Source of the DNA: a virus
Reading direction: 5' to 3' (one strand)
Length of the DNA stretch: 64,000 nucleotides
Virus record (IMG/VR): IMGVR_UViG_3300023242_000001
Coordinates: 1 to 64,000 of that record
Shown: positions 1-64,000 of the stretch, in pieces
Position numbering within the stretch: the first letter of the stretch is position 1
Layout: every line of letters begins with the position of its first letter
Position numbers and translations under genes: made by a program
The notes under the pieces: model-generated
Databases searched by the model: none
What the model saw: the letters and a program-made list of their open reading frames with translations, nothing else
What the model was told of the DNA's origin: nothing

Positions 1-81
<81 letters not shown>

Positions 82-190
82 AAGCCCCGTTCTAATACGT
101 GAGTTCTTAGCCTGCCAACCCTGCCGGGTTGGCAGCACTAAGGGTTTACCCTAATGGCACCCGATAGCGGGGCAAACTTCGATAGTGTCA

Positions 191-916
191 AGTGGCATTC
201 GTGCCATTGGACGCTAAGCGAGACGTTCTTTTAGGCTACAGACCCTCGCGGTATGTAGCCGATGCGATAGGTTAGCACTGTGCAGCGTGTTAGCCCGCTA
301 TTGTTAAGCCTCATACGTGAGGTTATACATGGTGGGTCGATAATGTGCCGCATACGCTGCTAACCGTCGGGTTTATATTTAGCGGGGAAAGTTTCCCATT
401 GATAACCGCTACCTTATGCCGAAAACACTCATTAGCAGTTGCAAGCGTTTGACGACCAAACACTAACCGTACTTATCATCCGTGGTATTAGGTTAGGACG
501 TTGACAAATGGGAGAACGTGGAGCAAAGCTAATACACCGACAATGTAACAGACAATTAATTGGCTATTGTCGGGAAGGGTTTCATATGTACCCAACGTAT
601 GCGTGAACCAGAATTACGTAAGTATTATGGATCTAGTGGCCGGGTAGATTAGGCCACACTATTTCCTTATCAGGTGTTTGATAGGGCGCTGCACTCACCG
701 CGACGGTGTGAGTGATGACAATTGCCTCAAGAATCGCAATGACGTATCCCGCGGGCGTCGAACAACCGCATAACGGCATGACTGGTGCCGCTTACCCCTG
801 ACCTATAGCCAGTCACGGTCAGGACGTTTCACGCCTGTAAAAACAGGCTTCGCTGGCGAGCAACGCAACCTGGTGGCCTCACCGCCACCAACCCCAGCTC
901 ACTGCAAGGCAGTGGG
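191..916 (+). ncRNA. Candidate large structured non-coding RNA or structured early leader
   Basis: No credible ORF, lower GC than the rest of the genome, about 15 consecutive or nested helices with G-U pairs and UUCG/UACG loops. Confidence 0.5.
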
Positions 917-960
917 CAAACCAAAGCCCCAAGGTTTCGGTTTGCCGTTTGGCATAGCCC

Positions 961-974
961 GGTGCGACTGCACC
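961..974 (+). promoter_or_regulatory. RAYT hairpin element, copy 1
   Basis: GGTGC-GACT-GCACC, GGAG 6 nt downstream, ATG 992. Confidence 0.8.
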
Positions 975-991
975 ATTTTTGGAGATTGACC

Positions 992-1240
992 ATGACCATG
1001 ACCATGACCAACCTTGAGCGCGACTACGCCTACTACACCGCTGCCTTTTCGGCCCAGCAGGCCGAACAGGACGCCTTCCACGCCGATTTCGGCCTGCCCC
1101 GCGTCGACCTTGCCTGGGACAGGGCTGTTGACCGGGAGGCTGTGCGCAGCCGGCCCTCCTGGGATGCCCAGAAGGCCGACTTCAAGGCCGACCTGGAGCG
1201 GCGGCAGTACGCTGCCGCCATTGGGCTGGCGCTGGCCTGA
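992..1240 (+). CDS. Hypothetical early protein
   Basis: ORF MTMTMTNLERD after GGAG. Confidence 0.7.
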   Translation: MTMTMTNLERDYAYYTAAFSAQQAEQDAFHADFGLPRVDLAWDRAVDREAVRSRPSWDAQKADFKADLERRQYAAAIGLALA

Positions 1241-1324
1241 CCCCTTGCCCCCGACAACGCCAACGTCTGGGGGCACACCATAGGCAATCCCACGCTTATG
1301 GTGTGCCGCTTTTGGTACTGACCC

Positions 1325-1338
1325 GGTGCGACTGCACC
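1325..1338 (+). promoter_or_regulatory. RAYT hairpin element, copy 2
   Basis: GGTGC-GACT-GCACC, GGAG 5 nt downstream, ATG 1354. Confidence 0.8.
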
Positions 1339-1353
1339 ATTTTGGAGTCCAAA

Positions 1354-1524
1354 ATGAAATACGTTTCCGCCTTCCTTATGCTCGTGGTCGGTCTGATTTG
1401 CATGACCGGGGCGTTTGTCTCCAGCGTGTTCCCGGCACCTGGCGACCCAGCTCCGATGCACCTAATGGTCGGGGCTGTCGTGGCCTTCATCATCGGGGCT
1501 GTGAGGGTCCGGCTGGAGGACTGA
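1354..1524 (+). CDS. Small membrane protein (2 TM)
   Basis: Two hydrophobic segments, GGAG RBS. Confidence 0.7.
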   Translation: MKYVSAFLMLVVGLICMTGAFVSSVFPAPGDPAPMHLMVGAVVAFIIGAVRVRLED

Positions 1525-1573
1525 ACCTGAACCCCGACAAGGTCTCTGACTGCGATCTTGACGCAGACGCAGA

Positions 1574-1876
1574 CCCCGACAACGTCACGGACAAGGGCCC
1601 CCATCAGAGACGTTGTCGGGGCTGGTGACGGGGCTGGTGACGTGCACGTGTGCCAAGAGTTTGGCGTTGTCGCCGGTGTGGTCGTTGACGGGGACCTGGA
1701 CCTGGACCCGGACCTGGACCTGGACCTGGACCCGGACCTGGACCTGGACAAGGTCGCTGACGTTGTCGGGGACGTTGTCGGGGACCTGGACCTGGACCTG
1801 GACCTGGACCTGGACCTGGACCTGGACCTGGACCTGGACCTGGACAAGGTCGCTGACGTTGTCGGGGACGTTGTCG
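1574..1876. repeat. Compound repeat: (GACCTG)n tracts plus CCCCGACAACGTC motifs in both orientations
   Basis: 9 hexamers 1693-1746, 10 hexamers 1783-1842, exact 34-bp repeat 1747-1780/1843-1876. Confidence 0.95.
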
Positions 1877-2016
1877 CAGAAAGTTTGAAAAGTCAGTGAG
1901 CGCTGACGTTGACGGGGGCAGGTCCGCGCCCATTTTCGGGGGTCTATTCCCACTGTGCATCGTGTCGGTGTGCAGTGGGAATCAACTTCGATTCGACCTC
2001 AATCTGGAGATAAAAC

Positions 2017-2409
2017 ATGAACACAAACAACACCACCATTACCCAAAGGTTCCACACCGTCTCAGAGGCGGTAGCCTGGCTTTACGAGGGGTCTGGCCTG
2101 TGGGTCGGTATCGGCGCTCAAGAGCAACTCGACCTGTACGACAGCTTGGAGGAAGCAGGGAGAGCCAGTTGGGGCGACCGCGTGGCAGTGGTGCGCGACA
2201 CGGTCGGGATCTGCCATGCCAGCTACGACAGGGGCCACACGCCCGAGTGGACGCTGAAGCAAACACCCACGGCGGTGTTGGCGGCAAAGTACAGCTGCAC
2301 CACCGAGGATGTGTGGTACCACTTCGATGGTAGATCCGAACAGTCTGGGGCAAAGTCACTGCGGATCTGGAGGGAAAACTGCGAGTGGGACGAAATGGCG
2401 GAAACCTAA
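2017..2409 (+). CDS. Hypothetical protein
   Basis: ORF with GGAG RBS, downstream of a 16-bp hairpin. Confidence 0.7.
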   Translation: MNTNNTTITQRFHTVSEAVAWLYEGSGLWVGIGAQEQLDLYDSLEEAGRASWGDRVAVVRDTVGICHASYDRGHTPEWTLKQTPTAVLAAKYSCTTEDVWYHFDGRSEQSGAKSLRIWRENCEWDEMAET

Positions 2410-2501
2410 CCCACCAGGGCCAAGTCTGGCCCGGTTTCAATTGCGTTCTCAACCCAGAGCGCATCTGAAACCCAAATTACGCACCAATCCGGTGCATAAC
2501 C

Positions 2502-2515
2502 GGCGCGACTGCGCC
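2502..2515 (+). promoter_or_regulatory. RAYT hairpin element, copy 3
   Basis: GGCGC-GACT-GCGCC before GGGAG, ATG 2536. Confidence 0.8.
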
Positions 2516-2535
2516 AATTTGAAGGGAGTCCACGC

Positions 2536-2742
2536 ATGGTTCACACCTGCACGATTGGGAAGATCAAGGTTTACCGGGGTTACGCACCCCTTGAGTGGCG
2601 CCTCGTGGCGCCGGACGGGGTCGCCACCACGGTCAGACACAGCGGCCAGATCGTGGACACGGCCCACCACCTGGAGTGGGTGTACGACTGCCGGATGCAG
2701 CAGGCGTACGGGATCCGCCAGCGTGCTGTGATCCGGCGGTGA
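2536..2742 (+). CDS. Hypothetical protein
   Basis: ORF with RBS. Confidence 0.65.
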   Translation: MVHTCTIGKIKVYRGYAPLEWRLVAPDGVATTVRHSGQIVDTAHHLEWVYDCRMQQAYGIRQRAVIRR

Positions 2743-2941
2743 CCACCTGACAACCGGGGTTAGTCCACCACGGGGCTAAGTTAGTGACCACTAACCAAGC
2801 GCCAAAACCCCCAAAAATTTGCGTGAAAAACGACCTTTTTCGTTGTTTTTCTGCGAATCCAGGCCATTCTGAGCCTGAAACCAGACCCCGACAACGTCGG
2901 GAACCATGCCCAAAGCCCGGCACACCCGAGCCAACCAACCC

Positions 2942-2955
2942 GCGCCAACTGGCGC
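2942..2955 (+). promoter_or_regulatory. RAYT hairpin element, copy 4
   Basis: GCGCC-AACT-GGCGC, 9 nt before ATG 2965, no GGAG. Confidence 0.7.
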
Positions 2956-2964
2956 CGCAAGACC

Positions 2965-3222
2965 ATGCTCTATTTAGTCAAGCGTCCGGACGATCCGAAC
3001 CATCCAACCCCGCTCTTCGTGCGCAGTGGGCGCGCCACCCCCAACCTGGTGAGTGCGATCAAGCGAGCGCACCGCCTGAAGGGGCGCGTGTACAGCTATG
3101 ACGGCGAAAGCCGTCTGGTTCAGGACTTCTGGGTGGCCCCAGAACTGAGCCCGATCAACCCCGGCAGCCGCGAGTACCGCCAGCAGCGGGCCATGGCAGC
3201 GCTGTTCGGCGTGCTGGCGTAA
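2965..3222 (+). CDS. Hypothetical protein
   Basis: ORF with phage-like codon usage. Confidence 0.65.
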   Translation: MLYLVKRPDDPNHPTPLFVRSGRATPNLVSAIKRAHRLKGRVYSYDGESRLVQDFWVAPELSPINPGSREYRQQRAMAALFGVLA

Positions 3223-3617
3223 ACCCAAGCCCGAGCCCGAGTCCGACTTGAGCGTCTGTATATCCTCGAAATCCAAGGGGCAGATGGGCAAGTTGGGTAA
3301 CCTTCTGGCCTAGCATGGTCTCAAGCTTTGAACTCTGCACTATGCAAAGTACAAGGAATTAGAAGAATACAAGAAAGGTATATTTATTAGACAGATTATA
3401 CAAAGGCTAGGGGATCTAGGCCGCATGAATCGCTTGCTCAAGCTTGAAGTTCTTGCGCAAGTTTGCTGCTTGTGCCCTAGACCCCCCTGCGGTTTTCCAG
3501 GTCGAGAAACAAATGAGGTACCCCGCAGGCCGCGTAAACACTCATTTCCCTGAAAATTGGCATCCTGGATGCTTTTCGAGCCAGGGGATAAACTGCACAA
3601 ATTTCGAGCCAAGCGCC

Positions 3618-4436
3618 ATGACCCTTCGCATCCACTGTTTACCGGGCTCAAACGAGCCCTACCCGGGCCCCAAAGCGGATCTTGTCGGGCGCGTCTACGG
3701 GCAGCTGACCGTTACCCGCCTGAAGGGCCGCAGCTCCAGCTCCGGGGCCGTGGTCTGGGAGACGACCTGCGACTGCGGTCAGCTCTCCGACGCCAGGGCC
3801 GGCGCCCTGACCTCGGGCAAGAAAACCAGCTGCGGGTGCACGCAATACCTGAAGCAGAGCCTGGCCAAGCGCAAGGCCCCTTCAGGGGGCCTCGTGGGCC
3901 ACACGTTTGGAAGGCTGACCGTGGTGGCCCGCCAAAGCTCCGTGAAAGCCGTCAACAAGGTGGTCTGGCAGTGCTTGTGCCAGTGTGGCCGAACCACGTA
4001 TGAGAGCCAAAGCACACTTGTGCCCGGCGGCGTGATCAGCTGTGGGTGCGAACCCCTGCCCGAGTCCAAAGCCCTGCCCAAACCCAAACCAGCGCCCAAG
4101 CCCACGTCCCTGACCATGCAGCAGGTCAATGCCTGGACCGAGATGTGGATGGCCTGCGCCGACCCGGCTGACCCCACCTACATGGTGGAACCCGGCTGGA
4201 CGCCATGCGCAGACCCCGACCCCGACCCAGCCAACCCGCGCCGCACATGCTGGCGCGACAGCGGCGACCAACTGCAAACCACGCGCCCCGACCTTGCCCC
4301 ACCCGCGCGGTGGCGAGACGTGCGTTTGTTTGCCGCTGACATGGGTGAGCCCGCAAGCGCGCTGCGCCGAATCGGCAGGCGCGACCAGAACCTGCCCCAC
4401 GGCCCCGGCAACTCATCCTGGGTAATCGGAAACTGA
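3618..4436 (+). CDS. HNH-endonuclease-related protein with two G-x-L-T-V...W-x-x-x-C-x-CG...SCGC domains and a degenerate nuclease motif
   Basis: DLVGRVYGQLTV..CDCG..SCGC and FGRLTV..WQCLCQCG..SCGC; start uncertain (3444-3618). Confidence 0.7.
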   Translation: MTLRIHCLPGSNEPYPGPKADLVGRVYGQLTVTRLKGRSSSSGAVVWETTCDCGQLSDARAGALTSGKKTSCGCTQYLKQSLAKRKAPSGGLVGHTFGRLTVVARQSSVKAVNKVVWQCLCQCGRTTYESQSTLVPGGVISCGCEPLPESKALPKPKPAPKPTSLTMQQVNAWTEMWMACADPADPTYMVEPGWTPCADPDPDPANPRRTCWRDSGDQLQTTRPDLAPPARWRDVRLFAADMGEPASALRRIGRRDQNLPHGPGNSSWVIGN

Positions 4437-4570
4437 CCCGCGGCCCACACAGGAAAGAGGCGTTGTCCTACAGACAAGCCCGAATACCTTCCGTCGGTTG
4501 ACCTAGACAAACGTAACAAACGTAAGAGGATGACAAGGTATGTAGGTGTTCCCCCTACATAATTCGGGCC

Positions 4571-4618
4571 GCACCAACTGGTGCATTAAGCAGAGTCCAA
4601 ACCCGCACCAACTGGTGC
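4571..4618 (+). promoter_or_regulatory. RAYT hairpin elements, copies 5-6 (tandem)
   Basis: GCACC-AACT-GGTGC at 4571-4584 and 4605-4618. Confidence 0.75.
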
Positions 4619-4927
4619 ACCCATCCCGAGTCCAACCCCACATGAAATCAGATACAAACTAATCACTGCCCCGCGTCAGCACGGGGACGTTTACCGGGAC
4701 CTGGAGGCCCTCCCCAGCGGGAGCGGCTATAGGCGCACATAGACCCCAGGACTCGGACTGTACGAAGCGTTGATACCGGCTGCGGCCGGGGCTTCGTGCT
4801 ACCTCCCAACCGGCGCCAGCCCGGCATGTACGCAAGCTGGCTTGACCGGAACCCCGACAACGTCACGACCAAGGCCCAAGACCCAAGACCTGGCCTTTGG
4901 CGTTGTCGGGTGACCTGCCCAAATTCC

Positions 4928-4963
4928 GTGCCAACTGGCACAAACCCGGCGCCAACTGGCGCC
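4928..4963 (+). promoter_or_regulatory. RAYT hairpin elements, copies 7-8 (tandem)
   Basis: GTGCC-AACT-GGCAC and GGCGCC-AACT-GGCGCC, GGAG 7 nt downstream, ATG 4981. Confidence 0.8.
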
Positions 4964-4980
4964 ACCAACTGGAGTTCAAC

Positions 4981-5352
4981 ATGAACGTCGCCGAGACCCT
5001 CGCCAAGCAAAAAGCCCTTGTACTGGATGCCCTCGTCAAGTTCCGGGATGACCCCCAAACTGTGAGAAGACCAGTGGGCATCTGCTCAAACCTCGCCTGG
5101 GAGCTGCACGGCGAGGTTGAACACGAGCAACGAACCAGGCTTGAGCGCTCGCTCTTCAAGGCTTGGCCGGAGTACTCCGGCCACCCGGATTACCCGGTGC
5201 CCTCCGAAGGCTGTGACCCGGCGAGGGCCTACAACAACACCGATGACCAGTGGGACCCCGACAGCGCCTATGGCGCTGCCCGCTGGCGCCTGCTCGCCTT
5301 CATGATTTCGGAGTTGACCCGTGACGCCCACACCGCAAAGGAACCAGCATGA
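4981..5352 (+). CDS. Hypothetical protein
   Basis: ORF MNVAETLAK after GGAG. Confidence 0.75.
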   Translation: MNVAETLAKQKALVLDALVKFRDDPQTVRRPVGICSNLAWELHGEVEHEQRTRLERSLFKAWPEYSGHPDYPVPSEGCDPARAYNNTDDQWDPDSAYGAARWRLLAFMISELTRDAHTAKEPA

Positions 5353-5760
5353 CCATCCTTGACAACCTGCGCCTGGCGCACACCGTGATCTCGGCAGTCC
5401 CCGATGCGGCGCTTGACCTGCGGCAGTACAAGACGGAGTGCGGCACGATTGCCTGCGTCGCCGGGCACTTGGCCGGGCACCCGCACTTTGCCCCATTCGT
5501 GAGGCTGGAACTGACCCACGACGACGGTGTCGGGAGTTACAGCCTGCGAACGCAGGACTACGTCGCCCTGAACTTCAACTTCGGGCCGGCCGCCTTTGGC
5601 TCGATGTTTGCCCAGCGCGGGTGGGGGCGCTTCGACAGGCGGCACCCCGACAGGGTCTACGACCACGAGGAGGGGGAGTACCACGTCCACCCCCCGCGTC
5701 AGCGACAAGGAACTCGCCCTGTGGCGCATCGAGCGCCAGATCGAGGAGGTGTTGAAGTGA
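5349..5760 (+). CDS. Hypothetical protein, apparently frameshifted at the C6 run 5690-5695
   Basis: CGTIACVAG motif; a natural-looking C-terminus VSDKELALWRIERQIEEVLK* lies in the shifted frame. Confidence 0.55.
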
Positions 5761-5915
5761 CCCACCTTGACCAACTGCTGGCCCAGCACGGCCAGGCCCG
5801 CAAGGCCTTCTACCAAGCACCGACACCGTCGCTGGGAGCGACCCTGAAGCGCCTTGAGGGCCAAATCAAATACGAGCGGCGCGCCGCTCGCAAACCCGCC
5901 CCGACTGGGGCATGA
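5757..5915 (+). CDS. Small hypothetical protein
   Basis: GAGGAGG RBS, GTG start overlapping TGA. Confidence 0.55.
   Translation: MTHLDQLLAQHGQARKAFYQAPTPSLGATLKRLEGQIKYERRAARKPAPTGA
5898..5911 (+). promoter_or_regulatory. RAYT hairpin element, copy 9
   Basis: GCCCC-GACT-GGGGC, GGAG 7 nt downstream, GTG 5929. Confidence 0.85.
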
Positions 5916-5928
5916 ACTGGAGTTCAAA

Positions 5929-6312
5929 GTGAGTCACCCAATACCCAACAAATCTGAGGGCATCAAATGCCCCGTGCACCTCAGCGACAAGAACTACCTG
6001 TGCGGGGCAGACGGCGGGCTGATCTGCAGGCTCGTGGAGGCCACGGACGCCGAGATGCGCGAGATCGTCGAAGCGTTGAACACGCCCCCGGTATCTGTCG
6101 AGCTCAACACCGCCGTGTTGAAGCGCACCCTCGGCTCGATGCTGCGTACAAACGACATCAAGCCCAAAAGCGCGACCGGTCGCAAGATGATCCTCGCGTT
6201 CTGGTATGGCGCGATCACCCAGTCGGGGCGAGAAGCGCCGGCCGGCGTGGCGATATGCCTGTTGATAGGGCGCCACGAAGAGCTTGTCGATATGGGGGCG
6301 GGCGATGTCTGA
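5929..6312 (+). CDS. Hypothetical protein
   Basis: GTG start after the element RBS. Confidence 0.65.
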   Translation: MSHPIPNKSEGIKCPVHLSDKNYLCGADGGLICRLVEATDAEMREIVEALNTPPVSVELNTAVLKRTLGSMLRTNDIKPKSATGRKMILAFWYGAITQSGREAPAGVAICLLIGRHEELVDMGAGDV

Positions 6313-6937
6313 ACTCACACGACTTAACGGCGAGCAACTCAGGGAAATCGCCCTGGTGCTGGAGAACGACGGGGCCTTTTACAAGTCCTTTCCCTGCGCC
6401 ATCAACACGGCAAGTTCCAAGCGCGACGCTATCAACGACGCGTGCACCCGACTTCATCGTCGGGACGAATTGGGCGTGCCGCTCCCCGACAAGTACAGCC
6501 GCGAAATCCTGAGGCGCTACTTCACCGCCCGCTGGGACCTGAGCAAAGTCGAAGGCGACGACACCTTTCAGCATCGCGCCTGCAACAACTTCTGGGAGGG
6601 CGAGCCCACCCTCGCCGAGACTGAACTCAGGGACCACCTGAGTGACGTCAAAACCCTCGTCGACTCGATCGACAAACTCTGTTCCCTGCCTTTCACCACC
6701 ACCAAGGAAATCACCATGAACGCACACATCGAAATCACCACCGTCACCCTCGTCAACGGCGCCGACGTCAGCAAGATGACGGACGCAACCATCTACGGCT
6801 TGATCGCCTCCGAGGAGGGCAAGATCAAGGAACTGGACGCGATCCAGAACAAGCCCAAGCGCCTGCTTGCCGAGATTGTGAAACGCCAGGGGGGCATCGC
6901 CGCGCTGGTGAATTACCTCGACAGCAAGGAGGTCTGA
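6305..6937 (+). CDS. Hypothetical protein (possible internal start at 6716)
   Basis: ORF; internal AAGGA..ATG. Confidence 0.7.
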   Translation: MSELTRLNGEQLREIALVLENDGAFYKSFPCAINTASSKRDAINDACTRLHRRDELGVPLPDKYSREILRRYFTARWDLSKVEGDDTFQHRACNNFWEGEPTLAETELRDHLSDVKTLVDSIDKLCSLPFTTTKEITMNAHIEITTVTLVNGADVSKMTDATIYGLIASEEGKIKELDAIQNKPKRLLAEIVKRQGGIAALVNYLDSKEV

Positions 6938-6992
6938 GATGCTCACGCACCAGGCGATGTTCGACATCACTTGGTGCGCTGACCCACAACCC

Positions 6993-7006
6993 GCCCCGAC
7001 TGGGGC
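6993..7006 (+). promoter_or_regulatory. RAYT hairpin element, copy 10
   Basis: GCCCC-GACT-GGGGC; lies in a 36-bp exact repeat of 5893-5928. Confidence 0.85.
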
Positions 7007-7025
7007 ATGAACTGGAGTTCAAACC

Positions 7026-7259
7026 ATGACCCACTGCTACCTGCGAACGGGGGGCGACGCGCTCGAAGACGCCGTCGCCTACCTCACCATCGGCGCCGCC
7101 GTGCGCGACTTCGAGGCCACCGCGCGAGAGCTTGACGGGTACGGCCAGCGCATCGATGCCAGCGTCCACATCGCCGCCAACTTCGAGGAGCTGGGCGAGT
7201 ACCCCGACATCGTCCTGAGCCTGGGCCCGCGCGGCGGGCTGCGCAAGGAGGCGGCATGA
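7026..7259 (+). CDS. Hypothetical protein
   Basis: ORF ending GPRGGLRKEAA. Confidence 0.7.
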   Translation: MTHCYLRTGGDALEDAVAYLTIGAAVRDFEATARELDGYGQRIDASVHIAANFEELGEYPDIVLSLGPRGGLRKEAA

Positions 7260-7323
7260 ACTGCACCGTGGCCAAACGAAACCAAGACGCCGTCGACTTG
7301 ATGCGTCGCACAAGGAGTACCAA

Positions 7324-7554
7324 ATGATGAAATCGAGAAGCAACCTGACCGCGTCGCTTGCAGCGCTGGTGGCACTCTCCGCGCTGGCCAGCGCGGTGTC
7401 AGACAGCGCAGGCTATGTGCCGCCCAAACGCCAAAGCAAGCGCAAGCCAACTGTGCGCGGGCAGATCCTGGAGCAGGGTCTGGAGGTGCAGGAGTGGAAC
7501 GCAGCGGTCCAGGCCAAGCGTGACGCCAAGCTGGCGCGCAAGGGGCGGGCATGA
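7324..7554 (+). CDS. Hypothetical protein
   Basis: AAGGAG RBS. Confidence 0.6.
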   Translation: MMKSRSNLTASLAALVALSALASAVSDSAGYVPPKRQSKRKPTVRGQILEQGLEVQEWNAAVQAKRDAKLARKGRA

Positions 7555-7907
7555 CTGAGCGCGAACGCTTCGAGGCGTGGGCGCTGGCCCACGGCGAGAC
7601 CGGCGACTACAAGAACACCCGCGCAGTCCTTGTCTGGATCGGCTGGCAGGCCGCGATGGCAAGCGGGGTACACCGCCCGGACCTTGCCAACGCGCCGACA
7701 GGCCAAATCCGCCTGAACACCGACAAGACCGTGGTGGTCGACAAGGGCTACCACTACCGAAAGATCGACGCCACCACCCAGCGCGGCGGCAAGCTCCAGC
7801 TTGTGAACCGCTACGCCGGCGTGGCAGCTTACGGCAACTACAACCCGGCATACGACTTCTGGACGCATTACGCGCCGCTGCCGACGTTTGACCCCAAGGA
7901 GGCCTGA
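7551..7907 (+). CDS. Hypothetical protein
   Basis: ERERFEAWA..WIGWQAA N-terminus typical of phage accessory proteins. Confidence 0.7.
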   Translation: MTERERFEAWALAHGETGDYKNTRAVLVWIGWQAAMASGVHRPDLANAPTGQIRLNTDKTVVVDKGYHYRKIDATTQRGGKLQLVNRYAGVAAYGNYNPAYDFWTHYAPLPTFDPKEA

Positions 7908-7908
7908 G

Positions 7909-8409
7909 ATGAAAACCATCAAAGTATCAGAAGCCATACCCACCCAGCTTGATTGGCTGGTGGCGAAATGTGAGGGTTACGTTTGGGCACCTGTAGTTCG
8001 CCCTTCCAGATGCTTTGACTGCCGCCATTACGAAGAACGCCAAGGGCGAGATGAGGCTACCCAATACTGCAACCACCCTGACATGAACTTTAGAGATGGC
8101 AGTGACGGAGACAACTGGAGTTCTGACTACGAATGCCACAAGCAGTGCCCGTACAAAACAGAAGTGCAGACCCCTGTTTACCCACCTTACTCAACCGACT
8201 GGGCCCAAGGCGGGCCAATCATTGAGCGGGAATTGTTGGCGCCAGAACCTCTATTGGACACGAACTGCTCCCTAATAAAGTGGCGTTGTCGTAACTGGAA
8301 AGGTGACGGCTCGGACTACTACGGCCCCACTTACCTGATCGCAGCCATGCGCTGCTACGTTACTAGCAAGATGGGCGAGACCGTCGAAGTACCAGAGGAA
8401 TTGACATGA
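7909..8409 (+). CDS. NinX/DUF2591-like protein with a Cys-rich insertion
   Basis: LDWLVAKCEG, YSTDWAQGGPIIE, IAAMRCYVTSKMG. Confidence 0.75.
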   Translation: MKTIKVSEAIPTQLDWLVAKCEGYVWAPVVRPSRCFDCRHYEERQGRDEATQYCNHPDMNFRDGSDGDNWSSDYECHKQCPYKTEVQTPVYPPYSTDWAQGGPIIERELLAPEPLLDTNCSLIKWRCRNWKGDGSDYYGPTYLIAAMRCYVTSKMGETVEVPEELT

Positions 8410-8627
8410 CAACACTCACAGAGCGCCAGCAACTGGCGGTCAAGAACTACATCGGGGGCGAGTACAGCTACGCCACCACCACCCAGCAGGTGGAGGCCAT
8501 CAGTGACACGCTCCTGCATTTCGTTGTCCGAGAGGCGGCCGACGCTCACGACGATGCTGAGTTTGTCGGCATGCTGAACCAGGCGATCGAGCAGCTGCGC
8601 AGCTTGGTGGAGGGCTTGGATAACTGA
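8406..8627 (+). CDS. Hypothetical protein
   Basis: ORF with GAGG RBS. Confidence 0.6.
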   Translation: MTTLTERQQLAVKNYIGGEYSYATTTQQVEAISDTLLHFVVREAADAHDDAEFVGMLNQAIEQLRSLVEGLDN

Positions 8628-8650
8628 CCCGCGCCACCGGCGCACAACCC

Positions 8651-8664
8651 GCCCCAACTGGGGC
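8651..8664 (+). promoter_or_regulatory. RAYT hairpin element, copy 11
   Basis: GCCCC-AACT-GGGGC, GGAG 7 nt downstream, ATG 8682. Confidence 0.85.
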
Positions 8665-8681
8665 ACCAACCGGAGTCCAAC

Positions 8682-9317
8682 ATGTACAAAGTCAAAGAGC
8701 TTGCCAGCTCGAATCCCGACATCGTCGCTGTCATTTACCAGGACGACGACGCGGAGCCGCCCGAGAGCGACATCGTCAAGATCGCCTACCGAGGCAGCGC
8801 ACGAACCACGCTGGGCAGCCAGCCCTGCACCGACGACGAGCTCGACCAGATCGGGCAAGACATCGCCGACGGCGTGCTCGTCGGCGTGCCGGTGTGGGCC
8901 TACGTCCACAGTGGATCCACCATCAGCACCGGCACCAAGCTGCGCGGCGATACCGAGGCGCGACTGCGCGAGAACCCCTACCACTGCCGCTGGGACAGCT
9001 GGCGCAGCGGCTGGGCCTACATGACAGCCAAGGACGCCCTCAAAGAGTGGGGCAACAAACGCCTGTCGGCGCAGCAGCGCGACAAGGCCCACCACTACAT
9101 CGACGGCGTGGTTGACGAGTTCGCCATGTACCTGCGCGGCGAGGTCTACGGATACACCATCGATCGCATCGAGCGTGACGAGGCCGGAGACGAGATCGGG
9201 CGCGACGAGCTGGAATCGTGCTGGGGCTTCTTCGGGGAGGAGTACGTCACCGAGGAGGCGCTGGATGCGCTTCGGATTGTGTGCAAAGAGGAAGACAAGC
9301 TGGTGGCGGGCCTGTGA
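8682..9317 (+). CDS. Conserved phage hypothetical protein
   Basis: YVHSG, CRWDS, GEVYGY, SCWGFFG motifs. Confidence 0.75.
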   Translation: MYKVKELASSNPDIVAVIYQDDDAEPPESDIVKIAYRGSARTTLGSQPCTDDELDQIGQDIADGVLVGVPVWAYVHSGSTISTGTKLRGDTEARLRENPYHCRWDSWRSGWAYMTAKDALKEWGNKRLSAQQRDKAHHYIDGVVDEFAMYLRGEVYGYTIDRIERDEAGDEIGRDELESCWGFFGEEYVTEEALDALRIVCKEEDKLVAGL

Positions 9318-9607
9318 CCAAAGCCACCATCACCCAACACAAAGGCGGCGGCACGTCTTTCACCGGGCGCGCCGCAGTCAACCTCTACGCCGCTGTCGTG
9401 CTGCTGAGCGGCATCAGGTTCTACCTGAAAACAGGTATGAAGGTGAGCAGCGGCTACACCCCGACCAACATGCTGGCAGCCGCCACAGGCCACACCGGAA
9501 AGACCTACAAGCGAGGCCAACTTGCCCAGGCTGCGCTGGACTTGGACGCGTTTATTCAAGAGCAGAAGACCAACGGCTCGGTGAGCTTCGAAGGAGATGA
9601 GACATGA
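9314..9607 (+). CDS. Hypothetical protein
   Basis: GTG start overlapping the upstream stop; TGKTYKRGQ. Confidence 0.65.
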   Translation: MTKATITQHKGGGTSFTGRAAVNLYAAVVLLSGIRFYLKTGMKVSSGYTPTNMLAAATGHTGKTYKRGQLAQAALDLDAFIQEQKTNGSVSFEGDET

Positions 9608-9966
9608 CCAAGGCATCAAGCAAGGTCGAACCCACCACAGAAGAGCAGGCCAAAAAAGCCGAGTGGTTGGAGCGATTAAATGACCCCTACAACGAAAAGT
9701 TCTTCTTCAAGGTCCCGGGTACGGACCTGCGGGGCAAAGAAAAGCCGGGGCAGTCTGTTTCAGTGCGGATCGCATGTTCGATTCGATATAACGGCGGCAC
9801 TGTGATCAAGGGCAAGTGGTACAGCGGCTACGACGTGGCACCCCCAGTGGTCCCGCAGGGCTACGAACTCATATCAGACTACACGGGCATGCAGCTGAAC
9901 TCGAGCCCGCCACACGTCACCATGAACCTGGTCCAGAAGGGGACGAGACATGACCACCCACGCTGA
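9604..9966 (+). CDS. Hypothetical protein
   Basis: AAGGAG RBS, coupled ORF. Confidence 0.65.
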   Translation: MTKASSKVEPTTEEQAKKAEWLERLNDPYNEKFFFKVPGTDLRGKEKPGQSVSVRIACSIRYNGGTVIKGKWYSGYDVAPPVVPQGYELISDYTGMQLNSSPPHVTMNLVQKGTRHDHPR

Positions 9967-10159
9967 GCGCGGCGGCTACTTGCACCGGCTAGCCGCCACG
10001 ATCCCCGACAACGCCACGATCCCCGACAACGCCGAGTTCTTGGGGTATGCCAGGTTGGTGCGGCCCAGCGGCCACTACGCCGACGCCCCGACCTGCACCC
10101 TGTACCACCTGCCGGGCACCGGCTACATCGCGGCGCATGCGCGCCCTCACAAGGATTGA
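9950..10159 (+). CDS. Hypothetical protein with an 18-bp in-frame tandem duplication
   Basis: ATIPDN x2. Confidence 0.55.
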   Translation: MTTHAERGGYLHRLAATIPDNATIPDNAEFLGYARLVRPSGHYADAPTCTLYHLPGTGYIAAHARPHKD

Positions 10160-10160
10160 C

Positions 10161-10385
10161 ATGACCCACTTCTACATCGACGACTACGGCCTGACGCCCG
10201 AACAGCTTGCCAGCAAGCACGCCCCGGACGGCGACGACGAGCACCCCGGCTTCCCGATCGACGTGTGGCGCCTGCGCGTCCACGACGGCGACACCCTGCA
10301 AGGCTACTGGAACTGGGTCAGGCACCAGCTCCAGCTTGAGGAAGACGAACTCGACCGCGACAACCCATACAACCAAGGAGAGTGA
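10161..10385 (+). CDS. Hypothetical protein
   Basis: EHPGF..W..DTLQGYWNWV. Confidence 0.7.
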   Translation: MTHFYIDDYGLTPEQLASKHAPDGDDEHPGFPIDVWRLRVHDGDTLQGYWNWVRHQLQLEEDELDRDNPYNQGE

Positions 10386-10386
10386 C

Positions 10387-10656
10387 ATGCACCTCGAACA
10401 CCTTGCACGGACCGTGCTGGCCAAGCGCGCCACAAACTGGCTGCCCCACCACATCGACGACATGCGCCGCGAGCTGACCGAGATTGACGAGAACCGCGAG
10501 GCCTACGACGGCCACATTGCCCAGGCTCGCGAGCAAGCCCCCGACGGGCTTGAGATCGACGAGAAGCCTTACCTCGACGTGGGCGAGGGCGGCGTCTGGG
10601 TCTCGGCCTGGATCTGGGTTCCCACACCAACCAACGAAGAACTGGACGAGGCATGA
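10387..10656 (+). CDS. Hypothetical protein
   Basis: AAGGAG RBS; LEIDE..GVWVSAWIWV. Confidence 0.7.
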   Translation: MHLEHLARTVLAKRATNWLPHHIDDMRRELTEIDENREAYDGHIAQAREQAPDGLEIDEKPYLDVGEGGVWVSAWIWVPTPTNEELDEA

Positions 10657-10862
10657 AAACCATCTACGTCTGCGGCCACTGCGGCAGCCCGCGCGTCTAC
10701 GTCGACGCCTACAAGAACCTGAACGACCTCGACGAGGTGTTGACCTACGACCACACCGTGTGCTTCGACTGCACCTGCACCGACTGGACTGAGGAGGTTG
10801 AGGTGCCCTACGACTTCAACATGGAGTACGGGCGCTACAAAAAGCCCGCCAAGGAGACCTGA
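10653..10862 (+). CDS. Small zinc-ribbon protein
   Basis: CGHCGS...CFDC. Confidence 0.65.
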   Translation: MKTIYVCGHCGSPRVYVDAYKNLNDLDEVLTYDHTVCFDCTCTDWTEEVEVPYDFNMEYGRYKKPAKET

Positions 10863-10863
10863 A

Positions 10864-11355
10864 TTGCCCACCAACAAAAAACCCCGCAAGGCCTACCGGC
10901 CCAAGCGCAACCTGCAAGACCCGGTCGGGCAGGTGCTGCGCAACATCACCCCGCTCTCCCAGGAGACCGAGTACCTGCTCACCATGCAGATGAAGAACAG
11001 CATGGCGATGGCGCGGCTTCTGCGCGGCGTCGCCGACCGGGCTGACATGCTGAACATCTTCGCCATGTCCAACGTGGTCGAAGCCCTGCACCAAGCCGGC
11101 ATCGGCGGCGAGTACCTGGGGGTGTCCGCCGCCGGCAAAGACGCCATCAAGCAGATCGGCGCGCGGGCCAAGATCATCGGGCGCTACGTCCCAACAGGGC
11201 CAGAGATCGCGGCGCTGCGCTTGCTGATGGAGCTGCACGACGCCCAGGCTGAAGTCATCACCGAGGGCAACATGGACCAGGTTGGCAACTACATCCGAGA
11301 GCAGATCGCTCTGGGCAAAGTCACCACTGTGCCGCTGGCACGAGAAACCACCTGA
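10864..11355 (+). CDS. Hypothetical protein
   Basis: TTG start after AAGGAG; KKPRKAYRPK. Confidence 0.7.
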   Translation: MPTNKKPRKAYRPKRNLQDPVGQVLRNITPLSQETEYLLTMQMKNSMAMARLLRGVADRADMLNIFAMSNVVEALHQAGIGGEYLGVSAAGKDAIKQIGARAKIIGRYVPTGPEIAALRLLMELHDAQAEVITEGNMDQVGNYIREQIALGKVTTVPLARETT

Positions 11356-11381
11356 CCCCGCTGCAACCGCAGCAACCACCC

Positions 11382-11395
11382 GGCGCGACTGCGCC
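11382..11395 (+). promoter_or_regulatory. RAYT hairpin element, copy 12
   Basis: GGCGC-GACT-GCGCC, GGAG 7 nt downstream, ATG 11413. Confidence 0.85.
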
Positions 11396-11412
11396 ACATC
11401 TAGGAGTTCCAC

Positions 11413-11811
11413 ATGGACGACACCGCATTTCACAAAGCCCTGGGCGAGAGCCGAAACGGCACCGACGCCTTCCACTTCAACCCGCTGTACCGCTGGATGA
11501 AGTACAGCGACGGCGTCAAGGAGGTGGCCGAGTCAGGCTGCTACTGGCTGCTGGATACGCTTGGGCTGACCATCCGACCCGCGCTGCGAGGCCTGAAGCA
11601 GACCTACGTCATGGCCACCGTCACGGTCTCGGTCAAGGCCAGCAAGGCCAAGATCACCGCCACCACCGGCGACGAGGACCCGCCGTTCTGGACCGAGAAC
11701 GTGAGCTACACCGACATGCCGGACGGCGACTGGAGCATGCTGCTGACCTATGAGGCCACCACCCAGGGCGGGGTCGGCGATGGCCGCTTGATCCTGGTCA
11801 CGGAGTACTGA
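11413..11811 (+). CDS. Conserved hypothetical protein (DUF6876-like)
   Basis: YSDGV..AE.GCYWLLD..YTDMP..LILVTEY. Confidence 0.65.
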   Translation: MDDTAFHKALGESRNGTDAFHFNPLYRWMKYSDGVKEVAESGCYWLLDTLGLTIRPALRGLKQTYVMATVTVSVKASKAKITATTGDEDPPFWTENVSYTDMPDGDWSMLLTYEATTQGGVGDGRLILVTEY

Positions 11812-11814
11812 GCC

Positions 11815-12096
11815 ATGAACGTCACCGTTGTGAGGATGGCTCAGGCCAGGCCCAGGGTCAGCACCACGCCACTGATTCGCGTCCTGCGCTACCGCTACAC
11901 CGCTGGGGGCTGCATGGACTTCGATTTCCACATGCTCTGCGAAGTGGGCCAGCCCTACCAACCTGCGGCACGCGTGCAGGTTGCTGAAATCCTCGCCAAG
12001 AACCCAGGCTGGGAGGTCCAGACGATTGAGATTGACCGCAAGCCCTGGCTGGTCGACGCACTGGGCAAGGTCCAGCCATCAGGAGCACTCAAATGA
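11815..12096 (+). CDS. Hypothetical protein
   Basis: ORF in operon. Confidence 0.55.
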   Translation: MNVTVVRMAQARPRVSTTPLIRVLRYRYTAGGCMDFDFHMLCEVGQPYQPAARVQVAEILAKNPGWEVQTIEIDRKPWLVDALGKVQPSGALK

Positions 12097-12431
12097 CAAC
12101 GCCGAACACTTACACCCGCGCCCAGTACATGGAGGACAGCAGAGCGGACGGCCCCGGCGCACACCGCAGGTACTACGGCCAGTTCGTGAACGCAAGGACC
12201 ATAGCTACCGTGGTGGCTGCCCTGGGCCCGAAGGCGCTGCTGGGCTCGGTGGACCCCCACTTCAACGACATTGCGCTGTCGCGGTGGTACGACCTCGTAC
12301 CCCGTCTCCCTGGCTCCAGGGGGTTTTCGAAGGCCGGCGACTTCTACACCCCGATCGGTGGGGTTTGTCTGGCCAAAGAGGCGGCCTGCCAGTGGGTCGA
12401 GATGCAGCGACCCAGCACCCTCGTTGAGTAA
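12093..12431 (+). CDS. Hypothetical protein
   Basis: HRRYYGQFV, DPHFNDIAL. Confidence 0.7.
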   Translation: MTTPNTYTRAQYMEDSRADGPGAHRRYYGQFVNARTIATVVAALGPKALLGSVDPHFNDIALSRWYDLVPRLPGSRGFSKAGDFYTPIGGVCLAKEAACQWVEMQRPSTLVE

Positions 12432-12463
12432 ATAACCGACCCCGCGCATTCCGCGCAAACCCC

Positions 12464-12477
12464 GCCTCGATTGAGGC
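12464..12477 (+). promoter_or_regulatory. RAYT hairpin element, copy 13
   Basis: GCCTC-GATT-GAGGC, GGAG 7 nt downstream, ATG 12495. Confidence 0.85.
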
Positions 12478-12494
12478 AATTTAAGGAGTCCCAA

Positions 12495-12929
12495 ATGGGA
12501 ACACGTTCCATCACGTCCGTCATCGAGAACGGCACCATCCTGTGCACCATGTACCGTCAGTTCGACGGCTACCCCAGCGTCCACGGGGCGGATCTGCACA
12601 AGTTCCTCGCTGCTCTGACGCTGGTCAACGGCATCAGCAGTGCGGACAACCGCCGCATCGCCAACGGCGCCGGCTGCCTCGCTGCGCAGATGGTGCACCA
12701 CTTCAAGCAGACCTCAACAGATGCCCGCACATCGATGGCGGGCAACGTCTACATCACCGCGCCGCGCCTGAAGCTCGACAGCGAGGACTACGGCTACACC
12801 GTGTCGGTCGACGACAAGCTTCGCACCAGGATCAAGTGCTATGTGGTGGGGCACGGCAACGTCGACGACAGCATCTTCTGCGGAACCGTGGCCGAGTTCG
12901 GCGAGTTCTGCGCGAAGGATGTCGCATGA
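12495..12929 (+). CDS. Conserved phage hypothetical protein
   Basis: MGTRS..YRQFDGYP..NGAGCLAAQ. Confidence 0.75.
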   Translation: MGTRSITSVIENGTILCTMYRQFDGYPSVHGADLHKFLAALTLVNGISSADNRRIANGAGCLAAQMVHHFKQTSTDARTSMAGNVYITAPRLKLDSEDYGYTVSVDDKLRTRIKCYVVGHGNVDDSIFCGTVAEFGEFCAKDVA

Positions 12930-13141
12930 GCGCCATCACCTACAAGCCCGAGGTCCGCGTCAACGGCAGCTTCCACAGCAACTCACTGGTGTTCGCCACC
13001 CGCGAGGAGGCCGAGCAGTCGGCACGCGAGTTGATGGGCCGCTGGCTGCTGGTCACCGACTACCGTGCGGTCGAGTCGACCGACCCCGTCAACTACGCCC
13101 TCGTCGACGGCGATCTGCGTGCTGTGGAGGTGGCAGCATGA
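12926..13141 (+). CDS. Hypothetical protein
   Basis: YKPEV..NSLVFATREEA..DPVNY. Confidence 0.7.
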   Translation: MSAITYKPEVRVNGSFHSNSLVFATREEAEQSARELMGRWLLVTDYRAVESTDPVNYALVDGDLRAVEVAA

Positions 13142-13329
13142 GATTCGCCCAGACCTACTGCAGCCAGTGTGGCCAAGAGCAGGGCCCGGGTGACAACGGC
13201 GTAAGCCACTGCCGCGACCACCTCAATGCTCACGTCCACCCGGTGTTCCGAGACATCTTGTCGGGGTTCTTCACACCGCAGCCGACCCGCGCGCCGGACG
13301 AGCGCCCACAGCCAGGAGACATGACATGA
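13138..13329 (+). CDS. Small Cys/His protein
   Basis: GGAGG RBS; CSQCG..SHCRDH. Confidence 0.65.
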   Translation: MRFAQTYCSQCGQEQGPGDNGVSHCRDHLNAHVHPVFRDILSGFFTPQPTRAPDERPQPGDMT

Positions 13330-13517
13330 GCTTCTCACCCCTGCCCTTTGATTACTCCCGGTGCCAGCCGCAGCCGGGGCCAGTGGCCAACTGCCGGGCC
13401 TGCGCCAGGTGGGCTGACCACCCCAAACAAGTGTGGGGTGAGCGGACCCCGTTCGAGAGCCTGGACCCGACCGGCCCACATTGCGACTTCACCCCCGCAG
13501 ACACCAAGCACCGCTAA
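13326..13517 (+). CDS. Small Cys-rich protein
   Basis: DYSRC..CRACARW. Confidence 0.6.
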   Translation: MSFSPLPFDYSRCQPQPGPVANCRACARWADHPKQVWGERTPFESLDPTGPHCDFTPADTKHR

Positions 13518-13524
13518 CCCACCC

Positions 13525-13538
13525 GCCCCGACTGGGGC
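13525..13538 (+). promoter_or_regulatory. RAYT hairpin element, copy 14
   Basis: GCCCC-GACT-GGGGC, GGAG 7 nt downstream, GTG 13556. Confidence 0.85.
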
Positions 13539-13555
13539 ATTAACCGGAGACCAAA

Positions 13556-13879
13556 GTGATCAACCTCACCGACTTCACCGAGCGCATCGTCACGCTCAGC
13601 ACAGCCCACATCCCCAAGCACACCGCTGCCGCGCTCGGCAAGTACCGCGAAGACTGCGTGGTGGCCGAGTTGTGGGGCCACATCCACTACGAACCCTGGG
13701 GCGACTTCGGCTGGATCATCTGGGCCAGTTCAGAGTGTTGCGAGGACGCCCTGGCACCCCACCCCGAACTGGCAGCCCTGATGGCCATGTGCGCCGAGCG
13801 GCGCATCCAGTGGCTGCGACTGGACTGCGACGCCCCGCCCCACCCTGAGTTGCCGACTTTTGAATGGGAGCCGACATGA
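13556..13879 (+). CDS. DUF5983-like protein
   Basis: LSTAHI..GW..WLRLDCDA..LPTFEW. Confidence 0.65.
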   Translation: MINLTDFTERIVTLSTAHIPKHTAAALGKYREDCVVAELWGHIHYEPWGDFGWIIWASSECCEDALAPHPELAALMAMCAERRIQWLRLDCDAPPHPELPTFEWEPT

Positions 13880-14256
13880 ACTACATCAAGACCGCCGACG
13901 GCGAAATCTCCACCTTCGACATCTGCCAAGCCTACATGCAGCTGGAGTCCGACTTCAACGTCGACGGCTTGCTGCGTGAGCGCCCCAGCAACCAGCGCCG
14001 GCGCGAGTCGATCGGCTGCCAGCTGGCCCGCCTGAAGTTCAACCCCGGCATGCGCTGGGTTGACATTGTGAGCTTCGACAACGACGCCGACGACGAGGAC
14101 GAAGACCGAGATGTGCGCTGGATCTACCTCAACAAGTTGATGGAGTGGGGGCTGCCCGCCGACGAGGGCCTGCTTGCCGCCATCAATAGGCTGTTCGTCC
14201 GCGACTGGCTCCTGGCCAACTTTCCCGCCTACGCCTGCACCGAGGTGGCGGCATGA
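13876..14256 (+). CDS. Hypothetical protein
   Basis: FDICQAY..LESDFNVDG.LRERPSNQRR. Confidence 0.7.
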   Translation: MNYIKTADGEISTFDICQAYMQLESDFNVDGLLRERPSNQRRRESIGCQLARLKFNPGMRWVDIVSFDNDADDEDEDRDVRWIYLNKLMEWGLPADEGLLAAINRLFVRDWLLANFPAYACTEVAA

Positions 14257-14489
14257 AGATGAATTTTTCCAGGGTCACGCGGCCGGGCCGAGCGGGAATA
14301 TCCATGAGCCTCGGAGAGCTTGACGAGCATTTCAAGCTGAAGCCGGGCACCTGCTTTGGCAGCATCGTCAGGCCGGCCGAGGGGCTCGCCCCACCCAAGG
14401 CATCCAACTTGAACGCTTCGTCCGGCAAGAACCTGTACCGCGTCGGCGAGTTCCGCCAATATCTTCAACTTCGAGGAAAACTGCAATGA
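14253..14489 (+). CDS. Hypothetical protein, possibly DNA-binding
   Basis: Coupled ORF, GAGG RBS. Confidence 0.55.
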   Translation: MKMNFSRVTRPGRAGISMSLGELDEHFKLKPGTCFGSIVRPAEGLAPPKASNLNASSGKNLYRVGEFRQYLQLRGKLQ

Positions 14490-14716
14490 CCATGAACCCC
14501 TTCAAGAAACCCGACATCGCCCGCGTCCTGCAAGACCAGATCTACGAGGCGCAGCGAGCACTGATCGACGCCGCGGCGAGCACCGAGATGGCCCGCGCCC
14601 ACCTTGAGCGGGCCCGTGCCAGTCAACTCTACTGCGAGACCCGCCTGACCACCCTGCGAGCCATGACCAAGCCCTGCCACGTGCTGGGCGCACTTTCATC
14701 ACTGGAGTCAACATGA
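14486..14716 (+). CDS. Hypothetical coiled-coil protein
   Basis: Coupled ORF. Confidence 0.6.
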   Translation: MTMNPFKKPDIARVLQDQIYEAQRALIDAAASTEMARAHLERARASQLYCETRLTTLRAMTKPCHVLGALSSLEST

Positions 14717-14994
14717 ACACGATCAAATTTTCCCTGCTCGCCACTGCGCTGGCCTTCGCCTTTTCCGCGCAGGCCGCACGCCCGTCTGCAGAGCTTCGCA
14801 AGACCTGCGCAGATCTGGGCGAGATAGCCACACAGCTTGCCGGCTTCAACCGAAGAGGCGTACCCATCGGCCAGGCTGTACGCCTCGTTCAGGGCGGCCC
14901 ATCGATACTGCTCGACCTTGTCCAAGATGCCTACGCTTTGCCGATCAACCCCAACCCAACCCTCGACGCGAGAGCCGTGGGGAAGTTTGGGTAA
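14713..14994 (+). CDS. Putative exported protein
   Basis: Signal peptide ending AFSAQA. Confidence 0.65.
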   Translation: MNTIKFSLLATALAFAFSAQAARPSAELRKTCADLGEIATQLAGFNRRGVPIGQAVRLVQGGPSILLDLVQDAYALPINPNPTLDARAVGKFG

Positions 14995-15073
14995 GCTGCG
15001 GAAATCCTGGGCTTGAGGGGGCGCTGATCAGCTCCAAGAAGTCCACCCGACCACCTACATCTGAAAGCTGAAC

Positions 15074-15319
15074 ATGAAGACCAAATTCACCGTCGTGCTG
15101 ATGCGCCCCGACTACCGCGCTGACCCGTACGGCCAGGACTGCTACGTCGCACGTGTCGAAGCTGTGAACGCCTACCGCGCTCGTGAGGAAGCCCAGAAAG
15201 AGGCGTGGAAGTACGACAACAAGGACCTTGGCGAGACGAGTGGCTTCTCCGACGACTACCACTCGCTCCTCGTTTTCGAGGGGCACCAGGAAGTGAAGCT
15301 GTTCGGCTTCCAGGCCTGA
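15074..15319 (+). CDS. Hypothetical protein
   Basis: FTVVLMRPDY..VFEGH. Confidence 0.7.
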   Translation: MKTKFTVVLMRPDYRADPYGQDCYVARVEAVNAYRAREEAQKEAWKYDNKDLGETSGFSDDYHSLLVFEGHQEVKLFGFQA

Positions 15320-15354
15320 CCCAGACTAACCCCAGGCCGAAAGGCCATCAACCC

Positions 15355-15368
15355 GCCTCGATTGAGGC
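15355..15368 (+). promoter_or_regulatory. RAYT hairpin element, copy 15
   Basis: GCCTC-GATT-GAGGC, GGAG 7 nt downstream, ATG 15387. Confidence 0.85.
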
Positions 15369-15386
15369 AACTTTCGGAGTCCAACT

Positions 15387-16088
15387 ATGGCAAAACTCGC
15401 CAGGAATTACCACGCCCAACTGACCCTGAAGTCGGCCAACGCCAAGACCGGCCCAATACCCGTCAGCGTCACCGCCAGCGACAGCTGCCCGCCGTCCTGC
15501 TCCTTCATGGGCAACGGCTGCTACGCCGAGTCCGGCCCACTTGCCCTGCACTGGGCCAAGGTCAACACCGGTGAGCGCGGCATGCCGTGGCAGATGTTCT
15601 GCGACGCCATCGACACGCTGCCGGCCAACCAGCTGTGGCGCCACAACGCCGCTGGCGACCTGCCCGGGCACGACAACGTGATCGACGGCGTGGCGCTCGG
15701 CATGCTGGTCAAGGCCAACGCCGGCAAGCGCGGCTTCACCTACACCCACTACCCACCCACGCCGGGCAACGTCAGCGCCGTGGCCATGGCCAACGCTGCC
15801 GGCTTCACCGTCAACTTCTCCGCCGACTCGGCAAGTGAGGCTGACGCGCTGTGCGACCTGGGCGTGGGCCCGGTCGTCTGTGTGCTCCCCAGCACCCAGA
15901 CAACGAACAGCAAGACGCCCGCCGGACGCAAGGTGGTGGTGTGCCCCGCCACCGTCCGAGACGACACCAGCTGCGCCGACTGCGGCCTGTGCCAAGTGCA
16001 GCGAGACACCGTGATCGGCTTCCCCGCCCACGGCAGCAGCTACCGCCGGGTCGACATCCGCCTGCTTTCCAAAACCCGCGTCGCCTGA
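15387..16088 (+). CDS. Gp88-like Cys-rich protein (radical-SAM-like)
   Basis: NAKTG, CPPSC..GCYA, WRHNAAGDL, FTYTH, CPA..CADCGLC. Confidence 0.65.
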   Translation: MAKLARNYHAQLTLKSANAKTGPIPVSVTASDSCPPSCSFMGNGCYAESGPLALHWAKVNTGERGMPWQMFCDAIDTLPANQLWRHNAAGDLPGHDNVIDGVALGMLVKANAGKRGFTYTHYPPTPGNVSAVAMANAAGFTVNFSADSASEADALCDLGVGPVVCVLPSTQTTNSKTPAGRKVVVCPATVRDDTSCADCGLCQVQRDTVIGFPAHGSSYRRVDIRLLSKTRVA

Positions 16089-16098
16089 CGCATCGCCT

Positions 16099-16112
16099 GC
16101 CCCGATTGGGGC
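16099..16112 (+). promoter_or_regulatory. RAYT hairpin element, copy 16
   Basis: GCCCC-GATT-GGGGC, GGAG 7 nt downstream, ATG 16130. Confidence 0.85.
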
Positions 16113-16129
16113 ATTTTCAGGAGTTCAAC

Positions 16130-16588
16130 ATGGCCAACAAATCAATCAGTCACAAGGCAGACGTCATCGACAGCCGCAACGTCATCGCCCGCATCGACGA
16201 TTTGGGGGGTTCCTTTCAGGACGCCTACGACACCTTCGTCGAGGAGTACACCGGCCCAGGCGAGGCACTCCCTGACTTCGATGACTGGCTCACCGAGATC
16301 AGCCAAGCCGACGACCACATCGACCAGGACGACGCCATCGAGCTGATCGAGCTGCGCAAGCTGGCCACCCAGTGCGAGAGCTACGGCAGCTGGAGCAGCG
16401 GCGAGGAGTTGATCCGCCGCCGCCACTTCGTCCGGTACATCAAGGAGTGGTCCAGGAGCGTCAACGCTGTCTCTGACAACGACGACTGGCTCTACAACCA
16501 CATCGACTGGGACGCCGCCGCCGCAGAGCGTGAGGCCGACTACATGGAGGCCACCTTCAAAGGCAAGACGTTCCTGATGCGCGCTTGA
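16130..16588 (+). CDS. Acidic ArdA-like antirestriction protein (putative)
   Basis: Very acidic; C-terminal HIDWDAAA..EADY resembles the ArdA terminal domain. Confidence 0.5.
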   Translation: MANKSISHKADVIDSRNVIARIDDLGGSFQDAYDTFVEEYTGPGEALPDFDDWLTEISQADDHIDQDDAIELIELRKLATQCESYGSWSSGEELIRRRHFVRYIKEWSRSVNAVSDNDDWLYNHIDWDAAAAEREADYMEATFKGKTFLMRA

Positions 16589-16620
16589 CACCCACCCCCA
16601 AACCACATAACACCCAACCC

Positions 16621-16634
16621 GCCCCGACTGGGGC
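16621..16634 (+). promoter_or_regulatory. RAYT hairpin element, copy 17
   Basis: GCCCC-GACT-GGGGC, GGAG 6 nt downstream, ATG 16651. Confidence 0.85.
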
Positions 16635-16650
16635 ATTCCAGGAGTCCAAC

Positions 16651-17682
16651 ATGATTTCCATCGAAACCCGCGACTACACCGGCGTCACCAGCGAGCAAGT
16701 CATCGCCGAGATGCTCAAGGAGAACACGGGAAGCGCCCTGTGCGACAGCGGCGGGGCTTACGGCCGCAACTGGTCGCGCAACGCCGGCCGCGACTTCGCC
16801 ACCGACCCCAAGTGCACCACGCGCTGGGACGTGATCGAGACCGCCAAGGCGTCCCGCGTCAGCGTCTCCTCCACTGTAAGCCTCTACCACTGGATGGTCG
16901 CCCACCTGGAGTTCGACGCCGAGCTGCAGCAGGATCTCGACACTTTCATGGCCGAGGAAGGGCTTGGGGACCTGGAGGCCGCCGACAACTTCGCCCAGCA
17001 CCTGTTCGATGCCGAGCGGCTGGCCAGCGAGCCCTACTGCGTCAACACCTCCAACCCCGTAGACGACGTCAACCTCTCGCAAGTCTTGCAGTTCCACGTC
17101 ATCACCATCGACGGCGACTACGAGCCCACGCACCTGATCCTGACGGTGCACGGCGGCTGCGACGTGCGCGACGGCTACACCGACCCCAAGTGCTTCCGGC
17201 TGCGCACCGAGTACGACGAGGCGATGAGCAACGCCAGGGCCAGCTACCTGGTCGCCGGGGAAGATGGCTGGCACATCCCGGACGGTTGCTGGCGCGACAT
17301 CGAGCGCTCCGAGCAGAACGCCACCGCTCACAGGAACCCGCTCGACCTGCCCGCCTACACCCCGCACAGCCTGATGCAGCGCGCCGAGGAAGAGTGGGAC
17401 GTGCCCGAGGCACTGCAGGACCTGAAAGACATGCACGAGGCGATCTACCGGGGCGACCTCCAACTCAACCGCCTGAAGGCGCAGGCCACCCGCAACCAAC
17501 CCGAGGAGACGCTGCTTGAGCATCTGCAGGCTGGGCGCGACGAGATGAGGGAGAAGGTCTTCGAGGCCGTCGCCGAACTCTCCGAGGAACTTGCCGAGGA
17601 CTTCATCTACGTCGAGGCCGGGCGCGCCTGGCTGGTGGTCGACGGATCTGCTGACGAGCTCAAGGTTGAAGTGAGCTTCTGA
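16651..17682 (+). CDS. Conserved acidic phage hypothetical protein
   Basis: ENTG..DSGGAYGRNW; HGGCDVRDGYT. Confidence 0.75.
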   Translation: MISIETRDYTGVTSEQVIAEMLKENTGSALCDSGGAYGRNWSRNAGRDFATDPKCTTRWDVIETAKASRVSVSSTVSLYHWMVAHLEFDAELQQDLDTFMAEEGLGDLEAADNFAQHLFDAERLASEPYCVNTSNPVDDVNLSQVLQFHVITIDGDYEPTHLILTVHGGCDVRDGYTDPKCFRLRTEYDEAMSNARASYLVAGEDGWHIPDGCWRDIERSEQNATAHRNPLDLPAYTPHSLMQRAEEEWDVPEALQDLKDMHEAIYRGDLQLNRLKAQATRNQPEETLLEHLQAGRDEMREKVFEAVAELSEELAEDFIYVEAGRAWLVVDGSADELKVEVSF

Positions 17683-17737
17683 CCGGCCTGCGGCCACAAC
17701 TGAAACTGCAACTGAAACTGAAACAGGACAACAACAC

Positions 17738-18046
17738 ATGCGTCAGACAAACTTTTTTCGGGTAGAGCGCTCCGGTGGCCAGTGGGCCATCACCGACCCA
17801 GATGTGGGCGGGCCAGCAGTGCTCGTGGATGCGGCCGTCGTGGCCGCCACCGAAATTGGGCGAGATTACGTCGAGGGTTTTTTGGTGGGGGTTCACGGTG
17901 TGAACCAAGCCGATGTCGAAGGTGCCCCGCAGTGGGCCCTGCGCGCCATCGGCATCTCTGCCCATCTGGCCGGCTTTGCCGCGCCGCGCGGCACCCGCCG
18001 CGTGCAACTGACGCAGGACGGTCGCATTGACCGAGACATCAGATGA
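17738..18046 (+). CDS. Hypothetical protein
   Basis: ORF after AGGA. Confidence 0.6.
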   Translation: MRQTNFFRVERSGGQWAITDPDVGGPAVLVDAAVVAATEIGRDYVEGFLVGVHGVNQADVEGAPQWALRAIGISAHLAGFAAPRGTRRVQLTQDGRIDRDIR

Positions 18047-18372
18047 CCGATTGGCTGAAGGACGGACCTCTGCACGAGGCAGGGGGCTTCAGCGTTGCCC
18101 GAGGCGGTGTGCAGATCCTCCTCGGCTACACGATCTCCAAGAGCGGACCTGTCCAGCTCTATGCGATCGAGAAGATGGGAGACCTGGCTCCCCGCATCTG
18201 GCTGAGCAGGTGGACCACGCGAGAGAGCGCGGTCCGAGACGCAGAAGACATGGTCTGCGTGATCGAGGAGTACCTCGACCAGATCAACGCACCCGTCCGC
18301 CCAGACGAAAACCTGGGACTGGACGATTTCATCGAACACCTTTCACTGAGAATTTCAAATGGACTTCACTGA
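18043..18372 (+). CDS. Hypothetical protein
   Basis: Coupled ORF. Confidence 0.6.
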   Translation: MTDWLKDGPLHEAGGFSVARGGVQILLGYTISKSGPVQLYAIEKMGDLAPRIWLSRWTTRESAVRDAEDMVCVIEEYLDQINAPVRPDENLGLDDFIEHLSLRISNGLH

Positions 18373-19729
18373 CCGCTTTCACGACACACTGGCCCGCCTC
18401 GCTGACACGCCCGGCAAGAAGGACAAGGAGGCCATCGTCTCGGGCATGAGCCTGGGCGAGATCTCCTTCGTGGCGTATGCCTTGGACCCCACCAAGCCCT
18501 TCTACATCGCCAAGCTCCCGCTGCCGGAGTGGGTACTGGACGGGCGCGGTCTGGACATGGTGCTGGACATGGGGCTGCTGCGTGCACTGACCGAACGGAC
18601 GATCACAGGCAACGCTGCCCTGCTGCGCATCGCTGAGCACTTCAGCCAACTCAACTGGAAGGCCGCGTCGATCTTGCACCGCTGCATCCTGAAGGACCTG
18701 CGCTGCGGCGTCGGCGCCGGCACCATCAACCGCGTGCACCCCGGAGCCGTGCCAGACTTCGCCTACATGCGCTGCTCCCTGCCCAAGGACGCCAAGCTTG
18801 ACCAGTGGCCCTGGGCCCAAGGCGTGTTCAGCCAGCTCAAAGCAGACGGCATGTTCGCCCGGATCCGGGTCGAGAACGGCGCCGCCCAGATTACCTCGCG
18901 CCAGGGTCTCACCTTTCCACGCGGAGCGCTGGCCGACATCGAGCGCGCCGCGCTGGAGCTGTTCCCCGACGGCGGCGTTGAACTGCACGGCGAACTCACC
19001 ATCAGGCAAGACGGCAAGCTGATGCACCGGAAGGACAGCAACGGTATCCTGAACAGCATGCAAGACGGCGGTGGGCTTCCCGAGGCCTGTACCGTCATGT
19101 ACGACGCCTGGGACTTGGTGCCGGCACGCCTTGCAGTGCCCGGCGGCCGAGACGAGACGCCCTATGTCAAGCGCTTCGCCGCGCTGCTCGACGTGGTGCG
19201 CAGCAGGCTCCAGGCCGTCATCGACGTCATCGAATACCGGATGGTGTACTCCCGCGCCGAGGCAGCGCAACACTTCAGCGAGACCTTGGCCAAGGGCCTG
19301 GAGGGCACCGTGGTCAAGCACTCCGGCATGCCCTGGTTTGACGGCGATAGCAAATTTCAAGTGAAGTACAAGGTCGAGTTCGAGGTCGACCTGAAGATCA
19401 CAGGCTTCAACCCTGGCGAGCCGGGCAAGCGCACCGAGGCCACGTTCGGCAGCCTCATCTGCGAGAGCGCCTGCGGCACGCTGCAGGTAGGCGTGAGCGG
19501 ACTCAAGCGGGAGATGGAGACCTACCTCCACGAGAACCGAGCCCTTGTCACCGGTGGCGTCATCACGGTGCGCGCCAACGACATCGTCATGCCCTCTGAC
19601 AGCAGCACACTCTACGCCCTGTCCCACCCGCGGTTCGTCGAGCTGCGGCGCGACAAGGGCGAGGCAGACACCCTGCCCCACATCATCAACCAACTGGAAG
19701 CGGCGAGAGCCGGGAAAGCGACAACGTGA
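18359..19729 (+). CDS. ATP-dependent DNA ligase
   Basis: KADG motif I, LHGEL, EGTVVK, KYK, OB-fold HPRF..RRDK. Confidence 0.92.
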   Translation: MDFTDRFHDTLARLADTPGKKDKEAIVSGMSLGEISFVAYALDPTKPFYIAKLPLPEWVLDGRGLDMVLDMGLLRALTERTITGNAALLRIAEHFSQLNWKAASILHRCILKDLRCGVGAGTINRVHPGAVPDFAYMRCSLPKDAKLDQWPWAQGVFSQLKADGMFARIRVENGAAQITSRQGLTFPRGALADIERAALELFPDGGVELHGELTIRQDGKLMHRKDSNGILNSMQDGGGLPEACTVMYDAWDLVPARLAVPGGRDETPYVKRFAALLDVVRSRLQAVIDVIEYRMVYSRAEAAQHFSETLAKGLEGTVVKHSGMPWFDGDSKFQVKYKVEFEVDLKITGFNPGEPGKRTEATFGSLICESACGTLQVGVSGLKREMETYLHENRALVTGGVITVRANDIVMPSDSSTLYALSHPRFVELRRDKGEADTLPHIINQLEAARAGKATT

Positions 19730-20166
19730 TCATCAATTACTCACCACACACCCACGACGACTACGGCTGGACGCGCAAGAGCCACCTGCTCATGGATCCA
19801 CCGGTCTGGAACCTTGGCTGGCTGTCCTGGGACTTCACCCAGGGCCCGCACCCAGACCACAATTTCAGCGTCGTCTGCTACCACTCAGCCAACCACCAGC
19901 TTGACGGCGGCGGGCGCGTCGCCCCCGGCATGGTGCCGGATCACAAGCTGGTGCGCAGCCTGATGGCGCTTGCGCCCCAGGCCATGCTGCAGCGCCTGGT
20001 GCGCAGTCCGGCGTTCCCCAAGCTCGAGCTGTACCAGGCCTACGGGCCAGGCTGGGTGTCGAGCTTCATGGCGCGCTCGATGACGTGGCAAGACCCAAGA
20101 ATCGACCACAACAGGGACGATGTGCGGGATACTTCGCAAGCCCTGGCGCTGTTGTCCAGGTTTTGA
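19726..20166 (+). CDS. Hypothetical protein
   Basis: Coupled ORF. Confidence 0.55.
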   Translation: MIINYSPHTHDDYGWTRKSHLLMDPPVWNLGWLSWDFTQGPHPDHNFSVVCYHSANHQLDGGGRVAPGMVPDHKLVRSLMALAPQAMLQRLVRSPAFPKLELYQAYGPGWVSSFMARSMTWQDPRIDHNRDDVRDTSQALALLSRF

Positions 20167-20183
20167 GTCCAAGGAGATCACCA

Positions 20184-20405
20184 ATGGCAACCCTGAATCG
20201 AGCCCAGGCCAAGCGCCTGGTTGATGCCGGTGCTGCAACGCAGTTCACCGTCAACTACAACGCCGAGAACAACACCACCTACGGCGTGCTGAACAACATT
20301 GGCTCGGGCAAAGCAGACCTGCATCGGGTCGACCACTACCCGATCGGCACAGGCGACCTGCGGGGCGAAGTGCCTGAGACGACACCAACATTTGACCGAA
20401 CCTGA
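20184..20405 (+). CDS. Hypothetical protein
   Basis: AAGGAG RBS. Confidence 0.6.
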   Translation: MATLNRAQAKRLVDAGAATQFTVNYNAENNTTYGVLNNIGSGKADLHRVDHYPIGTGDLRGEVPETTPTFDRT

Positions 20406-20414
20406 AAGAACCGC

Positions 20415-20627
20415 ATGAACAAAGAGCTTGCCCTCGCCGTCGCTGCTGAGACCGGGGACGACCCCGACAAGGTCGAGGCCGTGGTCCGTGCCCACCAGAA
20501 CAACTACCCCGGCTCCTGGCGGGACTGGGAGATGGCCGAGAAAGTGCCCAGCATGGTCAAGCTGATGCGCACTGCGCGGGACGCCAAAGAGACATCACCC
20601 GAGCGCATCGCCCGACTCGACTGGTAA
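20415..20627 (+). CDS. Hypothetical protein
   Basis: ORF in operon. Confidence 0.55.
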   Translation: MNKELALAVAAETGDDPDKVEAVVRAHQNNYPGSWRDWEMAEKVPSMVKLMRTARDAKETSPERIARLDW

Positions 20628-20682
20628 ACCCAACCCCATCCCGTCAACTGGCGGATCTACCCCTCTCCCGAAGTACAAAACC

Positions 20683-22098
20683 ATGACGCCATACGAGCAA
20701 GCCAGGGAGCGATTTAATTTCCCCTTTCCCCTGCGCCCCTACCAAATCGACTCCGTCAACCAGCTGTGCGAAAACCCCCTCGCCGGCTACTACTGGGAGC
20801 CCGGCGCGGGCAAAACCTCCGGCGCCACCCACCAAGCCCTGTACGAAATCATCCGAGGCAACGCCGGTTGCTGGGTCATCGTGGTGCCCCCGATCCTGAT
20901 CCCGCAGTGGGCCACCTGGATCCGTAAGGTCACCGACAAGACCACCGGCAAAGCGCTCACCGCCGTCGAGTACAAAGGCACCCCCAAGCAACGGACTGCG
21001 CTCGACCTGAACGTCGACGTCGTTGTGCTCTCGTACCAGGTCTTCAAGCTCGACTTCGAGTCGCTGTGGGAGCGCATCAAACCGCGCCGCCCGGGCTTGA
21101 TCTGCGACGAGGCCACCGCCATCAAGAACATCACCACCGACACGCACCGTGCGGTGGCCCTGTTCGCCGAGGGTGCACCGCTCCTGCTGCTCACCGGCAC
21201 ACCACTGAACAAGCCGGGCGACGCCTACGGCTACATGAAGTTGATCGCACCGGGCCTGTACCGCAACCAGCGCATGTTCGACCGCATGCACATCGAGGAG
21301 ACCGACGAGTACAACAAGGTCATCAAGTGGGCCAACCTTGACATCCTCGAGCGCAACATGAAGGTGAACTCGCACCGCATCCTGATCCGTGAGCATGTCA
21401 AAGACATGCCACCGGTGCAGTTCACCCCGATCGTCTACGACCTTGAGAAAGAGCACCTGAAGCTCTACCAGCGCATCGCCGAGGAGCGCCTGCTGCAGGC
21501 CGAGGACGGCAGCGGCTACATCGACGCCATCAGCAGCAGCAAGCTGCGCGCCGCGCTGCAGCAGGTCATCCTCAACTGGGGGCACTTCGCTGACGACCCG
21601 AGCAAGGAGCCCGCCGCGCTCGAGCTGATTTACCAGACGCTGGACGAGATCGCCGAGCGCAAGCTGGTGGTCGTGGCGAACTTTCGCCGCTCCAACGCCT
21701 ACCTGCTTGAGAAGCTCGGGCCAACCTACGGCGCCGTGGCCATCTACGGTGACGTGAGCCCAAAGGGCAAGCAACTTGCGCTGAAGAAATTCACCGAGTC
21801 CGATGCCTGCCGAGTCATCATTTTGCACCCCGAGAGCGCCGGCTTCGGTGTCGACGGACTGCAGCACGTTTGTCACGACATGCTGGTGGTCGAGGCGCCA
21901 ACAACGCCCACACCGTTCAACCAGGTGGTCGCGCGTTTGGATCGGGACGGCCAGAAAAGTTCCGTAAACTGCCGGGTCGCAATCGCTCGCAGTACCGTGC
22001 AGGCCCGGATGTTCCGGGGTCTTTTGGAGAAGGACGCTCTGGTCAACTCAGTGCAGGGTTCCTTTCAGGATCTGCGCGATGCGATCTTTGGAGACTGA
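20683..22098 (+). CDS. SNF2-like SF2 helicase
   Basis: LRPYQ, GAGKT, CDEAT, LTGTP, Q..AR..RDGQ. Confidence 0.88.
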   Translation: MTPYEQARERFNFPFPLRPYQIDSVNQLCENPLAGYYWEPGAGKTSGATHQALYEIIRGNAGCWVIVVPPILIPQWATWIRKVTDKTTGKALTAVEYKGTPKQRTALDLNVDVVVLSYQVFKLDFESLWERIKPRRPGLICDEATAIKNITTDTHRAVALFAEGAPLLLLTGTPLNKPGDAYGYMKLIAPGLYRNQRMFDRMHIEETDEYNKVIKWANLDILERNMKVNSHRILIREHVKDMPPVQFTPIVYDLEKEHLKLYQRIAEERLLQAEDGSGYIDAISSSKLRAALQQVILNWGHFADDPSKEPAALELIYQTLDEIAERKLVVVANFRRSNAYLLEKLGPTYGAVAIYGDVSPKGKQLALKKFTESDACRVIILHPESAGFGVDGLQHVCHDMLVVEAPTTPTPFNQVVARLDRDGQKSSVNCRVAIARSTVQARMFRGLLEKDALVNSVQGSFQDLRDAIFGD

Positions 22099-22100
22099 TC

Positions 22101-22601
22101 ATGGCAAAGACCTTTTTAGACGACAAGGAAAGTTTCCAGGCCATCGTCGAGCAGTTGCCCGACGACGAGTTGGAGATCTACCGAAGCATGGGGGCGCTGA
22201 CCCTTACCAGCGTTTTCCCCAACCGCGTGTTGGTCATTTACACATTGCGAGGAAGTAAACCCACAAACATCGAACTCATCACGATCGGCGACATCGGCAT
22301 CACCAGGAGGGGTGGCCCCACACTGGAGATGTCGGCCCCAGGCAAGCACCTAGAGCTTGGCGTGCTGCCTCAGCGCTGGTTTGGTCGAGACCTGTTTTTT
22401 CAGGTGCCTCAAAACTTCACACTGAGGTGGCTTGGAAAAAGAACTGCACAAGACGGGCCGATGGGAGTACACTTTGCCGCCTCGTCTGCTGTGTTGGTTC
22501 GCTCAAGGAGCCGCCCACACATGAAGATGGAGGGTGAGACCTACTCTGAGACCCTTAACGAGTTCAGAGAAAAGTACCCGGGGGATACACCCCGGTACTG
22601 A
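22101..22601 (+). CDS. Hypothetical protein
   Basis: GGAG RBS, MAKTFLDD. Confidence 0.65.
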   Translation: MAKTFLDDKESFQAIVEQLPDDELEIYRSMGALTLTSVFPNRVLVIYTLRGSKPTNIELITIGDIGITRRGGPTLEMSAPGKHLELGVLPQRWFGRDLFFQVPQNFTLRWLGKRTAQDGPMGVHFAASSAVLVRSRSRPHMKMEGETYSETLNEFREKYPGDTPRY

Positions 22602-22655
22602 GTTTCAGCGATAGAGCCCCACAGAGGGCAGCCAATAAAAATAAGAACAGGCTGT

Positions 22656-22862
22656 ATGACAATTTCCAATTTGGGCGCCCTCGGCGCCTCTTTCTCGACG
22701 CCCCGCACACCTGATGCGAGCACAAACCCAACCACGCACTTGAGCACCGGCTACGCCGGCGATCACCAGCTGCGCCTGAACATCGGGAACCCCCTCGCGG
22801 GAGACTCCCACACGGCCCCCGCGGCCTCCAAGCGACAACTCCACATCGGCTGCACCATTTAA
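22656..22862 (+). CDS. Small hypothetical protein
   Basis: ORF after an (AAN)5 leader. Confidence 0.4.
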   Translation: MTISNLGALGASFSTPRTPDASTNPTTHLSTGYAGDHQLRLNIGNPLAGDSHTAPAASKRQLHIGCTI

Positions 22863-22871
22863 GGGGCACGC

Positions 22872-25769
22872 ATGACGACACCGACATCAACCTTCTGGTT
22901 CCAGAGGGCTGGCGGCGAGGACGCGTGGCTGGAAGCCCCTGCGTCCCTTCGTTCCCAGGTTCTCAACGACACAAAGCCCGCATTCACCACCATCCTCGAC
23001 GCCTTCAGTTCCCCAGACGAAAGCTGGGGCCGCGACGACTTCGCGGCCATGCGCTACATCGGACCGATGTACTTTGACTTCGACGCTGAAGACATTGCGG
23101 ACACCATCACAGCCCTCGGCGAATTTCTCGACAAGCTCGAAGGCTTCGGCGTCAACCTTGACGCGCTGAGGCTCTACGCCACCGGCGGACGTGGGTTTCA
23201 CATCGAAATCCCCATGCCAGTGTTCGTGGCCAAGGCCCCGCGCAACGGCGTGCTGGGCATGCCTTACGTCTTCAAGGAAATCGCCTACGAGCTGGTCGTC
23301 GACACGCTGGACTTGCGGGTCTACACGGGTCGCAAGGGCCGCATGTGGCGCACCCCCGGCATTGAGCGCAGCAACGGCTTGTACAAGGTGCCGCTGACCA
23401 CGGCGCAGGCCCGGGCGATGACGCCCGAGCTGTACGCCGAGCTGTGCGCCGCGCCGATCGCCGAGCCCAAGCGGGCTGACCCGACGCTCAACCCGACCCT
23501 GGCCGCGATGTTCCTCAAGGCCGAGAGCAAGGTAGCCGAGGCTGGCAAGCGCCGAGCCAAAGCTGGCGGCGCCGACGAAGCGCTGCTCGCCAAGTTCAAA
23601 GGCCAATGGCCTGACACCGTCAAGATGATCATGGCCGGCGAGGGCCTGCTCGACAACGTGGGCTTTCACAAGATCGCCATGCAGTTGGCGATCACCGCCA
23701 ACGCTCTGGGCAAGACGGCCGACCAGCTTGTCGAAGAAAGCCGGGACCTCTGCAAGAACTACTCCGGCGACTCCGGGCGCTACGGCTCACCCCGCAAGCG
23801 CAAGGAGGAACTGCGGCGGATGTGGGATTACACCCACGACAACTTTGTCTACAGCTACTCCCGTGGCGGGCTGCGCGCGCTGCTCGGGCCCGACACACCC
23901 TCCAGCGACCTCGACGGCGTCAGCGGCGCCGCGGTCAACCTGGGCAGCGTGCCGAGTTCCGACGACCTCGACGCAGACGTCGACGCTGAGACAGAAGCCG
24001 AGATCAGCTCAGCCCAAAACTCGCTGCTCGAGGGTTTGATGATCACCCGCACCGGCGTTCACAAGCGTACCGCTGAAGGTGTTCGCACCATCAGCAACAT
24101 CGCTTTTGCTTCGCCCACACAACTGCTCGACCCCGAGGACAACACAGTGCTCGGCATCACCGCCGACGTCCTGTCCGACGGCGTGCGCCAGGGCCGCATC
24201 ACGCTGGCCGGGCGCGCGTTCACCAGCCGCGCCAACCTGAGTGCTTGGTGCGCCAACTACGGCGGAGTCTTCTCAGGCTCCGATACCCAGGCCGGCGTGG
24301 TGCAGCTGTTGCTGTCCCGCGATGCCAAAGAAAAAGGACGTGTCATGTATGCACTTCGCAAAGAGGGCCTGGACGTCGTCCAGAACCCCTTGATCCCTGA
24401 CCGCAGCGTGTTCGACGTTGTCTTCGTCCACCGCGACCGCGTCGTGTGCGACAACAGCGCCGCGCAGTATGTGTTCCAACCATTGGTTGCCGATGGCGCG
24501 CTGTTCCTCTCCGACGTGCACAACGCGCCGGAGATCACACGCACCGAGGAGACCGAGGCGTTCATCCACAACCTGCTTGACATGAACGACCCCTCGGTCG
24601 TCGCCCCCATGCTCGGGTGGTTCGTGAGCTGCTTTCACAAGCAGTTCTACCAGCGCGCGTTCAGCCAGTTTCCACTGCTGCACCCCAACGGCCCGGCCGG
24701 CAGCGGCAAGACTCTGACAGCGATGCTGATGGCGCGCTTGTTCTTCTTGAAGAACCCGGTGGCGATGAAGTCCTGTGCTTCGCACACCACCACCGACTTC
24801 TCGCTCAAGTCGTTCCTGACCGGATCGGCCTCGCCACCGGTGCTGCTCGACGAGTACAAGCCCAGCGAGCTGATCCAAAAGCGGGTCGACCTGTTGCTGC
24901 AGTCGTTCCGGTTGGCCTACAACCAGGGATCAGGTTCGTCGGGCGGCATGTCTCGCGGCGGGGCCACAAGCTCCTTTCGCGAGGTGGCCGACTACACCTA
25001 CTCGACACCGGTGTGCTTCATGGCCGAGAGCCAGGAGACGCAGACCGCGATCGTGCAGCGCTGCGTGCCGGTGTCGTTCAACCAGGTCATGTCCAACGAG
25101 CACACGGCGCAGTTCAACGCCGTGAGTGACAAGGCCCACCTCATGGCCAGCCTGGGGCGCCTGATCCTGCGCTACTCCTACAGCGAGACGGTCGAGTCGC
25201 GCCACAGGGCGCTCTCCCCGGTGATCGACGCCCTGACCAAGACGCTGGATGCCAACGTCCACCCGCGCCAGATCTACAACTTGGCCGTGGTCACCGAGGG
25301 CATCAACTACCTCGAGCGCGTCCTGAAGCCGGTGTTTGGCGAGGCGTTCACCGCCCGGTTCGAGACCCTGCGCACCGCTCTGTTCGAGCACCGCATGGAG
25401 ATCAGCTCGGGCGTCATGTCCGAGGCCGCCAAGACGATGAACGACATCGCCTTGATCTCGCGCTCCGAGGACTTCGACAGCGAGTTCGCGATCCGCGAGG
25501 GTCACGAATACATCATCACCGACGGGCACATCGACATGCTGATGCGCGAGACGTTCGTGAAGTATTTCTCCTGGTGCAAGCGCAAGGGCTTTCCACCGTT
25601 TTACCAATCCGTTGAGTCTTTTAGCGTGGCGATGAACAAGTTCCCGCCCACCAAAGACCGCACCTGTTTGACCTCTCCGCTTCGCAAGAGCGGGAAGTCA
25701 AAGATCTTCCGATTTAGCCTTGCCGGGCTGGGTTTGGAAGGAGTTGATGAGTTCAAGACGAAGGGGTGA
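22872..25769 (+). CDS. Primase-helicase (AEP-type primase plus P-loop NTPase)
   Basis: YFDFD, TGGRGFH, GPAGSGKT, VLLDE. Confidence 0.85.
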   Translation: MTTPTSTFWFQRAGGEDAWLEAPASLRSQVLNDTKPAFTTILDAFSSPDESWGRDDFAAMRYIGPMYFDFDAEDIADTITALGEFLDKLEGFGVNLDALRLYATGGRGFHIEIPMPVFVAKAPRNGVLGMPYVFKEIAYELVVDTLDLRVYTGRKGRMWRTPGIERSNGLYKVPLTTAQARAMTPELYAELCAAPIAEPKRADPTLNPTLAAMFLKAESKVAEAGKRRAKAGGADEALLAKFKGQWPDTVKMIMAGEGLLDNVGFHKIAMQLAITANALGKTADQLVEESRDLCKNYSGDSGRYGSPRKRKEELRRMWDYTHDNFVYSYSRGGLRALLGPDTPSSDLDGVSGAAVNLGSVPSSDDLDADVDAETEAEISSAQNSLLEGLMITRTGVHKRTAEGVRTISNIAFASPTQLLDPEDNTVLGITADVLSDGVRQGRITLAGRAFTSRANLSAWCANYGGVFSGSDTQAGVVQLLLSRDAKEKGRVMYALRKEGLDVVQNPLIPDRSVFDVVFVHRDRVVCDNSAAQYVFQPLVADGALFLSDVHNAPEITRTEETEAFIHNLLDMNDPSVVAPMLGWFVSCFHKQFYQRAFSQFPLLHPNGPAGSGKTLTAMLMARLFFLKNPVAMKSCASHTTTDFSLKSFLTGSASPPVLLDEYKPSELIQKRVDLLLQSFRLAYNQGSGSSGGMSRGGATSSFREVADYTYSTPVCFMAESQETQTAIVQRCVPVSFNQVMSNEHTAQFNAVSDKAHLMASLGRLILRYSYSETVESRHRALSPVIDALTKTLDANVHPRQIYNLAVVTEGINYLERVLKPVFGEAFTARFETLRTALFEHRMEISSGVMSEAAKTMNDIALISRSEDFDSEFAIREGHEYIITDGHIDMLMRETFVKYFSWCKRKGFPPFYQSVESFSVAMNKFPPTKDRTCLTSPLRKSGKSKIFRFSLAGLGLEGVDEFKTKG

Positions 25770-25825
25770 GACCCGTAGCTGAACTCGATTTTTGTCACTG
25801 AAACTGAAAACCTAGGAACTCTATC

Positions 25826-26686
25826 ATGGCTCTCAAGAAGTCCACCACCGCCGCAGCCAACACGTTCGCCGACAAGTTCGAGGACGACAGCGCTGCGGTC
25901 ACCGCCACCACCTCCGCACCTTGGGGTGACGAGACCGGCGCCGCAGACAGCGGAGCAGACAGCGGCGCAGACAACACCACAGCAGCCAAGGTCGAAGCCA
26001 CCACCGCTGTGGCCAAGGCGTCCGCCACCTCGGTGAGCGTCAGCGACGCCGCCTCCCGAGCCAAGGGCTTCCAGAAAGAGGTCGAGGCGATGAAAGGCGC
26101 CGCCGACTTCTCCTGGGGCACACACCGTGTGTTCAAGGCCAAGGACGGCGCGATCAAGGAGATGAAGAACGCCAAGCTCAAGCTGGGCCGCTGGGTCAAG
26201 GTGATGATGTTGGCGTGGGACACCCGCATCGAGATCTCCCCGGGCGAAGACGGCAAGGGTGCTGAAGACTTTGTCGCCTACTCCAAGGACGGCAAGACCA
26301 TCGACTACGTCCAGGGTGCCGAGCAGGCCAAGTTCCTTGGCACCTCGGTCGACGCCTACGTCCAGTACCTCAAGAACGAGGAAGACTTCGAGCGAGCCAG
26401 CAAGCGTGACTTCATCGACGTGCAGTGCGCGGTGCTGGACTGCGAAGACCAGCCCGACTTCCACGAGATCATCCAGATCACCTTGAGCTCGTCGAGCATC
26501 CCGGCGTTCAAGAGCTACCAGAGCGATCTCAACGCCAAGGCCAAGTGCGTGGCGATGGGCCTGCCTGGCTTCAGCGTGCCAGAGAACCCGTTCGAGTTCT
26601 TCTTCATCCGCGAGGACGCGGAGAACAAGAAGAGCCAGACCTGGACCAAGCTGGTCATCAAGTCCAGCCTGCCAGCCAAGATCTGA
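25826..26686 (+). CDS. Replication-associated protein, possibly ssDNA-binding
   Basis: Position after primase, strong codon bias, own terminator; function inferred. Confidence 0.5.
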   Translation: MALKKSTTAAANTFADKFEDDSAAVTATTSAPWGDETGAADSGADSGADNTTAAKVEATTAVAKASATSVSVSDAASRAKGFQKEVEAMKGAADFSWGTHRVFKAKDGAIKEMKNAKLKLGRWVKVMMLAWDTRIEISPGEDGKGAEDFVAYSKDGKTIDYVQGAEQAKFLGTSVDAYVQYLKNEEDFERASKRDFIDVQCAVLDCEDQPDFHEIIQITLSSSSIPAFKSYQSDLNAKAKCVAMGLPGFSVPENPFEFFFIREDAENKKSQTWTKLVIKSSLPAKI

Positions 26687-26691
26687 TGCAC

Positions 26692-26717
26692 AGGCCGCCC
26701 TTCGGGGCGGTCTTTTT
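26692..26717 (+). terminator. Intrinsic terminator
   Basis: GGCCGCCC-TTCG-GGGCGGTC followed by T5. Confidence 0.85.
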
Positions 26718-26727
26718 GGACCCCACC

Positions 26728-27414
26728 ATGAACTACATGATTGCCGACACCGAAACGACAGGTGTGAGCGATGAGGCGTCGGCCTGCGAGATCGGCTGGA
26801 TCACCATCGACGAGGACTTCAACATCCTCACCGAGGTCCAGTCGATCATCGACCCCGAACAGGTCATTGGCGCGGGCGCCTCGGCCGTCCACGGCCTTGT
26901 CTGGGAAGACTGTCTAGCCTACCCCACGATCGAGGAGTTCTTCTCCGTCGACGACCCCAGCTGCTACGGCAAGAAGGTCGAGGAGCCCACCGTCCTGATC
27001 GGCCATCGCATCAGCTTTGATCGCCGGTTCCTTGGGGCCTACATCCCGAACATCGTGCAGGAGCTGTGCACCCTTCGCTGGGTGCGCAACCTCTACCCCG
27101 ACATGGACAACCACCAGTTGGGCACCACGATTTTCGCGCTGAACCTGCCGCGCTCCACCGGCGCGCACCGGGTGATGGGCGACATCATGTCGTCCTACCA
27201 CCTGCTCAAGCACGTTGCCGAGCGCACAGGGCTCACGCTCCCAGAGCTTGCCGAGGCGTCTGCCCAGCCCATGTGGATCACCCGCATGCCGTTCGGCAAG
27301 CACAAGGGTGAGCCGATGGCGGACGTGCCCCGCAGCTACCTCGGCTGGATGCAGCGCTCGATGGACCTCGACCAAGACCTCGCCCACACCATCAAAACCA
27401 TACTGAATAAATAA
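26728..27414 (+). CDS. DEDDh 3'-5' exonuclease (ExoX-like)
   Basis: DTETTG, H..SFD, AHR..GD, C-terminal MPFGKHKG. Confidence 0.88.
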   Translation: MNYMIADTETTGVSDEASACEIGWITIDEDFNILTEVQSIIDPEQVIGAGASAVHGLVWEDCLAYPTIEEFFSVDDPSCYGKKVEEPTVLIGHRISFDRRFLGAYIPNIVQELCTLRWVRNLYPDMDNHQLGTTIFALNLPRSTGAHRVMGDIMSSYHLLKHVAERTGLTLPELAEASAQPMWITRMPFGKHKGEPMADVPRSYLGWMQRSMDLDQDLAHTIKTILNK

Positions 27415-27415
27415 C

Positions 27416-28060
27416 ATGACCACCGACACTCTGCCCCCCTACAAAGAATTCGTTCGCGGCCTGTTCAACCGCTCCGGCTCGCCCGCCCAAGACTTTGCCC
27501 ACGCCGTGCTGGGCCTGAGCACCGAGGTCTACGAGCTCGACAACGCCACCAGCTACACCAACAGCATCGAGGAGCTCGGTGACCTGGCCTTCTACGACCA
27601 GGCCCTGGAGATCGTTGTCGCCGACGCCTTCGGCATTGACGTCAACTCCCTGCCGGTCCGCACCCTGGGCGAGATGCTCGCAGCCAACCCCAACTGGGAC
27701 ACCGAGCGGGCCCTGGCCGGCGACGGCCTGATCGCCATGGACATCCGCACCTTCTGCATCTGCGAGATGCAGGACACCGCCAAGCGTTGGATCGGCTACG
27801 GCAAGGCGCCCTCCCCCGAGAAAGCTGCTGAGACCCTGGCCATGGCCGTGGCAGCGTTCGATCTGAGCGCCCACTTGGTGAGCGGCGCGGAGATCGGAAG
27901 CCCTGAGTGCAGGCTGGTCGCAGACCTTGCCGTGCGTGCCAACTTCGACAAGTTGCGGGCCCGCTACAAGGGCAGCAAGTTCTCGCAGGAAGCCGCGCTG
28001 AACCGCGACCTCGACGCTGAACTGAAGGTTCTCGATGAAGCTGTGGCTGCCACCAGCTGA
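27416..28060 (+). CDS. MazG-like nucleotide pyrophosphohydrolase
   Basis: GLSTEVYEL, EELGDL.FY, N..KL.ARY. Confidence 0.75.
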   Translation: MTTDTLPPYKEFVRGLFNRSGSPAQDFAHAVLGLSTEVYELDNATSYTNSIEELGDLAFYDQALEIVVADAFGIDVNSLPVRTLGEMLAANPNWDTERALAGDGLIAMDIRTFCICEMQDTAKRWIGYGKAPSPEKAAETLAMAVAAFDLSAHLVSGAEIGSPECRLVADLAVRANFDKLRARYKGSKFSQEAALNRDLDAELKVLDEAVAATS

Positions 28061-28988
28061 CATCGCCAGGGTGCTGCGCATCGTTGCGCAACACCTTGAC
28101 CGAGCAGGCCTGCCTGCCGACCTGGCCCACACAGGCTGGGTGGGCGGCGCGCCTGTCACCCTGCCCGGCTTCAGCTTGCTTGAGCCGGTGGGCGGCGTCT
28201 GGCCCCTGAGCTGGTTCGTGCCCGAGAGCACCAACCTGGCCCAGGCCAAGTCGCTGTACGAGGCCTACTCAGCGATCCGCCTGACCAAGACCCGCCCCAA
28301 GTCCCAGGTGCTGGCCGAGGGCATCGAGCAGGCCGCGCTGCGCCGGCTGCTTGACCGCAAGCCCAAGCTGTTCACCGACTGGTTCGAGACCGCCGCGATT
28401 CTCATCGCGCTGATCGCGATGTTCTCCGAGCGCGAGGTGACTTTCGGCGCGCAGGGTGTGCTGCGCCTGGTGTGCGACAGCGGCACCTTCCGCGCCAGCT
28501 CGACCAAGATGTGGTCCAACGACAGGTACCTCCGCGCGCAGGTCGGCCACGCCGCCACCGACTTCGATCTGGCGGCCCTGACGATCGACCCTCTGGTCAC
28601 CGACCACCCCCTGGCTGTGACCCTGGTGCGCGTTGGCGCGCCGGTGGCGTCGTTGCTTGCTGCCCATGTGGCCATCGCCCAGCAGGGCATGGAGCGGGGC
28701 CACTGGCTGAGACCCAGGGCCGTCGCCCCGCGCGACACCACAGCGCCCAGGCCGCGCGGGCGCCCCCGCGTTGAGCGCCAAGTCACCAAGGACATGGCGC
28801 AGGAGGCCCACTGGTTTGTGAACCACAACCGCAAGGGCGTGGGCGAAGAACTTGCGCGCATCCTGGTGCCCAAGGGCGTATCCAAGAACACCCTGGCCCG
28901 CCTGCTCGGGCCTTACGCCTACAACCTCCTGCCTCTGACCCCGGTTCTCCAGGCGAAGGTCAAGTTGTGGCTTGCGGACTACCTGTGA
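28035..28988 (+). CDS. Hypothetical protein
   Basis: Long ORF with genome-typical codon usage. Confidence 0.7.
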   Translation: MKLWLPPADIARVLRIVAQHLDRAGLPADLAHTGWVGGAPVTLPGFSLLEPVGGVWPLSWFVPESTNLAQAKSLYEAYSAIRLTKTRPKSQVLAEGIEQAALRRLLDRKPKLFTDWFETAAILIALIAMFSEREVTFGAQGVLRLVCDSGTFRASSTKMWSNDRYLRAQVGHAATDFDLAALTIDPLVTDHPLAVTLVRVGAPVASLLAAHVAIAQQGMERGHWLRPRAVAPRDTTAPRPRGRPRVERQVTKDMAQEAHWFVNHNRKGVGEELARILVPKGVSKNTLARLLGPYAYNLLPLTPVLQAKVKLWLADYL

Positions 28989-29248
28989 TGCAGACCCGCC
29001 TGCAGTCCTTCATCGAGCAGCTGCTGAACATCGGCAGCGGCTTCCTCGTCTCCCTGCTTGTCTGGGAGTTCGTCGTCAAACCCATCTGGAACATTCAAAC
29101 CAGCCACGCAGAGAACCTTCAAATCACCCTTCTGTTCACTGTCGTGAGCATCGCACGCAGCTACGCGTGGCGCAGAGTTTTCAATCACCGGCTCAATAAA
29201 AACAACAAGAAAGCAAGCCATGAAAAGACTGATCGGAGTTGCGGGTAA
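28988..29248 (+). CDS. Small phage membrane protein
   Basis: MQTR.QS.IE..N..RSY..RR.FN, 2 TM. Confidence 0.75.
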   Translation: MQTRLQSFIEQLLNIGSGFLVSLLVWEFVVKPIWNIQTSHAENLQITLLFTVVSIARSYAWRRVFNHRLNKNNKKASHEKTDRSCG

Positions 29249-29765
29249 AGCCCGCAGCGGCAAGGACGAGTTCACCCGCGGGCTCGTGGCCCAGGGCTAC
29301 ACCCGTGGCGCGTTTGCAGATGCGCTGAAGCAGGTCACCGCACTCATCGCCGATGAGCCGCTGGTCAACTTCACCGACGACGTGCTGAAGGAGGGCTACT
29401 GCCCCTCCCTCAAGATGACGAGGCGTGCCGCGCTGCAGAAGGTCGGCGCCGGTGGGCGCGAGATCCTGCACGACGGCATCTGGGCCGACCGCCTGCTTGC
29501 CCAGGCGGCCCAGCACGATCACTTCGCCATCAGCGACGTGCGCTTCCCCAACGAGGCCCGGGCCATCCGCGCTCTGGGCGGCATCGTGGTGTTGATCGAG
29601 CGCCCCGACAACGTCGGCCTCACCGGCGAGGCCGCGCAGCATGTCTCGGAGCGGCCCCTGCCCCCGGAGCTGATTGACCTTCTGGTCACCAACCACGGCA
29701 CTGTCGGCGACCTCCACGAGGAGGCCAGGCTGATAGCAGGCCGGCTGGAGCTGCGCACCCCATGA
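29220..29765 (+). CDS. Deoxynucleoside monophosphate kinase
   Basis: GKARSGKD, FADALK, SDVRFPNE, HVSE. Confidence 0.88.
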   Translation: MKRLIGVAGKARSGKDEFTRGLVAQGYTRGAFADALKQVTALIADEPLVNFTDDVLKEGYCPSLKMTRRAALQKVGAGGREILHDGIWADRLLAQAAQHDHFAISDVRFPNEARAIRALGGIVVLIERPDNVGLTGEAAQHVSERPLPPELIDLLVTNHGTVGDLHEEARLIAGRLELRTP

Positions 29766-30007
29766 GCGAAGCCGACGACCTTGACCGCGCCGCCGAGCTC
29801 ACGCAGCGCACCAACGACGCCCACGTCCACCGCGCCATGCAAAAGGCCAGGCCCGAGCAGGTACAGCGCGCCGATGGCACGTGGCCCCACCCCGAGTGTG
29901 TGGACTGCGACGCCGTGATCCCGCTGGGGCGCTTGAAGCTGGGGCGCATTCGCTGCGTGCACTGCCAGGAGGCCATCGAGCGAGGCCGGCGCGGGAGGGT
30001 GGCATGA
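29762..30007 (+). CDS. TraR/DksA C4 zinc-finger protein
   Basis: DDLDRA (DxxDxA), CVDC..CVHCQ. Confidence 0.85.
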   Translation: MSEADDLDRAAELTQRTNDAHVHRAMQKARPEQVQRADGTWPHPECVDCDAVIPLGRLKLGRIRCVHCQEAIERGRRGRVA

Positions 30008-30624
30008 GTACGATCGCAGCCCTCTACGTTGAGCCTGATGGTGCTTACTTTGGCCTGCCGGGGGTAGACCCCTGGGACGAGGCGAGGGACGCCCGGACCT
30101 ACTCAGGCCCACACCCGGTTGTCGCGCACCCGCCCTGCCAGCGGTGGGGCAAATACTGGCACGGCGCGCCACGCAAACCCCACCAGTACCGCAAGGGCGA
30201 AGACGGCGGCTGCTTCGGCGCCGCGCTGACAGCCGTTCGCAACTACGGGGGCGTTCTTGAGCACCCCGCTGACTCCCATGCCTGGGGCTGGTTTGGTCTG
30301 GCAAAGCCGCCGAGGGCCGGGGGTTGGGTCAGGGCCGACGAGCACGGCGGCTGGACCTGTCACGTCGAGCAGGGGCACTACGGACACCTTGCCCGCAAAG
30401 CCACGTGGCTGTATTCGGTCGACACCGAGCGCCCGGATCTGATCTGGGGGCCTGGGAAGCAGCGCATCCACCCGGTGGCCCTGGCCAAGTACGGCTACGA
30501 GAAAGCCCTGCGCATCGGGATGATGGCCATGGTGGGCGGCAAGGACAAGACCCGAATCCGAAACACCACCCCGGCCGGGTTCCGGGACATCCTGGTCGAA
30601 CTGGCGAGAGGGCCTACCCAATGA
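30004..30624 (+). CDS. Atypical short C5-cytosine methyltransferase-like protein
   Basis: HPPCQ, VLEHP, RKATWLY; no canonical FxGxG. Confidence 0.55.
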   Translation: MSTIAALYVEPDGAYFGLPGVDPWDEARDARTYSGPHPVVAHPPCQRWGKYWHGAPRKPHQYRKGEDGGCFGAALTAVRNYGGVLEHPADSHAWGWFGLAKPPRAGGWVRADEHGGWTCHVEQGHYGHLARKATWLYSVDTERPDLIWGPGKQRIHPVALAKYGYEKALRIGMMAMVGGKDKTRIRNTTPAGFRDILVELARGPTQ

Positions 30625-30974
30625 CTCCCACCCCCAGAAAGCAGCAGGCCCTCAAGGCCGATCGCATGCTGAGCGCGCTGCTGCGCACCCCCAAGACAAG
30701 GGCGGGCCTGATCGCCGCCGTCACCGGCAAGAGCGTGAGCCGCCACTTCGTCTTCGGGTGGTTGGCGCAGAGGGTCGCATCGGGAGAGGTCGCGGTGCAC
30801 AAAAGCTCGCGCACCCCAACCTACCAACTCAGCACGTTCCTGAGCGTCGAGCCCACAGCAGAGGGCAGCTACCCGGCGTGGCTTGAGCCACGCACCCTGC
30901 CCTATGCCGGGCAGCGCCGCGTGTTCACCGCCGGCACCCAAGTCAACATGAAAGAGGAACAGAAATGCGATTGA
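30621..30974 (+). CDS. Hypothetical protein, possibly winged helix
   Basis: Coupled ORF. Confidence 0.55.
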   Translation: MTPTPRKQQALKADRMLSALLRTPKTRAGLIAAVTGKSVSRHFVFGWLAQRVASGEVAVHKSSRTPTYQLSTFLSVEPTAEGSYPAWLEPRTLPYAGQRRVFTAGTQVNMKEEQKCD

Positions 30975-33900
30975 TCATAGATGCCAACAGTTTGCTCAAT
31001 GAGGCCCTGCTCAGGGGCGAGGACAAAGAGTTCGGCCGCGTCATCACCGGCGCGGACGGCAAGCAGGTCCAGGTCAACAGCGCCGGCTACGGCTTCGAAG
31101 GTTTCTTCGACAAGTACGTCGCGGCGTTGGGGGAGTTCGGCCTGCAGCCCATCAACACCATCGTCGTGTGGGACGGCGCCAACGCCAAGCAGATGCGCCG
31201 CAACTACCTGGCAGGCTACAAGCTGGGGCGCGACAAGGCGCCCGAGGTCAGCGAGCAGCTGAACCTTGCCCGTGACATGGTCACCAAAGCCCTGTACCAC
31301 CTCGGCGCCACCGTGGTGCAGCAGCCACGCATGGAGGCAGACGACGTGATCGGCTACCTTTGCCGGCACCTGCGAGGCGAGCGCAACACCGTCGTCACTT
31401 CCGACGGCGATCTGTGCGTGCTGCACGACGACAACACCGACGTCTGGCGCCTGAAGGAGCTGAACAAGAACCCGTGCGGCCCGTTCCCCCACCGCTACAT
31501 CACCCACTACAAGGCCCTGGTCGGTGACACCTCCGACAAGATCCCGGGCGCCAAGGGCTTCGGCGACGCAGCCTTCATCCAGTTCGTCGCCACCTTCGGC
31601 CTGGAGGGCCTGGACGAGATGCAGCGCATGATCGAGGCAGGCACCCTGCACGAGCTTGCCGAGAGCCTGGCGGACATGCCCAAGCTGAGGACGGTGCTGG
31701 AGAACAAAGACACCGTCACCGCATCCTGGGTCGTGGCCCGCCTGCACATCGACGAGGTCAACACGATGCGCGCGCCGCTGCAGATCACGCCCGGCATGGT
31801 GACGCAGTGGGCCGACGTGCCAGAAGAACTGCGGGTGCACGACCTGCGCATGAAGTACGGCACCAAGACCCTGGTCACCGCGTCCAACTACGAGGTCGTG
31901 GTGGCCCGCCTGCCCAAGGGCATCCACGCCGCGCCCTTTGTCGCGCTGGACATCGAGACCGCCGAGGGCGAGGAGTCCGACGAGTGGATCGACCGCATGA
32001 AGGCCGCCACCGAGTCCGATCGTGAGCGCATCGATGTGCTGGGCCACGAGCTGTGCGGCATGTCGCTCACCTTCGGCGACAACCTGCAGCACACGGTCTA
32101 CATGGCCGTGAACCACAAGGACAGCGACAACATCACGGTCGACCAGTGCCGCGCCGTGGTCGAGCTGATCCCCCAGACCAAGCACATCGTCATCCAGAAC
32201 CGCAACTTCGAGTTCTCGGTGTTGTACCGCACCTGGGGTGACAAGTGGGCCGACAACGGCTGGAGCGGCTTCATCCCCAACGCGCTGGACACCAAGATCG
32301 GTGCCAGCTACGTCGACGAGAACCACCCCAAAGGCCTGAAGCACCGCTCCAAGCTGCACCTGGGCTACGAGCAGCAGACCTTCGAGAAGGTCACCACGGT
32401 GAGCGGTCCCCTGGGCACGCTCACCGGTGGGCGCTTCGTTCGGGAATACGACCAGGTCATCGACACCATGCCCAACGGCGTGGACGCTGACGGCGTGGTG
32501 CAGTTCCTGGAGACCACCCAGCGCTGGGAGGACCGCCGCCACAAGATGGACGCACTCACCGCCGAGCACGTCTTCGACTACGGCTGCGACGACACCATCT
32601 GCACCGCCGCGCTGCACCACTACTACAAGCTGGTGATGGAGATCGAGGGCACCTGGGACACCTACCTCGAAGTCGAGACGCTCCCCGAGTACCTCACCAC
32701 GCTTGCCTTTGTTCAGGGCGTGCCGATCTCGCTGCCCAAGCTGCGCGAGATGGAACTGAAGGACGACGAGCGCTACGCCGACGGCTGGGGGGTGATGCGG
32801 GCCTACCTCATGGCCAAGGGTTGGGAAGGCACTGTGCGCCCCGAGTTCGAGGCGCCCCTTGAGCCTTCCGACGTCAAGCTGGCAGCCAGCGTGCTGCTGG
32901 ACGCAGAGTTCACCACCAAGAAGCGCAAGCTCAACGCAATGGCGTTTGACATGCGCGAGCAGTTTCCCGACAACGCCACGGCCAGCGTGCTTGCCGCCGC
33001 TGTCGAGCAGGGTGATGTGGACGCGATCAACCGGATGATCAAGGACAACTTCACTGGCGAGCCCAAGATCAACTTCGGGTCCCCGAAACAGATCCAGAAC
33101 CTGCTGTATCACGTCGTCGGCGCGGTGCCCCGCATCGTCAACAAGATGACGGACAAGCAGCGCGAAACGAACGAAGACATGAAGGAGGCGTTCAACAAGA
33201 TGCGCCGGGCGCGCGACCTCAAAGTCGACCTGTTCTCGATCACGGAACCTGTGAGCGGCAAAGACTCCCGGGGCAAGTCGGTGACTTTGAGGCCACTGCT
33301 GGACGAGGAGCGCGAGGCGCTCATCAGCAAGGCCTCCACCGACGACTCGGCCGTGGCCTACGCCCTGGCCAAGGACAGCCTCGGTGACGAGGAGCGCGCT
33401 GTGCTCACCGCATTCGGCGCCATCAAGTCGGTGATGACGCGTCGCAGCCTTTTCTACAAGACCTACAAGGTCATCGGGCACTGGCGCGACGGGCGCATCC
33501 ACTCGTCGCTGAACCAGTCCGAGGCGGTGACGCGGCGCTACTCGTCCAGCGCCCCGAACGTGCAGCAGCTGCCTTCGCGGGGCGAGGGCGCCGAGTTTCG
33601 CGAGATCATTTTGCCGCACCACAAGAATGCCGTTGTCGTGGCGTGTGACTTCAGTGGACAGGAGCTGCGCAACCTTGCCGAGCAGAGCGGCGACGCCGCG
33701 CTGACCGCTTGCTACGTGGGCGACAACCTGCTTGATGTGCACAGCCTGACCGCGGTGCAAGCTTCGCTCTACCTGTGGGACGCCCCGGTGACCTACGACG
33801 AGTTCCTGGCCATGCTGGCCTCCGAGAACAAGGACGCCAAGACCAAGGCCAAGGAGCTGCGCGGCTCCAGCAAGACGGTGAACTTCGCGTCCCAGTACGG

Positions 33901-34459
33901 GGCGCAGGCGATGAACATCGCGCAGCAGCTGATGGTCGACGAGGAGACCGCCCAGAACTTCCTGAACGCGAAGGACAAGGCGTTCCCGGGCATCGAGGTC
34001 TGGAAGAAGGTGGTCGAGGATCGGACGGCCGAGGTTGGCTACGCGGTGTCGATGATGGGTGCGCGGCGCCACCTGCAGGCTCCGCTGAACTCCGAAAACA
34101 GTTGGGAGCGCGCAGCGGCCGCCCGCCAAGCCAGCAACCACTACATCCAGGCCAGTTGCGCCGAGCAGAGCAAACTGGCCATGGCCTCGATGTGGCGCGC
34201 CGGGCTGTTCACCGGCAGGTTCGACGCTTGCTTCTACTTCCCGGTCCACGACGAATGCGTGGCCTCGGTCCACAAGGATCAGGCAGTGGAGTTCACCAAG
34301 TTGTTCCATGCCTGCATGGTCCAGCCCTACGCCGGGATGAAGATCCCGATCGTCTCGTCGATCGAGATCGGGCGCAACTTCGGCAACCTGATCGAGGTCG
34401 GCGAAGTGCCCGACGAGCAGAAAATTCAGGAGGCCATCAACAAGGTTTTCGCGGTATAG
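30965..34459 (+). CDS. polA: Family A DNA polymerase with 5'-3' and 3'-5' exonuclease domains
   Basis: EADD, SDGD, GDTSDKIPG; DIET, YGCDD; DFSGQELR, KTVNF..QYG, VHDE. Confidence 0.95.
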   Translation: MRLIIDANSLLNEALLRGEDKEFGRVITGADGKQVQVNSAGYGFEGFFDKYVAALGEFGLQPINTIVVWDGANAKQMRRNYLAGYKLGRDKAPEVSEQLNLARDMVTKALYHLGATVVQQPRMEADDVIGYLCRHLRGERNTVVTSDGDLCVLHDDNTDVWRLKELNKNPCGPFPHRYITHYKALVGDTSDKIPGAKGFGDAAFIQFVATFGLEGLDEMQRMIEAGTLHELAESLADMPKLRTVLENKDTVTASWVVARLHIDEVNTMRAPLQITPGMVTQWADVPEELRVHDLRMKYGTKTLVTASNYEVVVARLPKGIHAAPFVALDIETAEGEESDEWIDRMKAATESDRERIDVLGHELCGMSLTFGDNLQHTVYMAVNHKDSDNITVDQCRAVVELIPQTKHIVIQNRNFEFSVLYRTWGDKWADNGWSGFIPNALDTKIGASYVDENHPKGLKHRSKLHLGYEQQTFEKVTTVSGPLGTLTGGRFVREYDQVIDTMPNGVDADGVVQFLETTQRWEDRRHKMDALTAEHVFDYGCDDTICTAALHHYYKLVMEIEGTWDTYLEVETLPEYLTTLAFVQGVPISLPKLREMELKDDERYADGWGVMRAYLMAKGWEGTVRPEFEAPLEPSDVKLAASVLLDAEFTTKKRKLNAMAFDMREQFPDNATASVLAAAVEQGDVDAINRMIKDNFTGEPKINFGSPKQIQNLLYHVVGAVPRIVNKMTDKQRETNEDMKEAFNKMRRARDLKVDLFSITEPVSGKDSRGKSVTLRPLLDEEREALISKASTDDSAVAYALAKDSLGDEERAVLTAFGAIKSVMTRRSLFYKTYKVIGHWRDGRIHSSLNQSEAVTRRYSSSAPNVQQLPSRGEGAEFREIILPHHKNAVVVACDFSGQELRNLAEQSGDAALTACYVGDNLLDVHSLTAVQASLYLWDAPVTYDEFLAMLASENKDAKTKAKELRGSSKTVNFASQYGAQAMNIAQQLMVDEETAQNFLNAKDKAFPGIEVWKKVVEDRTAEVGYAVSMMGARRHLQAPLNSENSWERAAAARQASNHYIQASCAEQSKLAMASMWRAGLFTGRFDACFYFPVHDECVASVHKDQAVEFTKLFHACMVQPYAGMKIPIVSSIEIGRNFGNLIEVGEVPDEQKIQEAINKVFAV

Positions 34460-34528
34460 TGCCAGCCCTCACCGACAAAGATCGGTGAGCGGTCCCGATA
34501 GAACAACAATAAAAACCGAGGGCATGCG

Positions 34529-34792
34529 ATGGACATCCACGCAAAAAAGCAGGGGCGCCCGCCTCTGGGTACGGGCGAACTCGCCCCCGACAAAGTCAAG
34601 GGCCTTTGGCGGCTCATCAAGCACAACGAAGCCAGCACCAGTCAAGACCGGCGCTGGCTTTGCATTTGCGAGTGCGGCAGCACCCGCTGGGTCAAAGAGC
34701 AAGCGCTCAGACACAACCAGTCCCGCTCATGCGGCTGCACCCGAGTCAAGGTGCTTGCAGCGTCGCTGAGCCAAGCCAGCGGCTGGAGGTGA
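34529..34792 (+). CDS. Stand-alone HNH-associated Cys domain (remnant?)
   Basis: WLCICECG..SRSCGC. Confidence 0.55.
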   Translation: MDIHAKKQGRPPLGTGELAPDKVKGLWRLIKHNEASTSQDRRWLCICECGSTRWVKEQALRHNQSRSCGCTRVKVLAASLSQASGWR

Positions 34793-34795
34793 CCC

Positions 34796-35284
34796 ATGGT
34801 CACTTTCAAGCGCACAGGCAACAAGGCCAACCGGGGCAAGCCCACCGAGGATGCCGTCGCGAAAGCGCTGGCCACTTGGCAGGGCCAGCGCATGGACCGC
34901 GAGTTCAACCGGCTGGTCGACAGCAAGGCAGCGGGCCGGATCATCAAGGCGGCGGCGGCGGACTTCGAGTTCTTCATCAACGATTTTGACGACCAGTACT
35001 CCCTGCAGGCGCACCACGGCCTGATCGAGGCGAAAGAGACCGAGCACGAGTTTCGGATTGCCCGCCCCAAGATCACGCAGCTCCCTGCGATGCGCCGCAG
35101 GCGCCTCTCTGGCGGCAGGTGCTTCGTGGTGGTCTACCACAGCACGATCAAGAGGTACCGCGCAGTGTCAGTCCGATGGCTTGACGCCAACGGCGACAAA
35201 GGCTCCTGGAACCTGGAGCCGATCCCCACCTTCGAGACCCCGATCGAGGCCCTGAACTGGGCAAGTTCGGGGCTGTTCGCATGA
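34796..35284 (+). CDS. RecU-like PD-(D/E)xK Holliday junction resolvase
   Basis: ADF..LIEAKET..Q. Confidence 0.65.
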   Translation: MVTFKRTGNKANRGKPTEDAVAKALATWQGQRMDREFNRLVDSKAAGRIIKAAAADFEFFINDFDDQYSLQAHHGLIEAKETEHEFRIARPKITQLPAMRRRRLSGGRCFVVVYHSTIKRYRAVSVRWLDANGDKGSWNLEPIPTFETPIEALNWASSGLFA

Positions 35285-35526
35285 AGGAGCGCCACTGCGC
35301 CTACTGCCGCAACATCCGCCCCGACGAGGGTTTTCGCAGGGTCTTATCTGCTGTCGACACCTCGGTGCGCTACATGTGCCCCGGGTGCCAAGACCGCCGC
35401 AAGCTGCCCCGCGCAAAGCTTGTCGAGATGGCCCAGGTGGAAACAGAAGAACGCCGCGCTGCCGCCTCGGCGGCGGCCGCGCTGGCGGCTCGAGAAACAT
35501 TTGAAAGGAAAAGGAACCTGACATGA
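35281..35526 (+). CDS. Zinc-finger hypothetical protein
   Basis: CAYC..CPGC. Confidence 0.6.
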   Translation: MKERHCAYCRNIRPDEGFRRVLSAVDTSVRYMCPGCQDRRKLPRAKLVEMAQVETEERRAAASAAAALAARETFERKRNLT

Positions 35527-36167
35527 CGAAACGAACACTGGAGAACCTAGATGGGGCTGTTTTCGGGGCGTGGACAGTGCTGGCGCGCGTGCCAGGTCTT
35601 TCGACGAGGTGCTCGGCCGTGTGTCGGTGCGGGACGCTCAGGCAGGTGCGGGTCCAGGACCTTCGTAAGGGGGCTAGCCGCTCCTGTGGGTGCCGGGGAG
35701 CTGCGGGTAAGTCGCACGACGCGGGTGCTGACCTGCGCAGGACTCACGGCAAAGACCACGGAGACAAGGTCTACCGAACTTGGAGAAACGCCAAGACCCG
35801 GGTCTCTAACCCCCGCAACCCGAAGCACGAGAGCTACGGAGCGAGGGGAATAGACATGGACCCCACGTGGTTCAACTCCTTCGAGGCATTTCTTGCCGGG
35901 GTTGGGGAGCCACCAGGGCCCGACCTTTCGTTGGACCGCATTGAAAACGATCGGGGCTACTGGCCTGGGAACGTGCGGTGGGCAACGGGGCTGGAGCAGG
36001 CGCGCAACAAGCGCACAACCAGGAGACTTGAGTACCTGGGGGAGCTAAGGCCCCTGGTTGTTTGGTGTGAAGAACTAGGGGTCGGCTACAAGCAGGCCTG
36101 CTACAGGTTCAGCCTGGGCCTCAGCCCTCACGAAATTTTATTTGGAAGGGGCTCAAAGTGCTCGTAA
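35523..36167 (+). CDS. HNH homing endonuclease
   Basis: SCGC, YGARGI, SLDRIEND.GY.PGNVRWAT..Q..N. Confidence 0.85.
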   Translation: MTKRTLENLDGAVFGAWTVLARVPGLSTRCSAVCRCGTLRQVRVQDLRKGASRSCGCRGAAGKSHDAGADLRRTHGKDHGDKVYRTWRNAKTRVSNPRNPKHESYGARGIDMDPTWFNSFEAFLAGVGEPPGPDLSLDRIENDRGYWPGNVRWATGLEQARNKRTTRRLEYLGELRPLVVWCEELGVGYKQACYRFSLGLSPHEILFGRGSKCS

Positions 36168-37225
36168 TCTCAGACACACACATCGGCGTCATCCGCAGCG
36201 GGGGCACCACCCACACGAGCGCCGAGCAGGTCAGGGAGTACCTGCTGCAGAAGTTCGCCGAGCACCTGCTGCTGGCCGACGAGGTGCTCATAAACGGCGA
36301 CCTCTTTGATACCTACAGCATCCCGCTGATTGACCTATTCAGGACCCATCAGATCATCTCTGACTGGCTGGCTGCGGGGGACCGGCGCGTCCACCTTGTT
36401 CCAGGCAACCACTGTCTGAGCAAGAACAGCGAGAACCTGTCCAGCTTCGAGCTCATGGCCCGGCTGCTACAGGCGCGCTTTGGGGAACGGGTGCGCTACC
36501 TGCAGGGCGGCTGTCAAGTCAAGGAGGGCATCTACGTGATCAGCCACGTCAGGAACCAAGACATCTTTGACCATGAGCTCACGCAGGTGCCCGAAGGCAT
36601 GAAGTACCTGCTGCTGCACTGCAATTTCGACTCACCCTTCGCCTGCGACGCCGACAACTCCCTGAATTTATCCCGTGAGCAGGCCAAGGCACTCAAGGCC
36701 CGGGGCATCACGATGGTGCTGGGCCACGAGCACCAGGGTCGTGAGCTACTGGGCGGCAGCGTGATCATCGTAGGCAATCAGGTGCCCTCAAGTGTTTCGG
36801 ATTGCATGTCTCACGGCGACGGCCAGCGAGCGGGCACCAAGCGCGCGCTGATCCTTGAGGACGGTGGGCACCGGTTCACCCAAACCTGGTCCGTCGACGA
36901 CGAGGACGGCTGGTTCGCCCGGGTCGACTGGAAGGAACTGGCCGAGGTCATCGAGGAGGGCCGCGGCTTCATCCGTGTCGAAGGTGAGGCCACCCGCGAC
37001 GAGGCCCCCGCTGTCGTGCGCGCCATTGCCGCGTTTCGTCAGCGCAGCCAGTCCTTCGTCGTCACCAACGCCGTGCACATCGAGCAGGCCGAGGGCTTGG
37101 GGGATCTGGAAGACAGCATCGAAGACGTCCGCACCGTGGACATCATGGCGCTTTTGCTGGAACAACTTGATGAGCGCGAGAGCGCCATCGTACGGGCCTT
37201 GTTGGCCGAGAAGGAAATGACTTGA
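36158..37225 (+). CDS. SbcD/Mre11-like metallophosphoesterase nuclease
   Basis: SDTHIG, GDLFD, GNH, GHEH. Confidence 0.85.
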
Positions 37226-38022
37226 ACTACGACTACCAATACGAAATCGCCCTCAACAACATCATGGACCACGGCGACGACCGTGGTGACCGCACAGGCA
37301 CAGGCACGCGAGGCCTGTTCGGCATGCAGCTGAGATGGGACCTTGCCGAGGGCTTCCCCCTCATCACGACGAAGAAGGTATTCATGCGGGGGCTCGTCGA
37401 GGAGCTGCTGTGGATGCTGCGGGGTTGCACCAACAACCACGAGCTCGTGGCCAAGGGCGTGCACATCTGGGACGCCTGGTCCGACATGTTTGGCAATCTC
37501 GGCCCTATCTACGGCGCGCAGTGGCGCTCGTGGAAGGGCAGCGACGGCGAGGTGATCGACCAGATCTCCTGGGTGATCAACGAAATCAAAGCCAACCCGA
37601 ACAGCCGCCGCCTCGTTGTGAGCGCGTGGAATGTTGCGGACCTGCCCAAGATGGCGCTGGCGCCTTGCCACTGCCTGTTCCAGTTCTTCGTGTCCAAGGG
37701 CAAGCTCAGCTGCCAGCTCTACCAGCGAAGCGCTGACATGTTCCTGGGGGTGCCCTTCAACATCGCCAGTTACGCGTTGCTCACCCACATGGTGGCGCAG
37801 CAGTGTGGCCTGCAAGTCGGGCAATTCGTCTGGACCGGCGGCGACTGCCACATCTACAGCAACCACCACGAGCAGGTGAGGGAGCAGCTGAGCAGGCAGG
37901 GCAGCCCGTACCCAACCCTCGCCCTTCGCCCTGCGGCGTCAATCTTCGACTACTCGTTCGAGGACGTGCTGCTCGGAGGGTACAACCCACAACCCGCCAT
38001 CGCCGCGCCGGTGGCCATCTGA
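37222..38022 (+). CDS. thyA: Thymidylate synthase
   Basis: [37 protein letters not shown]. Confidence 0.96.
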
Positions 38023-38031
38023 TTGAACGAC

Positions 38032-40164
38032 ATGATCAAGACCCTGAAACTCACCAACTTCCGCCAGCACGAAAGCCGCACCGTCAACTTCGGCGCCGGC
38101 CTGTCAGTGTTGCGCGGACGCAACGAAATCGGCAAGACCAGCGTGGCCGAGTCCATCGGCTACGCCCTGTTCGGCGCCAAGGCGCTGCGCGACACGCTCG
38201 ACGGCGTGGTCACCTGGGGCGAGCCCACCGGCTCCCTCAAGGTCGAGCTCACGCTGGACATCGAGGGCGTCGAGTACCTCGTCAAGCGCGGCAAGTCCGG
38301 CGCCGAGATCGTCTACGCCGGCGGCAGCGTCACCGGCCAGACCGAGGTCACCAACTTCGCTGCCAAGCTGCTGCGCGTGGACGCCGCCGCCGCCGCCAAA
38401 CTCACCATGGCGTCCCAGGGCGAAATCCGCGGCGCGCTGGAAGCAGGCACCAAGGCCACCACCGAACTGATCGAGCGACTTGCCGAGTTCAGCCAGCTCG
38501 ACGACCTGATCGAGTTGATCCAGGAGAAGCTCCCACTGGGCAGTGCGGTCGGCGCCGAGAGCGCGATCGCCCAGCTGGAGAGCGACCTTGTCGACGCGCA
38601 GGCCGAGGCGGTGGAGCCTGACCTGGCTGGCATGCCCGAGCGGATCCTGAAGTTGGCCGCTGGCGTTGTCGGCGCCGAGAAGGCTGCGGCCCGCTTGGAG
38701 ACAGCCTACCAGGCGGCGCAGGTGGCGCTGGAAGCAGGCCAGGCTACCGTGGCAGCCCGCGAGCGCCTGGAGGGCAACCTGGCCAGCGCCAAGCGCGTCG
38801 CCGAGCGCTTCCAGGTTGACCGGGAAGACGCTCGATCCGCAGCCAACCAGCGCGCCGCGTTTGCCGAGAGCCAGGAGGCCCTGGAGAAGGAGGCTCAGCA
38901 GTTGAGCCGCGCGCCTGAAGCGCTCGCCGAATTGAAGCGCGCGCAGCCGTTGCTGGTGCGCTACGCGGGTGAACGTGTGGCCGGGTCGCTCACCGCGCTG
39001 CGCGCCGCCGCCGCCGCCGCCGCCTGTGCAGTGGTCAACCACACCCAGCATATCTCAGACATTCGAGTGGCCCTGGCCAGCCTCGCAAGCCAGCTCTCCA
39101 GTGGCACCTGCGGCTTCTGTGGCCAGGACTTCAGCGATTTGCCCGAGGTGGCCAAGAAGAACGCCCAGGTGCAGGTGGAGATTGCGGCGCAGGAGTCAGA
39201 CTTCGACCTGCACACGTCCGCGCAGACCGAGCAGAAGGCAGAGGCCGCGAGGCTCCAGGACCTCGTGAAACTCAGCGCAGCGCTGGACTTCCCGCTGCCC
39301 CAGTGCGTGGAGCGCGAGGATGACTTGTTGCCCCCACACTTTCGCTGGACGGGCTTGAGCGAGGAGTCGCTGACAAAGGCGAAGGACAGGCTCGCCGAAA
39401 TCGCCACCACGCTCGCAGCCATGGCGAAGACCAGGCGCCAGGAGCAGCTTGCCCAGGATCGGTATGCCGAGATCAACGCGCGCGCCGACGGCGTGATGGC
39501 AGCGGTCCGAACTGCTGAAGACGAGCTGCACGACGCCCCAACCGCTGACGTCGAGGGCCTGCGCACCGCGCGCGACAGCCTGCGCACCGAGAGCCGCGAC
39601 GCCGAGCGCGCGGTGAGCGAGGCCAAGTCCGAGGCGGCCCGCGTGCAGGCCGAGATGGTCAGCCTGCAGCAGCGCTACACAGCCGCGCTGGCGCGCGTCG
39701 ATCGCGTCAAGGCTCACATCGCCCAGCGCAAGCTGGAGGTCGCCGCTTTGGCGCTCAACAACGGGCTGCTGAAGAAGGTGCGCGCCGCGCGCCCGGTGAT
39801 CGCAGACAAGCTCTGGAACATCGTGCTGAGCGCCGTCGGCGGGTACTTCAGCGAGATCCGGGGCGAGAAGTCCAGGGTGGGCAAAGACAGCGACGGCTTC
39901 AAGGTGGATGGCCACCCGATCACGTCGTTGTCGGGCTCCACCAAAGACGCCCTCGGCCTTGCCATCCGCGTGGCGCTGGTCAAAACCTTCCTGCCCAACA
40001 CACCGTTCTTGCTGCTCGACGAGCCGTGCGCAGCGATGGACGAGAACCGCACCGGCAACCTGCTGGGCTTCGTGGCGTCCTGCGGCTTCACGCAGGTGAT
40101 CGCCGCCACTCACGACCAGCTGAGCGCCAGCTTCGCTGATCACGTCATTCAACTGGGAGATTGA
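38032..40164 (+). CDS. SbcC/Rad50-like SMC ATPase
   Basis: G.NEIGKT, coiled coil, CGFC hook, LSGS, LLDEP. Confidence 0.88.
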   Translation: MIKTLKLTNFRQHESRTVNFGAGLSVLRGRNEIGKTSVAESIGYALFGAKALRDTLDGVVTWGEPTGSLKVELTLDIEGVEYLVKRGKSGAEIVYAGGSVTGQTEVTNFAAKLLRVDAAAAAKLTMASQGEIRGALEAGTKATTELIERLAEFSQLDDLIELIQEKLPLGSAVGAESAIAQLESDLVDAQAEAVEPDLAGMPERILKLAAGVVGAEKAAARLETAYQAAQVALEAGQATVAARERLEGNLASAKRVAERFQVDREDARSAANQRAAFAESQEALEKEAQQLSRAPEALAELKRAQPLLVRYAGERVAGSLTALRAAAAAAACAVVNHTQHISDIRVALASLASQLSSGTCGFCGQDFSDLPEVAKKNAQVQVEIAAQESDFDLHTSAQTEQKAEAARLQDLVKLSAALDFPLPQCVEREDDLLPPHFRWTGLSEESLTKAKDRLAEIATTLAAMAKTRRQEQLAQDRYAEINARADGVMAAVRTAEDELHDAPTADVEGLRTARDSLRTESRDAERAVSEAKSEAARVQAEMVSLQQRYTAALARVDRVKAHIAQRKLEVAALALNNGLLKKVRAARPVIADKLWNIVLSAVGGYFSEIRGEKSRVGKDSDGFKVDGHPITSLSGSTKDALGLAIRVALVKTFLPNTPFLLLDEPCAAMDENRTGNLLGFVASCGFTQVIAATHDQLSASFADHVIQLGD

Positions 40165-40166
40165 AG

Positions 40167-40403
40167 ATGAGCAACGAAGAGAAAACCGGAGATTTCGTAC
40201 CGAAGTCGCCAGCGTGGACCACTGGCGAGTTGGGTGCTGCCCGGCTTCAACTGGAGGCCGACATCCGCACTCTGCTGAAGGATTTCAGGCGCGAGTTTGG
40301 CCTCACCCCGACATCGGTCGATGTCGACACCTTTGTGGAAGCCCGCGCCTCGGGTGTGCGCTTCACCCACCTGGGGAACGTGAAGGTGGAGGTGTCGCTG
40401 TGA
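40167..40403 (+). CDS. Hypothetical protein
   Basis: ORF after GGAG. Confidence 0.6.
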   Translation: MSNEEKTGDFVPKSPAWTTGELGAARLQLEADIRTLLKDFRREFGLTPTSVDVDTFVEARASGVRFTHLGNVKVEVSL

Positions 40404-40597
40404 GCAACAACACACTGGCACTTTTTGTGGCATCGGCCACCATCATTTGCGTCTGCAGCGCCGCGCTCGCTTACTGGAGCACGGGGCTGGTAAGGGATTT
40501 CGTGAAAACGGTAATTGAGAACAACGAGCGGGAGATCCTGGCGAGGGACAACTACATCAACGAGTTGAAAGATACTTTGCGGAGACTGGGCAAGTGA
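40400..40597 (+). CDS. Small membrane-anchored protein
   Basis: GGAGG RBS, N-terminal TM. Confidence 0.55.
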   Translation: MSNNTLALFVASATIICVCSAALAYWSTGLVRDFVKTVIENNEREILARDNYINELKDTLRRLGK

Positions 40598-40827
40598 CGG
40601 CGCCCGTCATTGACATCTACCTTGACGGCAAGCGGTTTGCCATGCGTACCACCTGGCACCACGTCCCCCGCGTGGGCGACACCCTTCTGCTGCGAGACGG
40701 TGAAGTTTGGGGTGAGGTCGTTACGGTGATCTGGGGCGACGACACGGCCCGCGACTCGGCGCACCTGGAGCGCCAGTGGGTCCAGATCCTGTGCATGTCG
40801 GTTGAACCTGTCGGAGGTAAGTCGTGA
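40594..40827 (+). CDS. Hypothetical protein
   Basis: VPRVGD motif. Confidence 0.6.
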   Translation: MTAPVIDIYLDGKRFAMRTTWHHVPRVGDTLLLRDGEVWGEVVTVIWGDDTARDSAHLERQWVQILCMSVEPVGGKS

Positions 40828-41027
40828 GCAACCTCCTCGCCCTTCTCGACAAGGCCCCTGACCACACCTGGCTGATCCTCACCCTTGCCTGGATCGCCTT
40901 TGTCCTGGTGGTGGCGCTGGCCCACGACCTGCTCCACCAGCTTGTCTCGGCGGCTGCCAGCCGCCTGCGTTACGGGCCCATTTCACGCCCAGAAAAGAAC
41001 CCGGTACCTCCCCGCCCACCAGTGTAA
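40824..41027 (+). CDS. Small membrane protein
   Basis: GGAGG RBS, TM segment. Confidence 0.55.
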   Translation: MSNLLALLDKAPDHTWLILTLAWIAFVLVVALAHDLLHQLVSAAASRLRYGPISRPEKNPVPPRPPV

Positions 41028-41037
41028 GTGGCGGGAA

Positions 41038-41064
41038 AACAACAACAACAACAACAACAAGAAC
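41038..41064 (+). repeat. (AAC)7AAGAAC tract in the excisionase leader
   Basis: Directly visible. Confidence 0.9.
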
Positions 41065-41076
41065 GGAACACCCGTC

Positions 41077-41406
41077 ATGAACCAAGACATTTACACCACG
41101 CAAGAGCTTGCCGAGTTGCTCGGCTGCGCCACCACCACGATCGAGGAGCGCGCCCGCACAGGCGAACTGCCCGGCCTGAAGTTCGGGGACGGTGGCTGGG
41201 TCTTCCCCAGACTTGCCACCGTCGATGCGCTGAACGAGCGAGCCCGCATTGAGGCGGCGTTTCGCGCAGACGCGGCATCGAGCAGCCCTCGCCCGGTGCG
41301 GCTCGGTGGCCGCCCGGTGCTTGACCGCCCCGCCACAGCGCTCACCGAAGAAGTGGTCGCGCGTTTCTCTCGCTCACGGCCTCCGGTCCTCTGGAGCCAA
41401 TCATGA
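41077..41406 (+). CDS. Excisionase-like HTH protein
   Basis: YTTQELAELLG..TI..RARTGELPG.K.G..W. Confidence 0.8.
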   Translation: MNQDIYTTQELAELLGCATTTIEERARTGELPGLKFGDGGWVFPRLATVDALNERARIEAAFRADAASSSPRPVRLGGRPVLDRPATALTEEVVARFSRSRPPVLWSQS

Positions 41407-41732
41407 GCGCGCCATTGGTTGAGGTCCGCGTGGGCGATCTGGTCGCCGCCATGCAGGCAAAGGCGGATCAGCTCGACAAGGAGTTTCGCGACGCCTGCGC
41501 GGCCGACGGGGTCGCGTGCCGCCGGCTGCGCAGGCTCGGCGCCATGTGGGCCAAGCTCACAGGCACCTGGCCCAACACCCACCGGGCGGTGGACGATCGC
41601 ATCGGCCTGCTGCTGGACGACCTGACCGAGTGGCAGCTGGTGTCCTTGTTGATGGGCCCCTGCGCCCGGGCCCAGGTTTCTCGCGCGCTGGTGGTTGAGC
41701 TGACAGAGCACTGGCCGGTGTCGCTGCCATGA
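41403..41732 (+). CDS. Hypothetical protein
   Basis: GGAG RBS, coupled ORF. Confidence 0.55.
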   Translation: MSAPLVEVRVGDLVAAMQAKADQLDKEFRDACAADGVACRRLRRLGAMWAKLTGTWPNTHRAVDDRIGLLLDDLTEWQLVSLLMGPCARAQVSRALVVELTEHWPVSLP

Positions 41733-41971
41733 AGTGGAGCTGCAGACCCCCGACAGGGCCCCAGCCATGGGTCAAGTGGTTCGCCTGGCACCCTGTAGAC
41801 CAAGTGGCGCCCGGCGACAGAAATGATTGGGTCTGGCTGGAGTGGGTGGAGCGCCGAATGTACTACCCGTTCGAGAGCACGACCTCCTGGGCCTCATTTG
41901 TTTACCGCCGGCTGCCTGCAGTCACCGAGGCATCGCCGAGGCCAGCCGAGCGACAAGGTCCTCGCCCCTGA
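41729..41971 (+). CDS. Hypothetical protein
   Basis: WFAWHPV..WVWLEWVERR. Confidence 0.65.
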   Translation: MKWSCRPPTGPQPWVKWFAWHPVDQVAPGDRNDWVWLEWVERRMYYPFESTTSWASFVYRRLPAVTEASPRPAERQGPRP

Positions 41972-43058
41972 TCGAGGCGTAGCGCATAGCCATCCCCAGG
42001 TTGGCCCACCCCATGATCCTGCAGGTCTCGACGTCGCTGAACACCCAGCGCCCGTCGGGGCCTCGCAGCTCAAACCAGCGGCACGCTGCCTCGTGCCTCA
42101 GATCGTGCTCGGTGAAATCCTTCACCCCGGCATAGTCGAACAGCGTCGAGAACCTCGATGACAGATTCGACGTGGCCTTGCGCCGGCCCTCGGCGCTCCC
42201 GTCCCAGTACGGGAACAGCAGGCCCACCCTCCCATCACACCAGACAACGAGCCGCGCGCGCAGTGCCGGCTTTAGCGGCACCACTCGCGGCTTCGCGGCA
42301 CCCCGCCAACCCTTGGAACCAGAGACCCGCAGCACGCCAGCGACAAGGTCCACATCCCGCACATCCATCCGGTAGGCCTCGAACAGGCGCAGGCCGGTGT
42401 CGACGATCAGGTCGAACAGCAGCTCGAAGGCCGGGTCCACGGCCAGCGCGCGCTCGCGCCCCTGCGCCTTGCTCCCCGACAACGCCAACTTCACCGCCGA
42501 CTCCTCGGCCGCCAGCAGGCGCCGGTCCCGCGCCACATCGACCCTGGCCACCGGCGCGTCGCGCGCGCCGTAGGCGCTGTAGCCACGGGGCAGCAACCGA
42601 AACGGGTTCACCTGGTCGCGCCCGGTCGTGCGCCGGTGGTGCCAGTCCACCACGCGCGCCAGCGCGCCGACTCGTTTCCTGATGCTGCCGGGGGCAAGGT
42701 TGGCGTCGGCCTTCATGCCCTTCACCCACGCCTCGACCCATGCGTAAGTCGCATCGGCCAGGCTCATCTGGCCAAGCTCCTTGCGCACCGTGGGCAGCAG
42801 GTCGATATCGGACTGGCTGGGCGTGGCGTGGGTGATGTAGCCGTCGATGACCTTGACCAGCTTCGCGCTCATTGCCGGGCGCGCGGTGTCCTGCGCCATC
42901 TCCAGCGGCACGACGCCGCGCGCGAGCATGCCCTCCAGCTGCACACCGTAGGCATGCGCTTCGTCGTGCGTGTCGAACGTCCAGAAAAAAGGCTTGGGCA
43001 GCAGGGCGTGCTTGACGCGCAGCTGGAACCTGCCGGCTCGCGGCTGAATGCTGGCCAT
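41922..43058 (-). CDS. int: Tyrosine integrase
   Basis: TGLR..E, K, HDLRH, MGW, RY; AAGGAG RBS. Confidence 0.92.
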   Translation of the reverse strand: MASIQPRAGRFQLRVKHALLPKPFFWTFDTHDEAHAYGVQLEGMLARGVVPLEMAQDTARPAMSAKLVKVIDGYITHATPSQSDIDLLPTVRKELGQMSLADATYAWVEAWVKGMKADANLAPGSIRKRVGALARVVDWHHRRTTGRDQVNPFRLLPRGYSAYGARDAPVARVDVARDRRLLAAEESAVKLALSGSKAQGRERALAVDPAFELLFDLIVDTGLRLFEAYRMDVRDVDLVAGVLRVSGSKGWRGAAKPRVVPLKPALRARLVVWCDGRVGLLFPYWDGSAEGRRKATSNLSSRFSTLFDYAGVKDFTEHDLRHEAACRWFELRGPDGRWVFSDVETCRIMGWANLGMAMRYASIRGEDLVARLASAMPR

Positions 43059-43282
43059 GTCGGGCTCCTTGAGTGGGGTCCGATCGTACCCGAGCCGACG
43101 GACTCACAAAAAGTTACACAGAGCGGTGCCGACTCGCACCGACTTCTGGCATCTCCGCAGCGACTCCTGGCGAGCTTTGGCTCCCTGGGCTAGGTTCGCT
43201 CTGGCTCAGGGTCTTTACCAGTGGCAATTTGTCTGCAAGTCTGGTTCTCCACAAACGCCCCTCAAGAGGCATAGGAACCACA

Positions 43283-43897
43283 ATGAAAACAGAGCAGGCC
43301 ACGCCCGGCGAGCTAGCTGCGGCATTCCACTACAACCCCAGGACGGGCGTGATCACGAGGACTACAGGGGAGCGCAGGGGGCGCCCGGTGGGGTTTAAGA
43401 GCCCAAGAGGCTACCTAATTATCAAGTTCCAGGGCAAAGCCTACAGGCACCACCGCGTCGCCTGGGCGCTGGCACATGGCGATTGGCCAGTGCATGAGAT
43501 CGACCACATCAATGGTGTCAAGTCCGATAACCGCCTGATCAACCTGCGCGATGCCACACCGGCGGCCAACAGCCAGAACAAGCGTGAAGCCTACCGCAAC
43601 AGCCGCACCGGATCCCAGGGCGTGACCTTGATGGGTTACGGCGCCTTTCTCTCCCGCATCTTCCGAAACGGGAAGCGCATCTACATCGGCGTCTTCGACA
43701 CGCAGGAAGAAGCCGCAGCAGCCTACAGGGCCAAAAAGCTGGAACTGGATGGGCCAGACCCAACTGACCTTGACGGATCGGTGGGTCCGTCGAGCGGTAG
43801 CATGCTACCGTCTGGTACCGATTTGTGGCCTATTCCTAGCGAACTTTGGGGAATCAGCGAATCACCGCCAACTCCCCAACTCTCACTACATCCTTGA
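43283..43897 (+). CDS. HNH endonuclease with AP2-like domain
   Basis: HRVAW, IDHINGVKSDNRLINLR, YIGVFDTQEEAAAAY; C-terminus runs into the attP arm. Confidence 0.85.
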   Translation: MKTEQATPGELAAAFHYNPRTGVITRTTGERRGRPVGFKSPRGYLIIKFQGKAYRHHRVAWALAHGDWPVHEIDHINGVKSDNRLINLRDATPAANSQNKREAYRNSRTGSQGVTLMGYGAFLSRIFRNGKRIYIGVFDTQEEAAAAYRAKKLELDGPDPTDLDGSVGPSSGSMLPSGTDLWPIPSELWGISESPPTPQLSLHP

Positions 43898-43912
43898 TTT
43901 ACAAGGGAATTT

Positions 43913-43962
43913 TGGAGGCGCGACCCGGAGTCGAACCGGGCTAAAACGGATTTGCAATCCGT
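43913..43962 (-). other. attP core: 3' part of tRNA-Cys(GCA)
   Basis: Anticodon arm ACGGA-TTGCAAA-TCCGT, T arm CCCGG-TTCGACT-CCGGG, TCGCGCC-T-CCA; no 5' acceptor strand or D arm. Confidence 0.88.
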
Positions 43963-44041
43963 CGAGTCCAGTTGCAGCCCAGTAACGGCGCGGGTTCCAG
44001 CGGGTCGAGCCCCCTGCTACCGATGCGCTACTTTGGAGACG

Positions 44042-44479
44042 TCAAATCAGCGCCGGAATCAGCCCGGTGTCTTGCTTGACTTTGGGCAGCAGCGCCGCCA
44101 AGGCGGCAAGCTGAGCAGCCTGTTCCGGGGTGAGTCCACCGCCACCTCCCCCTCCCGAACCTGCAACCGTCGCAAACGCAGCAGATGTGGTCCGGTCCAC
44201 AAACACCCCGGCGGCTGGCACGATGGCTGCGCCGATGTTTCCCGTCACCGTGTAGTTGCCAGCGTTGGGGAAACTGAGCCGGTAGCCGTTGATGTAATCG
44301 ACCGCAGGGAAGAACGCACCGCCCCCCAGAGTCATGACCTTGTACGTGATGATCGGCGGGTACAAGATGCCCTCCGCGCTTTCCTCAAAATCGCGCAGGG
44401 TGGTAGCGTGGGCAACAATGTCGCCGATGCTGACCGTGGACAGCACCAGCCGGTTTTGCCAGTCGATGGAGATTGTCAT
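44042..44479 (-). CDS. Tail-associated hypothetical protein
   Basis: Last gene of the late operon. Confidence 0.65.
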   Translation of the reverse strand: MTISIDWQNRLVLSTVSIGDIVAHATTLRDFEESAEGILYPPIITYKVMTLGGGAFFPAVDYINGYRLSFPNAGNYTVTGNIGAAIVPAAGVFVDRTTSAAFATVAGSGGGGGGGLTPEQAAQLAALAALLPKVKQDTGLIPALI

Positions 44480-45912
44480 TACTCGTCGGCGGTGGCAATG
44501 GCGTTGGTGCCATTGGTTGCGCTGGACCCAGCGGTGAAGGTTGTCTCGAAAGGCTGGAGAGAGCCCCCGGTGCCGCCCTTGCGGACCTTGAGTCGCGCCG
44601 TGAAATCACTCAAGTAGGTGTAGCTCGCCGAACTCTCGGTAGCGTTGGTCACCACTTTGTCGAGGAACGGCACCCAGGCCGGAGAAGCGGCGGCATGGAC
44701 TTGCCCCCAGGTGCCGCTGATCGTGAAGGTGCGGGTCGCCACGTTCACGGCGGTGTACTCGTAGGGGATGCTGTTGACGCGGATGTAGCCGGTCGGCGGG
44801 GTGTCGGCCTTGACCGCTTGGGTGATCACGCATGTGTTGCCGCCAGCGGTTGTCGCGGCGCTCAGCGTGTATTCGTTTGTCAGAAAGCCAGTCCCCAAGT
44901 TGCGCCCGACCAGCACCCGAGCGCCGATCGTGAGGCCTCCGATGCTGATGCCAGCCACCACGGGGTTGGTGACGGTGGTGCCATCATGCGAGACCATCTG
45001 ATACCGCTGGAGGTCTGCCGCGCTGGCCCCCGCGACGTACCAGCCTTGCGCGACAAACCACTTCCCACCGGCAACGACGCCAAACGGCGCGGCCCCGTTG
45101 GGCGTGTACGCAGCTTCCAGCGCACGGTAGCGCCAGCCGGGGGTGCCGTTGATGGTGATGACGCTGGCCTCGTCGCAGATGGCTTGGCAATACTGCGCAA
45201 CCTCGGCAATCGTGCGCCCGCCGGAGAGCGTGATGGTGCCTTTGTAGAGCTTCGAGCCGCTGCCATCTCCCGTGTCCTGGTTCGTGTCGCCCGTGGCGAT
45301 CGTGACCCCCGTCAAAGCCAGGGCGTCCGCAAGACTCAGCGTGGTCCAGTCGGCGGTGGTCTGGGTCGAGATGGCCGCTGGCTGCTCGCCGCCAGCCACA
45401 AGGTTGGCGGCAAAGTCGCCATAGGTCTGGCCAAATTTGCGCGAGAACACCCGCACGTCCCCACTGTCGATCACGGCGGCCGCCTCTCTGCCCTTCACCA
45501 TGATCTGAATGTGCCCGTCTGGCCAGTAGGTCGTGAGCTTGGCGTTGTTCTGCACCACGTACATCGGAGACGCGGCCACCAGCGGAGAGCCGATGGTCTT
45601 CAGCCCGGTGTAGAGCGTGTCGGTGCCGGCCTGCTGGATCGAGCCGAAGTTGATGAACCGCGCCGCTGTGTCGTCGATGTTGTAGCCGTTCAGCAGGTTG
45701 AGCAGCATGGGCTTGATGGCCGAGCGCGGGCCGTCCAGCTTGGACGGGTTGGCCGTCAAGATGCTGAGGTTGTCGCCAGACGTGGAGACGCTGGCGTCGT
45801 CGGCCAGGTCTTGCAGCCACTCGTGGATTGCCAGGACGGAGTACACCGTCGTGCCAGAGGTGTGGCGAATGTCGCCGTTGAGCGCTACCGAGAAGTCGTC
45901 GCCGATGGCCAT
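44479..45912 (-). CDS. Virion structural or tail protein
   Basis: Thr/Gly/Ala-rich, beta-rich, late operon. Confidence 0.65.
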   Translation of the reverse strand: MAIGDDFSVALNGDIRHTSGTTVYSVLAIHEWLQDLADDASVSTSGDNLSILTANPSKLDGPRSAIKPMLLNLLNGYNIDDTAARFINFGSIQQAGTDTLYTGLKTIGSPLVAASPMYVVQNNAKLTTYWPDGHIQIMVKGREAAAVIDSGDVRVFSRKFGQTYGDFAANLVAGGEQPAAISTQTTADWTTLSLADALALTGVTIATGDTNQDTGDGSGSKLYKGTITLSGGRTIAEVAQYCQAICDEASVITINGTPGWRYRALEAAYTPNGAAPFGVVAGGKWFVAQGWYVAGASAADLQRYQMVSHDGTTVTNPVVAGISIGGLTIGARVLVGRNLGTGFLTNEYTLSAATTAGGNTCVITQAVKADTPPTGYIRVNSIPYEYTAVNVATRTFTISGTWGQVHAAASPAWVPFLDKVVTNATESSASYTYLSDFTARLKVRKGGTGGSLQPFETTFTAGSSATNGTNAIATADE

Positions 45913-45923
45913 GGTGTTCGTCC

Positions 45924-48680
45924 TTATTGATCGAGTTGTTGCAGCGCCACGGCACTGACGGTGGCGTCGGCCACGGGTGTGATCTGAGTTTGCCAGGGGA
46001 TGTAGAACGGCGCCGCGCTGGCCTTTCTGGCTTCGATGGACAGCGGGACAATTTGATCTGTGGAGAACAGCACGGTGCCTCCCACCTCGGCCTGATTGGC
46101 CACCACCAAGCCGTCAGAGATGCGCTTGGCCACGACGCGCGAGCCTGCAACCAGCCCGCTGATCGACACCGTGCCGGTGTCGAGCGGGTACAGGTTGCCC
46201 ACCTGGGCGGCCAGCGTCGATGTCGTGTCGCAGCGCACGTATGTGATCAGGTTCGCGTTGTTCGCGGTCACGCAGGTGATGCGGAATTTGAGCTTGTAGC
46301 CCACGCTTGGCAGGATGGTCTCAGCAGAGAGGTTCGCGGCGTTGAGCGTCTGCCAAGCGCCGTAACCTGAGCCGGTGTCAAGCTGGTACTCGAACAGGTG
46401 GTTGCCTGTGTTGGTGCCGGTGATGGTGGGCGCGATGTTGGCAAAACCGGTGGTCTGGAGCCTGCTCTCCTGCATCTCGCAAATGAAGAAGTCGTCAACC
46501 GTGGCGAGCGACAAGCCACCAGCAGAGGTGAAGCCCGAACCTGCGGAGAACAGGCGACTGGTGAATTGCAGGGTCTCGGCGGTGGGCTCGTTCAGCGCCA
46601 GCCACATGCGCCCCGTGGTGTCGGAATCAAAGGCCCCGCCGAAGTGGGTGCCGTAGACCGAGGCTTGCCCGGCGACGCCGTTACGCCCGCCGCCGCCACG
46701 CACAAGACAGTTCAGCGCGGCCACGTTCATCAGGTCGGTGAAGTCGCCGTAAACGTCCTCCAGCAGAATGTTCTTGGACGAGTTGGTCAACAGGTGCGCG
46801 CCAGTGCGGGTCGGCTGCATGTAGCACCGCTGCACCTTCACATCGACGTTGTTGCCGCCGTCGGAGTAGATGCAGTTCGAGAAGTTGGCAGAGCCGCCGT
46901 CGAGGATCGCGTCACGCGCTCCCAGGTTGCGGATTTTGATGTTCGATGAGGCCGCGCAAGAGACCAAGCCGTTGTAGGGGTGCGCGTTGGCGATCGCGCC
47001 CTTGAACCCAAAGCTGGTGCCGTCAATCACAACCCCCACGCAACTGTTGCTGATGGTGAAGGTGAACAGGCCAGTGGTCGCGTTGGTCGCGCCGACATAA
47101 CGGTCGCAGTGGTCGTAGCGCAGGAAGTTGATGTTGAACGACGTGTTGATGTTGTTCGTTGCGTTCAGAGCGCCGCAATCAGCCACCGTGATGTCCGAGC
47201 TTTGGCTGATGGCAATGGCATATCTGGTTGCTGAGCGGGCATAGGTCCACACGCCGAAACGGCAAGCAGAAAAGGTTTGCCCGATGCAGAAATTGACGTT
47301 GACCTGACTGAGGGCGTTTGCAAACCCGGCCCCGATCCATGAGTAGATTTCACCACCCGAGAAACAGGAGGTCAGGGTGAGGTTGGCAGAGCTGAGGCCC
47401 GCGCTGGTGCCCGTGCCACCGTCGCTCAATTCCAATGGCGACGCGCACTCGGAAATCGCAATGCTGTCGTGGGTTGCAACGTGGCGCAGATACACCCCAA
47501 ACGGCTGGCTGAACGACAGGAACCAGTCGCCAAAGGTGAACTCCATGTCGATCACGCCTGCGTTCGTGGTCGTGAAGTCGGGTCGCGTGGCCAATGTTGG
47601 GTGCGGGATGGCGTTGGTCGCCCGCGCGCCGGTGGTGCATTGGCGCAGCAGCACGTTCGGGATTCTGATCTTGCGTGCCGCAGCAGGCACAAAGCCCACC
47701 GCTGTGGTGCCGTTGTGCCCGATGGTGATGGACGCATCGGTGTTCATCAGCACGACTTTGCTTCGGACATCTGTGCCGAAGTTGGTGGTGGTCATCCCAG
47801 CGGCGTAGAGGGCCGAGTAGAAGTCGTAAGACTCGATGTTGCAGTCGCCGCCCGCGCCCGAGCCGGGCAGGAACACCGTGAAGGCGTCAGCCGTCACCGA
47901 CCGAATGCGGTAGGTGTGGTGCTCCGTGTCCTGCGCGCCGCCAGTGGTGAAGTTCAGGTCTACCTCATTGCCGACCACAAACACATGTGCCGGGAAGGCC
48001 ACGGTCACGACCCCGGCGGCCCAGGTGTAGGTGGCTGCGCCGCCTGTGCCGTCTTGAATCCAGACACCAGGGCTGTACCCCGTCGTGCTGCCCATGTTCG
48101 GGATCAGCACGTTCTGGTTTGCCGAGCCCGTGGTGTTCGCCAGATAGAACCAGTCGCCGCGTGTCTTGAATCTGCCAAGCCTGGGGATGTTGAAGTTCGC
48201 CAACTGCTGCGCCACTACTTCGACCCAGCCGGTCACATCAGGGCTTGCAGCGGTGGCCCCGATGCCGGTGAGTGCGCCAGCGGTGAACGGGCCGCCTGTG
48301 ACTTCGCGGAACTTGAGGTAGCCGGTCGCAGGCATGGCAGCGCCCACCGCAGAGGGTGCGCCGTTGACGGTCGCCCAGACGCCAAGCAGGTAAGCGCTGA
48401 CAGCCCCTCTTGTGACTGTGGTGCCGATGGCGGGCACGTTGCCGCTACCACTTGTGTAAGGCATCCAGCGAACCGCTGTTGCGTCAACAAAAAACTCACC
48501 ACCCAGAGTGGACGATATTACTGAGTTGCCGCCCAAACACCCTGTCAGGGCGGCTGGTGCGTTTGCGTGCCAGCGTGTGTCTGTGCGGATCGTGAGCGAG
48601 CCGCCGTTTAGAGTCATGGTCTCGCCCGCTGTGCGGGCTATGCCGCCGTCGAGGAATTCCGGTGTGGTGATTACTGCCAT
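45924..48680 (-). CDS. Tail spike or receptor-binding protein, probably beta-helix
   Basis: 918 aa, Asn/Thr/Cys ladder-like central region. Confidence 0.65.
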   Translation of the reverse strand: MAVITTPEFLDGGIARTAGETMTLNGGSLTIRTDTRWHANAPAALTGCLGGNSVISSTLGGEFFVDATAVRWMPYTSGSGNVPAIGTTVTRGAVSAYLLGVWATVNGAPSAVGAAMPATGYLKFREVTGGPFTAGALTGIGATAASPDVTGWVEVVAQQLANFNIPRLGRFKTRGDWFYLANTTGSANQNVLIPNMGSTTGYSPGVWIQDGTGGAATYTWAAGVVTVAFPAHVFVVGNEVDLNFTTGGAQDTEHHTYRIRSVTADAFTVFLPGSGAGGDCNIESYDFYSALYAAGMTTTNFGTDVRSKVVLMNTDASITIGHNGTTAVGFVPAAARKIRIPNVLLRQCTTGARATNAIPHPTLATRPDFTTTNAGVIDMEFTFGDWFLSFSQPFGVYLRHVATHDSIAISECASPLELSDGGTGTSAGLSSANLTLTSCFSGGEIYSWIGAGFANALSQVNVNFCIGQTFSACRFGVWTYARSATRYAIAISQSSDITVADCGALNATNNINTSFNINFLRYDHCDRYVGATNATTGLFTFTISNSCVGVVIDGTSFGFKGAIANAHPYNGLVSCAASSNIKIRNLGARDAILDGGSANFSNCIYSDGGNNVDVKVQRCYMQPTRTGAHLLTNSSKNILLEDVYGDFTDLMNVAALNCLVRGGGGRNGVAGQASVYGTHFGGAFDSDTTGRMWLALNEPTAETLQFTSRLFSAGSGFTSAGGLSLATVDDFFICEMQESRLQTTGFANIAPTITGTNTGNHLFEYQLDTGSGYGAWQTLNAANLSAETILPSVGYKLKFRITCVTANNANLITYVRCDTTSTLAAQVGNLYPLDTGTVSISGLVAGSRVVAKRISDGLVVANQAEVGGTVLFSTDQIVPLSIEARKASAAPFYIPWQTQITPVADATVSAVALQQLDQ

Positions 48681-48681
48681 G

Positions 48682-49113
48682 TCAGATCACCGACTCGGTT
48701 ATCCCGGCAAGGGTGCCGTCGGGGTTGTACGCAAGGTCTGCGCGCTGTGTGAGCTGGCCCGGTGTGAGGCGGTCCACGCGGGTGAGCTGCTCGCCGGTGT
48801 AGGTCATGGTCTTGCTGCTGCCATCGGCGTAGGTGACGGCGGCGAGCTTGCCTGCGGCCCAGGTGAGCGTGCGGGTGGTGGGCGGTGTGGCGGTGCCTGA
48901 GCCGGTACCGGGTGGGCCAATGAGCACAGGCAGCAGTGCGGCGTCCAAAGCTTGGGGCTGGCGCAACACAAGGTTGATCGCCGGGCGCTCGGCGAGCAGG
49001 GTCACGTCGAGCGTGCCCTGCCCCGAAAAGGCCAGGGCCAGGGGTGGTGTCGCGGCGGCCAGCGACACAGCCAGCGCGGGCACCTGCACAAGGGTCAGGC
49101 GGAGCTCTGTCAC
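48682..49113 (-). CDS. Hypothetical tail-associated protein
   Basis: Coupled ORF with YD-like strands. Confidence 0.55.
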   Translation of the reverse strand: MTELRLTLVQVPALAVSLAAATPPLALAFSGQGTLDVTLLAERPAINLVLRQPQALDAALLPVLIGPPGTGSGTATPPTTRTLTWAAGKLAAVTYADGSSKTMTYTGEQLTRVDRLTPGQLTQRADLAYNPDGTLAGITESVI

Positions 49114-49430
49114 TGCGTCACGTCCTGAACAACGGGCACGCGCGCGGTTGTGGTGCTCATCACTTCGCCGTCTGACGTGCGGGTGAACCGCACATCGATC
49201 TCAAGCTCCCCGGGCGCCCACCCCGAGGTGTTGGCCACCCGCACCTTCAGGTTGCGGGTCGTGAGCGGGTTGAGCCACTCGCAGGTGGCCTCGGAAACGA
49301 GGGCGCCAGCCAAATTGCGCAGCTGCGACCTGACCACCCAGCCAACAAAGAAGCCATCCCCGTACTCAGGGGGGATGGCGAGGAGTCGGGAAAACGTGTC
49401 ACCGACTTTGTGGCCCGGTTTGAGGCTCAT
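49110..49430 (-). CDS. BppU-like Ig-fold tail protein
   Basis: GDTF..SQLR..W..DV.FT..ST.T...V..DVT. Confidence 0.55.
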   Translation of the reverse strand: MSLKPGHKVGDTFSRLLAIPPEYGDGFFVGWVVRSQLRNLAGALVSEATCEWLNPLTTRNLKVRVANTSGWAPGELEIDVRFTRTSDGEVMSTTTARVPVVQDVTQ

Positions 49431-50028
49431 GTCGTTCCTCTTCAGGGTTCAGTTGAGACGCCCCATACTGCCCAGGGCCCGCCTTGTTTGGGAATCCCCC
49501 GTTGATCAGCGCGCGGGCGTTGTCGAAGTCGCGCTCGCAGGAGAGCCCATGGGTACGGGCGTAGTCAGCAACTGCTGCCAGTTTTTCTGCTCGGTCAGAA
49601 GCGAGTCCAAGCACGTCGGCCAACAGACCGATGGCGTCAGGCCCTGGCGTGACTGCATACTGAGTGCCGGCATCTGGACAGGCTTCACGGGCGCGGGTGG
49701 CAGCGGCGCGCGCGGCGTCGCGCAGCCGGCCAGACTCCACACCAGCACGAGCAGCAGCAGCTGCATTCGCGTCAAGAAGGGCCTGGGTGGTGGTGGCATT
49801 TTCTGATTTGGCATTTTCAAGGTCCTTCTCGGTTTGGCGGTTGGATTGTTCTTGTGCAAGGGTTGCGGCGGCGGCGGCGGTGAGGCTCTGTTCGTAGGCC
49901 GCGGCGGCCCGGGCGTACGCGGCGCGCTCGTTGGCCAGGCTGATCTGGGTCCAGGCGGAGAAGACGGACAGCGCCACGATCGCAGCGGCGTAAACCCAGC
50001 TGGGCACGAGGTCGAAGATCCTGGTCAT
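49399..50028 (-). CDS. i-spanin (Rz-like)
   Basis: N-terminal TM, Ala-rich coiled coil, AD..R..GL.CER; follows endolysin. Confidence 0.8.
   Translation of the reverse strand: MTRIFDLVPSWVYAAAIVALSVFSAWTQISLANERAAYARAAAAYEQSLTAAAAATLAQEQSNRQTEKDLENAKSENATTTQALLDANAAAAARAGVESGRLRDAARAAATRAREACPDAGTQYAVTPGPDAIGLLADVLGLASDRAEKLAAVADYARTHGLSCERDFDNARALINGGFPNKAGPGQYGASQLNPEEERHEPQTGPQSR
49506..49814 (-). CDS. o-spanin (Rz1-like lipoprotein) embedded in the Rz gene
   Basis: LAGC lipobox, Pro-rich, alternate frame; start uncertain. Confidence 0.75.
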   Translation of the reverse strand: MPNQKMPPPPRPFLTRMQLLLLVLVWSLAGCATPRAPLPPAPVKPVQMPALSMQSRQGLTPSVCWPTCLDSLLTEQKNWQQLLTTPVPMGSPASATSTTPAR

Positions 50029-50669
50029 GCAAACACCTGCAGGTTCTGGTTCCACAGCGCGACGCGCTCAGGCAGGCCGTTCGTGCCGCCGTTGACCACA
50101 AGGCTCATGCGCTCGATGTCGCCGGCGTCGGCGATGGCGTTCAGGTCTTTGTCCGCCCAGAACCAGCCGGCGCTGAGCATGGCGTTCACGGGCAGCAGCA
50201 AGCGCTCGGGGTGGTTCACGAAGTCCTCGCCAATGGCTGCGCCGCACCGGCGGTGATTCGCCAGGCCCGTCAGCTGCTTGGCGCCCATGCCGCGGTGCCG
50301 CCACCCGTCGCCGGGCTTCACGTTGCCCAGGTTCTTCAGGCCCCATGGCCCACCGTAGATGGTATTGGCGATCGCCTGCTGGTCCGCGCGCTGGCCGGGC
50401 CGGCGACCGAACCGCTGCGCGTCTTCGACAGAGATGCGGTGGCGACCGAACCGCTTGATCAAAGCCTCGGTGCTGTAGCTGAGGTTCTCCTCAAGCTTGG
50501 AGAGGCCCTGCGACTCCACGCCGATCTGGGCGAGGAACCCGGCGATGCGGCGCGGCGACGTGATCGAGTAGGCCTTGCAGGTCCCCTGGATGAGGGGCAG
50601 AAAAAGCTCGGTATTCGCGCGGGTGGCGCCGGTTGCGCGCTGCACCTGGTCGGCGCTAAGTGGGATCAT
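50025..50669 (-). CDS. Endolysin, glycoside hydrolase family 19
   Basis: FLAQ..VES, EENL.YS, GDGW..RG.G..QLTG, SAGWFW, NGGTNG. Confidence 0.92.
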   Translation of the reverse strand: MIPLSADQVQRATGATRANTELFLPLIQGTCKAYSITSPRRIAGFLAQIGVESQGLSKLEENLSYSTEALIKRFGRHRISVEDAQRFGRRPGQRADQQAIANTIYGGPWGLKNLGNVKPGDGWRHRGMGAKQLTGLANHRRCGAAIGEDFVNHPERLLLPVNAMLSAGWFWADKDLNAIADAGDIERMSLVVNGGTNGLPERVALWNQNLQVFA

Positions 50670-50890
50670 TGTGGCTCCTTTGCTTGGACATCTTTGAAAT
50701 TTTTGTCATCCCAAGAAGCAAACCCGATGTACGCAGCCACGACAGCACCCGAAAAAGCGTAAAACGCGCCTGCCACCGCGCCCAACTGCTCGGACTCGGT
50801 GTAGAGCAGCAACACCGGGAAGGCCAGCCCTGCCAGCAGCGCCAGCCACGCCATGCGGCGGCGGTTTTTCCAGCGGTCCTTTTCGTTCAT
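50666..50890 (-). CDS. Holin (2 TM)
   Basis: RRRMAW plus two TMs, next to endolysin. Confidence 0.7.
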   Translation of the reverse strand: MNEKDRWKNRRRMAWLALLAGLAFPVLLLYTESEQLGAVAGAFYAFSGAVVAAYIGFASWDDKNFKDVQAKEPQ

Positions 50891-51357
50891 GGCAGCACCT
50901 CGAAAATGTTGGAATCTGCCGACACCCGCTTGGCGGGCAGGATCGCCAGCGTCGGCTGAATCGTCCATGTGGTCGTGATGACGTACCGGCCCGCGTCGAG
51001 CGATGGGCATTTGCCGTCTGTCCACCACTTGAGCGTCAGGCCACGCGGTAACTTTGAATCTGGTGTGTACTTTGCGGACCCGGTGGCCGTGCAGTAGACA
51101 ACCCAGCCCGAACCCACGGCCCCTGTTTCTTCCCAGGTTTTCACAGTCGCCACCCACGATCCATCGAAACTGCGATGGGTCGCCCGATCAACAAGCATCG
51201 GCACAGACTCACCCACGCGGGCCGGGCCAGCGTTGACCGAATGCACCTCGAACCAGAATGAGGCGGGCCACAGTTGCGCGGTGCCGTAAGCCAGCAGCCA
51301 CAGGGCCATCAGCACAAACAGTTTGGTGTTTTGCAGGGTTTTGGCTAGGGCTTTCAC
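50887..51357 (-). CDS. Membrane-anchored periplasmic protein of the lysis cassette
   Basis: GTG start, N-terminal TM, two Cys. Confidence 0.6.
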   Translation of the reverse strand: MKALAKTLQNTKLFVLMALWLLAYGTAQLWPASFWFEVHSVNAGPARVGESVPMLVDRATHRSFDGSWVATVKTWEETGAVGSGWVVYCTATGSAKYTPDSKLPRGLTLKWWTDGKCPSLDAGRYVITTTWTIQPTLAILPAKRVSADSNIFEVLP

Positions 51358-51596
51358 AGGCGCAACCAATTTCTGAGAGCGCCGGTCAACACACCCCAAC
51401 TCGCCACCGATGCAGCGATCAGGCCCAGCCCGGTGATGATCCATTTCGAGGCCCGGCCCAATGCGACCCAGCCGCGCCACGCTTGCGCCATCGCGTGCAA
51501 TGCGGCCTTGTCCTCGGCTGAAAAGTCAGGAGCTGCTTGCAAGTGTTGCTCCAGCCGGTTGAGCAACTGGTCGGCTTGAGGTTTGGTGTAGCTCAT
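51354..51596 (-). CDS. Small membrane protein (holin/antiholin-like)
   Basis: C-terminal TM, AAGGAG RBS. Confidence 0.55.
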   Translation of the reverse strand: MSYTKPQADQLLNRLEQHLQAAPDFSAEDKAALHAMAQAWRGWVALGRASKWIITGLGLIAASVASWGVLTGALRNWLRL

Positions 51597-52079
51597 TCAC
51601 TTCGCTCCTTTCGTCAGCAGGTCATCCAAGTCCTGCGGGCTCAGGCTTGCGGGATCTTTCATCTCCAGCGCGGCGGCGATTGACTCGCTGCAAAACCAGC
51701 GGTCTAGGCGCCCGCGCACGAACGCGGAAAGCGTCTTGATGAATGCGGCCACCCCGAGGTAGTCATAGGGCTCGCCTTCATGCTCAATGAACCACCAGCG
51801 CGCTCGCAGCTCGGCGGCGTAGTCGTACTGGGGCAGGGGCTTCACGTCCCAGCGGCCGCTGAAAATGTCGATCGACTTGAACCGCACACCGCCGTCTCGG
51901 GCGCTGCTGCTGGCGCATTCGGCCATGCCGTCTTTGATCTCAAACACCAGCTCGTTGTGGCTGTAGAGCGCGGGCAGATACGGCCACCAGCGGCGCGGTT
52001 TCAGGTGGCAGATCAGCCAGTGCGTAGTGCGGTGCAGCAGGCCGGTGGCGGGGCCTTTGTAGCTGGCGAGGTGCATCAT
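51597..52079 (-). CDS. Permuted papain-like (NlpC/P60, YiiX-like) enzyme
   Basis: SHNEL, GEPYD, WFCSE. Confidence 0.7.
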   Translation of the reverse strand: MMHLASYKGPATGLLHRTTHWLICHLKPRRWWPYLPALYSHNELVFEIKDGMAECASSSARDGGVRFKSIDIFSGRWDVKPLPQYDYAAELRARWWFIEHEGEPYDYLGVAAFIKTLSAFVRGRLDRWFCSESIAAALEMKDPASLSPQDLDDLLTKGAK

Positions 52080-52669
52080 GGAGCGGCCACCTCCGTCAGC
52101 ACAACCTCGGGCCGCACGATGACGGGCGGCGGCTGGGTCAGCACGATAGGCGCTGGCTGCGTGACGATGACAGGATCAGGCGCAGTCACAACAGTCGGCG
52201 CGGCAGTGGCGTCCCCGCTGTTCGCGCCGGAGTTGCCGCTGATGGTGGTGATAGCCCCCGGCGCCTGAATCTGCCCCGCAAGGCTCACAAAACCGGCAGT
52301 CGTTGCAATGCCGGTGCGCGCTGCGTTGTCGCTGCTGCGCATGGACACATCGGCATTTGCCCGGATGCCGTAAATCTGCGTCAGGCCGGGAACAAGCACG
52401 CTGGCCCATTGCAGCGCGGCGTTCGGTGCGGGTGCTGCGATCTGCTGCGTCGGGCTTGCGGCGCCCTGCCCCAATGCCAGCGCCATGACGGCCGCGACCC
52501 GTGCCGCGCTGTCACCGGCGGCTGCAATGTCGGCCATCGCTTTGTAGCGGGCGGCGTCGGCCTGCCCCTTTGCCACGGCAACAGCTTGCTGTGTCTGCGC
52601 GTATTGCGCGTAGTCGGCAGATGCGCATCCGGTCAGTGCGAGCGCGATTATGGCGAGCAAGGTTTTCAT
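52076..52669 (-). CDS. Lipoprotein
   Basis: LALTGC lipobox. Confidence 0.7.
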   Translation of the reverse strand: MKTLLAIIALALTGCASADYAQYAQTQQAVAVAKGQADAARYKAMADIAAAGDSAARVAAVMALALGQGAASPTQQIAAPAPNAALQWASVLVPGLTQIYGIRANADVSMRSSDNAARTGIATTAGFVSLAGQIQAPGAITTISGNSGANSGDATAAPTVVTAPDPVIVTQPAPIVLTQPPPVIVRPEVVLTEVAAP

Positions 52670-53106
52670 GCGAGGGGCCTTTCTTCGGTTGTGACAGGTG
52701 AGTCCAGAATCACAAGCGCCCGCCCAACAGCCAGCAAGCCAGCGGCTTCAAGCATCTGCACGCCTGCGCGGGTGTCAGGCCGGTCCAAGTCCACAAACGC
52801 CGCTGCGGCCAAGTCGGCCTGATTCGCCCGCAGTGCAGCCGCTTGGGCGCGCTCTGCCATCGGCGCTGCCGGGTTGTCCAGGCCCGCGATTTCAAGCGCC
52901 ACTTTTTCGGCGGTGGTGAATCGGTTTCGGAAAGCCAACCGGGTGATGCGTCGGCTGGGCAGCAGTGTCAGCGCACCATCGGCAAAGCTGTACTCACCCA
53001 AGCGCAGCACATCAAAGTCAGCAGGCGCGTCAATGAAAGTGTCCGGCCCGGTGTAGGCGTCGGTGGCGGTGCCTGCGATTCGGTTGTTTTGGATTAGGAG
53101 TTTCAT
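52666..53106 (-). CDS. Tail fibre-associated protein
   Basis: ITRLAFRNRFT..E..VDL..L..GR...IL. Confidence 0.6.
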   Translation of the reverse strand: MKLLIQNNRIAGTATDAYTGPDTFIDAPADFDVLRLGEYSFADGALTLLPSRRITRLAFRNRFTTAEKVALEIAGLDNPAAPMAERAQAAALRANQADLAAAAFVDLDRPDTRAGVQMLEAAGLLAVGRALVILDSPVTTEERPLA

Positions 53107-53115
53107 GGTTTGCCT

Positions 53116-54012
53116 TTAGATGTCGCAGCGCAGGGTGCCGACAAACCACGTCCAGCCGGGGCCGGTATTCGCAACCGAGAACGGCGTAACCATGGGCATT
53201 GCCACCGGGTAGGTAAGGCCGTTGGATGCCAACACGCCTGATGCAGCCGACTGAAACATCGACACAGCCGACCCCGCCCGACGGGTCGCAATGTTGACGC
53301 CAGCAGAGGTGCCGTTTACAGTGCTCAGGCCGACCACGATGTATGAGCCAGCTGCGTTTAGTCCGGCGATTGCGCCCAAGGTGCCAGCAGATAGCGCGTA
53401 CTGAGGCGCGGCGCGCATGGTGGTCAACGCGGTGGAAGATGCGGCAATAGCGGCGAGTGCTGTGTCGCTGTTAAATATCGACATCTTCGCTGTACTGGAT
53501 GCAGCCACCGCTGTCATGGCTGTGCTGGATGCAGCCACCGCAGTCATCGCCACGCTCGATGCAGCCACCGCTGCCATGGCTGTACTGGATGCAGCCACCG
53601 CTGTCATGGCTGTGCTGGATGCAGCCACCGCAGTCATCGCCACGCTCGATGCAGCCACCGCTGCCATGGCTGTGCTGGATGCAATCACCGCTGTCATCGC
53701 TGTGCTGGATGCAATCACTGCATTCATCGCCACGCTCGATGCAGCCACCGCTGTCATGGCTGTGCTGGATGCAATCACCGCTGTCATCGCTGTGCTGGAT
53801 GCAATCACTGCATTCATGGCCGTGCTGCTGGCGGCCACCGCTGTCATCGTCACATTGTTCGCCGTGATTCTTCGGACCTGCCCCGGAATCTCCAGCAGAA
53901 CCTGCAATTCTCCCCGGCGCGAATTGTTCACCAGCAGCGTTTGCAGTTGCGCACCTGTGATGGTGCCGTTTTCGAGCGCATTCAACATGCGCATTGCTGA
54001 AATCATTGCCAT
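53116..54012 (-). CDS. Tail-associated protein with 12 x 10-aa repeats
   Basis: MxAVxASS(T/V)A repeats. Confidence 0.75.
   Translation of the reverse strand: MAMISAMRMLNALENGTITGAQLQTLLVNNSRRGELQVLLEIPGQVRRITANNVTMTAVAASSTAMNAVIASSTAMTAVIASSTAMTAVAASSVAMNAVIASSTAMTAVIASSTAMAAVAASSVAMTAVAASSTAMTAVAASSTAMAAVAASSVAMTAVAASSTAMTAVAASSTAKMSIFNSDTALAAIAASSTALTTMRAAPQYALSAGTLGAIAGLNAAGSYIVVGLSTVNGTSAGVNIATRRAGSAVSMFQSAASGVLASNGLTYPVAMPMVTPFSVANTGPGWTWFVGTLRCDI
53488..53847 (-). repeat. 30-bp coding minisatellite, 12 units
   Basis: Directly visible, with 90-bp higher-order period. Confidence 0.92.
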
Positions 54013-54021
54013 TGGGTGTCC

Positions 54022-54930
54022 TTATATTTTGATGACGGTGACGGGCCAAGCGGCCCGAACGGCGGCGTTGGTAGTGGCTGCTGCCGCGCTGGCATTGGTG
54101 AGCATGATGGTCACCGTGTCGGCTGCGCTGACCCAAGCGTGATATGACAGACGCGCCGTGTCTGTTGCGGTGCTGCCCAATTGATCGGGCGGTGTAGCGA
54201 TCACCCGATCGCCAATGAACGCACCTGCGACGGCGCCGGTGAATGAGGCGCTGGAGAGTGCGCCAAGTGTGGCGATGGCGCATGTTGCGCTGCCGGTCAA
54301 TACTTTGGCGGCAAAGCTGCTGGCAAACCGCGCATCAAACTCCAGCTCATCGAACCGGGTCACCGTGTCATATGAATCAACAAGCTCCCAATTTGCGGCT
54401 TCCAGCAGCCAGCAGCCCGAAGCAGTTGCGAAACAGGTTTCGTCGTCGTCAATCTCGGTACTGCCTGCGGTCCAGACGAACAGGCCCAAGCCTTCGACAG
54501 TGATTTGATCGCCAGTGGCTGGGGTGAGGCTGCGTAGGCTGGCTCGGTTGTCGTAGGTGACGTATGCGGCGCCCGTTTTGATGACAGTCCAGCTTGCACT
54601 CACGCCGGGCGTGGCCGTGGTCACGTTTGCCAGCGTGGCGTTGAGCGCCCAAAACTGGCCCGCGTGCGCCACGCTGGCCGGCATGGCAAGGGCGCCTGTC
54701 AGAGCACTCCAGTTACCTTTGAAGTTTGCAGCTGGCAGAGCAACCGCAGCGGCGGCATTGGCAGAGGCAGCAGCAGCAACAGCGCTCACTTCCCGCGCAT
54801 CGACGTTTACCTCCAGCGCGTTGGCTTGCGTGGCAAAGAGGGGCAGCGCGCCCAGCAACGCATCGCCCTGCTCGGCAAATGTGGCCGGGTTGTTGCGCTG
54901 CGGCGGTTGGGGTAATGCGGTAATTGGCAT
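54022..54930 (-). CDS. Tail fibre-like protein
   Basis: ITALP..P..PATF..D; FKGNWS. Confidence 0.65.
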   Translation of the reverse strand: MPITALPQPPQRNNPATFAEQGDALLGALPLFATQANALEVNVDAREVSAVAAAASANAAAAVALPAANFKGNWSALTGALAMPASVAHAGQFWALNATLANVTTATPGVSASWTVIKTGAAYVTYDNRASLRSLTPATGDQITVEGLGLFVWTAGSTEIDDDETCFATASGCWLLEAANWELVDSYDTVTRFDELEFDARFASSFAAKVLTGSATCAIATLGALSSASFTGAVAGAFIGDRVIATPPDQLGSTATDTARLSYHAWVSAADTVTIMLTNASAAAATTNAAVRAAWPVTVIKI

Positions 54931-54931
54931 G

Positions 54932-55843
54932 TCAGGTCATTCCTTCAATTTCTGCGCGGAAATTGCTTGAGCTAAAGTTGTCGATGGTCAGACTCCAGTC
55001 GGCCAAAAACCCGTAAACGATCAGCGAGCCGAACGCGGTGGAGCCAATCCACACGACGTTGGTGGCTCGGAACCGGCTGACGTTTTTGACCACCGCATCG
55101 ACGTTCTCGCGCAGCACCATGACGTTCAGGCTCATCTTTTGGCTGTAAGCGCGCTCGATCAATTGGATGTTCCCGAACGCATCGGGCTCTTTGCGCGAAA
55201 AGTCCCGAATCGAAACGCTGGCGCCGTATTGCGTGTCGCCCACTTCGGTCACAAGCCCGACAACCAGCATCCCGAGGGACACAGTGCCACCCGTGCGGGT
55301 GATGACGATGGTCAGCACGCCGTCGCCGTAAGCGGGCAAATTGAGCAGCGCGGCGTCGATCAGGTTGGTGATGACAAGCTCGGACTGCTCGTACACCGGC
55401 TCATAAAAATACTGATACCAATCGCCCACGTTGACGCCTGACGTGAGGTTGGTGCTGGCGCTGTAGACGGTTTCGCCACCGGCCACAAGCGTCACGCTGA
55501 CGGTTGCAGCACTCAGGCCCAACAGCGCCAAGCTGTTGATGCGGCCCGGCGCGAGCACGATGGTCATGCTGTCGGCCACGGTGGTGACAGTGCCGATTTT
55601 TTGGTCGAACATCGCCCAGCGGTTTGTCGGGGCAACAGCGAGCCATCGGGTCGGGGCCAGTTCGGGCAGCGTGGCGTTCACGCCGGCGATCACGTTCTCG
55701 TAAATCTGGTGCGTGGTGGTGCGGATCACGCGCTGGCCGACCGTGTAGCTGGTGGCAGCCACCCACGCCGGGTGGTCGGCCTCGGGCACGCTGCTGCTTA
55801 CCAGCCGGGCGTCGTTGATCGCGGTGGGTCGGATGAATTTCAT
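54932..55843 (-). CDS. Minor tail (distal tail-like) protein
   Basis: Follows TMP; TNRWAMFD, DFSRK..D.FG. Confidence 0.7.
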   Translation of the reverse strand: MKFIRPTAINDARLVSSSVPEADHPAWVAATSYTVGQRVIRTTTHQIYENVIAGVNATLPELAPTRWLAVAPTNRWAMFDQKIGTVTTVADSMTIVLAPGRINSLALLGLSAATVSVTLVAGGETVYSASTNLTSGVNVGDWYQYFYEPVYEQSELVITNLIDAALLNLPAYGDGVLTIVITRTGGTVSLGMLVVGLVTEVGDTQYGASVSIRDFSRKEPDAFGNIQLIERAYSQKMSLNVMVLRENVDAVVKNVSRFRATNVVWIGSTAFGSLIVYGFLADWSLTIDNFSSSNFRAEIEGMT

Positions 55844-58800
55844 GTAGCGGTAATCAGGGGTTGTTTGCCGCGTGCGGAGTCGTCAAGCACGGTGGCGGTG
55901 CGCTCGGCGTGGCGGTTGCCGGTGGCGCCGATGATTTGCAGGCGCTGCACTTCGGCGGTCAGCACTTCGACAAGCCTCTCAAGGCGTTCGGTGTTGCCGC
56001 CACCGACGCCCGATGTCGCCGGGTTGTAGGCCGCTGGCACAATCATTTCGCCTTTGTGGACTCGGGCGTCCATGTCGTAAGGCACGAAGTTGGTCCCAAC
56101 GGCAAACTGCCGCTTCTCTTTTTTGCCGTAGAGCGCGAAGTGAACGGACGCGAACTCTGCGGCGTCCATGCCGTAGGTGTTGCCGCTGGCGAAGCTGGCC
56201 GCCACATCGGGGTAGCGCAGCAGGTAGGCGGCAGCTCGGGCCGCGTCGGTTTGACCCACAAAGTCAGATACGCCCACCACAGCGCCCGATGCTGTTTTTA
56301 CGGTGCCGTCGGTGTTGAAAGCGCCCGACTGAAGCCGCGTGCTATCCACTGCGGCCTGCTGGATTTTCACTGCGGTCTGCGAGGTTTGCGCAGTTGTGAG
56401 TGCGGACTGTGCGCCCGTGAACGCAGCCAGGGCAGCGGACACACTCAGCACGCTGGCGTTGATCGCGCCCAGCGCGTCGAGCTGCTTGCTGTTGACGCCC
56501 ATCAGGTCGTCCAGCGCCTCAAGCTGCCGCTCGGCCTCGGTGAGCTGGTAGCCCGAGACTTCGCTCAGCTTGCTCAGTTTGCCCGCCAAGACCAGTTGAT
56601 CGCGCTCTTGCTCAAACCGCGTGGCGTAGGCGGCCTTGCCGATGTCGCCGGTCACGGCGCCGATGGCGTCGCGCAGTTGCGAGGCGTCGGGCAGGTAGCC
56701 GGTGGATAGCGCCGTGGAAAGTGCCGCATCAATGAACGCCCGACCCTGCGCGCCTGCCTGCGACGATGTGCTGGCGACCTCGCTGTACAAGCTGCGCACC
56801 GCGTCGCGCACGGTCTCGAACACGGCGCGGGTGGCGCTCACGGTTTCGCGCAGCACGTCGCTTTGCAGCTTGAGCGCGTTTTGCACCGCTTCGATGGCGC
56901 CGCGTGCGGACCCTTGTTGTGCCTGCTGCTCGGCTGCACGGGCGGCGTCGAGGTCGGACTGTGCGGCGTCGAGCGCCTTTTGCGCGTTGTCCACCGTGAG
57001 CTGGGCGGCGTTTTGCGCGAACTGGTTGAGTTCCTGCACAGCGCTGAGTTGGCGGGCGGCGAGCTGGTTGGCGCTGGCTTGGGCCAGCTGGTTGGCTGCG
57101 TCCGCCAAATTGCGCACCGACTGGTCTGCGGCGGCTGCTGCTGCTGCCAGTGACTGCGTGCTGCCGACAAGCTGCGCGAACCCTCCGCCCAAGGTCACCA
57201 GCGCTGCGTAGGTGGCTCGCCCGGCTTCGGTGTTGATGTCTTGCGCGTCGACCAGTGCGCGGTACTGCGCGAGAGCGTCGGTGGCGCCGGTGTTGGGCAG
57301 CGCAATGCCCAGCCTGCCCAACGTCTCGGTGAGCTGGCGAACGCCGGTGGCGGTGCGCTCTTGCTCGCTGTAGAACGCTTCGTAATAGGTGCTGGTGGCG
57401 GTGGCGAAGTTTTCTAGCCCGCCGAATGCGTCGGCCAGCTTGCTTGCCAAGTCGCCGCCGGCCAAGCTCGTTTCCAGCAGCTTGTAGCCCAGCGTGTCAA
57501 ACGTGCCGTTCACCACCAGCAGGCTGCTGCTGAGCCGCTTGATGGCCAGCAGCGAGGTTTCACCCGCCCGCACAAACTCCGTACCGCCCAAGATAGCTGC
57601 TGCGACCATTTCTTCCAGTTGGGCCTTGAACTCGGCCCCGCCCTTGGTCGGATCGCCGTCAAGTCGGTTGTTGTTGAACGAGCCAATCAGGTTTCCGCTG
57701 TCAAATATCTGCGCTTGTCCGAAGCTGTTTTTCTGCGCGCCTTGGCCGTTGAGGTTGGCCGTGAAGCCTGCGTCCATGCTGAGCGCCATGCTCATACCCA
57801 GGGTTTTTGCAAGCCCCTTGGCAGCGGTCAGCGTGCCGTCCACCGTGGTCTTCACGAAGTCCATCAGCCCCGCGTTCTGGCGATCAAGCATGTCGTGGTA
57901 TCCAGCGTCACCTGTGAGGCTCGTTGCAACGCTGCGCGCATCGGTTCCGCTGCTGCTGTAGATGCCGCCTTCATGCTGCCGCCCTGGGGTCTTCTTCATG
58001 AGGGCAGCTACAACAAGCGCCGCGACCGCAATGTAAGGTGCAGCCGCCATCAGGCCCGAAGCAGCGCCACCTATCGCTCCCATTGCTCCACCGCCCGCTT
58101 GCGCTGTGAGCGCCAAGCCGGATGCACCAAACCCGCCCGTCTGCGCGGCGAGCATGGCCGCCTGACTTCCGACGCCGATGCTGGTGGTCCCGATGGCTGC
58201 GCCGTAGGCGGCTGAGCTGCCCAGGATGCCAGCGCCGCCGAACAGGTTTTTCAGTCCTGACGCGCCGCTGAGAAGCCCGCTGATCCCACCACCGCCGCCG
58301 CCTTGCCCCGCCTGCGCCGCGCCGCCCGTCAGCGCACCGGTGAGGGTCTGAGCCAGAGGCTTCACAAATGCCTCGATCGTCGGGCGCAACACCATCTTCT
58401 TGAAGGCGTTGACCAGGTAGTTCTTCAACGTGTCGACGAAGCCCTTGCCACTGGAGAGTCCGGCCTCGATCGCATCCGAAAGGGTCTTGGTGATCTCGTC
58501 CTGCGTGCCTTTGTCGAACAGCTTGGCAGCCTCGCCACGCGCGTTGTCGACAGCCTGCACCATGGCGCCTTGCAGGCCTTTCAGCTCAGCCTCGGCCGCT
58601 GCCAGCAGGCCCGCGTCGCCGCCGCTTGCCTTGTAGTCGTCGATGGCCTTGCGGATCTTCAACTCTTGCGCCAAGAACTCCAGGCGCTTCTTGGCGCCGG
58701 CCATCTCGATGGAGGCGTTGCGCTCGGACATGCCAGCGGTGGACTCCTCGAGCGCAAGCTTCTCGCGCGCCAGCGTCTGCGAGTCAAGCTCTGCGGTGCG

Positions 58801-61800
58801 GAACTTCTCGAGGTCGTCGAGGGCTTTGTTGATGCCTTCGGCGCGCTTGATCAGGCGTTGGCGGGCTTGGTTGTCCGCCTCGGTATTCAGGGTCTTGAGC
58901 GCCTGCTCCTTCTGGTCGATACGGACCTCTAGGGCATCCACGTCCGCTGCGAGCTTCTCGGCCGAGCCCCTGACGGGCTTGTCTTTTGCAGCTTCGTCGA
59001 TCAGCTTTTGCTTGAAGACCTTGGCCTGCGCAATGTCGGCCTCGAGGTTGGCCTTGCGGGACGCCATCGTGCTGTCTTGCAGGCGGTCGATCGCGACGCC
59101 GTACTCCGACTCCGTGGTCAAGCGCAGAGCAAGTGACACCTTCTGCATCGACTCCTCTGCGCTCAGGCGCTCAGCGAAGCCCCTCTCCAGGGTGTCGCTG
59201 GCTTTGAAGAAGTTGGCGATTTCCTTTTGCAGGAACTCTTTTTTGGCGTTGGCTGCGTTCTCGAGCCCGGCGCGCAGCTCGGAGACGTCACCGTCAGGTC
59301 CCGTAGGCATCCTGCGGGTTTTGGCGGCCATCGCATCTGCGATGAGCTTGTTGTCGTTGGCGCTCTGCTTGAGAAGATCCGACAGATTGATAAAGTTGCG
59401 CTTGCGCGCGTCGGCCCCCTGCTGCACGAAGCGAACCGTCTCGTCGATGTCCCGGTCGCTCTGTAGGGCGGCCACTGCCTTGGCCCCTTGCGCCGTTTGC
59501 GCGTAAGGGGTGTCCCTCATCTGCTGGTTGATGCGCTTCTTCTCAACGGCCATGACCCGGGCGGTTGCAACCTCCTGCGCGGCAAGGTCGTCCAGCCGCC
59601 TAACTGCGATACGCGCTTCGACGTTGTAGCTGGCCACTTTGCCGGTCAGCACATCGATCATGGCCTGCTTCTCAACGGCCAGCCGCTCAATCTCGGCCTC
59701 CATTGCCTCCTTGGTGGCCGCGTAATGCCCGTCCACCGCGAAGGTGGCCTTCTCCATGGCCGTTTCGGTGTCCTTGGAGAACGCCAGGTAGGCGAGGCCT
59801 CCGGCAACCAAGATGAGGCCTATGGCGCCCGCCGCCGCGTTGAGAACAGTAAAGGTCCCCGCAACTCCCGTAGCGGTCACGCCGAGCGCAAGCAGTCCTG
59901 CGGTGAGCGCTGGCGTCGATACCAAGAGCAGCGCCTGCGCGCCTAACGTGAGCAGCATGGCGGCCTTGGCTGCAAGGTAGCCGGTGGCCATGGCAGCCAA
60001 CACCTTGGCGCTGTCTGCGATCAGGCGGATGAAGTCGGCGATGCCCACCACCAAGCTCTGCAGACCAGAGCGGAACTCCTCAGAGTTGAAGAGCGCTCGC
60101 ATGTCTTGGGCGAGAACCTGGATGGTTGGGCTGACGACGCCGAAGGTCTCGACCAGGGCGGCCTCAAGCGATGCAAAAACACCCTTGATCTGATTCGATG
60201 TCGTCTGGGCCAGGCCAATACCAGCCAGTGCGGCGAACCCCGGAGCCTCCTGCAGGGTCTTGACGATCTCATCGAGCCTGTTCTCGAACCCCTTGCCCAG
60301 CTCCTTTGCCTCTTGGTTGAAGGCCATGAGAACGGCCGACAAAGATTTCAGGCCCCGCTCGTTGCCCAGAGCCTGCAGCGCTTTCTGCTGCTTCTCAAAG
60401 CTCATCCCTGAGAGCTCCTTGGCAAGGTCTCGCACGATCTCTGTGAGCGGGCGGACGGCCTTCGTCGCCTCGTCAAAGATGCTGGTCTTGAAAACCTTGC
60501 TCAGCACCATCTCAGCGCGCTTGGACGAGCCCATCAGCTCGTTGTACATGTTGCGCATGGCCGTGCCAGCCGCGGTGCCGCGAATGCCGGATTGGCTTAG
60601 CAGGGCCAGCGAGGTGGCTGCGTCCTGCACAGTCACACCGTACTGCTGAGCCACGGTCGAGGCCTGCTTGAACGACTCGGTCATCGACTCGACCGAGCTC
60701 ATCGAGATCGCGGCTGCCTTGGAGATTACGTCAGCTACCGTGCCAAAGCCTGTGGCCGAGTAGCCAAACGCGGTGGAAATCGCCACCAGGCTCTCGGCGG
60801 CTTTGCCCGCTTCAAGCTCGCCAGCAACCGAGAAGTTGAGCACAGGTTTGAGCGCTGCCAGCTGCTCTTTGGCATTCAGGCCCGCCAGCGACAACGCCTT
60901 CAGCGCGGTCGCGATCTCCAGCGGACCCTTGACGCCCACGCGGGCAAGGTCCAGTGTTGACTGGGCAAGCTGGTCGACAGCCTGCGCCGACTCGCCGCCG
61001 AGGTAGCGGATGGCTGCCAGGCGCTGCTCAAACTCAGCGCCCTTTTTGATGGTCTGCACGAATGCGTTGGAGACGGCGGCGCCGACGAGCAGCGGCGCGA
61101 TCGAGCCCCAGGTCAGCCACATGGCGTTGAACCCGGAGGCAAGTCCCCGCGTGAGTGAGTGGCCCTCGCGCAGCAGCCCGTTCAGGTTGCCCATGGTGCC
61201 AGCAGCGCCGGCCCCCGCGCGCTGGAATTCACCGAGGTTTTTGGCTGCGGCCAGCGCCGCAGCCCCGTACCTTGCTGCGGCATCCGCCTCCGACATACCC
61301 CCCGCCAGCGCCCCGGACACGCGCGTGGCGCGGCTCAGCTGCCCTGCGCGACTCATGGCCCCGAATCCCGCGTTCCTGTCGATGCCTGCGTTGGCGTTGC
61401 GGGCTGCCCGAAGCTGTGCCGCCGCCTCCTCTGCGGCCAGCTTGGCCCTCAGGGCCGCCAGACCCGCGCCAGCTCTGGCCACCAGCGCCTGGCGCTCTTG
61501 GGCCAGCCTCTGCTCGTCGAGCATGTCCTGGCGGCGCAGGGCCAGGACTTTCCCCGAGTTTCTCGCCTCCGCCTCGAACGCGGCCAGCCGAAGCTTGTCA
61601 CCCGCAAACAGGCTGGCCCCTCCCTGGCGGGCCTGCTGAAGTTCGGGGATTGTTCGTGCCCGGAGGGCGGCAAGCGCCTCATACTCCGCCTGCACCTGTG
61701 CCCGTCGTGCGCGCACCGTAGCGATGGTGCTGTCCGCCAGCGCATCCCCAACCTCTTTGCCGACCTTCTTGGCTGCTGCCTTGCCCTTGCCCGACGCGTC

Positions 61801-62028
61801 CTTGACCGCCTTGTCAAGCTCTGCCGGCAGCTCCTTGAAGGCCTTCTGCATCGAGATGGCCGTGCCCTCCAGCGTACTGCGCAGGTTGAGCATCTGCGCG
61901 CGCAGGTTGCGGGGCGACATGTTGTCGATCTGCGCCAGGGCCGCGCGAAGATCCGCCAACGCCTCCAGTATCGGCCGCATGGCCTGGACAAACGGGGCGC
62001 CGTCAACTCCGATGTTTGGCCCGCTCAT
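55840..62028 (-). CDS. Tail tape measure protein
   Basis: 2062 aa, Ala-rich helical, TP901-type core (GIRGTAAGTAMRN). Confidence 0.92.
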   Translation of the reverse strand: MSGPNIGVDGAPFVQAMRPILEALADLRAALAQIDNMSPRNLRAQMLNLRSTLEGTAISMQKAFKELPAELDKAVKDASGKGKAAAKKVGKEVGDALADSTIATVRARRAQVQAEYEALAALRARTIPELQQARQGGASLFAGDKLRLAAFEAEARNSGKVLALRRQDMLDEQRLAQERQALVARAGAGLAALRAKLAAEEAAAQLRAARNANAGIDRNAGFGAMSRAGQLSRATRVSGALAGGMSEADAAARYGAAALAAAKNLGEFQRAGAGAAGTMGNLNGLLREGHSLTRGLASGFNAMWLTWGSIAPLLVGAAVSNAFVQTIKKGAEFEQRLAAIRYLGGESAQAVDQLAQSTLDLARVGVKGPLEIATALKALSLAGLNAKEQLAALKPVLNFSVAGELEAGKAAESLVAISTAFGYSATGFGTVADVISKAAAISMSSVESMTESFKQASTVAQQYGVTVQDAATSLALLSQSGIRGTAAGTAMRNMYNELMGSSKRAEMVLSKVFKTSIFDEATKAVRPLTEIVRDLAKELSGMSFEKQQKALQALGNERGLKSLSAVLMAFNQEAKELGKGFENRLDEIVKTLQEAPGFAALAGIGLAQTTSNQIKGVFASLEAALVETFGVVSPTIQVLAQDMRALFNSEEFRSGLQSLVVGIADFIRLIADSAKVLAAMATGYLAAKAAMLLTLGAQALLLVSTPALTAGLLALGVTATGVAGTFTVLNAAAGAIGLILVAGGLAYLAFSKDTETAMEKATFAVDGHYAATKEAMEAEIERLAVEKQAMIDVLTGKVASYNVEARIAVRRLDDLAAQEVATARVMAVEKKRINQQMRDTPYAQTAQGAKAVAALQSDRDIDETVRFVQQGADARKRNFINLSDLLKQSANDNKLIADAMAAKTRRMPTGPDGDVSELRAGLENAANAKKEFLQKEIANFFKASDTLERGFAERLSAEESMQKVSLALRLTTESEYGVAIDRLQDSTMASRKANLEADIAQAKVFKQKLIDEAAKDKPVRGSAEKLAADVDALEVRIDQKEQALKTLNTEADNQARQRLIKRAEGINKALDDLEKFRTAELDSQTLAREKLALEESTAGMSERNASIEMAGAKKRLEFLAQELKIRKAIDDYKASGGDAGLLAAAEAELKGLQGAMVQAVDNARGEAAKLFDKGTQDEITKTLSDAIEAGLSSGKGFVDTLKNYLVNAFKKMVLRPTIEAFVKPLAQTLTGALTGGAAQAGQGGGGGGISGLLSGASGLKNLFGGAGILGSSAAYGAAIGTTSIGVGSQAAMLAAQTGGFGASGLALTAQAGGGAMGAIGGAASGLMAAAPYIAVAALVVAALMKKTPGRQHEGGIYSSSGTDARSVATSLTGDAGYHDMLDRQNAGLMDFVKTTVDGTLTAAKGLAKTLGMSMALSMDAGFTANLNGQGAQKNSFGQAQIFDSGNLIGSFNNNRLDGDPTKGGAEFKAQLEEMVAAAILGGTEFVRAGETSLLAIKRLSSSLLVVNGTFDTLGYKLLETSLAGGDLASKLADAFGGLENFATATSTYYEAFYSEQERTATGVRQLTETLGRLGIALPNTGATDALAQYRALVDAQDINTEAGRATYAALVTLGGGFAQLVGSTQSLAAAAAAADQSVRNLADAANQLAQASANQLAARQLSAVQELNQFAQNAAQLTVDNAQKALDAAQSDLDAARAAEQQAQQGSARGAIEAVQNALKLQSDVLRETVSATRAVFETVRDAVRSLYSEVASTSSQAGAQGRAFIDAALSTALSTGYLPDASQLRDAIGAVTGDIGKAAYATRFEQERDQLVLAGKLSKLSEVSGYQLTEAERQLEALDDLMGVNSKQLDALGAINASVLSVSAALAAFTGAQSALTTAQTSQTAVKIQQAAVDSTRLQSGAFNTDGTVKTASGAVVGVSDFVGQTDAARAAAYLLRYPDVAASFASGNTYGMDAAEFASVHFALYGKKEKRQFAVGTNFVPYDMDARVHKGEMIVPAAYNPATSGVGGGNTERLERLVEVLTAEVQRLQIIGATGNRHAERTATVLDDSARGKQPLITAT

Positions 62029-62144
62029 TTGCCGACCCCCGAACGCGCAACCAAAGCAGCCCGCAGATCCGTGAGGCTCTGCAGGATGGGTTGCATGGCC
62101 TTCTGGAAGGAAGAGCCATCAAGGTTGACGTTGGGTCCGCTCAA
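62025..62144 (-). CDS. 39-aa ORF paralogous to the TMP N-terminus
   Basis: (M)SGPNVNLDGSSFQKAMQPILQSLTDLRAAL vs MSGPNIGVDGAPFVQAMRPILEALADLRAAL. Confidence 0.55.
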   Translation of the reverse strand: MSGPNVNLDGSSFQKAMQPILQSLTDLRAALVARSGVGK

Positions 62145-62146
62145 AA

Positions 62147-62491
62147 TCAGGTCTTCGGTTGGTTGTCGGACCAGTGCTTCATGAACACCCGGTCAAGCAT
62201 TTGCAGAATGCGCAGATACTTGCTGCGCAGGTCCGCTTGCGCAATCCCCACCAGCTGCAAATAAGCCAGAACCTCAGAGATTTGCAGCGGTGTGGGCGAG
62301 CTGTGCCCCATGGGGCGCGCCTGATCCAGCGCCCGAAAAGCCTTCAGCAGCTCTTGGTCGCGCGAGTGAAGTTTGGGGATGGCGCGCAGCGGCGCCGGGG
62401 TCACCCCCGTCTGCTTGGCGCGCTCCTGAAACGCCTTGATGTGAGGCCCCCACCGGAGCTCCCACACCAAGTACGCGTTCAGCCGTTTCCC
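62147..62491 (-). CDS. Tail assembly chaperone T segment (expressed as GT fusion)
   Basis: -1 frame open from the slippery site; F..L...R..G...P. Confidence 0.75.
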   Translation of the reverse strand, partial: GKRLNAYLVWELRWGPHIKAFQERAKQTGVTPAPLRAIPKLHSRDQELLKAFRALDQARPMGHSSPTPLQISEVLAYLQLVGIAQADLRSKYLRILQMLDRVFMKHWSDNQPKT

Positions 62492-62874
62492 TGGGCCTCT
62501 TCGGCCTTCGCCTTGAAGGACTCAAAGTTGTCGCTGAAGCCCGAGACCTTCTTGCGGAAGTCCTTGATGCGCAGCATGGTGCGCGCCATCTCGCGCGAGT
62601 AAGCGACGTCCTTGCCCTTGAACTGCAGGCCCTTCCAGTCAAGCAGAATGGTGTCGGCCATCAGGTCGACCATCAGGCCTTCAGCCACCTGGTCGGCCTC
62701 GGGCGTGTTGCCCTCGAGCTCGACCGAGTGCTTCTCCATGGCCTTGCGCAAGCCGGCGGCGAAGTTGCTGTTGCCCGAGCGCGCCACGCGCACCGAGGCC
62801 GTCTTGGAGAGGTTGAACCAGGTGCCCTCGACTTCAGAGGTTTCGTCGGTGGCGTAGGAGGAGAAAATGTCCAT
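62479..62874 (-). CDS. Tail assembly chaperone G
   Basis: Between tail tube and TMP; EG.W, ILLDWKG. Confidence 0.8.
   Translation of the reverse strand: MDIFSSYATDETSEVEGTWFNLSKTASVRVARSGNSNFAAGLRKAMEKHSVELEGNTPEADQVAEGLMVDLMADTILLDWKGLQFKGKDVAYSREMARTMLRIKDFRKKVSGFSDNFESFKAKAEEAQGNG
62485..62491 (-). other. -1 ribosomal frameshift site G GGA AAC
   Basis: XXXYYYZ one codon upstream of the G stop; -1 frame reads GKRLNAYLVWELRW. Confidence 0.85.
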
Positions 62875-62902
62875 GAGGTGCTTCTTTTTATTTTCAGGGC
62901 GT

Positions 62903-62924
62903 AAAAACCGGCCCGGATGGGCCG
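62903..62924 (-). terminator. Intrinsic terminator after the major tail gene
   Basis: CGGCCC-ATCC-GGGCCG followed by GTTTTT. Confidence 0.75.
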
Positions 62925-62952
62925 ATCTATTCGGGGTGTCTCCCCAAATTCT

Positions 62953-64000
62953 TTAAGCTACAACCGCGCGGGTGATGCGGATGCCGCGGTTCGTGGCTGC
63001 GTTGAAGAAGGCAGAGAACGGCAGCGACAGCATGGTGTCGTCGGCCCGCCCGCCTGGGTTCATGCCACCGTCGGTGTAGTTGATCTTGTCAAACTCGATC
63101 AGGTAGCCGTTGCCGGCGCTGTCGGCCACACCCAGCACAAGGCTTGAGGTCGTTCCCTGGAGCCACTTGTTGTAGTAGGTCGCGTTCTCGACGTACATCT
63201 CGATGTTGCCGCTCAGTTCCAACTCGCCCAGGCCCACATCAGCGTTGCCGAACACACCGATGGCCTTCTGGCCCCGCGCGTTGTTGTTGATGCTCAGGCT
63301 CACCGACTTGATGAAGCTGGAGCTGCCCGTCAAGATGCTCTGGCCACCTTCGTAGATGGCACCCACGTCGGTCACCGAGTTCATCACCTCGAACGGCTGC
63401 GACGCAGCGGGCGTGCCCGGCAGGCGGGTGGTGGGCTGAATCGTGTGGCCCATGCCCGTGAAGCCGAACGAGCCGGTGATGATGGAGCCCACTTCCATGG
63501 ACATCTCCATCGTGTTGGGGCGCATGCCGGTGTAGGTGAGCACCTGGCTGATGTCGGTCATCAGGTATTCCATGGCAAACGAGCGCGCAACCGAGCCGTT
63601 GGACATGGTCGACTGGCTGATCGCGTAGCCCGCAGCGGCGGTGATGCCCAGGCCGGGTGCGACGATGGGCGTGCTGGGGTCCAGCGTGATGGTGGTTGCC
63701 GTGGTCGAGAGCACCTTGAACCAGCGGTTCGCGAAGTAGGCCCGCACGGCCGCAGTGGCCGCCACTGGGGGCACCACCTTGAACCAGGAGCCCACAGCCA
63801 GGGTGGTGAATGCGGACGCGCCCGTCAGCGCCACAGCCGCTGTGATGGTGCTGGCTGCGGTGGTGGCGCCAAAAACGGCACCCAGGCCGCCAACGCCGTG
63901 GTGAGCGTACGCCGAAGAGAGCACGCCCTCGAGGAACGGGTCGTATTCGCGGGCAGACAGCTCGAAATTGAAGCCGCCGTCGACATCCAGGTCGGTGCGG
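62953..64000 (-). CDS. Major tail tube protein (5' end outside the window)
   Basis: Frame open to the window edge; GGFNFELS, YTGM, SINNN.R, position upstream of chaperones. Confidence 0.8.
   Translation of the reverse strand, partial: RTDLDVDGGFNFELSAREYDPFLEGVLSSAYAHHGVGGLGAVFGATTAASTITAAVALTGASAFTTLAVGSWFKVVPPVAATAAVRAYFANRWFKVLSTTATTITLDPSTPIVAPGLGITAAAGYAISQSTMSNGSVARSFAMEYLMTDISQVLTYTGMRPNTMEMSMEVGSIITGSFGFTGMGHTIQPTTRLPGTPAASQPFEVMNSVTDVGAIYEGGQSILTGSSSFIKSVSLSINNNARGQKAIGVFGNADVGLGELELSGNIEMYVENATYYNKWLQGTTSSLVLGVADSAGNGYLIEFDKINYTDGGMNPGGRADDTMLSLPFSAFFNAATNRGIRITRAVVA

Follow-up and report, generated by a model that had tools for sequence, protein, structure and literature searches.

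A hairpin-rich, gene-free stretch behind the first early gene of a temperate siphophage is most likely a transcribed structured spacer

A long gene-free stretch in the early region of a temperate siphophage (76 kb, circularly assembled) is, judging from its sequence, most likely a structured spacer that is transcribed; the existence of a new large RNA could not be demonstrated. The stretch occupies positions 96 to ~960 (~860 nt) of the window, by which we mean the whole 64,000 nt of DNA analysed, and lies between the first early gene, p232, and the remaining early genes. Our tentative proposal is that positions 96 to ~914 would be transcribed but untranslated, forming a hairpin-rich spacer within the early transcription unit on the + strand. 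With somewhat less than even confidence, we take this spacer to have two roles, as the long 3'UTR of p232 and as the leader for the early-gene cassettes downstream. Acting in cis, it might serve RNA processing or stability, shielding from Rho, or the control of termination, roles that we put forward with the same hesitation. The sequence features described in an earlier note on this DNA proved real, while its arguments from dense pairing, pseudoknots and UNCG loops or G·U pairs were weaker than claimed.

The p232 gene ends on the + strand with its last 95 nt (1-95), closed by a TAA stop at 93-95, and its Ala/Pro-rich tail derives from a CTG/CTGCCC microsatellite. Downstream of it, the absence of ORFs that the earlier note had claimed for 191-916 extends over the wider span of 96 to ~960. 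Over 1-773, none of the six frames contains a stop-free run of at least 70 codons, and 96 to ~960 is the sole long ORF-free stretch of the 76-kb genome, with cut-offs of at least 200 nt (60-codon ORFs) or of 250-400 nt or more (70-codon ORFs). Each of the three stop codons is present at least twice in every one of the six frames, so that no single stop-codon reassignment opens a frame across the stretch and a recoded gene was rejected. A pseudogene was rejected as well, since tblastn of the six-frame translation against the proteins of relatives gave no match. Neither a tRNA nor a tmRNA was found in the stretch.

The composition also differs from that of the genes. The GC content is 0.43-0.55 compared with 0.63 genome-wide, in line with the lower GC reported before, and the lowest value of the genome (0.437) falls at 351-650. 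Together with p232 (GC ~0.50) the spacer forms a low-GC island of ~1.8 kb in this 0.63-GC genome. G exceeds C over most of 157-780, the coding median of C/G being 1.09, and a single C-rich, unpaired window with a C/G ratio of 1.9 is located at 391-468. The extreme of the cumulative GC skew coincides with the stretch, but it is uninformative because it falls at the switch of gene orientation.

The upstream gene p232 (232-285 aa) contains the circular junction of the record, and the annotated 'DTR' is merely a 21-bp overlap within the microsatellite. The protein family has only three members (p232, P0002 and P0003), with the two homologues residing on contigs of ~1-2 kb. Pfam and PHROG gave no match to p232, and scanning p232 or the three-protein alignment against viral and metagenome contigs found nothing. 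Its AlphaFold model is unreliable (pLDDT 53), and the ESM Atlas returned only unnamed viral clusters, at 0.81. The only sigma70-like sites of the genome that match at 10/12 positions or better form a divergent pair ~0.85-1.0 kb upstream of the stretch. Both match at 11/12 positions; one lies on the - strand (genome 75373-75401), the other, GTGACA-N18-TATAAT, on the + strand (genome 75512-75541), ~65 nt upstream of p232. Positions 1-20000 of the window hold no such site (at least 10/12) on either strand, compared with 2.8 +/- 1.6 expected, and therefore the + strand promoter must transcribe through p232 and the stretch to reach the early genes. All downstream early and replication genes are on the + strand. 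The phage encodes its own primase, helicase and PolA-type polymerase; it has a lambda gpA-type TerL, and beside its terminase genes lies an HNH gene.

Counting of perfect hairpins (stem of at least 6 bp, loop of 3-30) revealed 15 in the stretch, where 4.9 +/- 2.1 were expected and 0/500 dinucleotide shuffles reached 15. The two 865-nt windows covering the stretch take ranks 1 and 2 in hairpin excess among 174 genome windows. All 15 helices and pairings listed in the earlier note were found in place and fully paired. The region as a whole folded better than its dinucleotide shuffles, with MFE z-scores of -6.2 on the + strand and -3.6 on the - strand (100 shuffles). The earlier description of dense base pairing stands as an excess of hairpins and a whole-region folding z of -6.2, but not throughout, since the structure is non-uniform. 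A strong 5' domain (96-375; z -6.82 on the + strand vs -4.55 on the - strand) is followed by a middle third that behaves like shuffled sequence (376-630; z -0.79, 46/200 shuffles equally good) and by a 3' string of short hairpins. The 3' part (631-960) yielded similar values on both strands (z -3.2 on +, -2.7 on -) and hence carries no strand information. A tRNA used as positive control for the MFE z was not an outlier against its shuffles, and the GC-regressed genome ranking was therefore not relied on. Helices with a pair probability of at least 0.7 are all local, with the exception of one 4-bp pairing at P 0.70. Long-range complementary 8-mers (4 observed vs 6.1 expected) and 7-mers (24 vs 22.1) occur at chance level, and so do the two pseudoknot or alternative pairings suggested earlier (349-356 with 596-603, and 394-400 with 507-513). 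Three collinear short repeats that might have marked an ancient tandem duplication of ~218 nt were not significant (local z at most 1.6; 29/300 shuffles equal globally). Iterons, over-represented 6-8-mers and an excess of direct repeats were not found in the stretch, nor was a DnaA box when one mismatch was allowed.

The 5' domain opens with hairpin H1 (99-149, + strand), in which an outer stem (99-110/138-149) surrounds a perfect 10-bp stem (112-121/126-135) with the loop UGCC. H1 has pair probabilities of 0.85 and 1.00, folds well whichever strand is taken and is not followed by a U-tract. Hairpin H2 (183-216, + strand; z -3.1, P 0.97-1.00) has a UUCG loop with an A-U closing pair. A check for boxA (CGCTCTTA / GCTCTTTA) and boxB returned the + strand string CGTTCTTTT at 224-232, which is weakly boxA-like with two mismatches in the 8-nt core of GCTCTTTA and is followed after 1 nt by hairpin H3 (234-260, + strand). 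H3 consists of 7 + 3 bp and was matched by 0/200 shuffles (z -3.7, P 0.96). Hairpin H4 (262-371, + strand) is long and irregular, with 46 bp, 10 G·U pairs, small internal loops and a UACG apical loop, and it is specific to the + strand. There its energy is -51.2 kcal/mol (z -4.4 to -4.7), compared with -32.3 kcal/mol (z -1.8) on the - strand, and a single-sequence covariance model scored 130 bits on + vs 14 bits on -. The pair probabilities of H4 are 0.96-0.99. As predicted, with 46 bp at -51.2 kcal/mol, it would offer the ~20 bp or more of near-continuous dsRNA that RNase III substrates have. Integron attC-like core sites at the base of H4 were rejected by inspection, because neither their orientation nor their consensus fits.

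The + strand folds better than the - strand also after composition control, although MFE strand differences of comparable size are seen elsewhere in the genome. The asymmetry comes mainly from H4, where the ratio of G·U to A·C is 10:1, an excess that is marginal given the G+T-rich composition (binomial p ~0.06-0.08; uncorrected 0.006-0.011). G-T pairs and UNCG loops had been taken as pointing to a + strand RNA. The asymmetry is real through H4, but the helices listed at that time contain only 3 G·U pairs, and the UNCG loops fail as a strand signal, both being closed by A-U and not by C-G. Most hairpins of the stretch are perfect Watson-Crick inverted repeats that fold on either strand.

The low-GC core (376-630, + strand) overlaps the GC minimum and shows no excess structure and low pair confidence. 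Within it, the unpaired C-rich, G-poor segment 391-468 looks like a Rho-loading (rut) site. Three short + strand hairpins follow (636-657, 665-686 and 692-714; P 0.89-0.99), and counts, folds and pair probabilities then identify a string of short near-perfect hairpins on the same strand at 774-790, 797-823, 833-848, 871-890 and 900-914. Positions 915-994 (+ strand) are the 5' module of the first early-gene cassette, a repeated cassette module and not part of the spacer proper. It comprises a partner hairpin (915-946), a RAYT-loop hairpin with a U-run (961-974), GGAG at 981-984 and ATG at 992. This hairpin-RBS (RAYT) module recurs 18 times on the + strand, and the downstream cassettes each start with a short hairpin and a U-run. 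The hairpin 915-946, followed by GUUUGG, mirrors the terminator-like hairpin 1272-1307 before the next cassette, a likeness that suggests a + strand unit boundary. An intrinsic-terminator scan of 1-1400 gave three + strand sites where 1.4 were expected. Of these, 270-295 alone falls within the spacer, where it is a sub-stem of H4 and its tail is weak. Hairpin 961-974 of the cassette and hairpin 1272-1307, which follows the next gene, account for the remaining two. A cluster of intrinsic terminators, which combine a G+C-rich hairpin with a U-tract, was rejected; hairpin 112-135 has no U-tract.

Searches for relatives left the stretch a singleton. Rfam cmscan of the whole window at gathering thresholds gave 0 matches. 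At E <=10 over 1-1400 nothing was found within 105-991, the only matches being low-complexity ones in the microsatellite (15-104) and weak ones inside the downstream gene (1149-1220). The homologues that would have allowed the RNA proposed earlier to be assigned did not emerge from nucleotide searches either: blastn against 50,697 phage records, blastn and nhmmer against 56 TerL-related IMG/VR loci, and comparison with the complete records of five relatives gave no match, and 401 Burkholderiales genomes plus three prophage-bearing genomes gave chance-level short matches only. Exact 20-24-mers from two hairpins had 0 matches in metagenome and viral contigs, and the single-sequence covariance model of H4 found only itself in 1.09 Mb of related DNA. 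Four complete closer relatives are without such a region, and relatives lack p232, the spacer and the RAYT modules alike. Spacer, p232 and RAYT hairpin-RBS cassettes may therefore be lineage-specific additions, which we suggest with reservation.

If the spacer is an intercistronic leader, it might work as follows. The sequence signals suggest that host RNA polymerase would start at the GTGACA-N18-TATAAT site (genome 75512-75541), cross p232, pass the U-tract-less hairpin 112-135 and enter the spacer. The 5' domain (96-375), with its four stable hairpins including H4, would then fold co-transcriptionally and act in cis, perhaps as a 3' stabiliser of the p232 message and/or as a site where RNase III-type processing would uncouple the genes downstream from p232. 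The unstructured C-rich segment 391-468 could be the one place for Rho to load and, as such, a candidate point of regulated termination, comparable to lambda tR1 between cro and cII. Elsewhere, the G>C composition and the dense hairpins may shield the untranslated RNA from Rho until the RBS module 961-994 is reached.

Such a leader is favored by the only strong promoter pair lying upstream and the early and replication genes all lying on the + strand, by the non-coding state of the stretch without a pseudogene trace against relatives, and by structure beyond chance and beyond the rest of the genome. It is further favored by polarity (+ over - folding, together with the z-score and 10:1 G·U:A·C ratio of H4), by confident hairpins that are local only, which is the pattern of leader or processing elements and not of a globular RNA, by the excess of G over C around the single C-rich unpaired window, and by the 915-946 hairpin mirroring that at 1272-1307. 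The stretch sits where antitermination leaders do, after the early promoter and before terminators to be read through. Accounting for it as + strand leader RNA of the long early operon, one of the two options raised earlier, would fit the promoter position, the + strand folding and the G·U pairs of H4. On the other hand, no homologue was found and hence no evidence from covariation or purifying selection, the mostly perfect inverted repeats are equally usable as DNA-level sites, and the G·U excess of H4 is marginal after composition, with similar strand differences elsewhere in the genome. The early operons of relatives do without such a spacer, which is thus no obligatory part of the design, and the comparably placed stretch of a distant relative has DnaA boxes, indicating a DNA-level role there.

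We consider it rather unlikely that the stretch is a DNA-level element, for which a replication origin would be the best candidate. In such an origin, the core 376-630 would serve for unwinding, with the inverted repeats on its flanks as sites of protein binding or extrusion, and transcription from the upstream promoter would activate it. The whole-genome GC minimum (0.437 at 351-650) provides the A+T-rich segment, but initiator repeats are missing, as there are no iterons, over-represented 6-8-mers or DnaA boxes, even with one mismatch. Perfect inverted repeats able to fold on both strands make up most of the hairpins, as expected of DNA-level sites, yet duplex DNA does not explain the G·U-dependent, + strand-only pairing of H4. 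The skew extreme at the stretch reduces to the gene-orientation switch. A phage with its own primase, helicase and PolA-type polymerase would be suited to such an origin, and L032, a distant relative, has a ~1-kb ORF-poor, low-GC stretch with DnaA boxes at its late/early divergence, whereas four closer relatives have no such region. Nor do we think it probable that the spacer is acquired DNA without function. In that case it would have come in as the flank of a low-GC 'moron' (p232) that landed between the early promoter and the early genes, and its hairpins would be leftovers, such as old terminators, or would have been selected only passively, against polarity in an untranslated gap. The ~1.8-kb low-GC island in a 0.63-GC genome, the absence of p232, spacer and RAYT modules from relatives, and the lack of a spacer homologue in any search would all agree with acquired DNA. 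The middle third is indistinguishable from shuffled sequence, but the hairpin excess is the highest of the genome and 96-375 reaches z -6.8, an amount of structure that neutral decaying DNA should lose, and no trace of a former gene is detectable. An 860-nt dead insert in an essential early transcription path should, we infer, be quickly deleted from a packaging-limited genome.

Still less probable is a large structured ncRNA that stands free and acts in trans, or a group of small ones, GOLLD- or ROOL-like in kind and possibly acting with p232 or the RAYT hairpins. The size, the absence of ORFs, the strong folding z and the + strand bias would fit, as would the co-occurrence with two systems unique to this phage, p232 and RAYT. 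However, Rfam gave no match at E <=10, long-range or multi-branch helices lack support, and the tertiary pairings claimed earlier do not exceed chance. The stretch is unstructured over a third of its length and lacks its own promoter, and without homologues there is no covariation. The new large RNA of the GOLLD or ROOL type envisaged in the earlier note is disfavored on the same grounds: no Rfam match, local hairpins only, an unstructured third and no homologue. A more specific version, in which 96-375 or 96-914 forms a new stand-alone structured RNA that, together with the orphan protein p232, controls the 18 RAYT cassettes, seems to us improbable, and so does the joint case that p232 and the stretch form, for instance, an RNA-protein antitermination or mRNA-processing system. 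Most remote of all is a site for genome entry or packaging, in which large palindrome-rich untranslated DNA would serve as a T5 iss-like injection-stop site or as a packaging or genome-end site. In HK97-like phages with an HNH gene beside the terminase genes, cos lies between the HNH gene and the small terminase gene, an arrangement that would here place cos 1.5-2.5 kb from the stretch. For injection there is the T5 precedent of a long non-coding region rich in inverted repeats (bioRxiv 10.1101/866236), and our stretch follows a single promoter-proximal gene, but it is without the direct repeats and DnaA boxes that define the T5 region and, unlike iss, is not conserved among relatives.

If transcribed and active in cis, the spacer would give a temperate phage of Proteobacteria a structured intercistronic leader of unusual length. 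Tied to phage-specific hairpin-RBS cassettes, it would provide a handle on how this uncultured group of phages times its early genes with the host polymerase alone. Should a p232-linked stand-alone RNA exist after all, it would represent a lineage-specific RNA-based module of early-gene control without described counterpart. The practical value is limited by the stretch being a singleton without relatives, which makes comparative validation impossible, in a phage that is not in culture.

GOLLD and ROOL are large ornate RNAs of phages and prophages with cryo-EM structures (PMC12286853). Our stretch shares with them hundreds of ORF-free nucleotides in a phage genome and strongly negative folding z-scores. 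It differs in having no covariance-model match, only local hairpins in place of a conserved multi-stem architecture, an unstructured middle third and no family; for the large RNAs of Rfam (GOLLD, ROOL, OLE, HEARO, group I/II introns and others), neither a covariance-model match nor a long-range architecture was found. In phage T5, a non-coding region of 1662 bp contains 97 stop codons and abounds in inverted repeats and palindromes, and iss-type regions are defined by ordered direct repeats, palindromes and paired DnaA boxes conserved across relatives (bioRxiv 10.1101/866236). Both regions are very long, untranslated, rich in stop codons and inverted repeats, and near pre-early or early genes of a siphophage. 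In contrast to T5, the stretch has no direct repeats or DnaA boxes and is not conserved among relatives, and the + strand-specific G·U pairing of H4 points to a single-stranded nucleic acid and not to duplex DNA. In L032, the ORF-poor stretch (~5810-6940) has a low GC content (0.48) and lies directly in the divergent gap. Strong folding was seen for 502 nt of it (5907-6408; z -6.6 / -7.6), and this piece is bracketed by two perfect TTATCCACA DnaA boxes, with further near-consensus boxes nearby. The A/T-rich core of the L032 stretch has a long stem that resembles a bidirectional terminator. The two stretches resemble each other in their place near the boundary of the packaging/late and early modules, in low GC and in very strong folding. 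There is no sequence similarity, however, and ours lacks DnaA boxes and such a core or stem and is placed after an extra gene.

Another parallel is offered by intercistronic stabilising hairpins and by the RNase III sites of the T7 early mRNA, which are single hairpins of ~50-60 nt between adjacent genes. Here, too, stable local hairpins lie between cistrons of a predicted long early transcript and flank each downstream cassette, but the block is 860 nt of gene-free sequence and RNase III cleavage is putative. In the lambda early region, cro is followed by nutR boxA/boxB, the Rho-dependent terminator tR1 and cII, and the N leader contains an RNase III-sensitive hairpin. Our stretch is ~3x longer and has no sequence similarity to that region; its boxA match is weak (2/8 mismatches), and no N-like protein or boxB was identified. 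It is like lambda in that untranslated structured RNA would come right after the first gene of an early operon with a host-type promoter, that hairpins give way to an unstructured C-rich segment, beyond which lie the remaining early genes, and that a long double-stranded hairpin, here the 46 bp of H4, is a candidate substrate for a double-strand RNase.

Between the stop codon of p232 (window 93-95), the + strand gene just 5' of the spacer, and the first early-gene module (961-994), the longest open reading frame encodes 48 aa, save for one 60-aa ORF on the - strand (829-1011) that overlaps this module. Since each of the three stop codons occurs at least twice in all six frames, reassigning any one of them would not open a frame across the stretch, and in the 76-kb genome the spacer is the sole stretch without a stop-free frame of 60-70 codons. 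The earlier note had proposed an ORF-free region at 191-916; the region is indeed gene-free, but its real span is wider, from the p232 stop at 95 to the module at 961-994. The lower GC content compared to coding regions was confirmed, since the genome minimum (0.437, at 351-650) lies inside the spacer, versus 0.63 overall. Together with p232 (GC about 0.50) the spacer forms a low-GC island of ~1.8 kb.

All helices listed in the earlier note are present and pair as described. Perfect local hairpins number 15 in the spacer, compared to 4.9 +/- 2.1 in dinucleotide shuffles, and none of 500 shuffles reached 15. When each 865-nt genome window was normalised to its own shuffles (genome mean 0.5, sd 1.3), the two windows covering the spacer ranked first and second of 174 in hairpin excess (z 6.1 and 4.9). 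The minimum free energy of the whole region, like all folding energies here a prediction, gave, with 100 shuffles, a z of -6.2 for the + strand and of -3.6 for the - strand (-5.6 and -3.9 in 20-shuffle runs). The stretch is heterogeneous in structure. Positions 96-375, with the hairpins H1 to H4 (99-149, 183-216, 234-260 and 262-371), are very strongly structured (+ strand -127 kcal/mol, z -6.82, equalled by none of 200 shuffles; - strand z -4.55); for 376-630 the fold is at the level of shuffled sequence (z -0.79), and 631-960 holds a row of short hairpins with nearly perfect stems (z -3.2 on the + strand, -2.7 on the - strand). Dense base pairing throughout, as first suggested, was therefore not recovered, and only 40% of the nucleotides have a confident partner in the partition function. 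Helices with P >= 0.7 are all local hairpins, with the single exception of a 4-bp pairing of 177-180 with 981-984 (P 0.70). The proposed pseudoknot pairings are at chance level: 4 long-range complementary 8-mers were observed versus 6.1 expected, and 24 7-mers versus 22.1. Rather than one ornate fold of several domains, the region therefore consists of hairpins that form independently of one another, with an unstructured A+T-rich middle. Within window 92-530, direct repeats that are short and collinear occur at three places with a spacing of 215-221 nt (92/310, 165/380, 268/489), hinting at an ancient duplication of ~218 nt; neither local nor global alignment gave this hint statistical significance.

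Most of the short hairpins are perfect Watson-Crick inverted repeats and hence uninformative on the strand. The strand-informative element is H4, with 10 G·U among its 46 base pairs and a predicted energy of -51.2 kcal/mol on the + strand (z -4.4 to -4.7) versus -32.3 kcal/mol on the - strand (z -1.8). When its 5' arm was compared with the reverse complement of its 3' arm, 9-10 G·U-type transition differences were found, against a single A·C-type one. Under neutral decay of a DNA palindrome both types should be equal, giving a binomial p of about 0.006-0.011. Once the G+T-rich composition of the segment is allowed for, p is estimated at about 0.06-0.08, and the G·U bias is therefore a suggestive, not decisive, sign of a + strand RNA. 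Since 0.7% of background 113-nt windows reach a z of -4 or below (mean -0.39, sd 1.17), H4 lies in the extreme tail, yet is not unique.

The IMG/VR virus record, of which the window covers the first 64 kb, measures 76,295 bp, and its 'direct terminal repeat' is a mere 21-bp overlap within a CTGCCC/CTG microsatellite. The genome is therefore a circular assembly with its junction within p232, which starts at genome 75,608 on the + strand (L003:13609-14296, the locus covering the end of the record, plus window 1-95). The protein, an orphan, is all-helical and has an Ala/Pro-rich C-terminal tail encoded by the microsatellite, whose length varies, the contig existing in versions of 76,262 bp and 76,295 bp. 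Its database copy has 232 aa; the one here exceeds this through a longer repeat, whose copy number is uncertain since the assembly was circularised inside it. The phage is a temperate siphophage with a tyrosine integrase gene (41922-43058, - strand) adjoining a tRNA-Cys (43913-43989), a tape-measure protein of 2062 aa and a lambda gpA-type large terminase subunit (TerL). The - strand carries portal, HNH and small-terminase genes immediately upstream of the circular junction, and the + strand carries genes for ligase, helicase, primase, a PolA-type polymerase and SbcCD-like proteins. At 0.47, window 3200-3500 shows the genome's second-lowest dip in GC, which lies just upstream of and into a gene for a 330-aa HNH-endonuclease-like protein (3444-4436) and probably represents a further mobile insertion within the early region.

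Promoter and terminator calls are consensus matches here. A consensus scan found only two sigma70-like sites of at least 10/12 in the whole genome. Both match at 11/12 and form a divergent pair (genome 75373-75541, L003:13374-13542): TTGACA-N17-TACAAT on the - strand (75373-75401) and GTGACA-N18-TATAAT on the + strand (75512-75541), ~65 nt upstream of p232. Window 1-20000 contains none, versus 2.8 expected by chance. Barring unrecognised promoter types, + strand transcription of the early genes must therefore cross p232 and the spacer. The predicted - strand promoter would drive a 135-aa gene heading the HNH and terminase genes, with a faint HTH_23 hint (E 0.047), and the + strand promoter would drive p232 and the early genes; the pair may be the main switch region of the phage. 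A perfect hairpin after the p232 stop (112-135) lacks a U-tract. Composition on the + strand shows G>C over most of 157-780, in contrast to the coding + strand (median C/G 1.09), and a single unpaired, C-rich segment at 391-468 has a C/G ratio of 1.9. We infer that this could be expected of an untranslated RNA avoiding Rho loading save at that one place.

At the 3' end, a hairpin at 915-946 is followed by GUUUGG and a RAYT module hairpin (5-bp stem, R-A-Y-T loop) at 961-974, the same arrangement as 1272-1307 followed by 1325-1338 ahead of the next gene. The last ~80 nt are therefore cassette module, not spacer. RAYT modules occur 18 times on the + strand (window 961-20654) and once on the - strand; most have ACCC before and GGAG, TYCAA and a start codon after, and for 13 of them a Shine-Dalgarno sequence lies within 16 nt. 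The early region also carries a (GGACCT)n hexanucleotide microsatellite of ~26 copies (1692-1845); on both strands it produces long repeat ORFs, in several frames.

The closest GenBank phages (Vibrio SHOU24-like, Pseudomonas Lana, Caulobacter Seuss) are ~25-28% identical in TerL and polymerase, and metagenomes hold a large family with TerL 55-67% identical. Two related records are classed as proviruses by IMG/VR, and related prophage-like loci (L082 and L083; TerL 45-47% identical) occur in an assembly of Variovorax paradoxus and in a MAG of an uncultured proteobacterium; these clues indicate that the group is probably temperate and infects Proteobacteria, probably Burkholderiales. Relatives of the spacer were found neither among GenBank phages, 56 TerL-related IMG/VR loci and the complete records of five relatives, nor in three prophage-bearing genomes and 401 Burkholderiales genomes, nor by exact-word scans of viral and metagenome collections; an H4 covariance model detected none in 1.09 Mb of related DNA. 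In four complete relatives (81-86 kb), ORF-free stretches do not exceed 289 nt, p232 is missing, and RAYT-like hairpins are at chance level only (1-3 per strand). p232 has just two homologues among 5.8 billion clustered proteins, both on contigs of about 1-2 kb. Judged from these comparisons, the RAYT module is specific to this phage, where it accompanies the long spacer and p232. The spacer was thus acquired in this lineage specifically.

The spacer is best read, tentatively and at somewhat less than an even chance, as a structured part of the early operon that is transcribed but not translated and acts in cis. On this reading, its 5' domain H1-H4 would stabilise the 3' end of the p232 message, be a site of processing by a double-strand RNase, or do both; the other hairpins would shield the untranslated RNA, and Rho might enter at the unstructured C-rich segment, as at lambda tR1. 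The leader idea of the earlier note therefore survives in position and polarity, with the promoter upstream and a + strand folding bias; antitermination would be a conjectural role, and the boxA resemblance is weak. A new large non-coding RNA, as also proposed, is improbable, since the architecture of local hairpins around an unstructured middle does not support it, and conservation cannot. That the spacer, a singleton, is inert acquired DNA is unlikely, but less so.

An origin-like element acting at the DNA level we consider as unlikely as inert DNA. It keeps some weight through the GC minimum, the perfect inverted repeats and an analogue in L032, a distant relative (TerL 40% identical) with an ORF-poor, low-GC stretch of ~1 kb (5810-6940) at its late/early divergence. 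Within this, a 502-nt piece (5907-6408) folds very strongly (z -6.6 / -7.6) and is bracketed by perfect DnaA boxes (5901-5909, - strand; 6395-6403, + strand); the wider stretch has further near-consensus DnaA boxes, an A/T-rich core and an 83-nt hairpin between A- and U-runs, and looks like a candidate phage origin or DnaA-binding region. In contrast, DnaA boxes are absent from the present spacer, also when one mismatch is allowed, and so are iterons. A role like that of the T5 iss region, or as a genome end, is highly improbable, since the repeats and DnaA boxes that define the T5 region (bioRxiv 10.1101/866236) are missing from the spacer.

What the first reader, a model, noticed from the sequence alone, without database searches (positions are those of the whole stretch)
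958..16653. 17-copy covarying RAYT hairpin fixed upstream of the RBS of early gene modules: candidate undescribed regulatory or cassette system
Seen: CC(C)-G-N3-C-[GACT/AACT/GATT]-G-N3'-C at 961, 1325, 2502, 2942, 4571, 4605, 4928, 4949, 5898, 6993, 8651, 11382, 12464, 13525, 15355, 16099 and 16621, plus a wobble variant at 20641. Seven different stems occur (GGTGC, GGCGC, GCGCC, GCACC, GTGCC, GCCCC, GCCTC) and all pair perfectly. The outer G-C pair, the closing C-G pair and the RAYT loop are fixed while the middle three pairs covary, so structure rather than sequence is conserved. Thirteen copies are followed by GGAG (usually GGAGTYC) and a start codon, and nine of these have exactly 7 nt between stem and GGAG. 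All copies are on the + strand, nearly all are intergenic, and I saw none in the late genes. They mark the first gene of blocks whose later genes are mostly translationally coupled. Known analogues: boxB antitermination hairpins, MS2-type translational operators, N4 hairpin promoters, T4-type PeSL cassettes and mycobacteriophage start-associated sequences; none has this consensus as far as I can tell. Inference: a site read by one phage or host factor that co-regulates or processes the early accessory transcripts, and possibly a shuffling joint.
Basis: partly seen in the sequence, partly recalled or inferred. Interest (0 to 1): 0.88.

Follow-up and report, generated by a model that had tools for sequence, protein, structure and literature searches.

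The report
Repeated hairpin-RBS module in a phage
A temperate phage of Burkholderiales-type bacteria places the same tiny stem-loop, with a near-fixed four-base loop, about seven bases ahead of the ribosome-binding site of 13 early gene blocks. The element is real, matches no Rfam family, marks the points where genes are swapped between related phages, and probably docks one still unidentified regulator.

Summary
There are 17 perfect 5-bp hairpins with an RAYT tetraloop, all on the + strand between 961 and 16634, against 0.2 expected from shuffles. Flank consensus is aaCCC-[stem]-A-N6-GGAGTYCAAC-ATG.

A pattern that does not demand pairing gave these results:
- 596 Gb of prokaryote genomes: 45 hits, 1 paired (chance level).
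- Metagenomes: 56 hits, 16 perfectly paired, all in the RBS context.

Across 41 distinct copies there are 16 different stems, 100% pairing and 52 two-sided changes. The loops stay RAYT.

The element is confined to a small lineage: this genome, one Burkholderiales prophage and about ten short contigs. Four complete or near-complete relatives at about 55% PolA identity gave no match. Rfam gives no match.

Homology between phages breaks at the module in 5 of 5 informative comparisons, so it is a shuffling joint.

Best reading, inferred and not shown: a sense-strand RNA operator on one long PR transcript, read by a lineage-specific factor that controls translation or processing. No such factor was identified.

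The scan has noted repeated covarying hairpins between early genes in other phages before. Those are long, RNase III-like hairpins, whereas this one is short and has a specific loop.

The parts
958..994 (+). Module 1: CCC, hairpin 961-974 (GGTGC/GACT), 6-nt linker, GGAG 981-984, ATG 992 (82-aa ORF)
1322..1356 (+). Module 2: hairpin 1325-1338 (GGTGC/GACT), 5-nt linker, GGAG 1344, ATG 1354. A terminator-like hairpin at 1272-1307 lies just upstream.
2500..2538 (+). Module 3: hairpin 2502-2515 (GGCGC/GACT), 9-nt linker, GGAG 2525, ATG 2536. A companion hairpin GCACC-AATCC-GGTGC lies 4 nt upstream.
2939..2967 (+). Module 4, without SD: hairpin 2942-2955 (GCGCC/AACT), ATG 2965 of a basic 85-aa ORF. 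Its G001 orthologue follows a complete module.
4571..4584 (+). Relic copy (GCACC/AACT) followed by a degenerate AGAGTCC; no ORF
4602..4644 (+). Relic copy: hairpin 4605-4618 (GCACC/AACT) followed by a degenerate CGAGTCC and a 6-codon stump
4928..4941 (+). Tandem extra copy (GTGCC/AACT), 7 nt before the next hairpin
4946..4983 (+). Module: hairpin 4949-4962 (GCGCC/AACT; 6 bp if 4948/4963 are counted), GGAG 4971, ATG 4981
5895..5931 (+). Module: hairpin 5898-5911 (GCCCC/GACT), 7-nt linker, GGAG 5919, GTG 5929. The upstream ORF 5349-5915 ends in a TGA just after the stem. Identical over 36 nt to the 6993 module.
6990..7028 (+). Module: hairpin 6993-7006 (GCCCC/GACT), GGAG 7014, ATG 7026
8648..8684 (+). 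Module: hairpin 8651-8664 (GCCCC/AACT), GGAG 8672, ATG 8682. A companion hairpin GCGCC-ACC-GGCGC lies upstream.
11379..11415 (+). Module: hairpin 11382-11395 (GGCGC/GACT), GGAG 11403, ATG 11413 (DUF6876 protein)
12461..12497 (+). Module: hairpin 12464-12477 (GCCTC/GATT), GGAG 12485, ATG 12495. Mosaic joint against L073 and L064.
13522..13558 (+). Module: hairpin 13525-13538 (GCCCC/GACT), GGAG 13546, GTG 13556 (DUF5983-like protein)
15352..15389 (+). Module: hairpin 15355-15368 (GCCTC/GATT), GGAG 15376, ATG 15387 (DUF7227 protein)
16096..16132 (+). Module: hairpin 16099-16112 (GCCCC/GATT), GGAG 16120, ATG 16130. Mosaic joint against G001 17904.
16618..16653 (+). Module: hairpin 16621-16634 (GCCCC/GACT), 6-nt linker, GGAG 16641, ATG 16651. 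The orthologous G001 site has a 4-bp stem with an ATTT loop.

Best explanation
**What the element is.** It is the 5' half of a roughly 45-nt intercistronic module:
- (stop codon)-yCAACCC;
- a 5-bp G/C-rich stem with a C(RAYU)G tetraloop;
- an invariant A;
- a G-poor, A/U-rich linker that puts GGAG 7 nt from the stem;
- a 6-nt UYCAAC spacer and then AUG.

**How it most likely works.** It folds in the sense RNA of one long early transcript that starts at the single strong rightward sigma70-type promoter (PR, G000 about 75,512-75,541). It heads most of the gene blocks in the first 17 kb that are not translationally coupled to the gene before.

The loop, the loop-closing C-G pair, the basal G-C pair and the CCC/A flanks are fixed, while the three middle pairs are free. 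The spacing to the SD is also fixed. I therefore read the hairpin as the operator of one sequence- and shape-specific trans-acting factor. The factor is most likely a phage-encoded RNA-binding protein. By sitting at the 5' edge of the 30S footprint it would switch translation of the whole early accessory regulon together. Late or lysogenic shut-off in the manner of T4 RegA seems more likely than activation.

**Side effect, shown by comparison.** The 35-45 nt of near-identity act as the joint at which genes are exchanged between related phages.

**Shown:** the element, its pairing constraint, its strand, its spacing, its restriction to one lineage, and the mosaic joints.

**Inferred:** action at the RNA level, the existence of a factor, and the effect on translation.
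For: **The element is real and strand-specific.** 17 copies are observed against 0.2 expected, and the covariance-model hits are on the + strand only.

**Pairing is constrained, independent of how copies were found.** A pattern without a pairing requirement gives 1 of 45 paired hits in 596 Gb of genomes. In metagenomes it gives 16 of 56, and all 16 are followed by the cAAC-ATG context.

**Information pattern typical of a protein-RNA hairpin site.** There are 16 stems but only the four RAYT loops. A2, U4 and the closing C-G pair are invariant in 41 copies, CCC is present in 31 and the 3' A in 37. When copies are sampled by the RBS cassette alone, RAYT loops still dominate.

**A ruler to the SD.** The linker is 7 nt in 24 of 35 copies although its sequence is not conserved. 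It contains 3% G against 31% in the genome.

**Sense-strand folding.** All copies run in the direction of the genes. The only non-Watson-Crick pairs seen are two U.G wobbles in the sense strand. Predicted hairpin probability in mRNA context averages 0.92, with a mean energy of -9.5 kcal/mol.

**One transcript.** PR and the divergent promoter each score 11 of 12. No sigma70-like site is found in 1-20,000. No T7-like RNA polymerase or sigma factor is encoded.

**Lineage-specific, and not a host repeat.** The model found no match in four complete or near-complete relatives at about 55% PolA identity, three of which were also scanned directly for hairpin-SD-start arrangements. In a genome related to the host, pattern matches are at control level.

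**Block structure.** Genes within blocks overlap or abut, and modules head the blocks.
Against:
- No RNA-binding protein or nuclease was recognised among the early proteins or among the ORFs shared only by module-bearing phages.
- A few genuine members carry other loops, or a 4-bp stem, at orthologous sites. Loop reading is therefore not absolute.
- Orthologous genes can carry or lack the module.
- Copies in alignment A1 were picked for perfect pairing and RAYT loops, so the 100% figure is partly ascertainment. The unbiased controls are.
- G.U pairs are almost absent (0 of 205 cells in A1). That would also fit a DNA-level hairpin or quasi-palindrome correction during replication.
Confidence: 0.4

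Rival explanations
1. Processing and stability punctuation. A loop-specific endoribonuclease (phage-encoded, Cas6/Csy4-like in logic, or a host enzyme) cuts beside the hairpin. The upstream cistron then ends in a protective 3' hairpin, or the downstream one starts with a 5' hairpin. The long PR transcript is split into units with separate half-lives, as RNase III does for the T7 early mRNA.
For: - The position between cistrons, often 0-10 nt after the stop codon.
- About a third of the modules have a second hairpin just upstream, separated by single-stranded (A)AACCC.
- The junction bases are invariant (basal G-C pair, 3' A).
- The hairpin is stable, at -9.5 kcal/mol.
- The scan has met hairpin punctuation of early operons in other phages.
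Against: - A 5-bp stem is far too short for RNase III.
- No nuclease was recognised.
- The companion hairpin is present in only about a third of copies.
- A fixed distance to the SD is not needed for a stability element.
Confidence: 0.2
2. A purely cis-acting structural element with no dedicated factor. The hairpin insulates the RBS from upstream folding, blocks ribosomes or 70S scanning coming from the upstream cistron, or pauses RNA polymerase about 11 nt downstream so that a new ribosome can load.
For: - The hairpin sits at the 5' edge of the 30S footprint at a fixed distance.
- Modules head the uncoupled blocks.
- Variant members keep a hairpin but not the loop.
Against: - Disrupting or deleting the hairpin in silico does not change the predicted cost of opening the SD-AUG region: 6.3 against 6.8 and 6.1 kcal/mol.
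- Strong conservation of the loop and flanks is unexplained.
- Relatives of the same GC content and architecture do without it.
- Uncoupled genes beyond 17.7 kb lack it.
Confidence: 0.12
3. Primarily a recombination linker or a selfish palindromic insert. The module persists because it spreads and mediates gene exchange. Perfect stems are kept by quasi-palindrome correction, not by selection on a fold.
For: - Homology breaks at the module in 5 of 5 comparisons, and an identical 36-nt module lies between unrelated flanks.
- Tandem and relic copies exist without genes.
- 'Empty' cassettes CAACC(C)-TTA-GGAG without a hairpin occur at the first PR gene and at G001 15122; the G001 int RBS has the same linker and SD without the CAAC flank.
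- There are no one-sided intermediates in 205 cells.
Against: - Neutral spread does not explain why the loop and flanks stay fixed while stems turn over.
- It does not explain the single orientation, or the conserved linker length with free sequence.
- Recombination at conserved regulatory sequences is an expected by-product, as with PeSLs.
Confidence: 0.12
4. A DNA-level hairpin. This could be a single-strand or cruciform promoter of the N4 type, a non-template-strand hairpin that loads an elongation factor (ops/RfaH-like), or the site of a hairpin-specific recombinase or HUH nuclease.
For: - Stems use Watson-Crick pairs only in the window.
- No sigma70-like promoter lies in the first 20 kb.
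- The hairpin is small and of N4-promoter size.
Against: - No T7/N4-like RNA polymerase domain or sigma factor is encoded. The only recombinase seen is an ordinary phage integrase beside tRNA-Cys.
- Gaps as short as 3-9 nt between the stop codon and the hairpin, and hairpins inside upstream ORFs, fit a polycistronic RNA.
- U.G wobbles occur in two members.
- A fixed distance to the SD has no meaning for a DNA site.
Confidence: 0.08
5. Weak intrinsic terminators or attenuators placed before each block and read through after antitermination.
For: - A GC-rich hairpin is followed by a U-rich linker (consensus AACUUUU/A).
- The 961 copy passes a simple terminator scan.
Against: - The U-run starts 3 nt after the stem and is missing in many window copies.
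- Only 1 of 17 copies passes the scan, and terminator-like sites overall are at shuffle level.
- Terminators do not need a conserved loop.
Confidence: 0.05

Closest known systems
[quoted passage not shown] 2011, PMC3203893), and the 26-bp SAS-like repeat of Felix O1-like phage Mordin (PMC4611695)
   Same: - A multi-copy, one-orientation repeat that includes the SD, a few bases before the start codon.
- It heads non-structural genes of a temperate siphovirus.
- It is absent from the host genome and associated with unrelated genes.
- An upstream inverted repeat is present in a subset.
- The function was still unknown in 2025 (PMC12699233).
   Different: - SAS is a fixed 13-bp sequence.
- The ESAS arms are 17-bp imperfect repeats with a conserved sequence, and their differences do not support RNA pairing (PMC3203893).
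- Here the stem sequence is free, pairing is strict, the loop is fixed and the stem is only 5 bp.
- There is no sequence similarity.
PeSL (promoter-early stem-loop) cassettes of T4-type phages (PMC2839356, PMC4122927)
   Same: - Short conserved intergenic regulatory cassettes containing a stem-loop.
- They flank small variable early genes and serve as points of homologous exchange.
   Different: - PeSLs are terminator plus sigma70 early-promoter composites.
- This module has no promoter-like hexamers and is coupled to the RBS.
RNase III processing sites of the T7 early mRNA (R0.3-R1.3), and the long covarying intergenic hairpins noted by this scan in other uncultivated phages
   Same: A repeated, structure-conserved hairpin in the gaps of a long early polycistronic transcript, just upstream of the next RBS.
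   Different: - RNase III substrates are roughly two helical turns long with internal loops (established knowledge).
- This stem is 5 bp with a sequence-specific tetraloop.
Single-hairpin protein operators: lambda/P22 boxB-N, MS2/PP7 coat-protein operators, the T4 RegA regulon
   Same: - A small hairpin (boxB: 5 bp) whose loop and closing pair are read by a phage protein while the stem sequence is free.
- RegA shuts off many early mRNAs at their initiation regions.
   Different: - boxB has a GNRA-like pentaloop, a boxA partner and only two copies per phage.
- The MS2 loop is ANYA, with a bulged A, and overlaps the AUG.
- RegA sites are unstructured.
- None of these has the C(RAYU)G consensus or a 7-nt ruler to the SD.
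N4 virion RNA polymerase hairpin promoters
   Same: A 5-7 bp hairpin with conserved loop and flank bases upstream of early genes.
   Different: - The N4 loop has 3 nt and there are few copies.
- It requires an injected giant T7-like polymerase.
- No such polymerase is encoded here, and this phage is a temperate siphovirus with a sigma70-type switch.

Membership tests
Any Rfam family | A match to a curated covariance model | tested here: not met
   There were no hits at gathering score in the whole window. At E <= 1 over 1-17800 the only hits were two chance matches on the CTG/CCCCTG repeat.
Cluster K SAS/ESAS | The 13-bp consensus GGGATAGGAGCCC just before the start codon | tested here: not met
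   The module consensus is GGAGTYCAAC. Only the GGAG core is shared.
Cluster K SAS/ESAS | Upstream 17-bp imperfect inverted repeats with a conserved sequence and no support for RNA pairing | tested here: not met
   The arms here are 5 bp, free in sequence and strictly complementary.
PeSL | A stem-loop joined to a sigma70 early promoter | tested here: not met
   No sigma70-like hexamer pair lies in 1-20000. Only 17 nt separate the stem from the ATG.
PeSL | Acts as an exchange point between otherwise unrelated genes | tested here: met
   One-sided homology ends at the module in 5 of 5 informative pairs.
RNase III processing signal | A double-stranded stem of about one to two helical turns | tested here: not met
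   The stem is 5 bp (6 bp in a few copies). No consistent longer pairing of the flanks appears in the MFE folds.
lambda-type nut site (boxA + boxB) | A 5-bp stem with a GNRA-like pentaloop, and a boxA sequence a few nt upstream | tested here: not met
   The loop has four bases, RAYU. The 5' flank is CAACCC and abuts the stem.
lambda-type nut site (boxA + boxB) | An N-like arginine-rich antiterminator is encoded | tested here: inconclusive
   No family hit among the early ORFs. N proteins are too diverse to exclude.
N4-type hairpin promoter | A cognate single-subunit (T7-like) virion RNA polymerase | tested here: not met
   A six-frame search with PF00940 was empty, although the control genomes also lack this family. 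The large ORFs are a tape measure, PolA, a primase and tail proteins.
N4-type hairpin promoter | Transcripts start about 11 nt from the loop centre | not testable with these tools
Integron attC / gene cassette | A 57-141 nt imperfect palindrome with inverted R''/R' core sites and extrahelical bases, plus an IntI-type integrase and attI | tested here: not met
   The hairpin is a perfect 14-nt structure. The YCAAC flanks are direct repeats, not inverted. The only tyrosine recombinase is a phage integrase next to tRNA-Cys; whether it carries the IntI-specific domain was not checked.
REP elements (host repeat with its transposase) | Many copies dispersed in the host chromosome | tested here: not met
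   In a genome with 83% nucleotide identity to the prophage flank there were 15 pattern matches against 16 in the control, and 1 was paired. In 185,579 species genomes there were 45 matches and 1 was paired.
Intrinsic terminator | A GC-rich stem directly followed by a U-tract | tested here: inconclusive
   The linker is U-rich at positions 4-7 but starts with an invariant A. One of 17 copies passes the scan.

The most novel reading that the evidence does not exclude
The phage lineage encodes a small, so far unrecognisable protein (a binder or a Csy4-like nuclease) that reads a 14-nt C(RAYU)G-capped hairpin at a fixed 7-nt distance from the Shine-Dalgarno sequence. Through it the protein switches a regulon of at least 13 early cistrons on one transcript. 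This would be a compact, orthogonal post-transcriptional control system. It would also be the first mechanistic handle on the 'start-associated sequence' class of phage repeats.
Probability: 0.3. Interest if true: 0.8.

Novelty: new variant of a known kind. Interest (0 to 1): 0.62.

Why it matters
Repeats tied to gene starts in phage early regions (SAS/ESAS, the Felix O1-type repeat, PeSLs) have been known for 15 years, and the SAS-type repeats still have no established mechanism.

This element is the cleanest case I could compare:
- It has a minimal 14-nt hairpin with strict compensatory change.
- It has a four-base loop limited to transitions.
- It has a length-conserved but sequence-free ruler to the SD.
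- It has a sharp phylogenetic boundary: present in two genomes, and not found in relatives at 55% PolA identity.

That combination makes the question testable with a handful of reporter mutants.

If a dedicated reader exists, the pair would be a small orthogonal translational switch of practical use. The element also documents, at base resolution, how a regulatory cassette doubles as the recombination joint that shuffles accessory genes.

Tried and rejected
- **Close relatives in GenBank phages.** None by DNA; the best protein hits were 25% identity. A single-sequence PolA search of IMG/VR found nothing. An alignment-based search was needed.
- **Insulator idea.** Destroying or deleting the hairpin in silico leaves the opening energy of the SD-AUG region unchanged, so I rejected this as the main role.
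- **Loop-SD pairing (pseudoknot).** RAYU is complementary to the AGUY inside GGAGUYC, but loops starting with A go with U in only 4 of 5 usable cases (p about 0.19). A fully paired tetraloop is also sterically implausible. Not pursued.
  - Pfam, PHROGs and PDB sequence searches of about 30 early proteins gave only DUFs, a NinX-like protein and an HNH-like protein.
  - Phylogenetic profiling gave about ten ORFs shared with G001 and absent from three module-free relatives.
  - The most basic of these, an 85-aa protein at 2965-3222, gave no atlas lead. Its AlphaFold model (pLDDT 73) had no Foldseek PDB match below E 0.3.
- **Host repeat.** Rejected.
- **Sigma70, sigma54 or ECF promoter reading of the module.** No conserved hexamers at fitting positions (inspection).
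- **My first two gene callers.** They were crude. Gene starts away from the modules are approximate.

Full report
**1. Observation**

A mechanical scan for perfect 5-bp stems around a 4-nt loop finds 150 such hairpins per strand in the window. On the + strand the commonest loops are GACT (8), AACT (7) and GATT (3).

The window is positions 1-64000 of a 76,295-bp, 63% GC virus record. Over the whole record, the only other perfect RAYT hairpins are + 34573 and - 2431. Allowing one mismatch adds only sites without the flanks.

Dinucleotide shuffles give 0.20 copies (maximum 3) for 901-16700, against 17 observed.

A covariance model built from 41 copies was run without filters over the whole genome. 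It gives 15 hits at E <= 4e-4, all on the + strand within 951-16661. Scores then fall to noise at 14.8 bits or less.

Rfam gives nothing at gathering score. At E <= 1 there is nothing on the modules.

**2. Pairing is a real constraint**

I searched public collections with a pattern that fixes only the conserved letters and does not ask for complementarity.

| Collection | Matches | Fully paired |
|---|---|---|
| 596 Gb, one genome per prokaryote species | 45 | 1 (chance is 1 in 64); no hit has the cAAC-ATG context |
| Metagenome contigs | 56 | 16 |

In the metagenome set the distribution is bimodal. The 16 perfectly paired hits are all but one followed by the RBS and start context. The other 40 have 2-4 pairs and lack that context.

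IMG/VR gave a 46-kb provirus contig, G001 (also held as Ga0255128_1000022). It has nine to ten copies, all with GATT loops, and stems not seen in the window.

Across 41 distinct copies:
- there are 16 different stems;
- 205 of 205 cells pair;
- there are 52 two-sided changes and no one-sided change;
- the loops are GATT (20), GACT (11), AACT (7) and AATT (3);
- the closing C-G pair is invariant, CCC precedes the stem in 31 copies and A follows it in 37.

That alignment was selected for pairing and loop, so I also sampled by the RBS cassette alone. RAYT hairpins still dominate. However, true members also exist with a U.G wobble (L059 about 1020; L101 about 3790, a 6-bp stem with a TATT loop). 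Others have a 4-bp stem with an ATTT loop (G001 18,440, orthologous to window 16621), a 7-nt loop, or no hairpin at all.

**3. Setting**

The genome is a temperate siphovirus. Its recognisable genes include:
- a tape measure of 2062 aa;
- PolA with a 5'-3' exonuclease domain;
- an ATP-dependent ligase;
- an SNF2 helicase;
- a primase;
- an SbcC-like protein;
- a tyrosine integrase beside tRNA-Cys.

All genes from 1 to about 41.7 kb are on the + strand.

The rightward one faces across the record end into the window. No sigma70-like site occurs in 1-20,000, and 20-40 kb is at chance level. No T7-like RNA polymerase and no sigma factor domain is encoded. The early arm is therefore most simply one long PR transcript. 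This is an inference.

G001 is integrated next to tRNA-Cys and tRNA-Gly. Its flank is 83% identical in nucleotides, and syntenic, to 'Burkholderiales bacterium 8X'. The host is therefore a Burkholderiales bacterium. That genome holds the core pattern only at control level (15 against 16, one paired), so the hairpin is not a host repeat.

**4. Anatomy**

- Fourteen copies directly precede a start codon: 13 with GGAG, while the 2942 copy has no SD.
- The copy at 4928 is a tandem extra, and 4571 and 4605 are relics with degenerate SDs in a 540-nt non-coding stretch.
- Genes between modules overlap or abut (ATGA, 4 nt or less), so modules head most of the uncoupled blocks of the first 17 kb. A few gapped starts in this region (for example 2017 and 7324) have no module. 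Uncoupled genes further right have ordinary RBSs.
- The stem-to-GGAG distance is 7 nt in 24 of 35 copies and 8 nt in 6. The SD-to-start distance is 6 nt in 22 of 35.
- The linker sequence is free but G-poor (3% G, 41% T), with consensus AACUUU(U/A).
- The upstream stop codon often lies 0-10 nt before CCC. At 5898 and 6993 the upstream reading frame runs through the hairpin and stops just after it.
- About a third of the copies have a second perfect hairpin 4-8 nt upstream. It has the same CCC...A flanks but other loops.
- In mRNA context the hairpin forms with a mean probability of 0.92, with a mean energy of -9.5 kcal/mol.

**5. Distribution and mosaicism**

An alignment-based PolA search found complete or near-complete relatives at 54-56% identity (G003, G005 and G007 at 92-100% estimated completeness; G004 at 70%). 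The covariance model finds nothing in them. In G003, G005 and G007, hairpin-SD-start arrangements are at background level and have no strand bias: 7-15 per strand, against 26 and 7 in G000 and 23 and 3 in G001. The module is therefore an innovation of a narrow lineage and not a need of high-GC phages of this type.

Between G000 and G001 the replication module is syntenic at about 65% amino-acid identity, while the early accessory genes are few, shuffled and partly unrelated.

Every informative pair of modules shows homology on one side only, ending inside the module:

| Pair | Side with homology |
|---|---|
| 12464 vs L073 | upstream only |
| 12464 vs L064 | downstream only |
| 16099 vs G001 17904 | downstream only |
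| 11382 vs L103 | downstream only |
| G001 16642 vs L080 | downstream only |

In addition, 5893-5928 and 6988-7023 are identical between unrelated flanks. The module is thus a recombination joint, as PeSLs are in T4-type phages (PMC2839356, PMC4122927).

**6. Mechanism**

What is fixed: the loop (limited to transitions at positions 1 and 3), the closing pair, the basal pair, the single-stranded flanks, the stem length and the distance to the SD.

What is free: the middle pairs and the linker sequence.

This is the pattern expected for a hairpin read by a protein at its loop and at its single-strand/double-strand junctions, placed at the 5' edge of the 30S footprint. Single orientation with transcription, intercistronic position with almost no room for other signals, hairpins inside upstream ORFs and two sense-strand U.G pairs all favour RNA.

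My best reading (confidence 0.4) is an operator for coordinate translational control of the early accessory regulon by a lineage-specific factor.

Rivals:

| Rival | Confidence | Main point |
|---|---|---|
| Site-specific processing and stabilisation | 0.2 | RNase III itself is excluded by the 5-bp stem |
| Factor-free structural role | 0.12 | Weakened by unchanged in-silico RBS accessibility, by loop conservation and by absence from relatives |
| Mainly recombinational or selfish element kept perfect by quasi-palindrome correction | 0.12 | Does not explain loop, orientation or ruler |
| DNA-level hairpin | 0.08 | No polymerase or hairpin recombinase is encoded |
| Weak terminator | 0.05 | U-run is displaced and often missing |

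**7. What failed**

- No RNA data were available.
Early proteins are ORFans, DUFs, a NinX-like protein and an HNH-like protein.
- Profiling gives about ten ORFs shared only with G001.
- The basic 85-aa ORF at 2965-3222 follows a module in both genomes, but it gave no atlas or Foldseek lead.

**8. Comparison and novelty**

The nearest described things are these:
- The start-associated sequences of Cluster K mycobacteriophages, with their upstream inverted repeats. Their function is still unknown, and their arm differences do not support RNA pairing (PMC3203893, PMC12699233).
- A similar 26-bp repeat in phage Mordin (PMC4611695).
- PeSLs.

Other agents of this scan have reported covarying hairpins between early genes in at least eight other genomes, mostly phages. 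Most were long and read as RNase III-like. The general theme is therefore not new.

The new features here are the minimal 5-bp stem, the sequence-specific RAYU tetraloop, the 7-nt ruler to the SD and the sharp lineage boundary. I class it as a new variant of a known kind, with interest 0.62.

Noticed in passing
window 100-916: About 800 nt without a credible ORF and visibly lower in G+C than the rest of the genome. It lies between the first PR gene and the first module. Rfam finds nothing there.
   Followed up: partly
window 1249-4910 (e.g. 1530-1620, 2885-2902, 4850-4910) and 1690-1850: Convergent copies of CCCCGACAACGYC form long inverted repeats, and a (GGACCT)n microsatellite lies in the same region as the first modules. 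Their role is unknown.
   Followed up: no
L010 11373-11541 (G000 75,373-75,541): A divergent sigma70-type switch. The leftward promoter is TTGACA-17-TACAAT with the ATG of a 135-aa gene 6 nt downstream (leaderless). The rightward promoter is GTGACA-18-TATAAT. Both carry GCAATTG near the -35 box.
   Followed up: partly
L010 11608-12295 plus window 1-95: The first PR gene (about 260 aa, Ala-rich) runs across the record ends through (CCCCTG)n and (CTG)n repeats, so the 'direct terminal repeat' is probably an assembly overlap inside a gene. Its RBS is CAACCC-TTA-GGAG, which is the module without the hairpin.
   Followed up: partly
window 2476-2494, 5871-5892, 8630-8642, 11356-11369, 12440-12452, 15328-15339, 16075-16088: Companion hairpins lie 4-8 nt upstream of about a third of the modules. 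They have the same CCC...A flanks and perfect stems but other loops (ACC, AACC, ATTCC, GAAA, GCCT). The one before 12464 also shows a compensatory difference against L073.
   Followed up: partly
L009 3739-6452 (G001 43,739-46,452): Prophage-host junction: tRNA-Cys, tRNA-Gly and an ORF of more than 810 aa. The flank is 83% identical in nucleotides to Burkholderiales bacterium 8X, which gives the host order for this phage lineage.
   Followed up: yes
window 7888-8409 and 8315-8409; L007 11581-11675 and 12486-12562: A P22 NinX-like protein. The DNA of its last 30 or so codons is conserved at 77-87% in two separate G001 genes, each followed by an ATGA/GTGA overlap with the next gene.
   Followed up: partly
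window 3240-3620 and 3513-4436; 34529-34792: An AT-rich non-coding stretch precedes an HNH-like ORF that carries repeated W-x-C-x-C-x-CG...SCGC motifs. The same Cys motif occurs in a basic 87-aa ORF shared only with G001.
   Followed up: no
L009 about 3558-3608, minus strand (G001 about 43,560-43,610): The integrase of G001 uses the linker and SD of the module (TTTTA-GGAGTCCAAC-ATG) on the opposite strand, without an RAYT hairpin. The RBS cassette can therefore exist and move without the hairpin.
   Followed up: no
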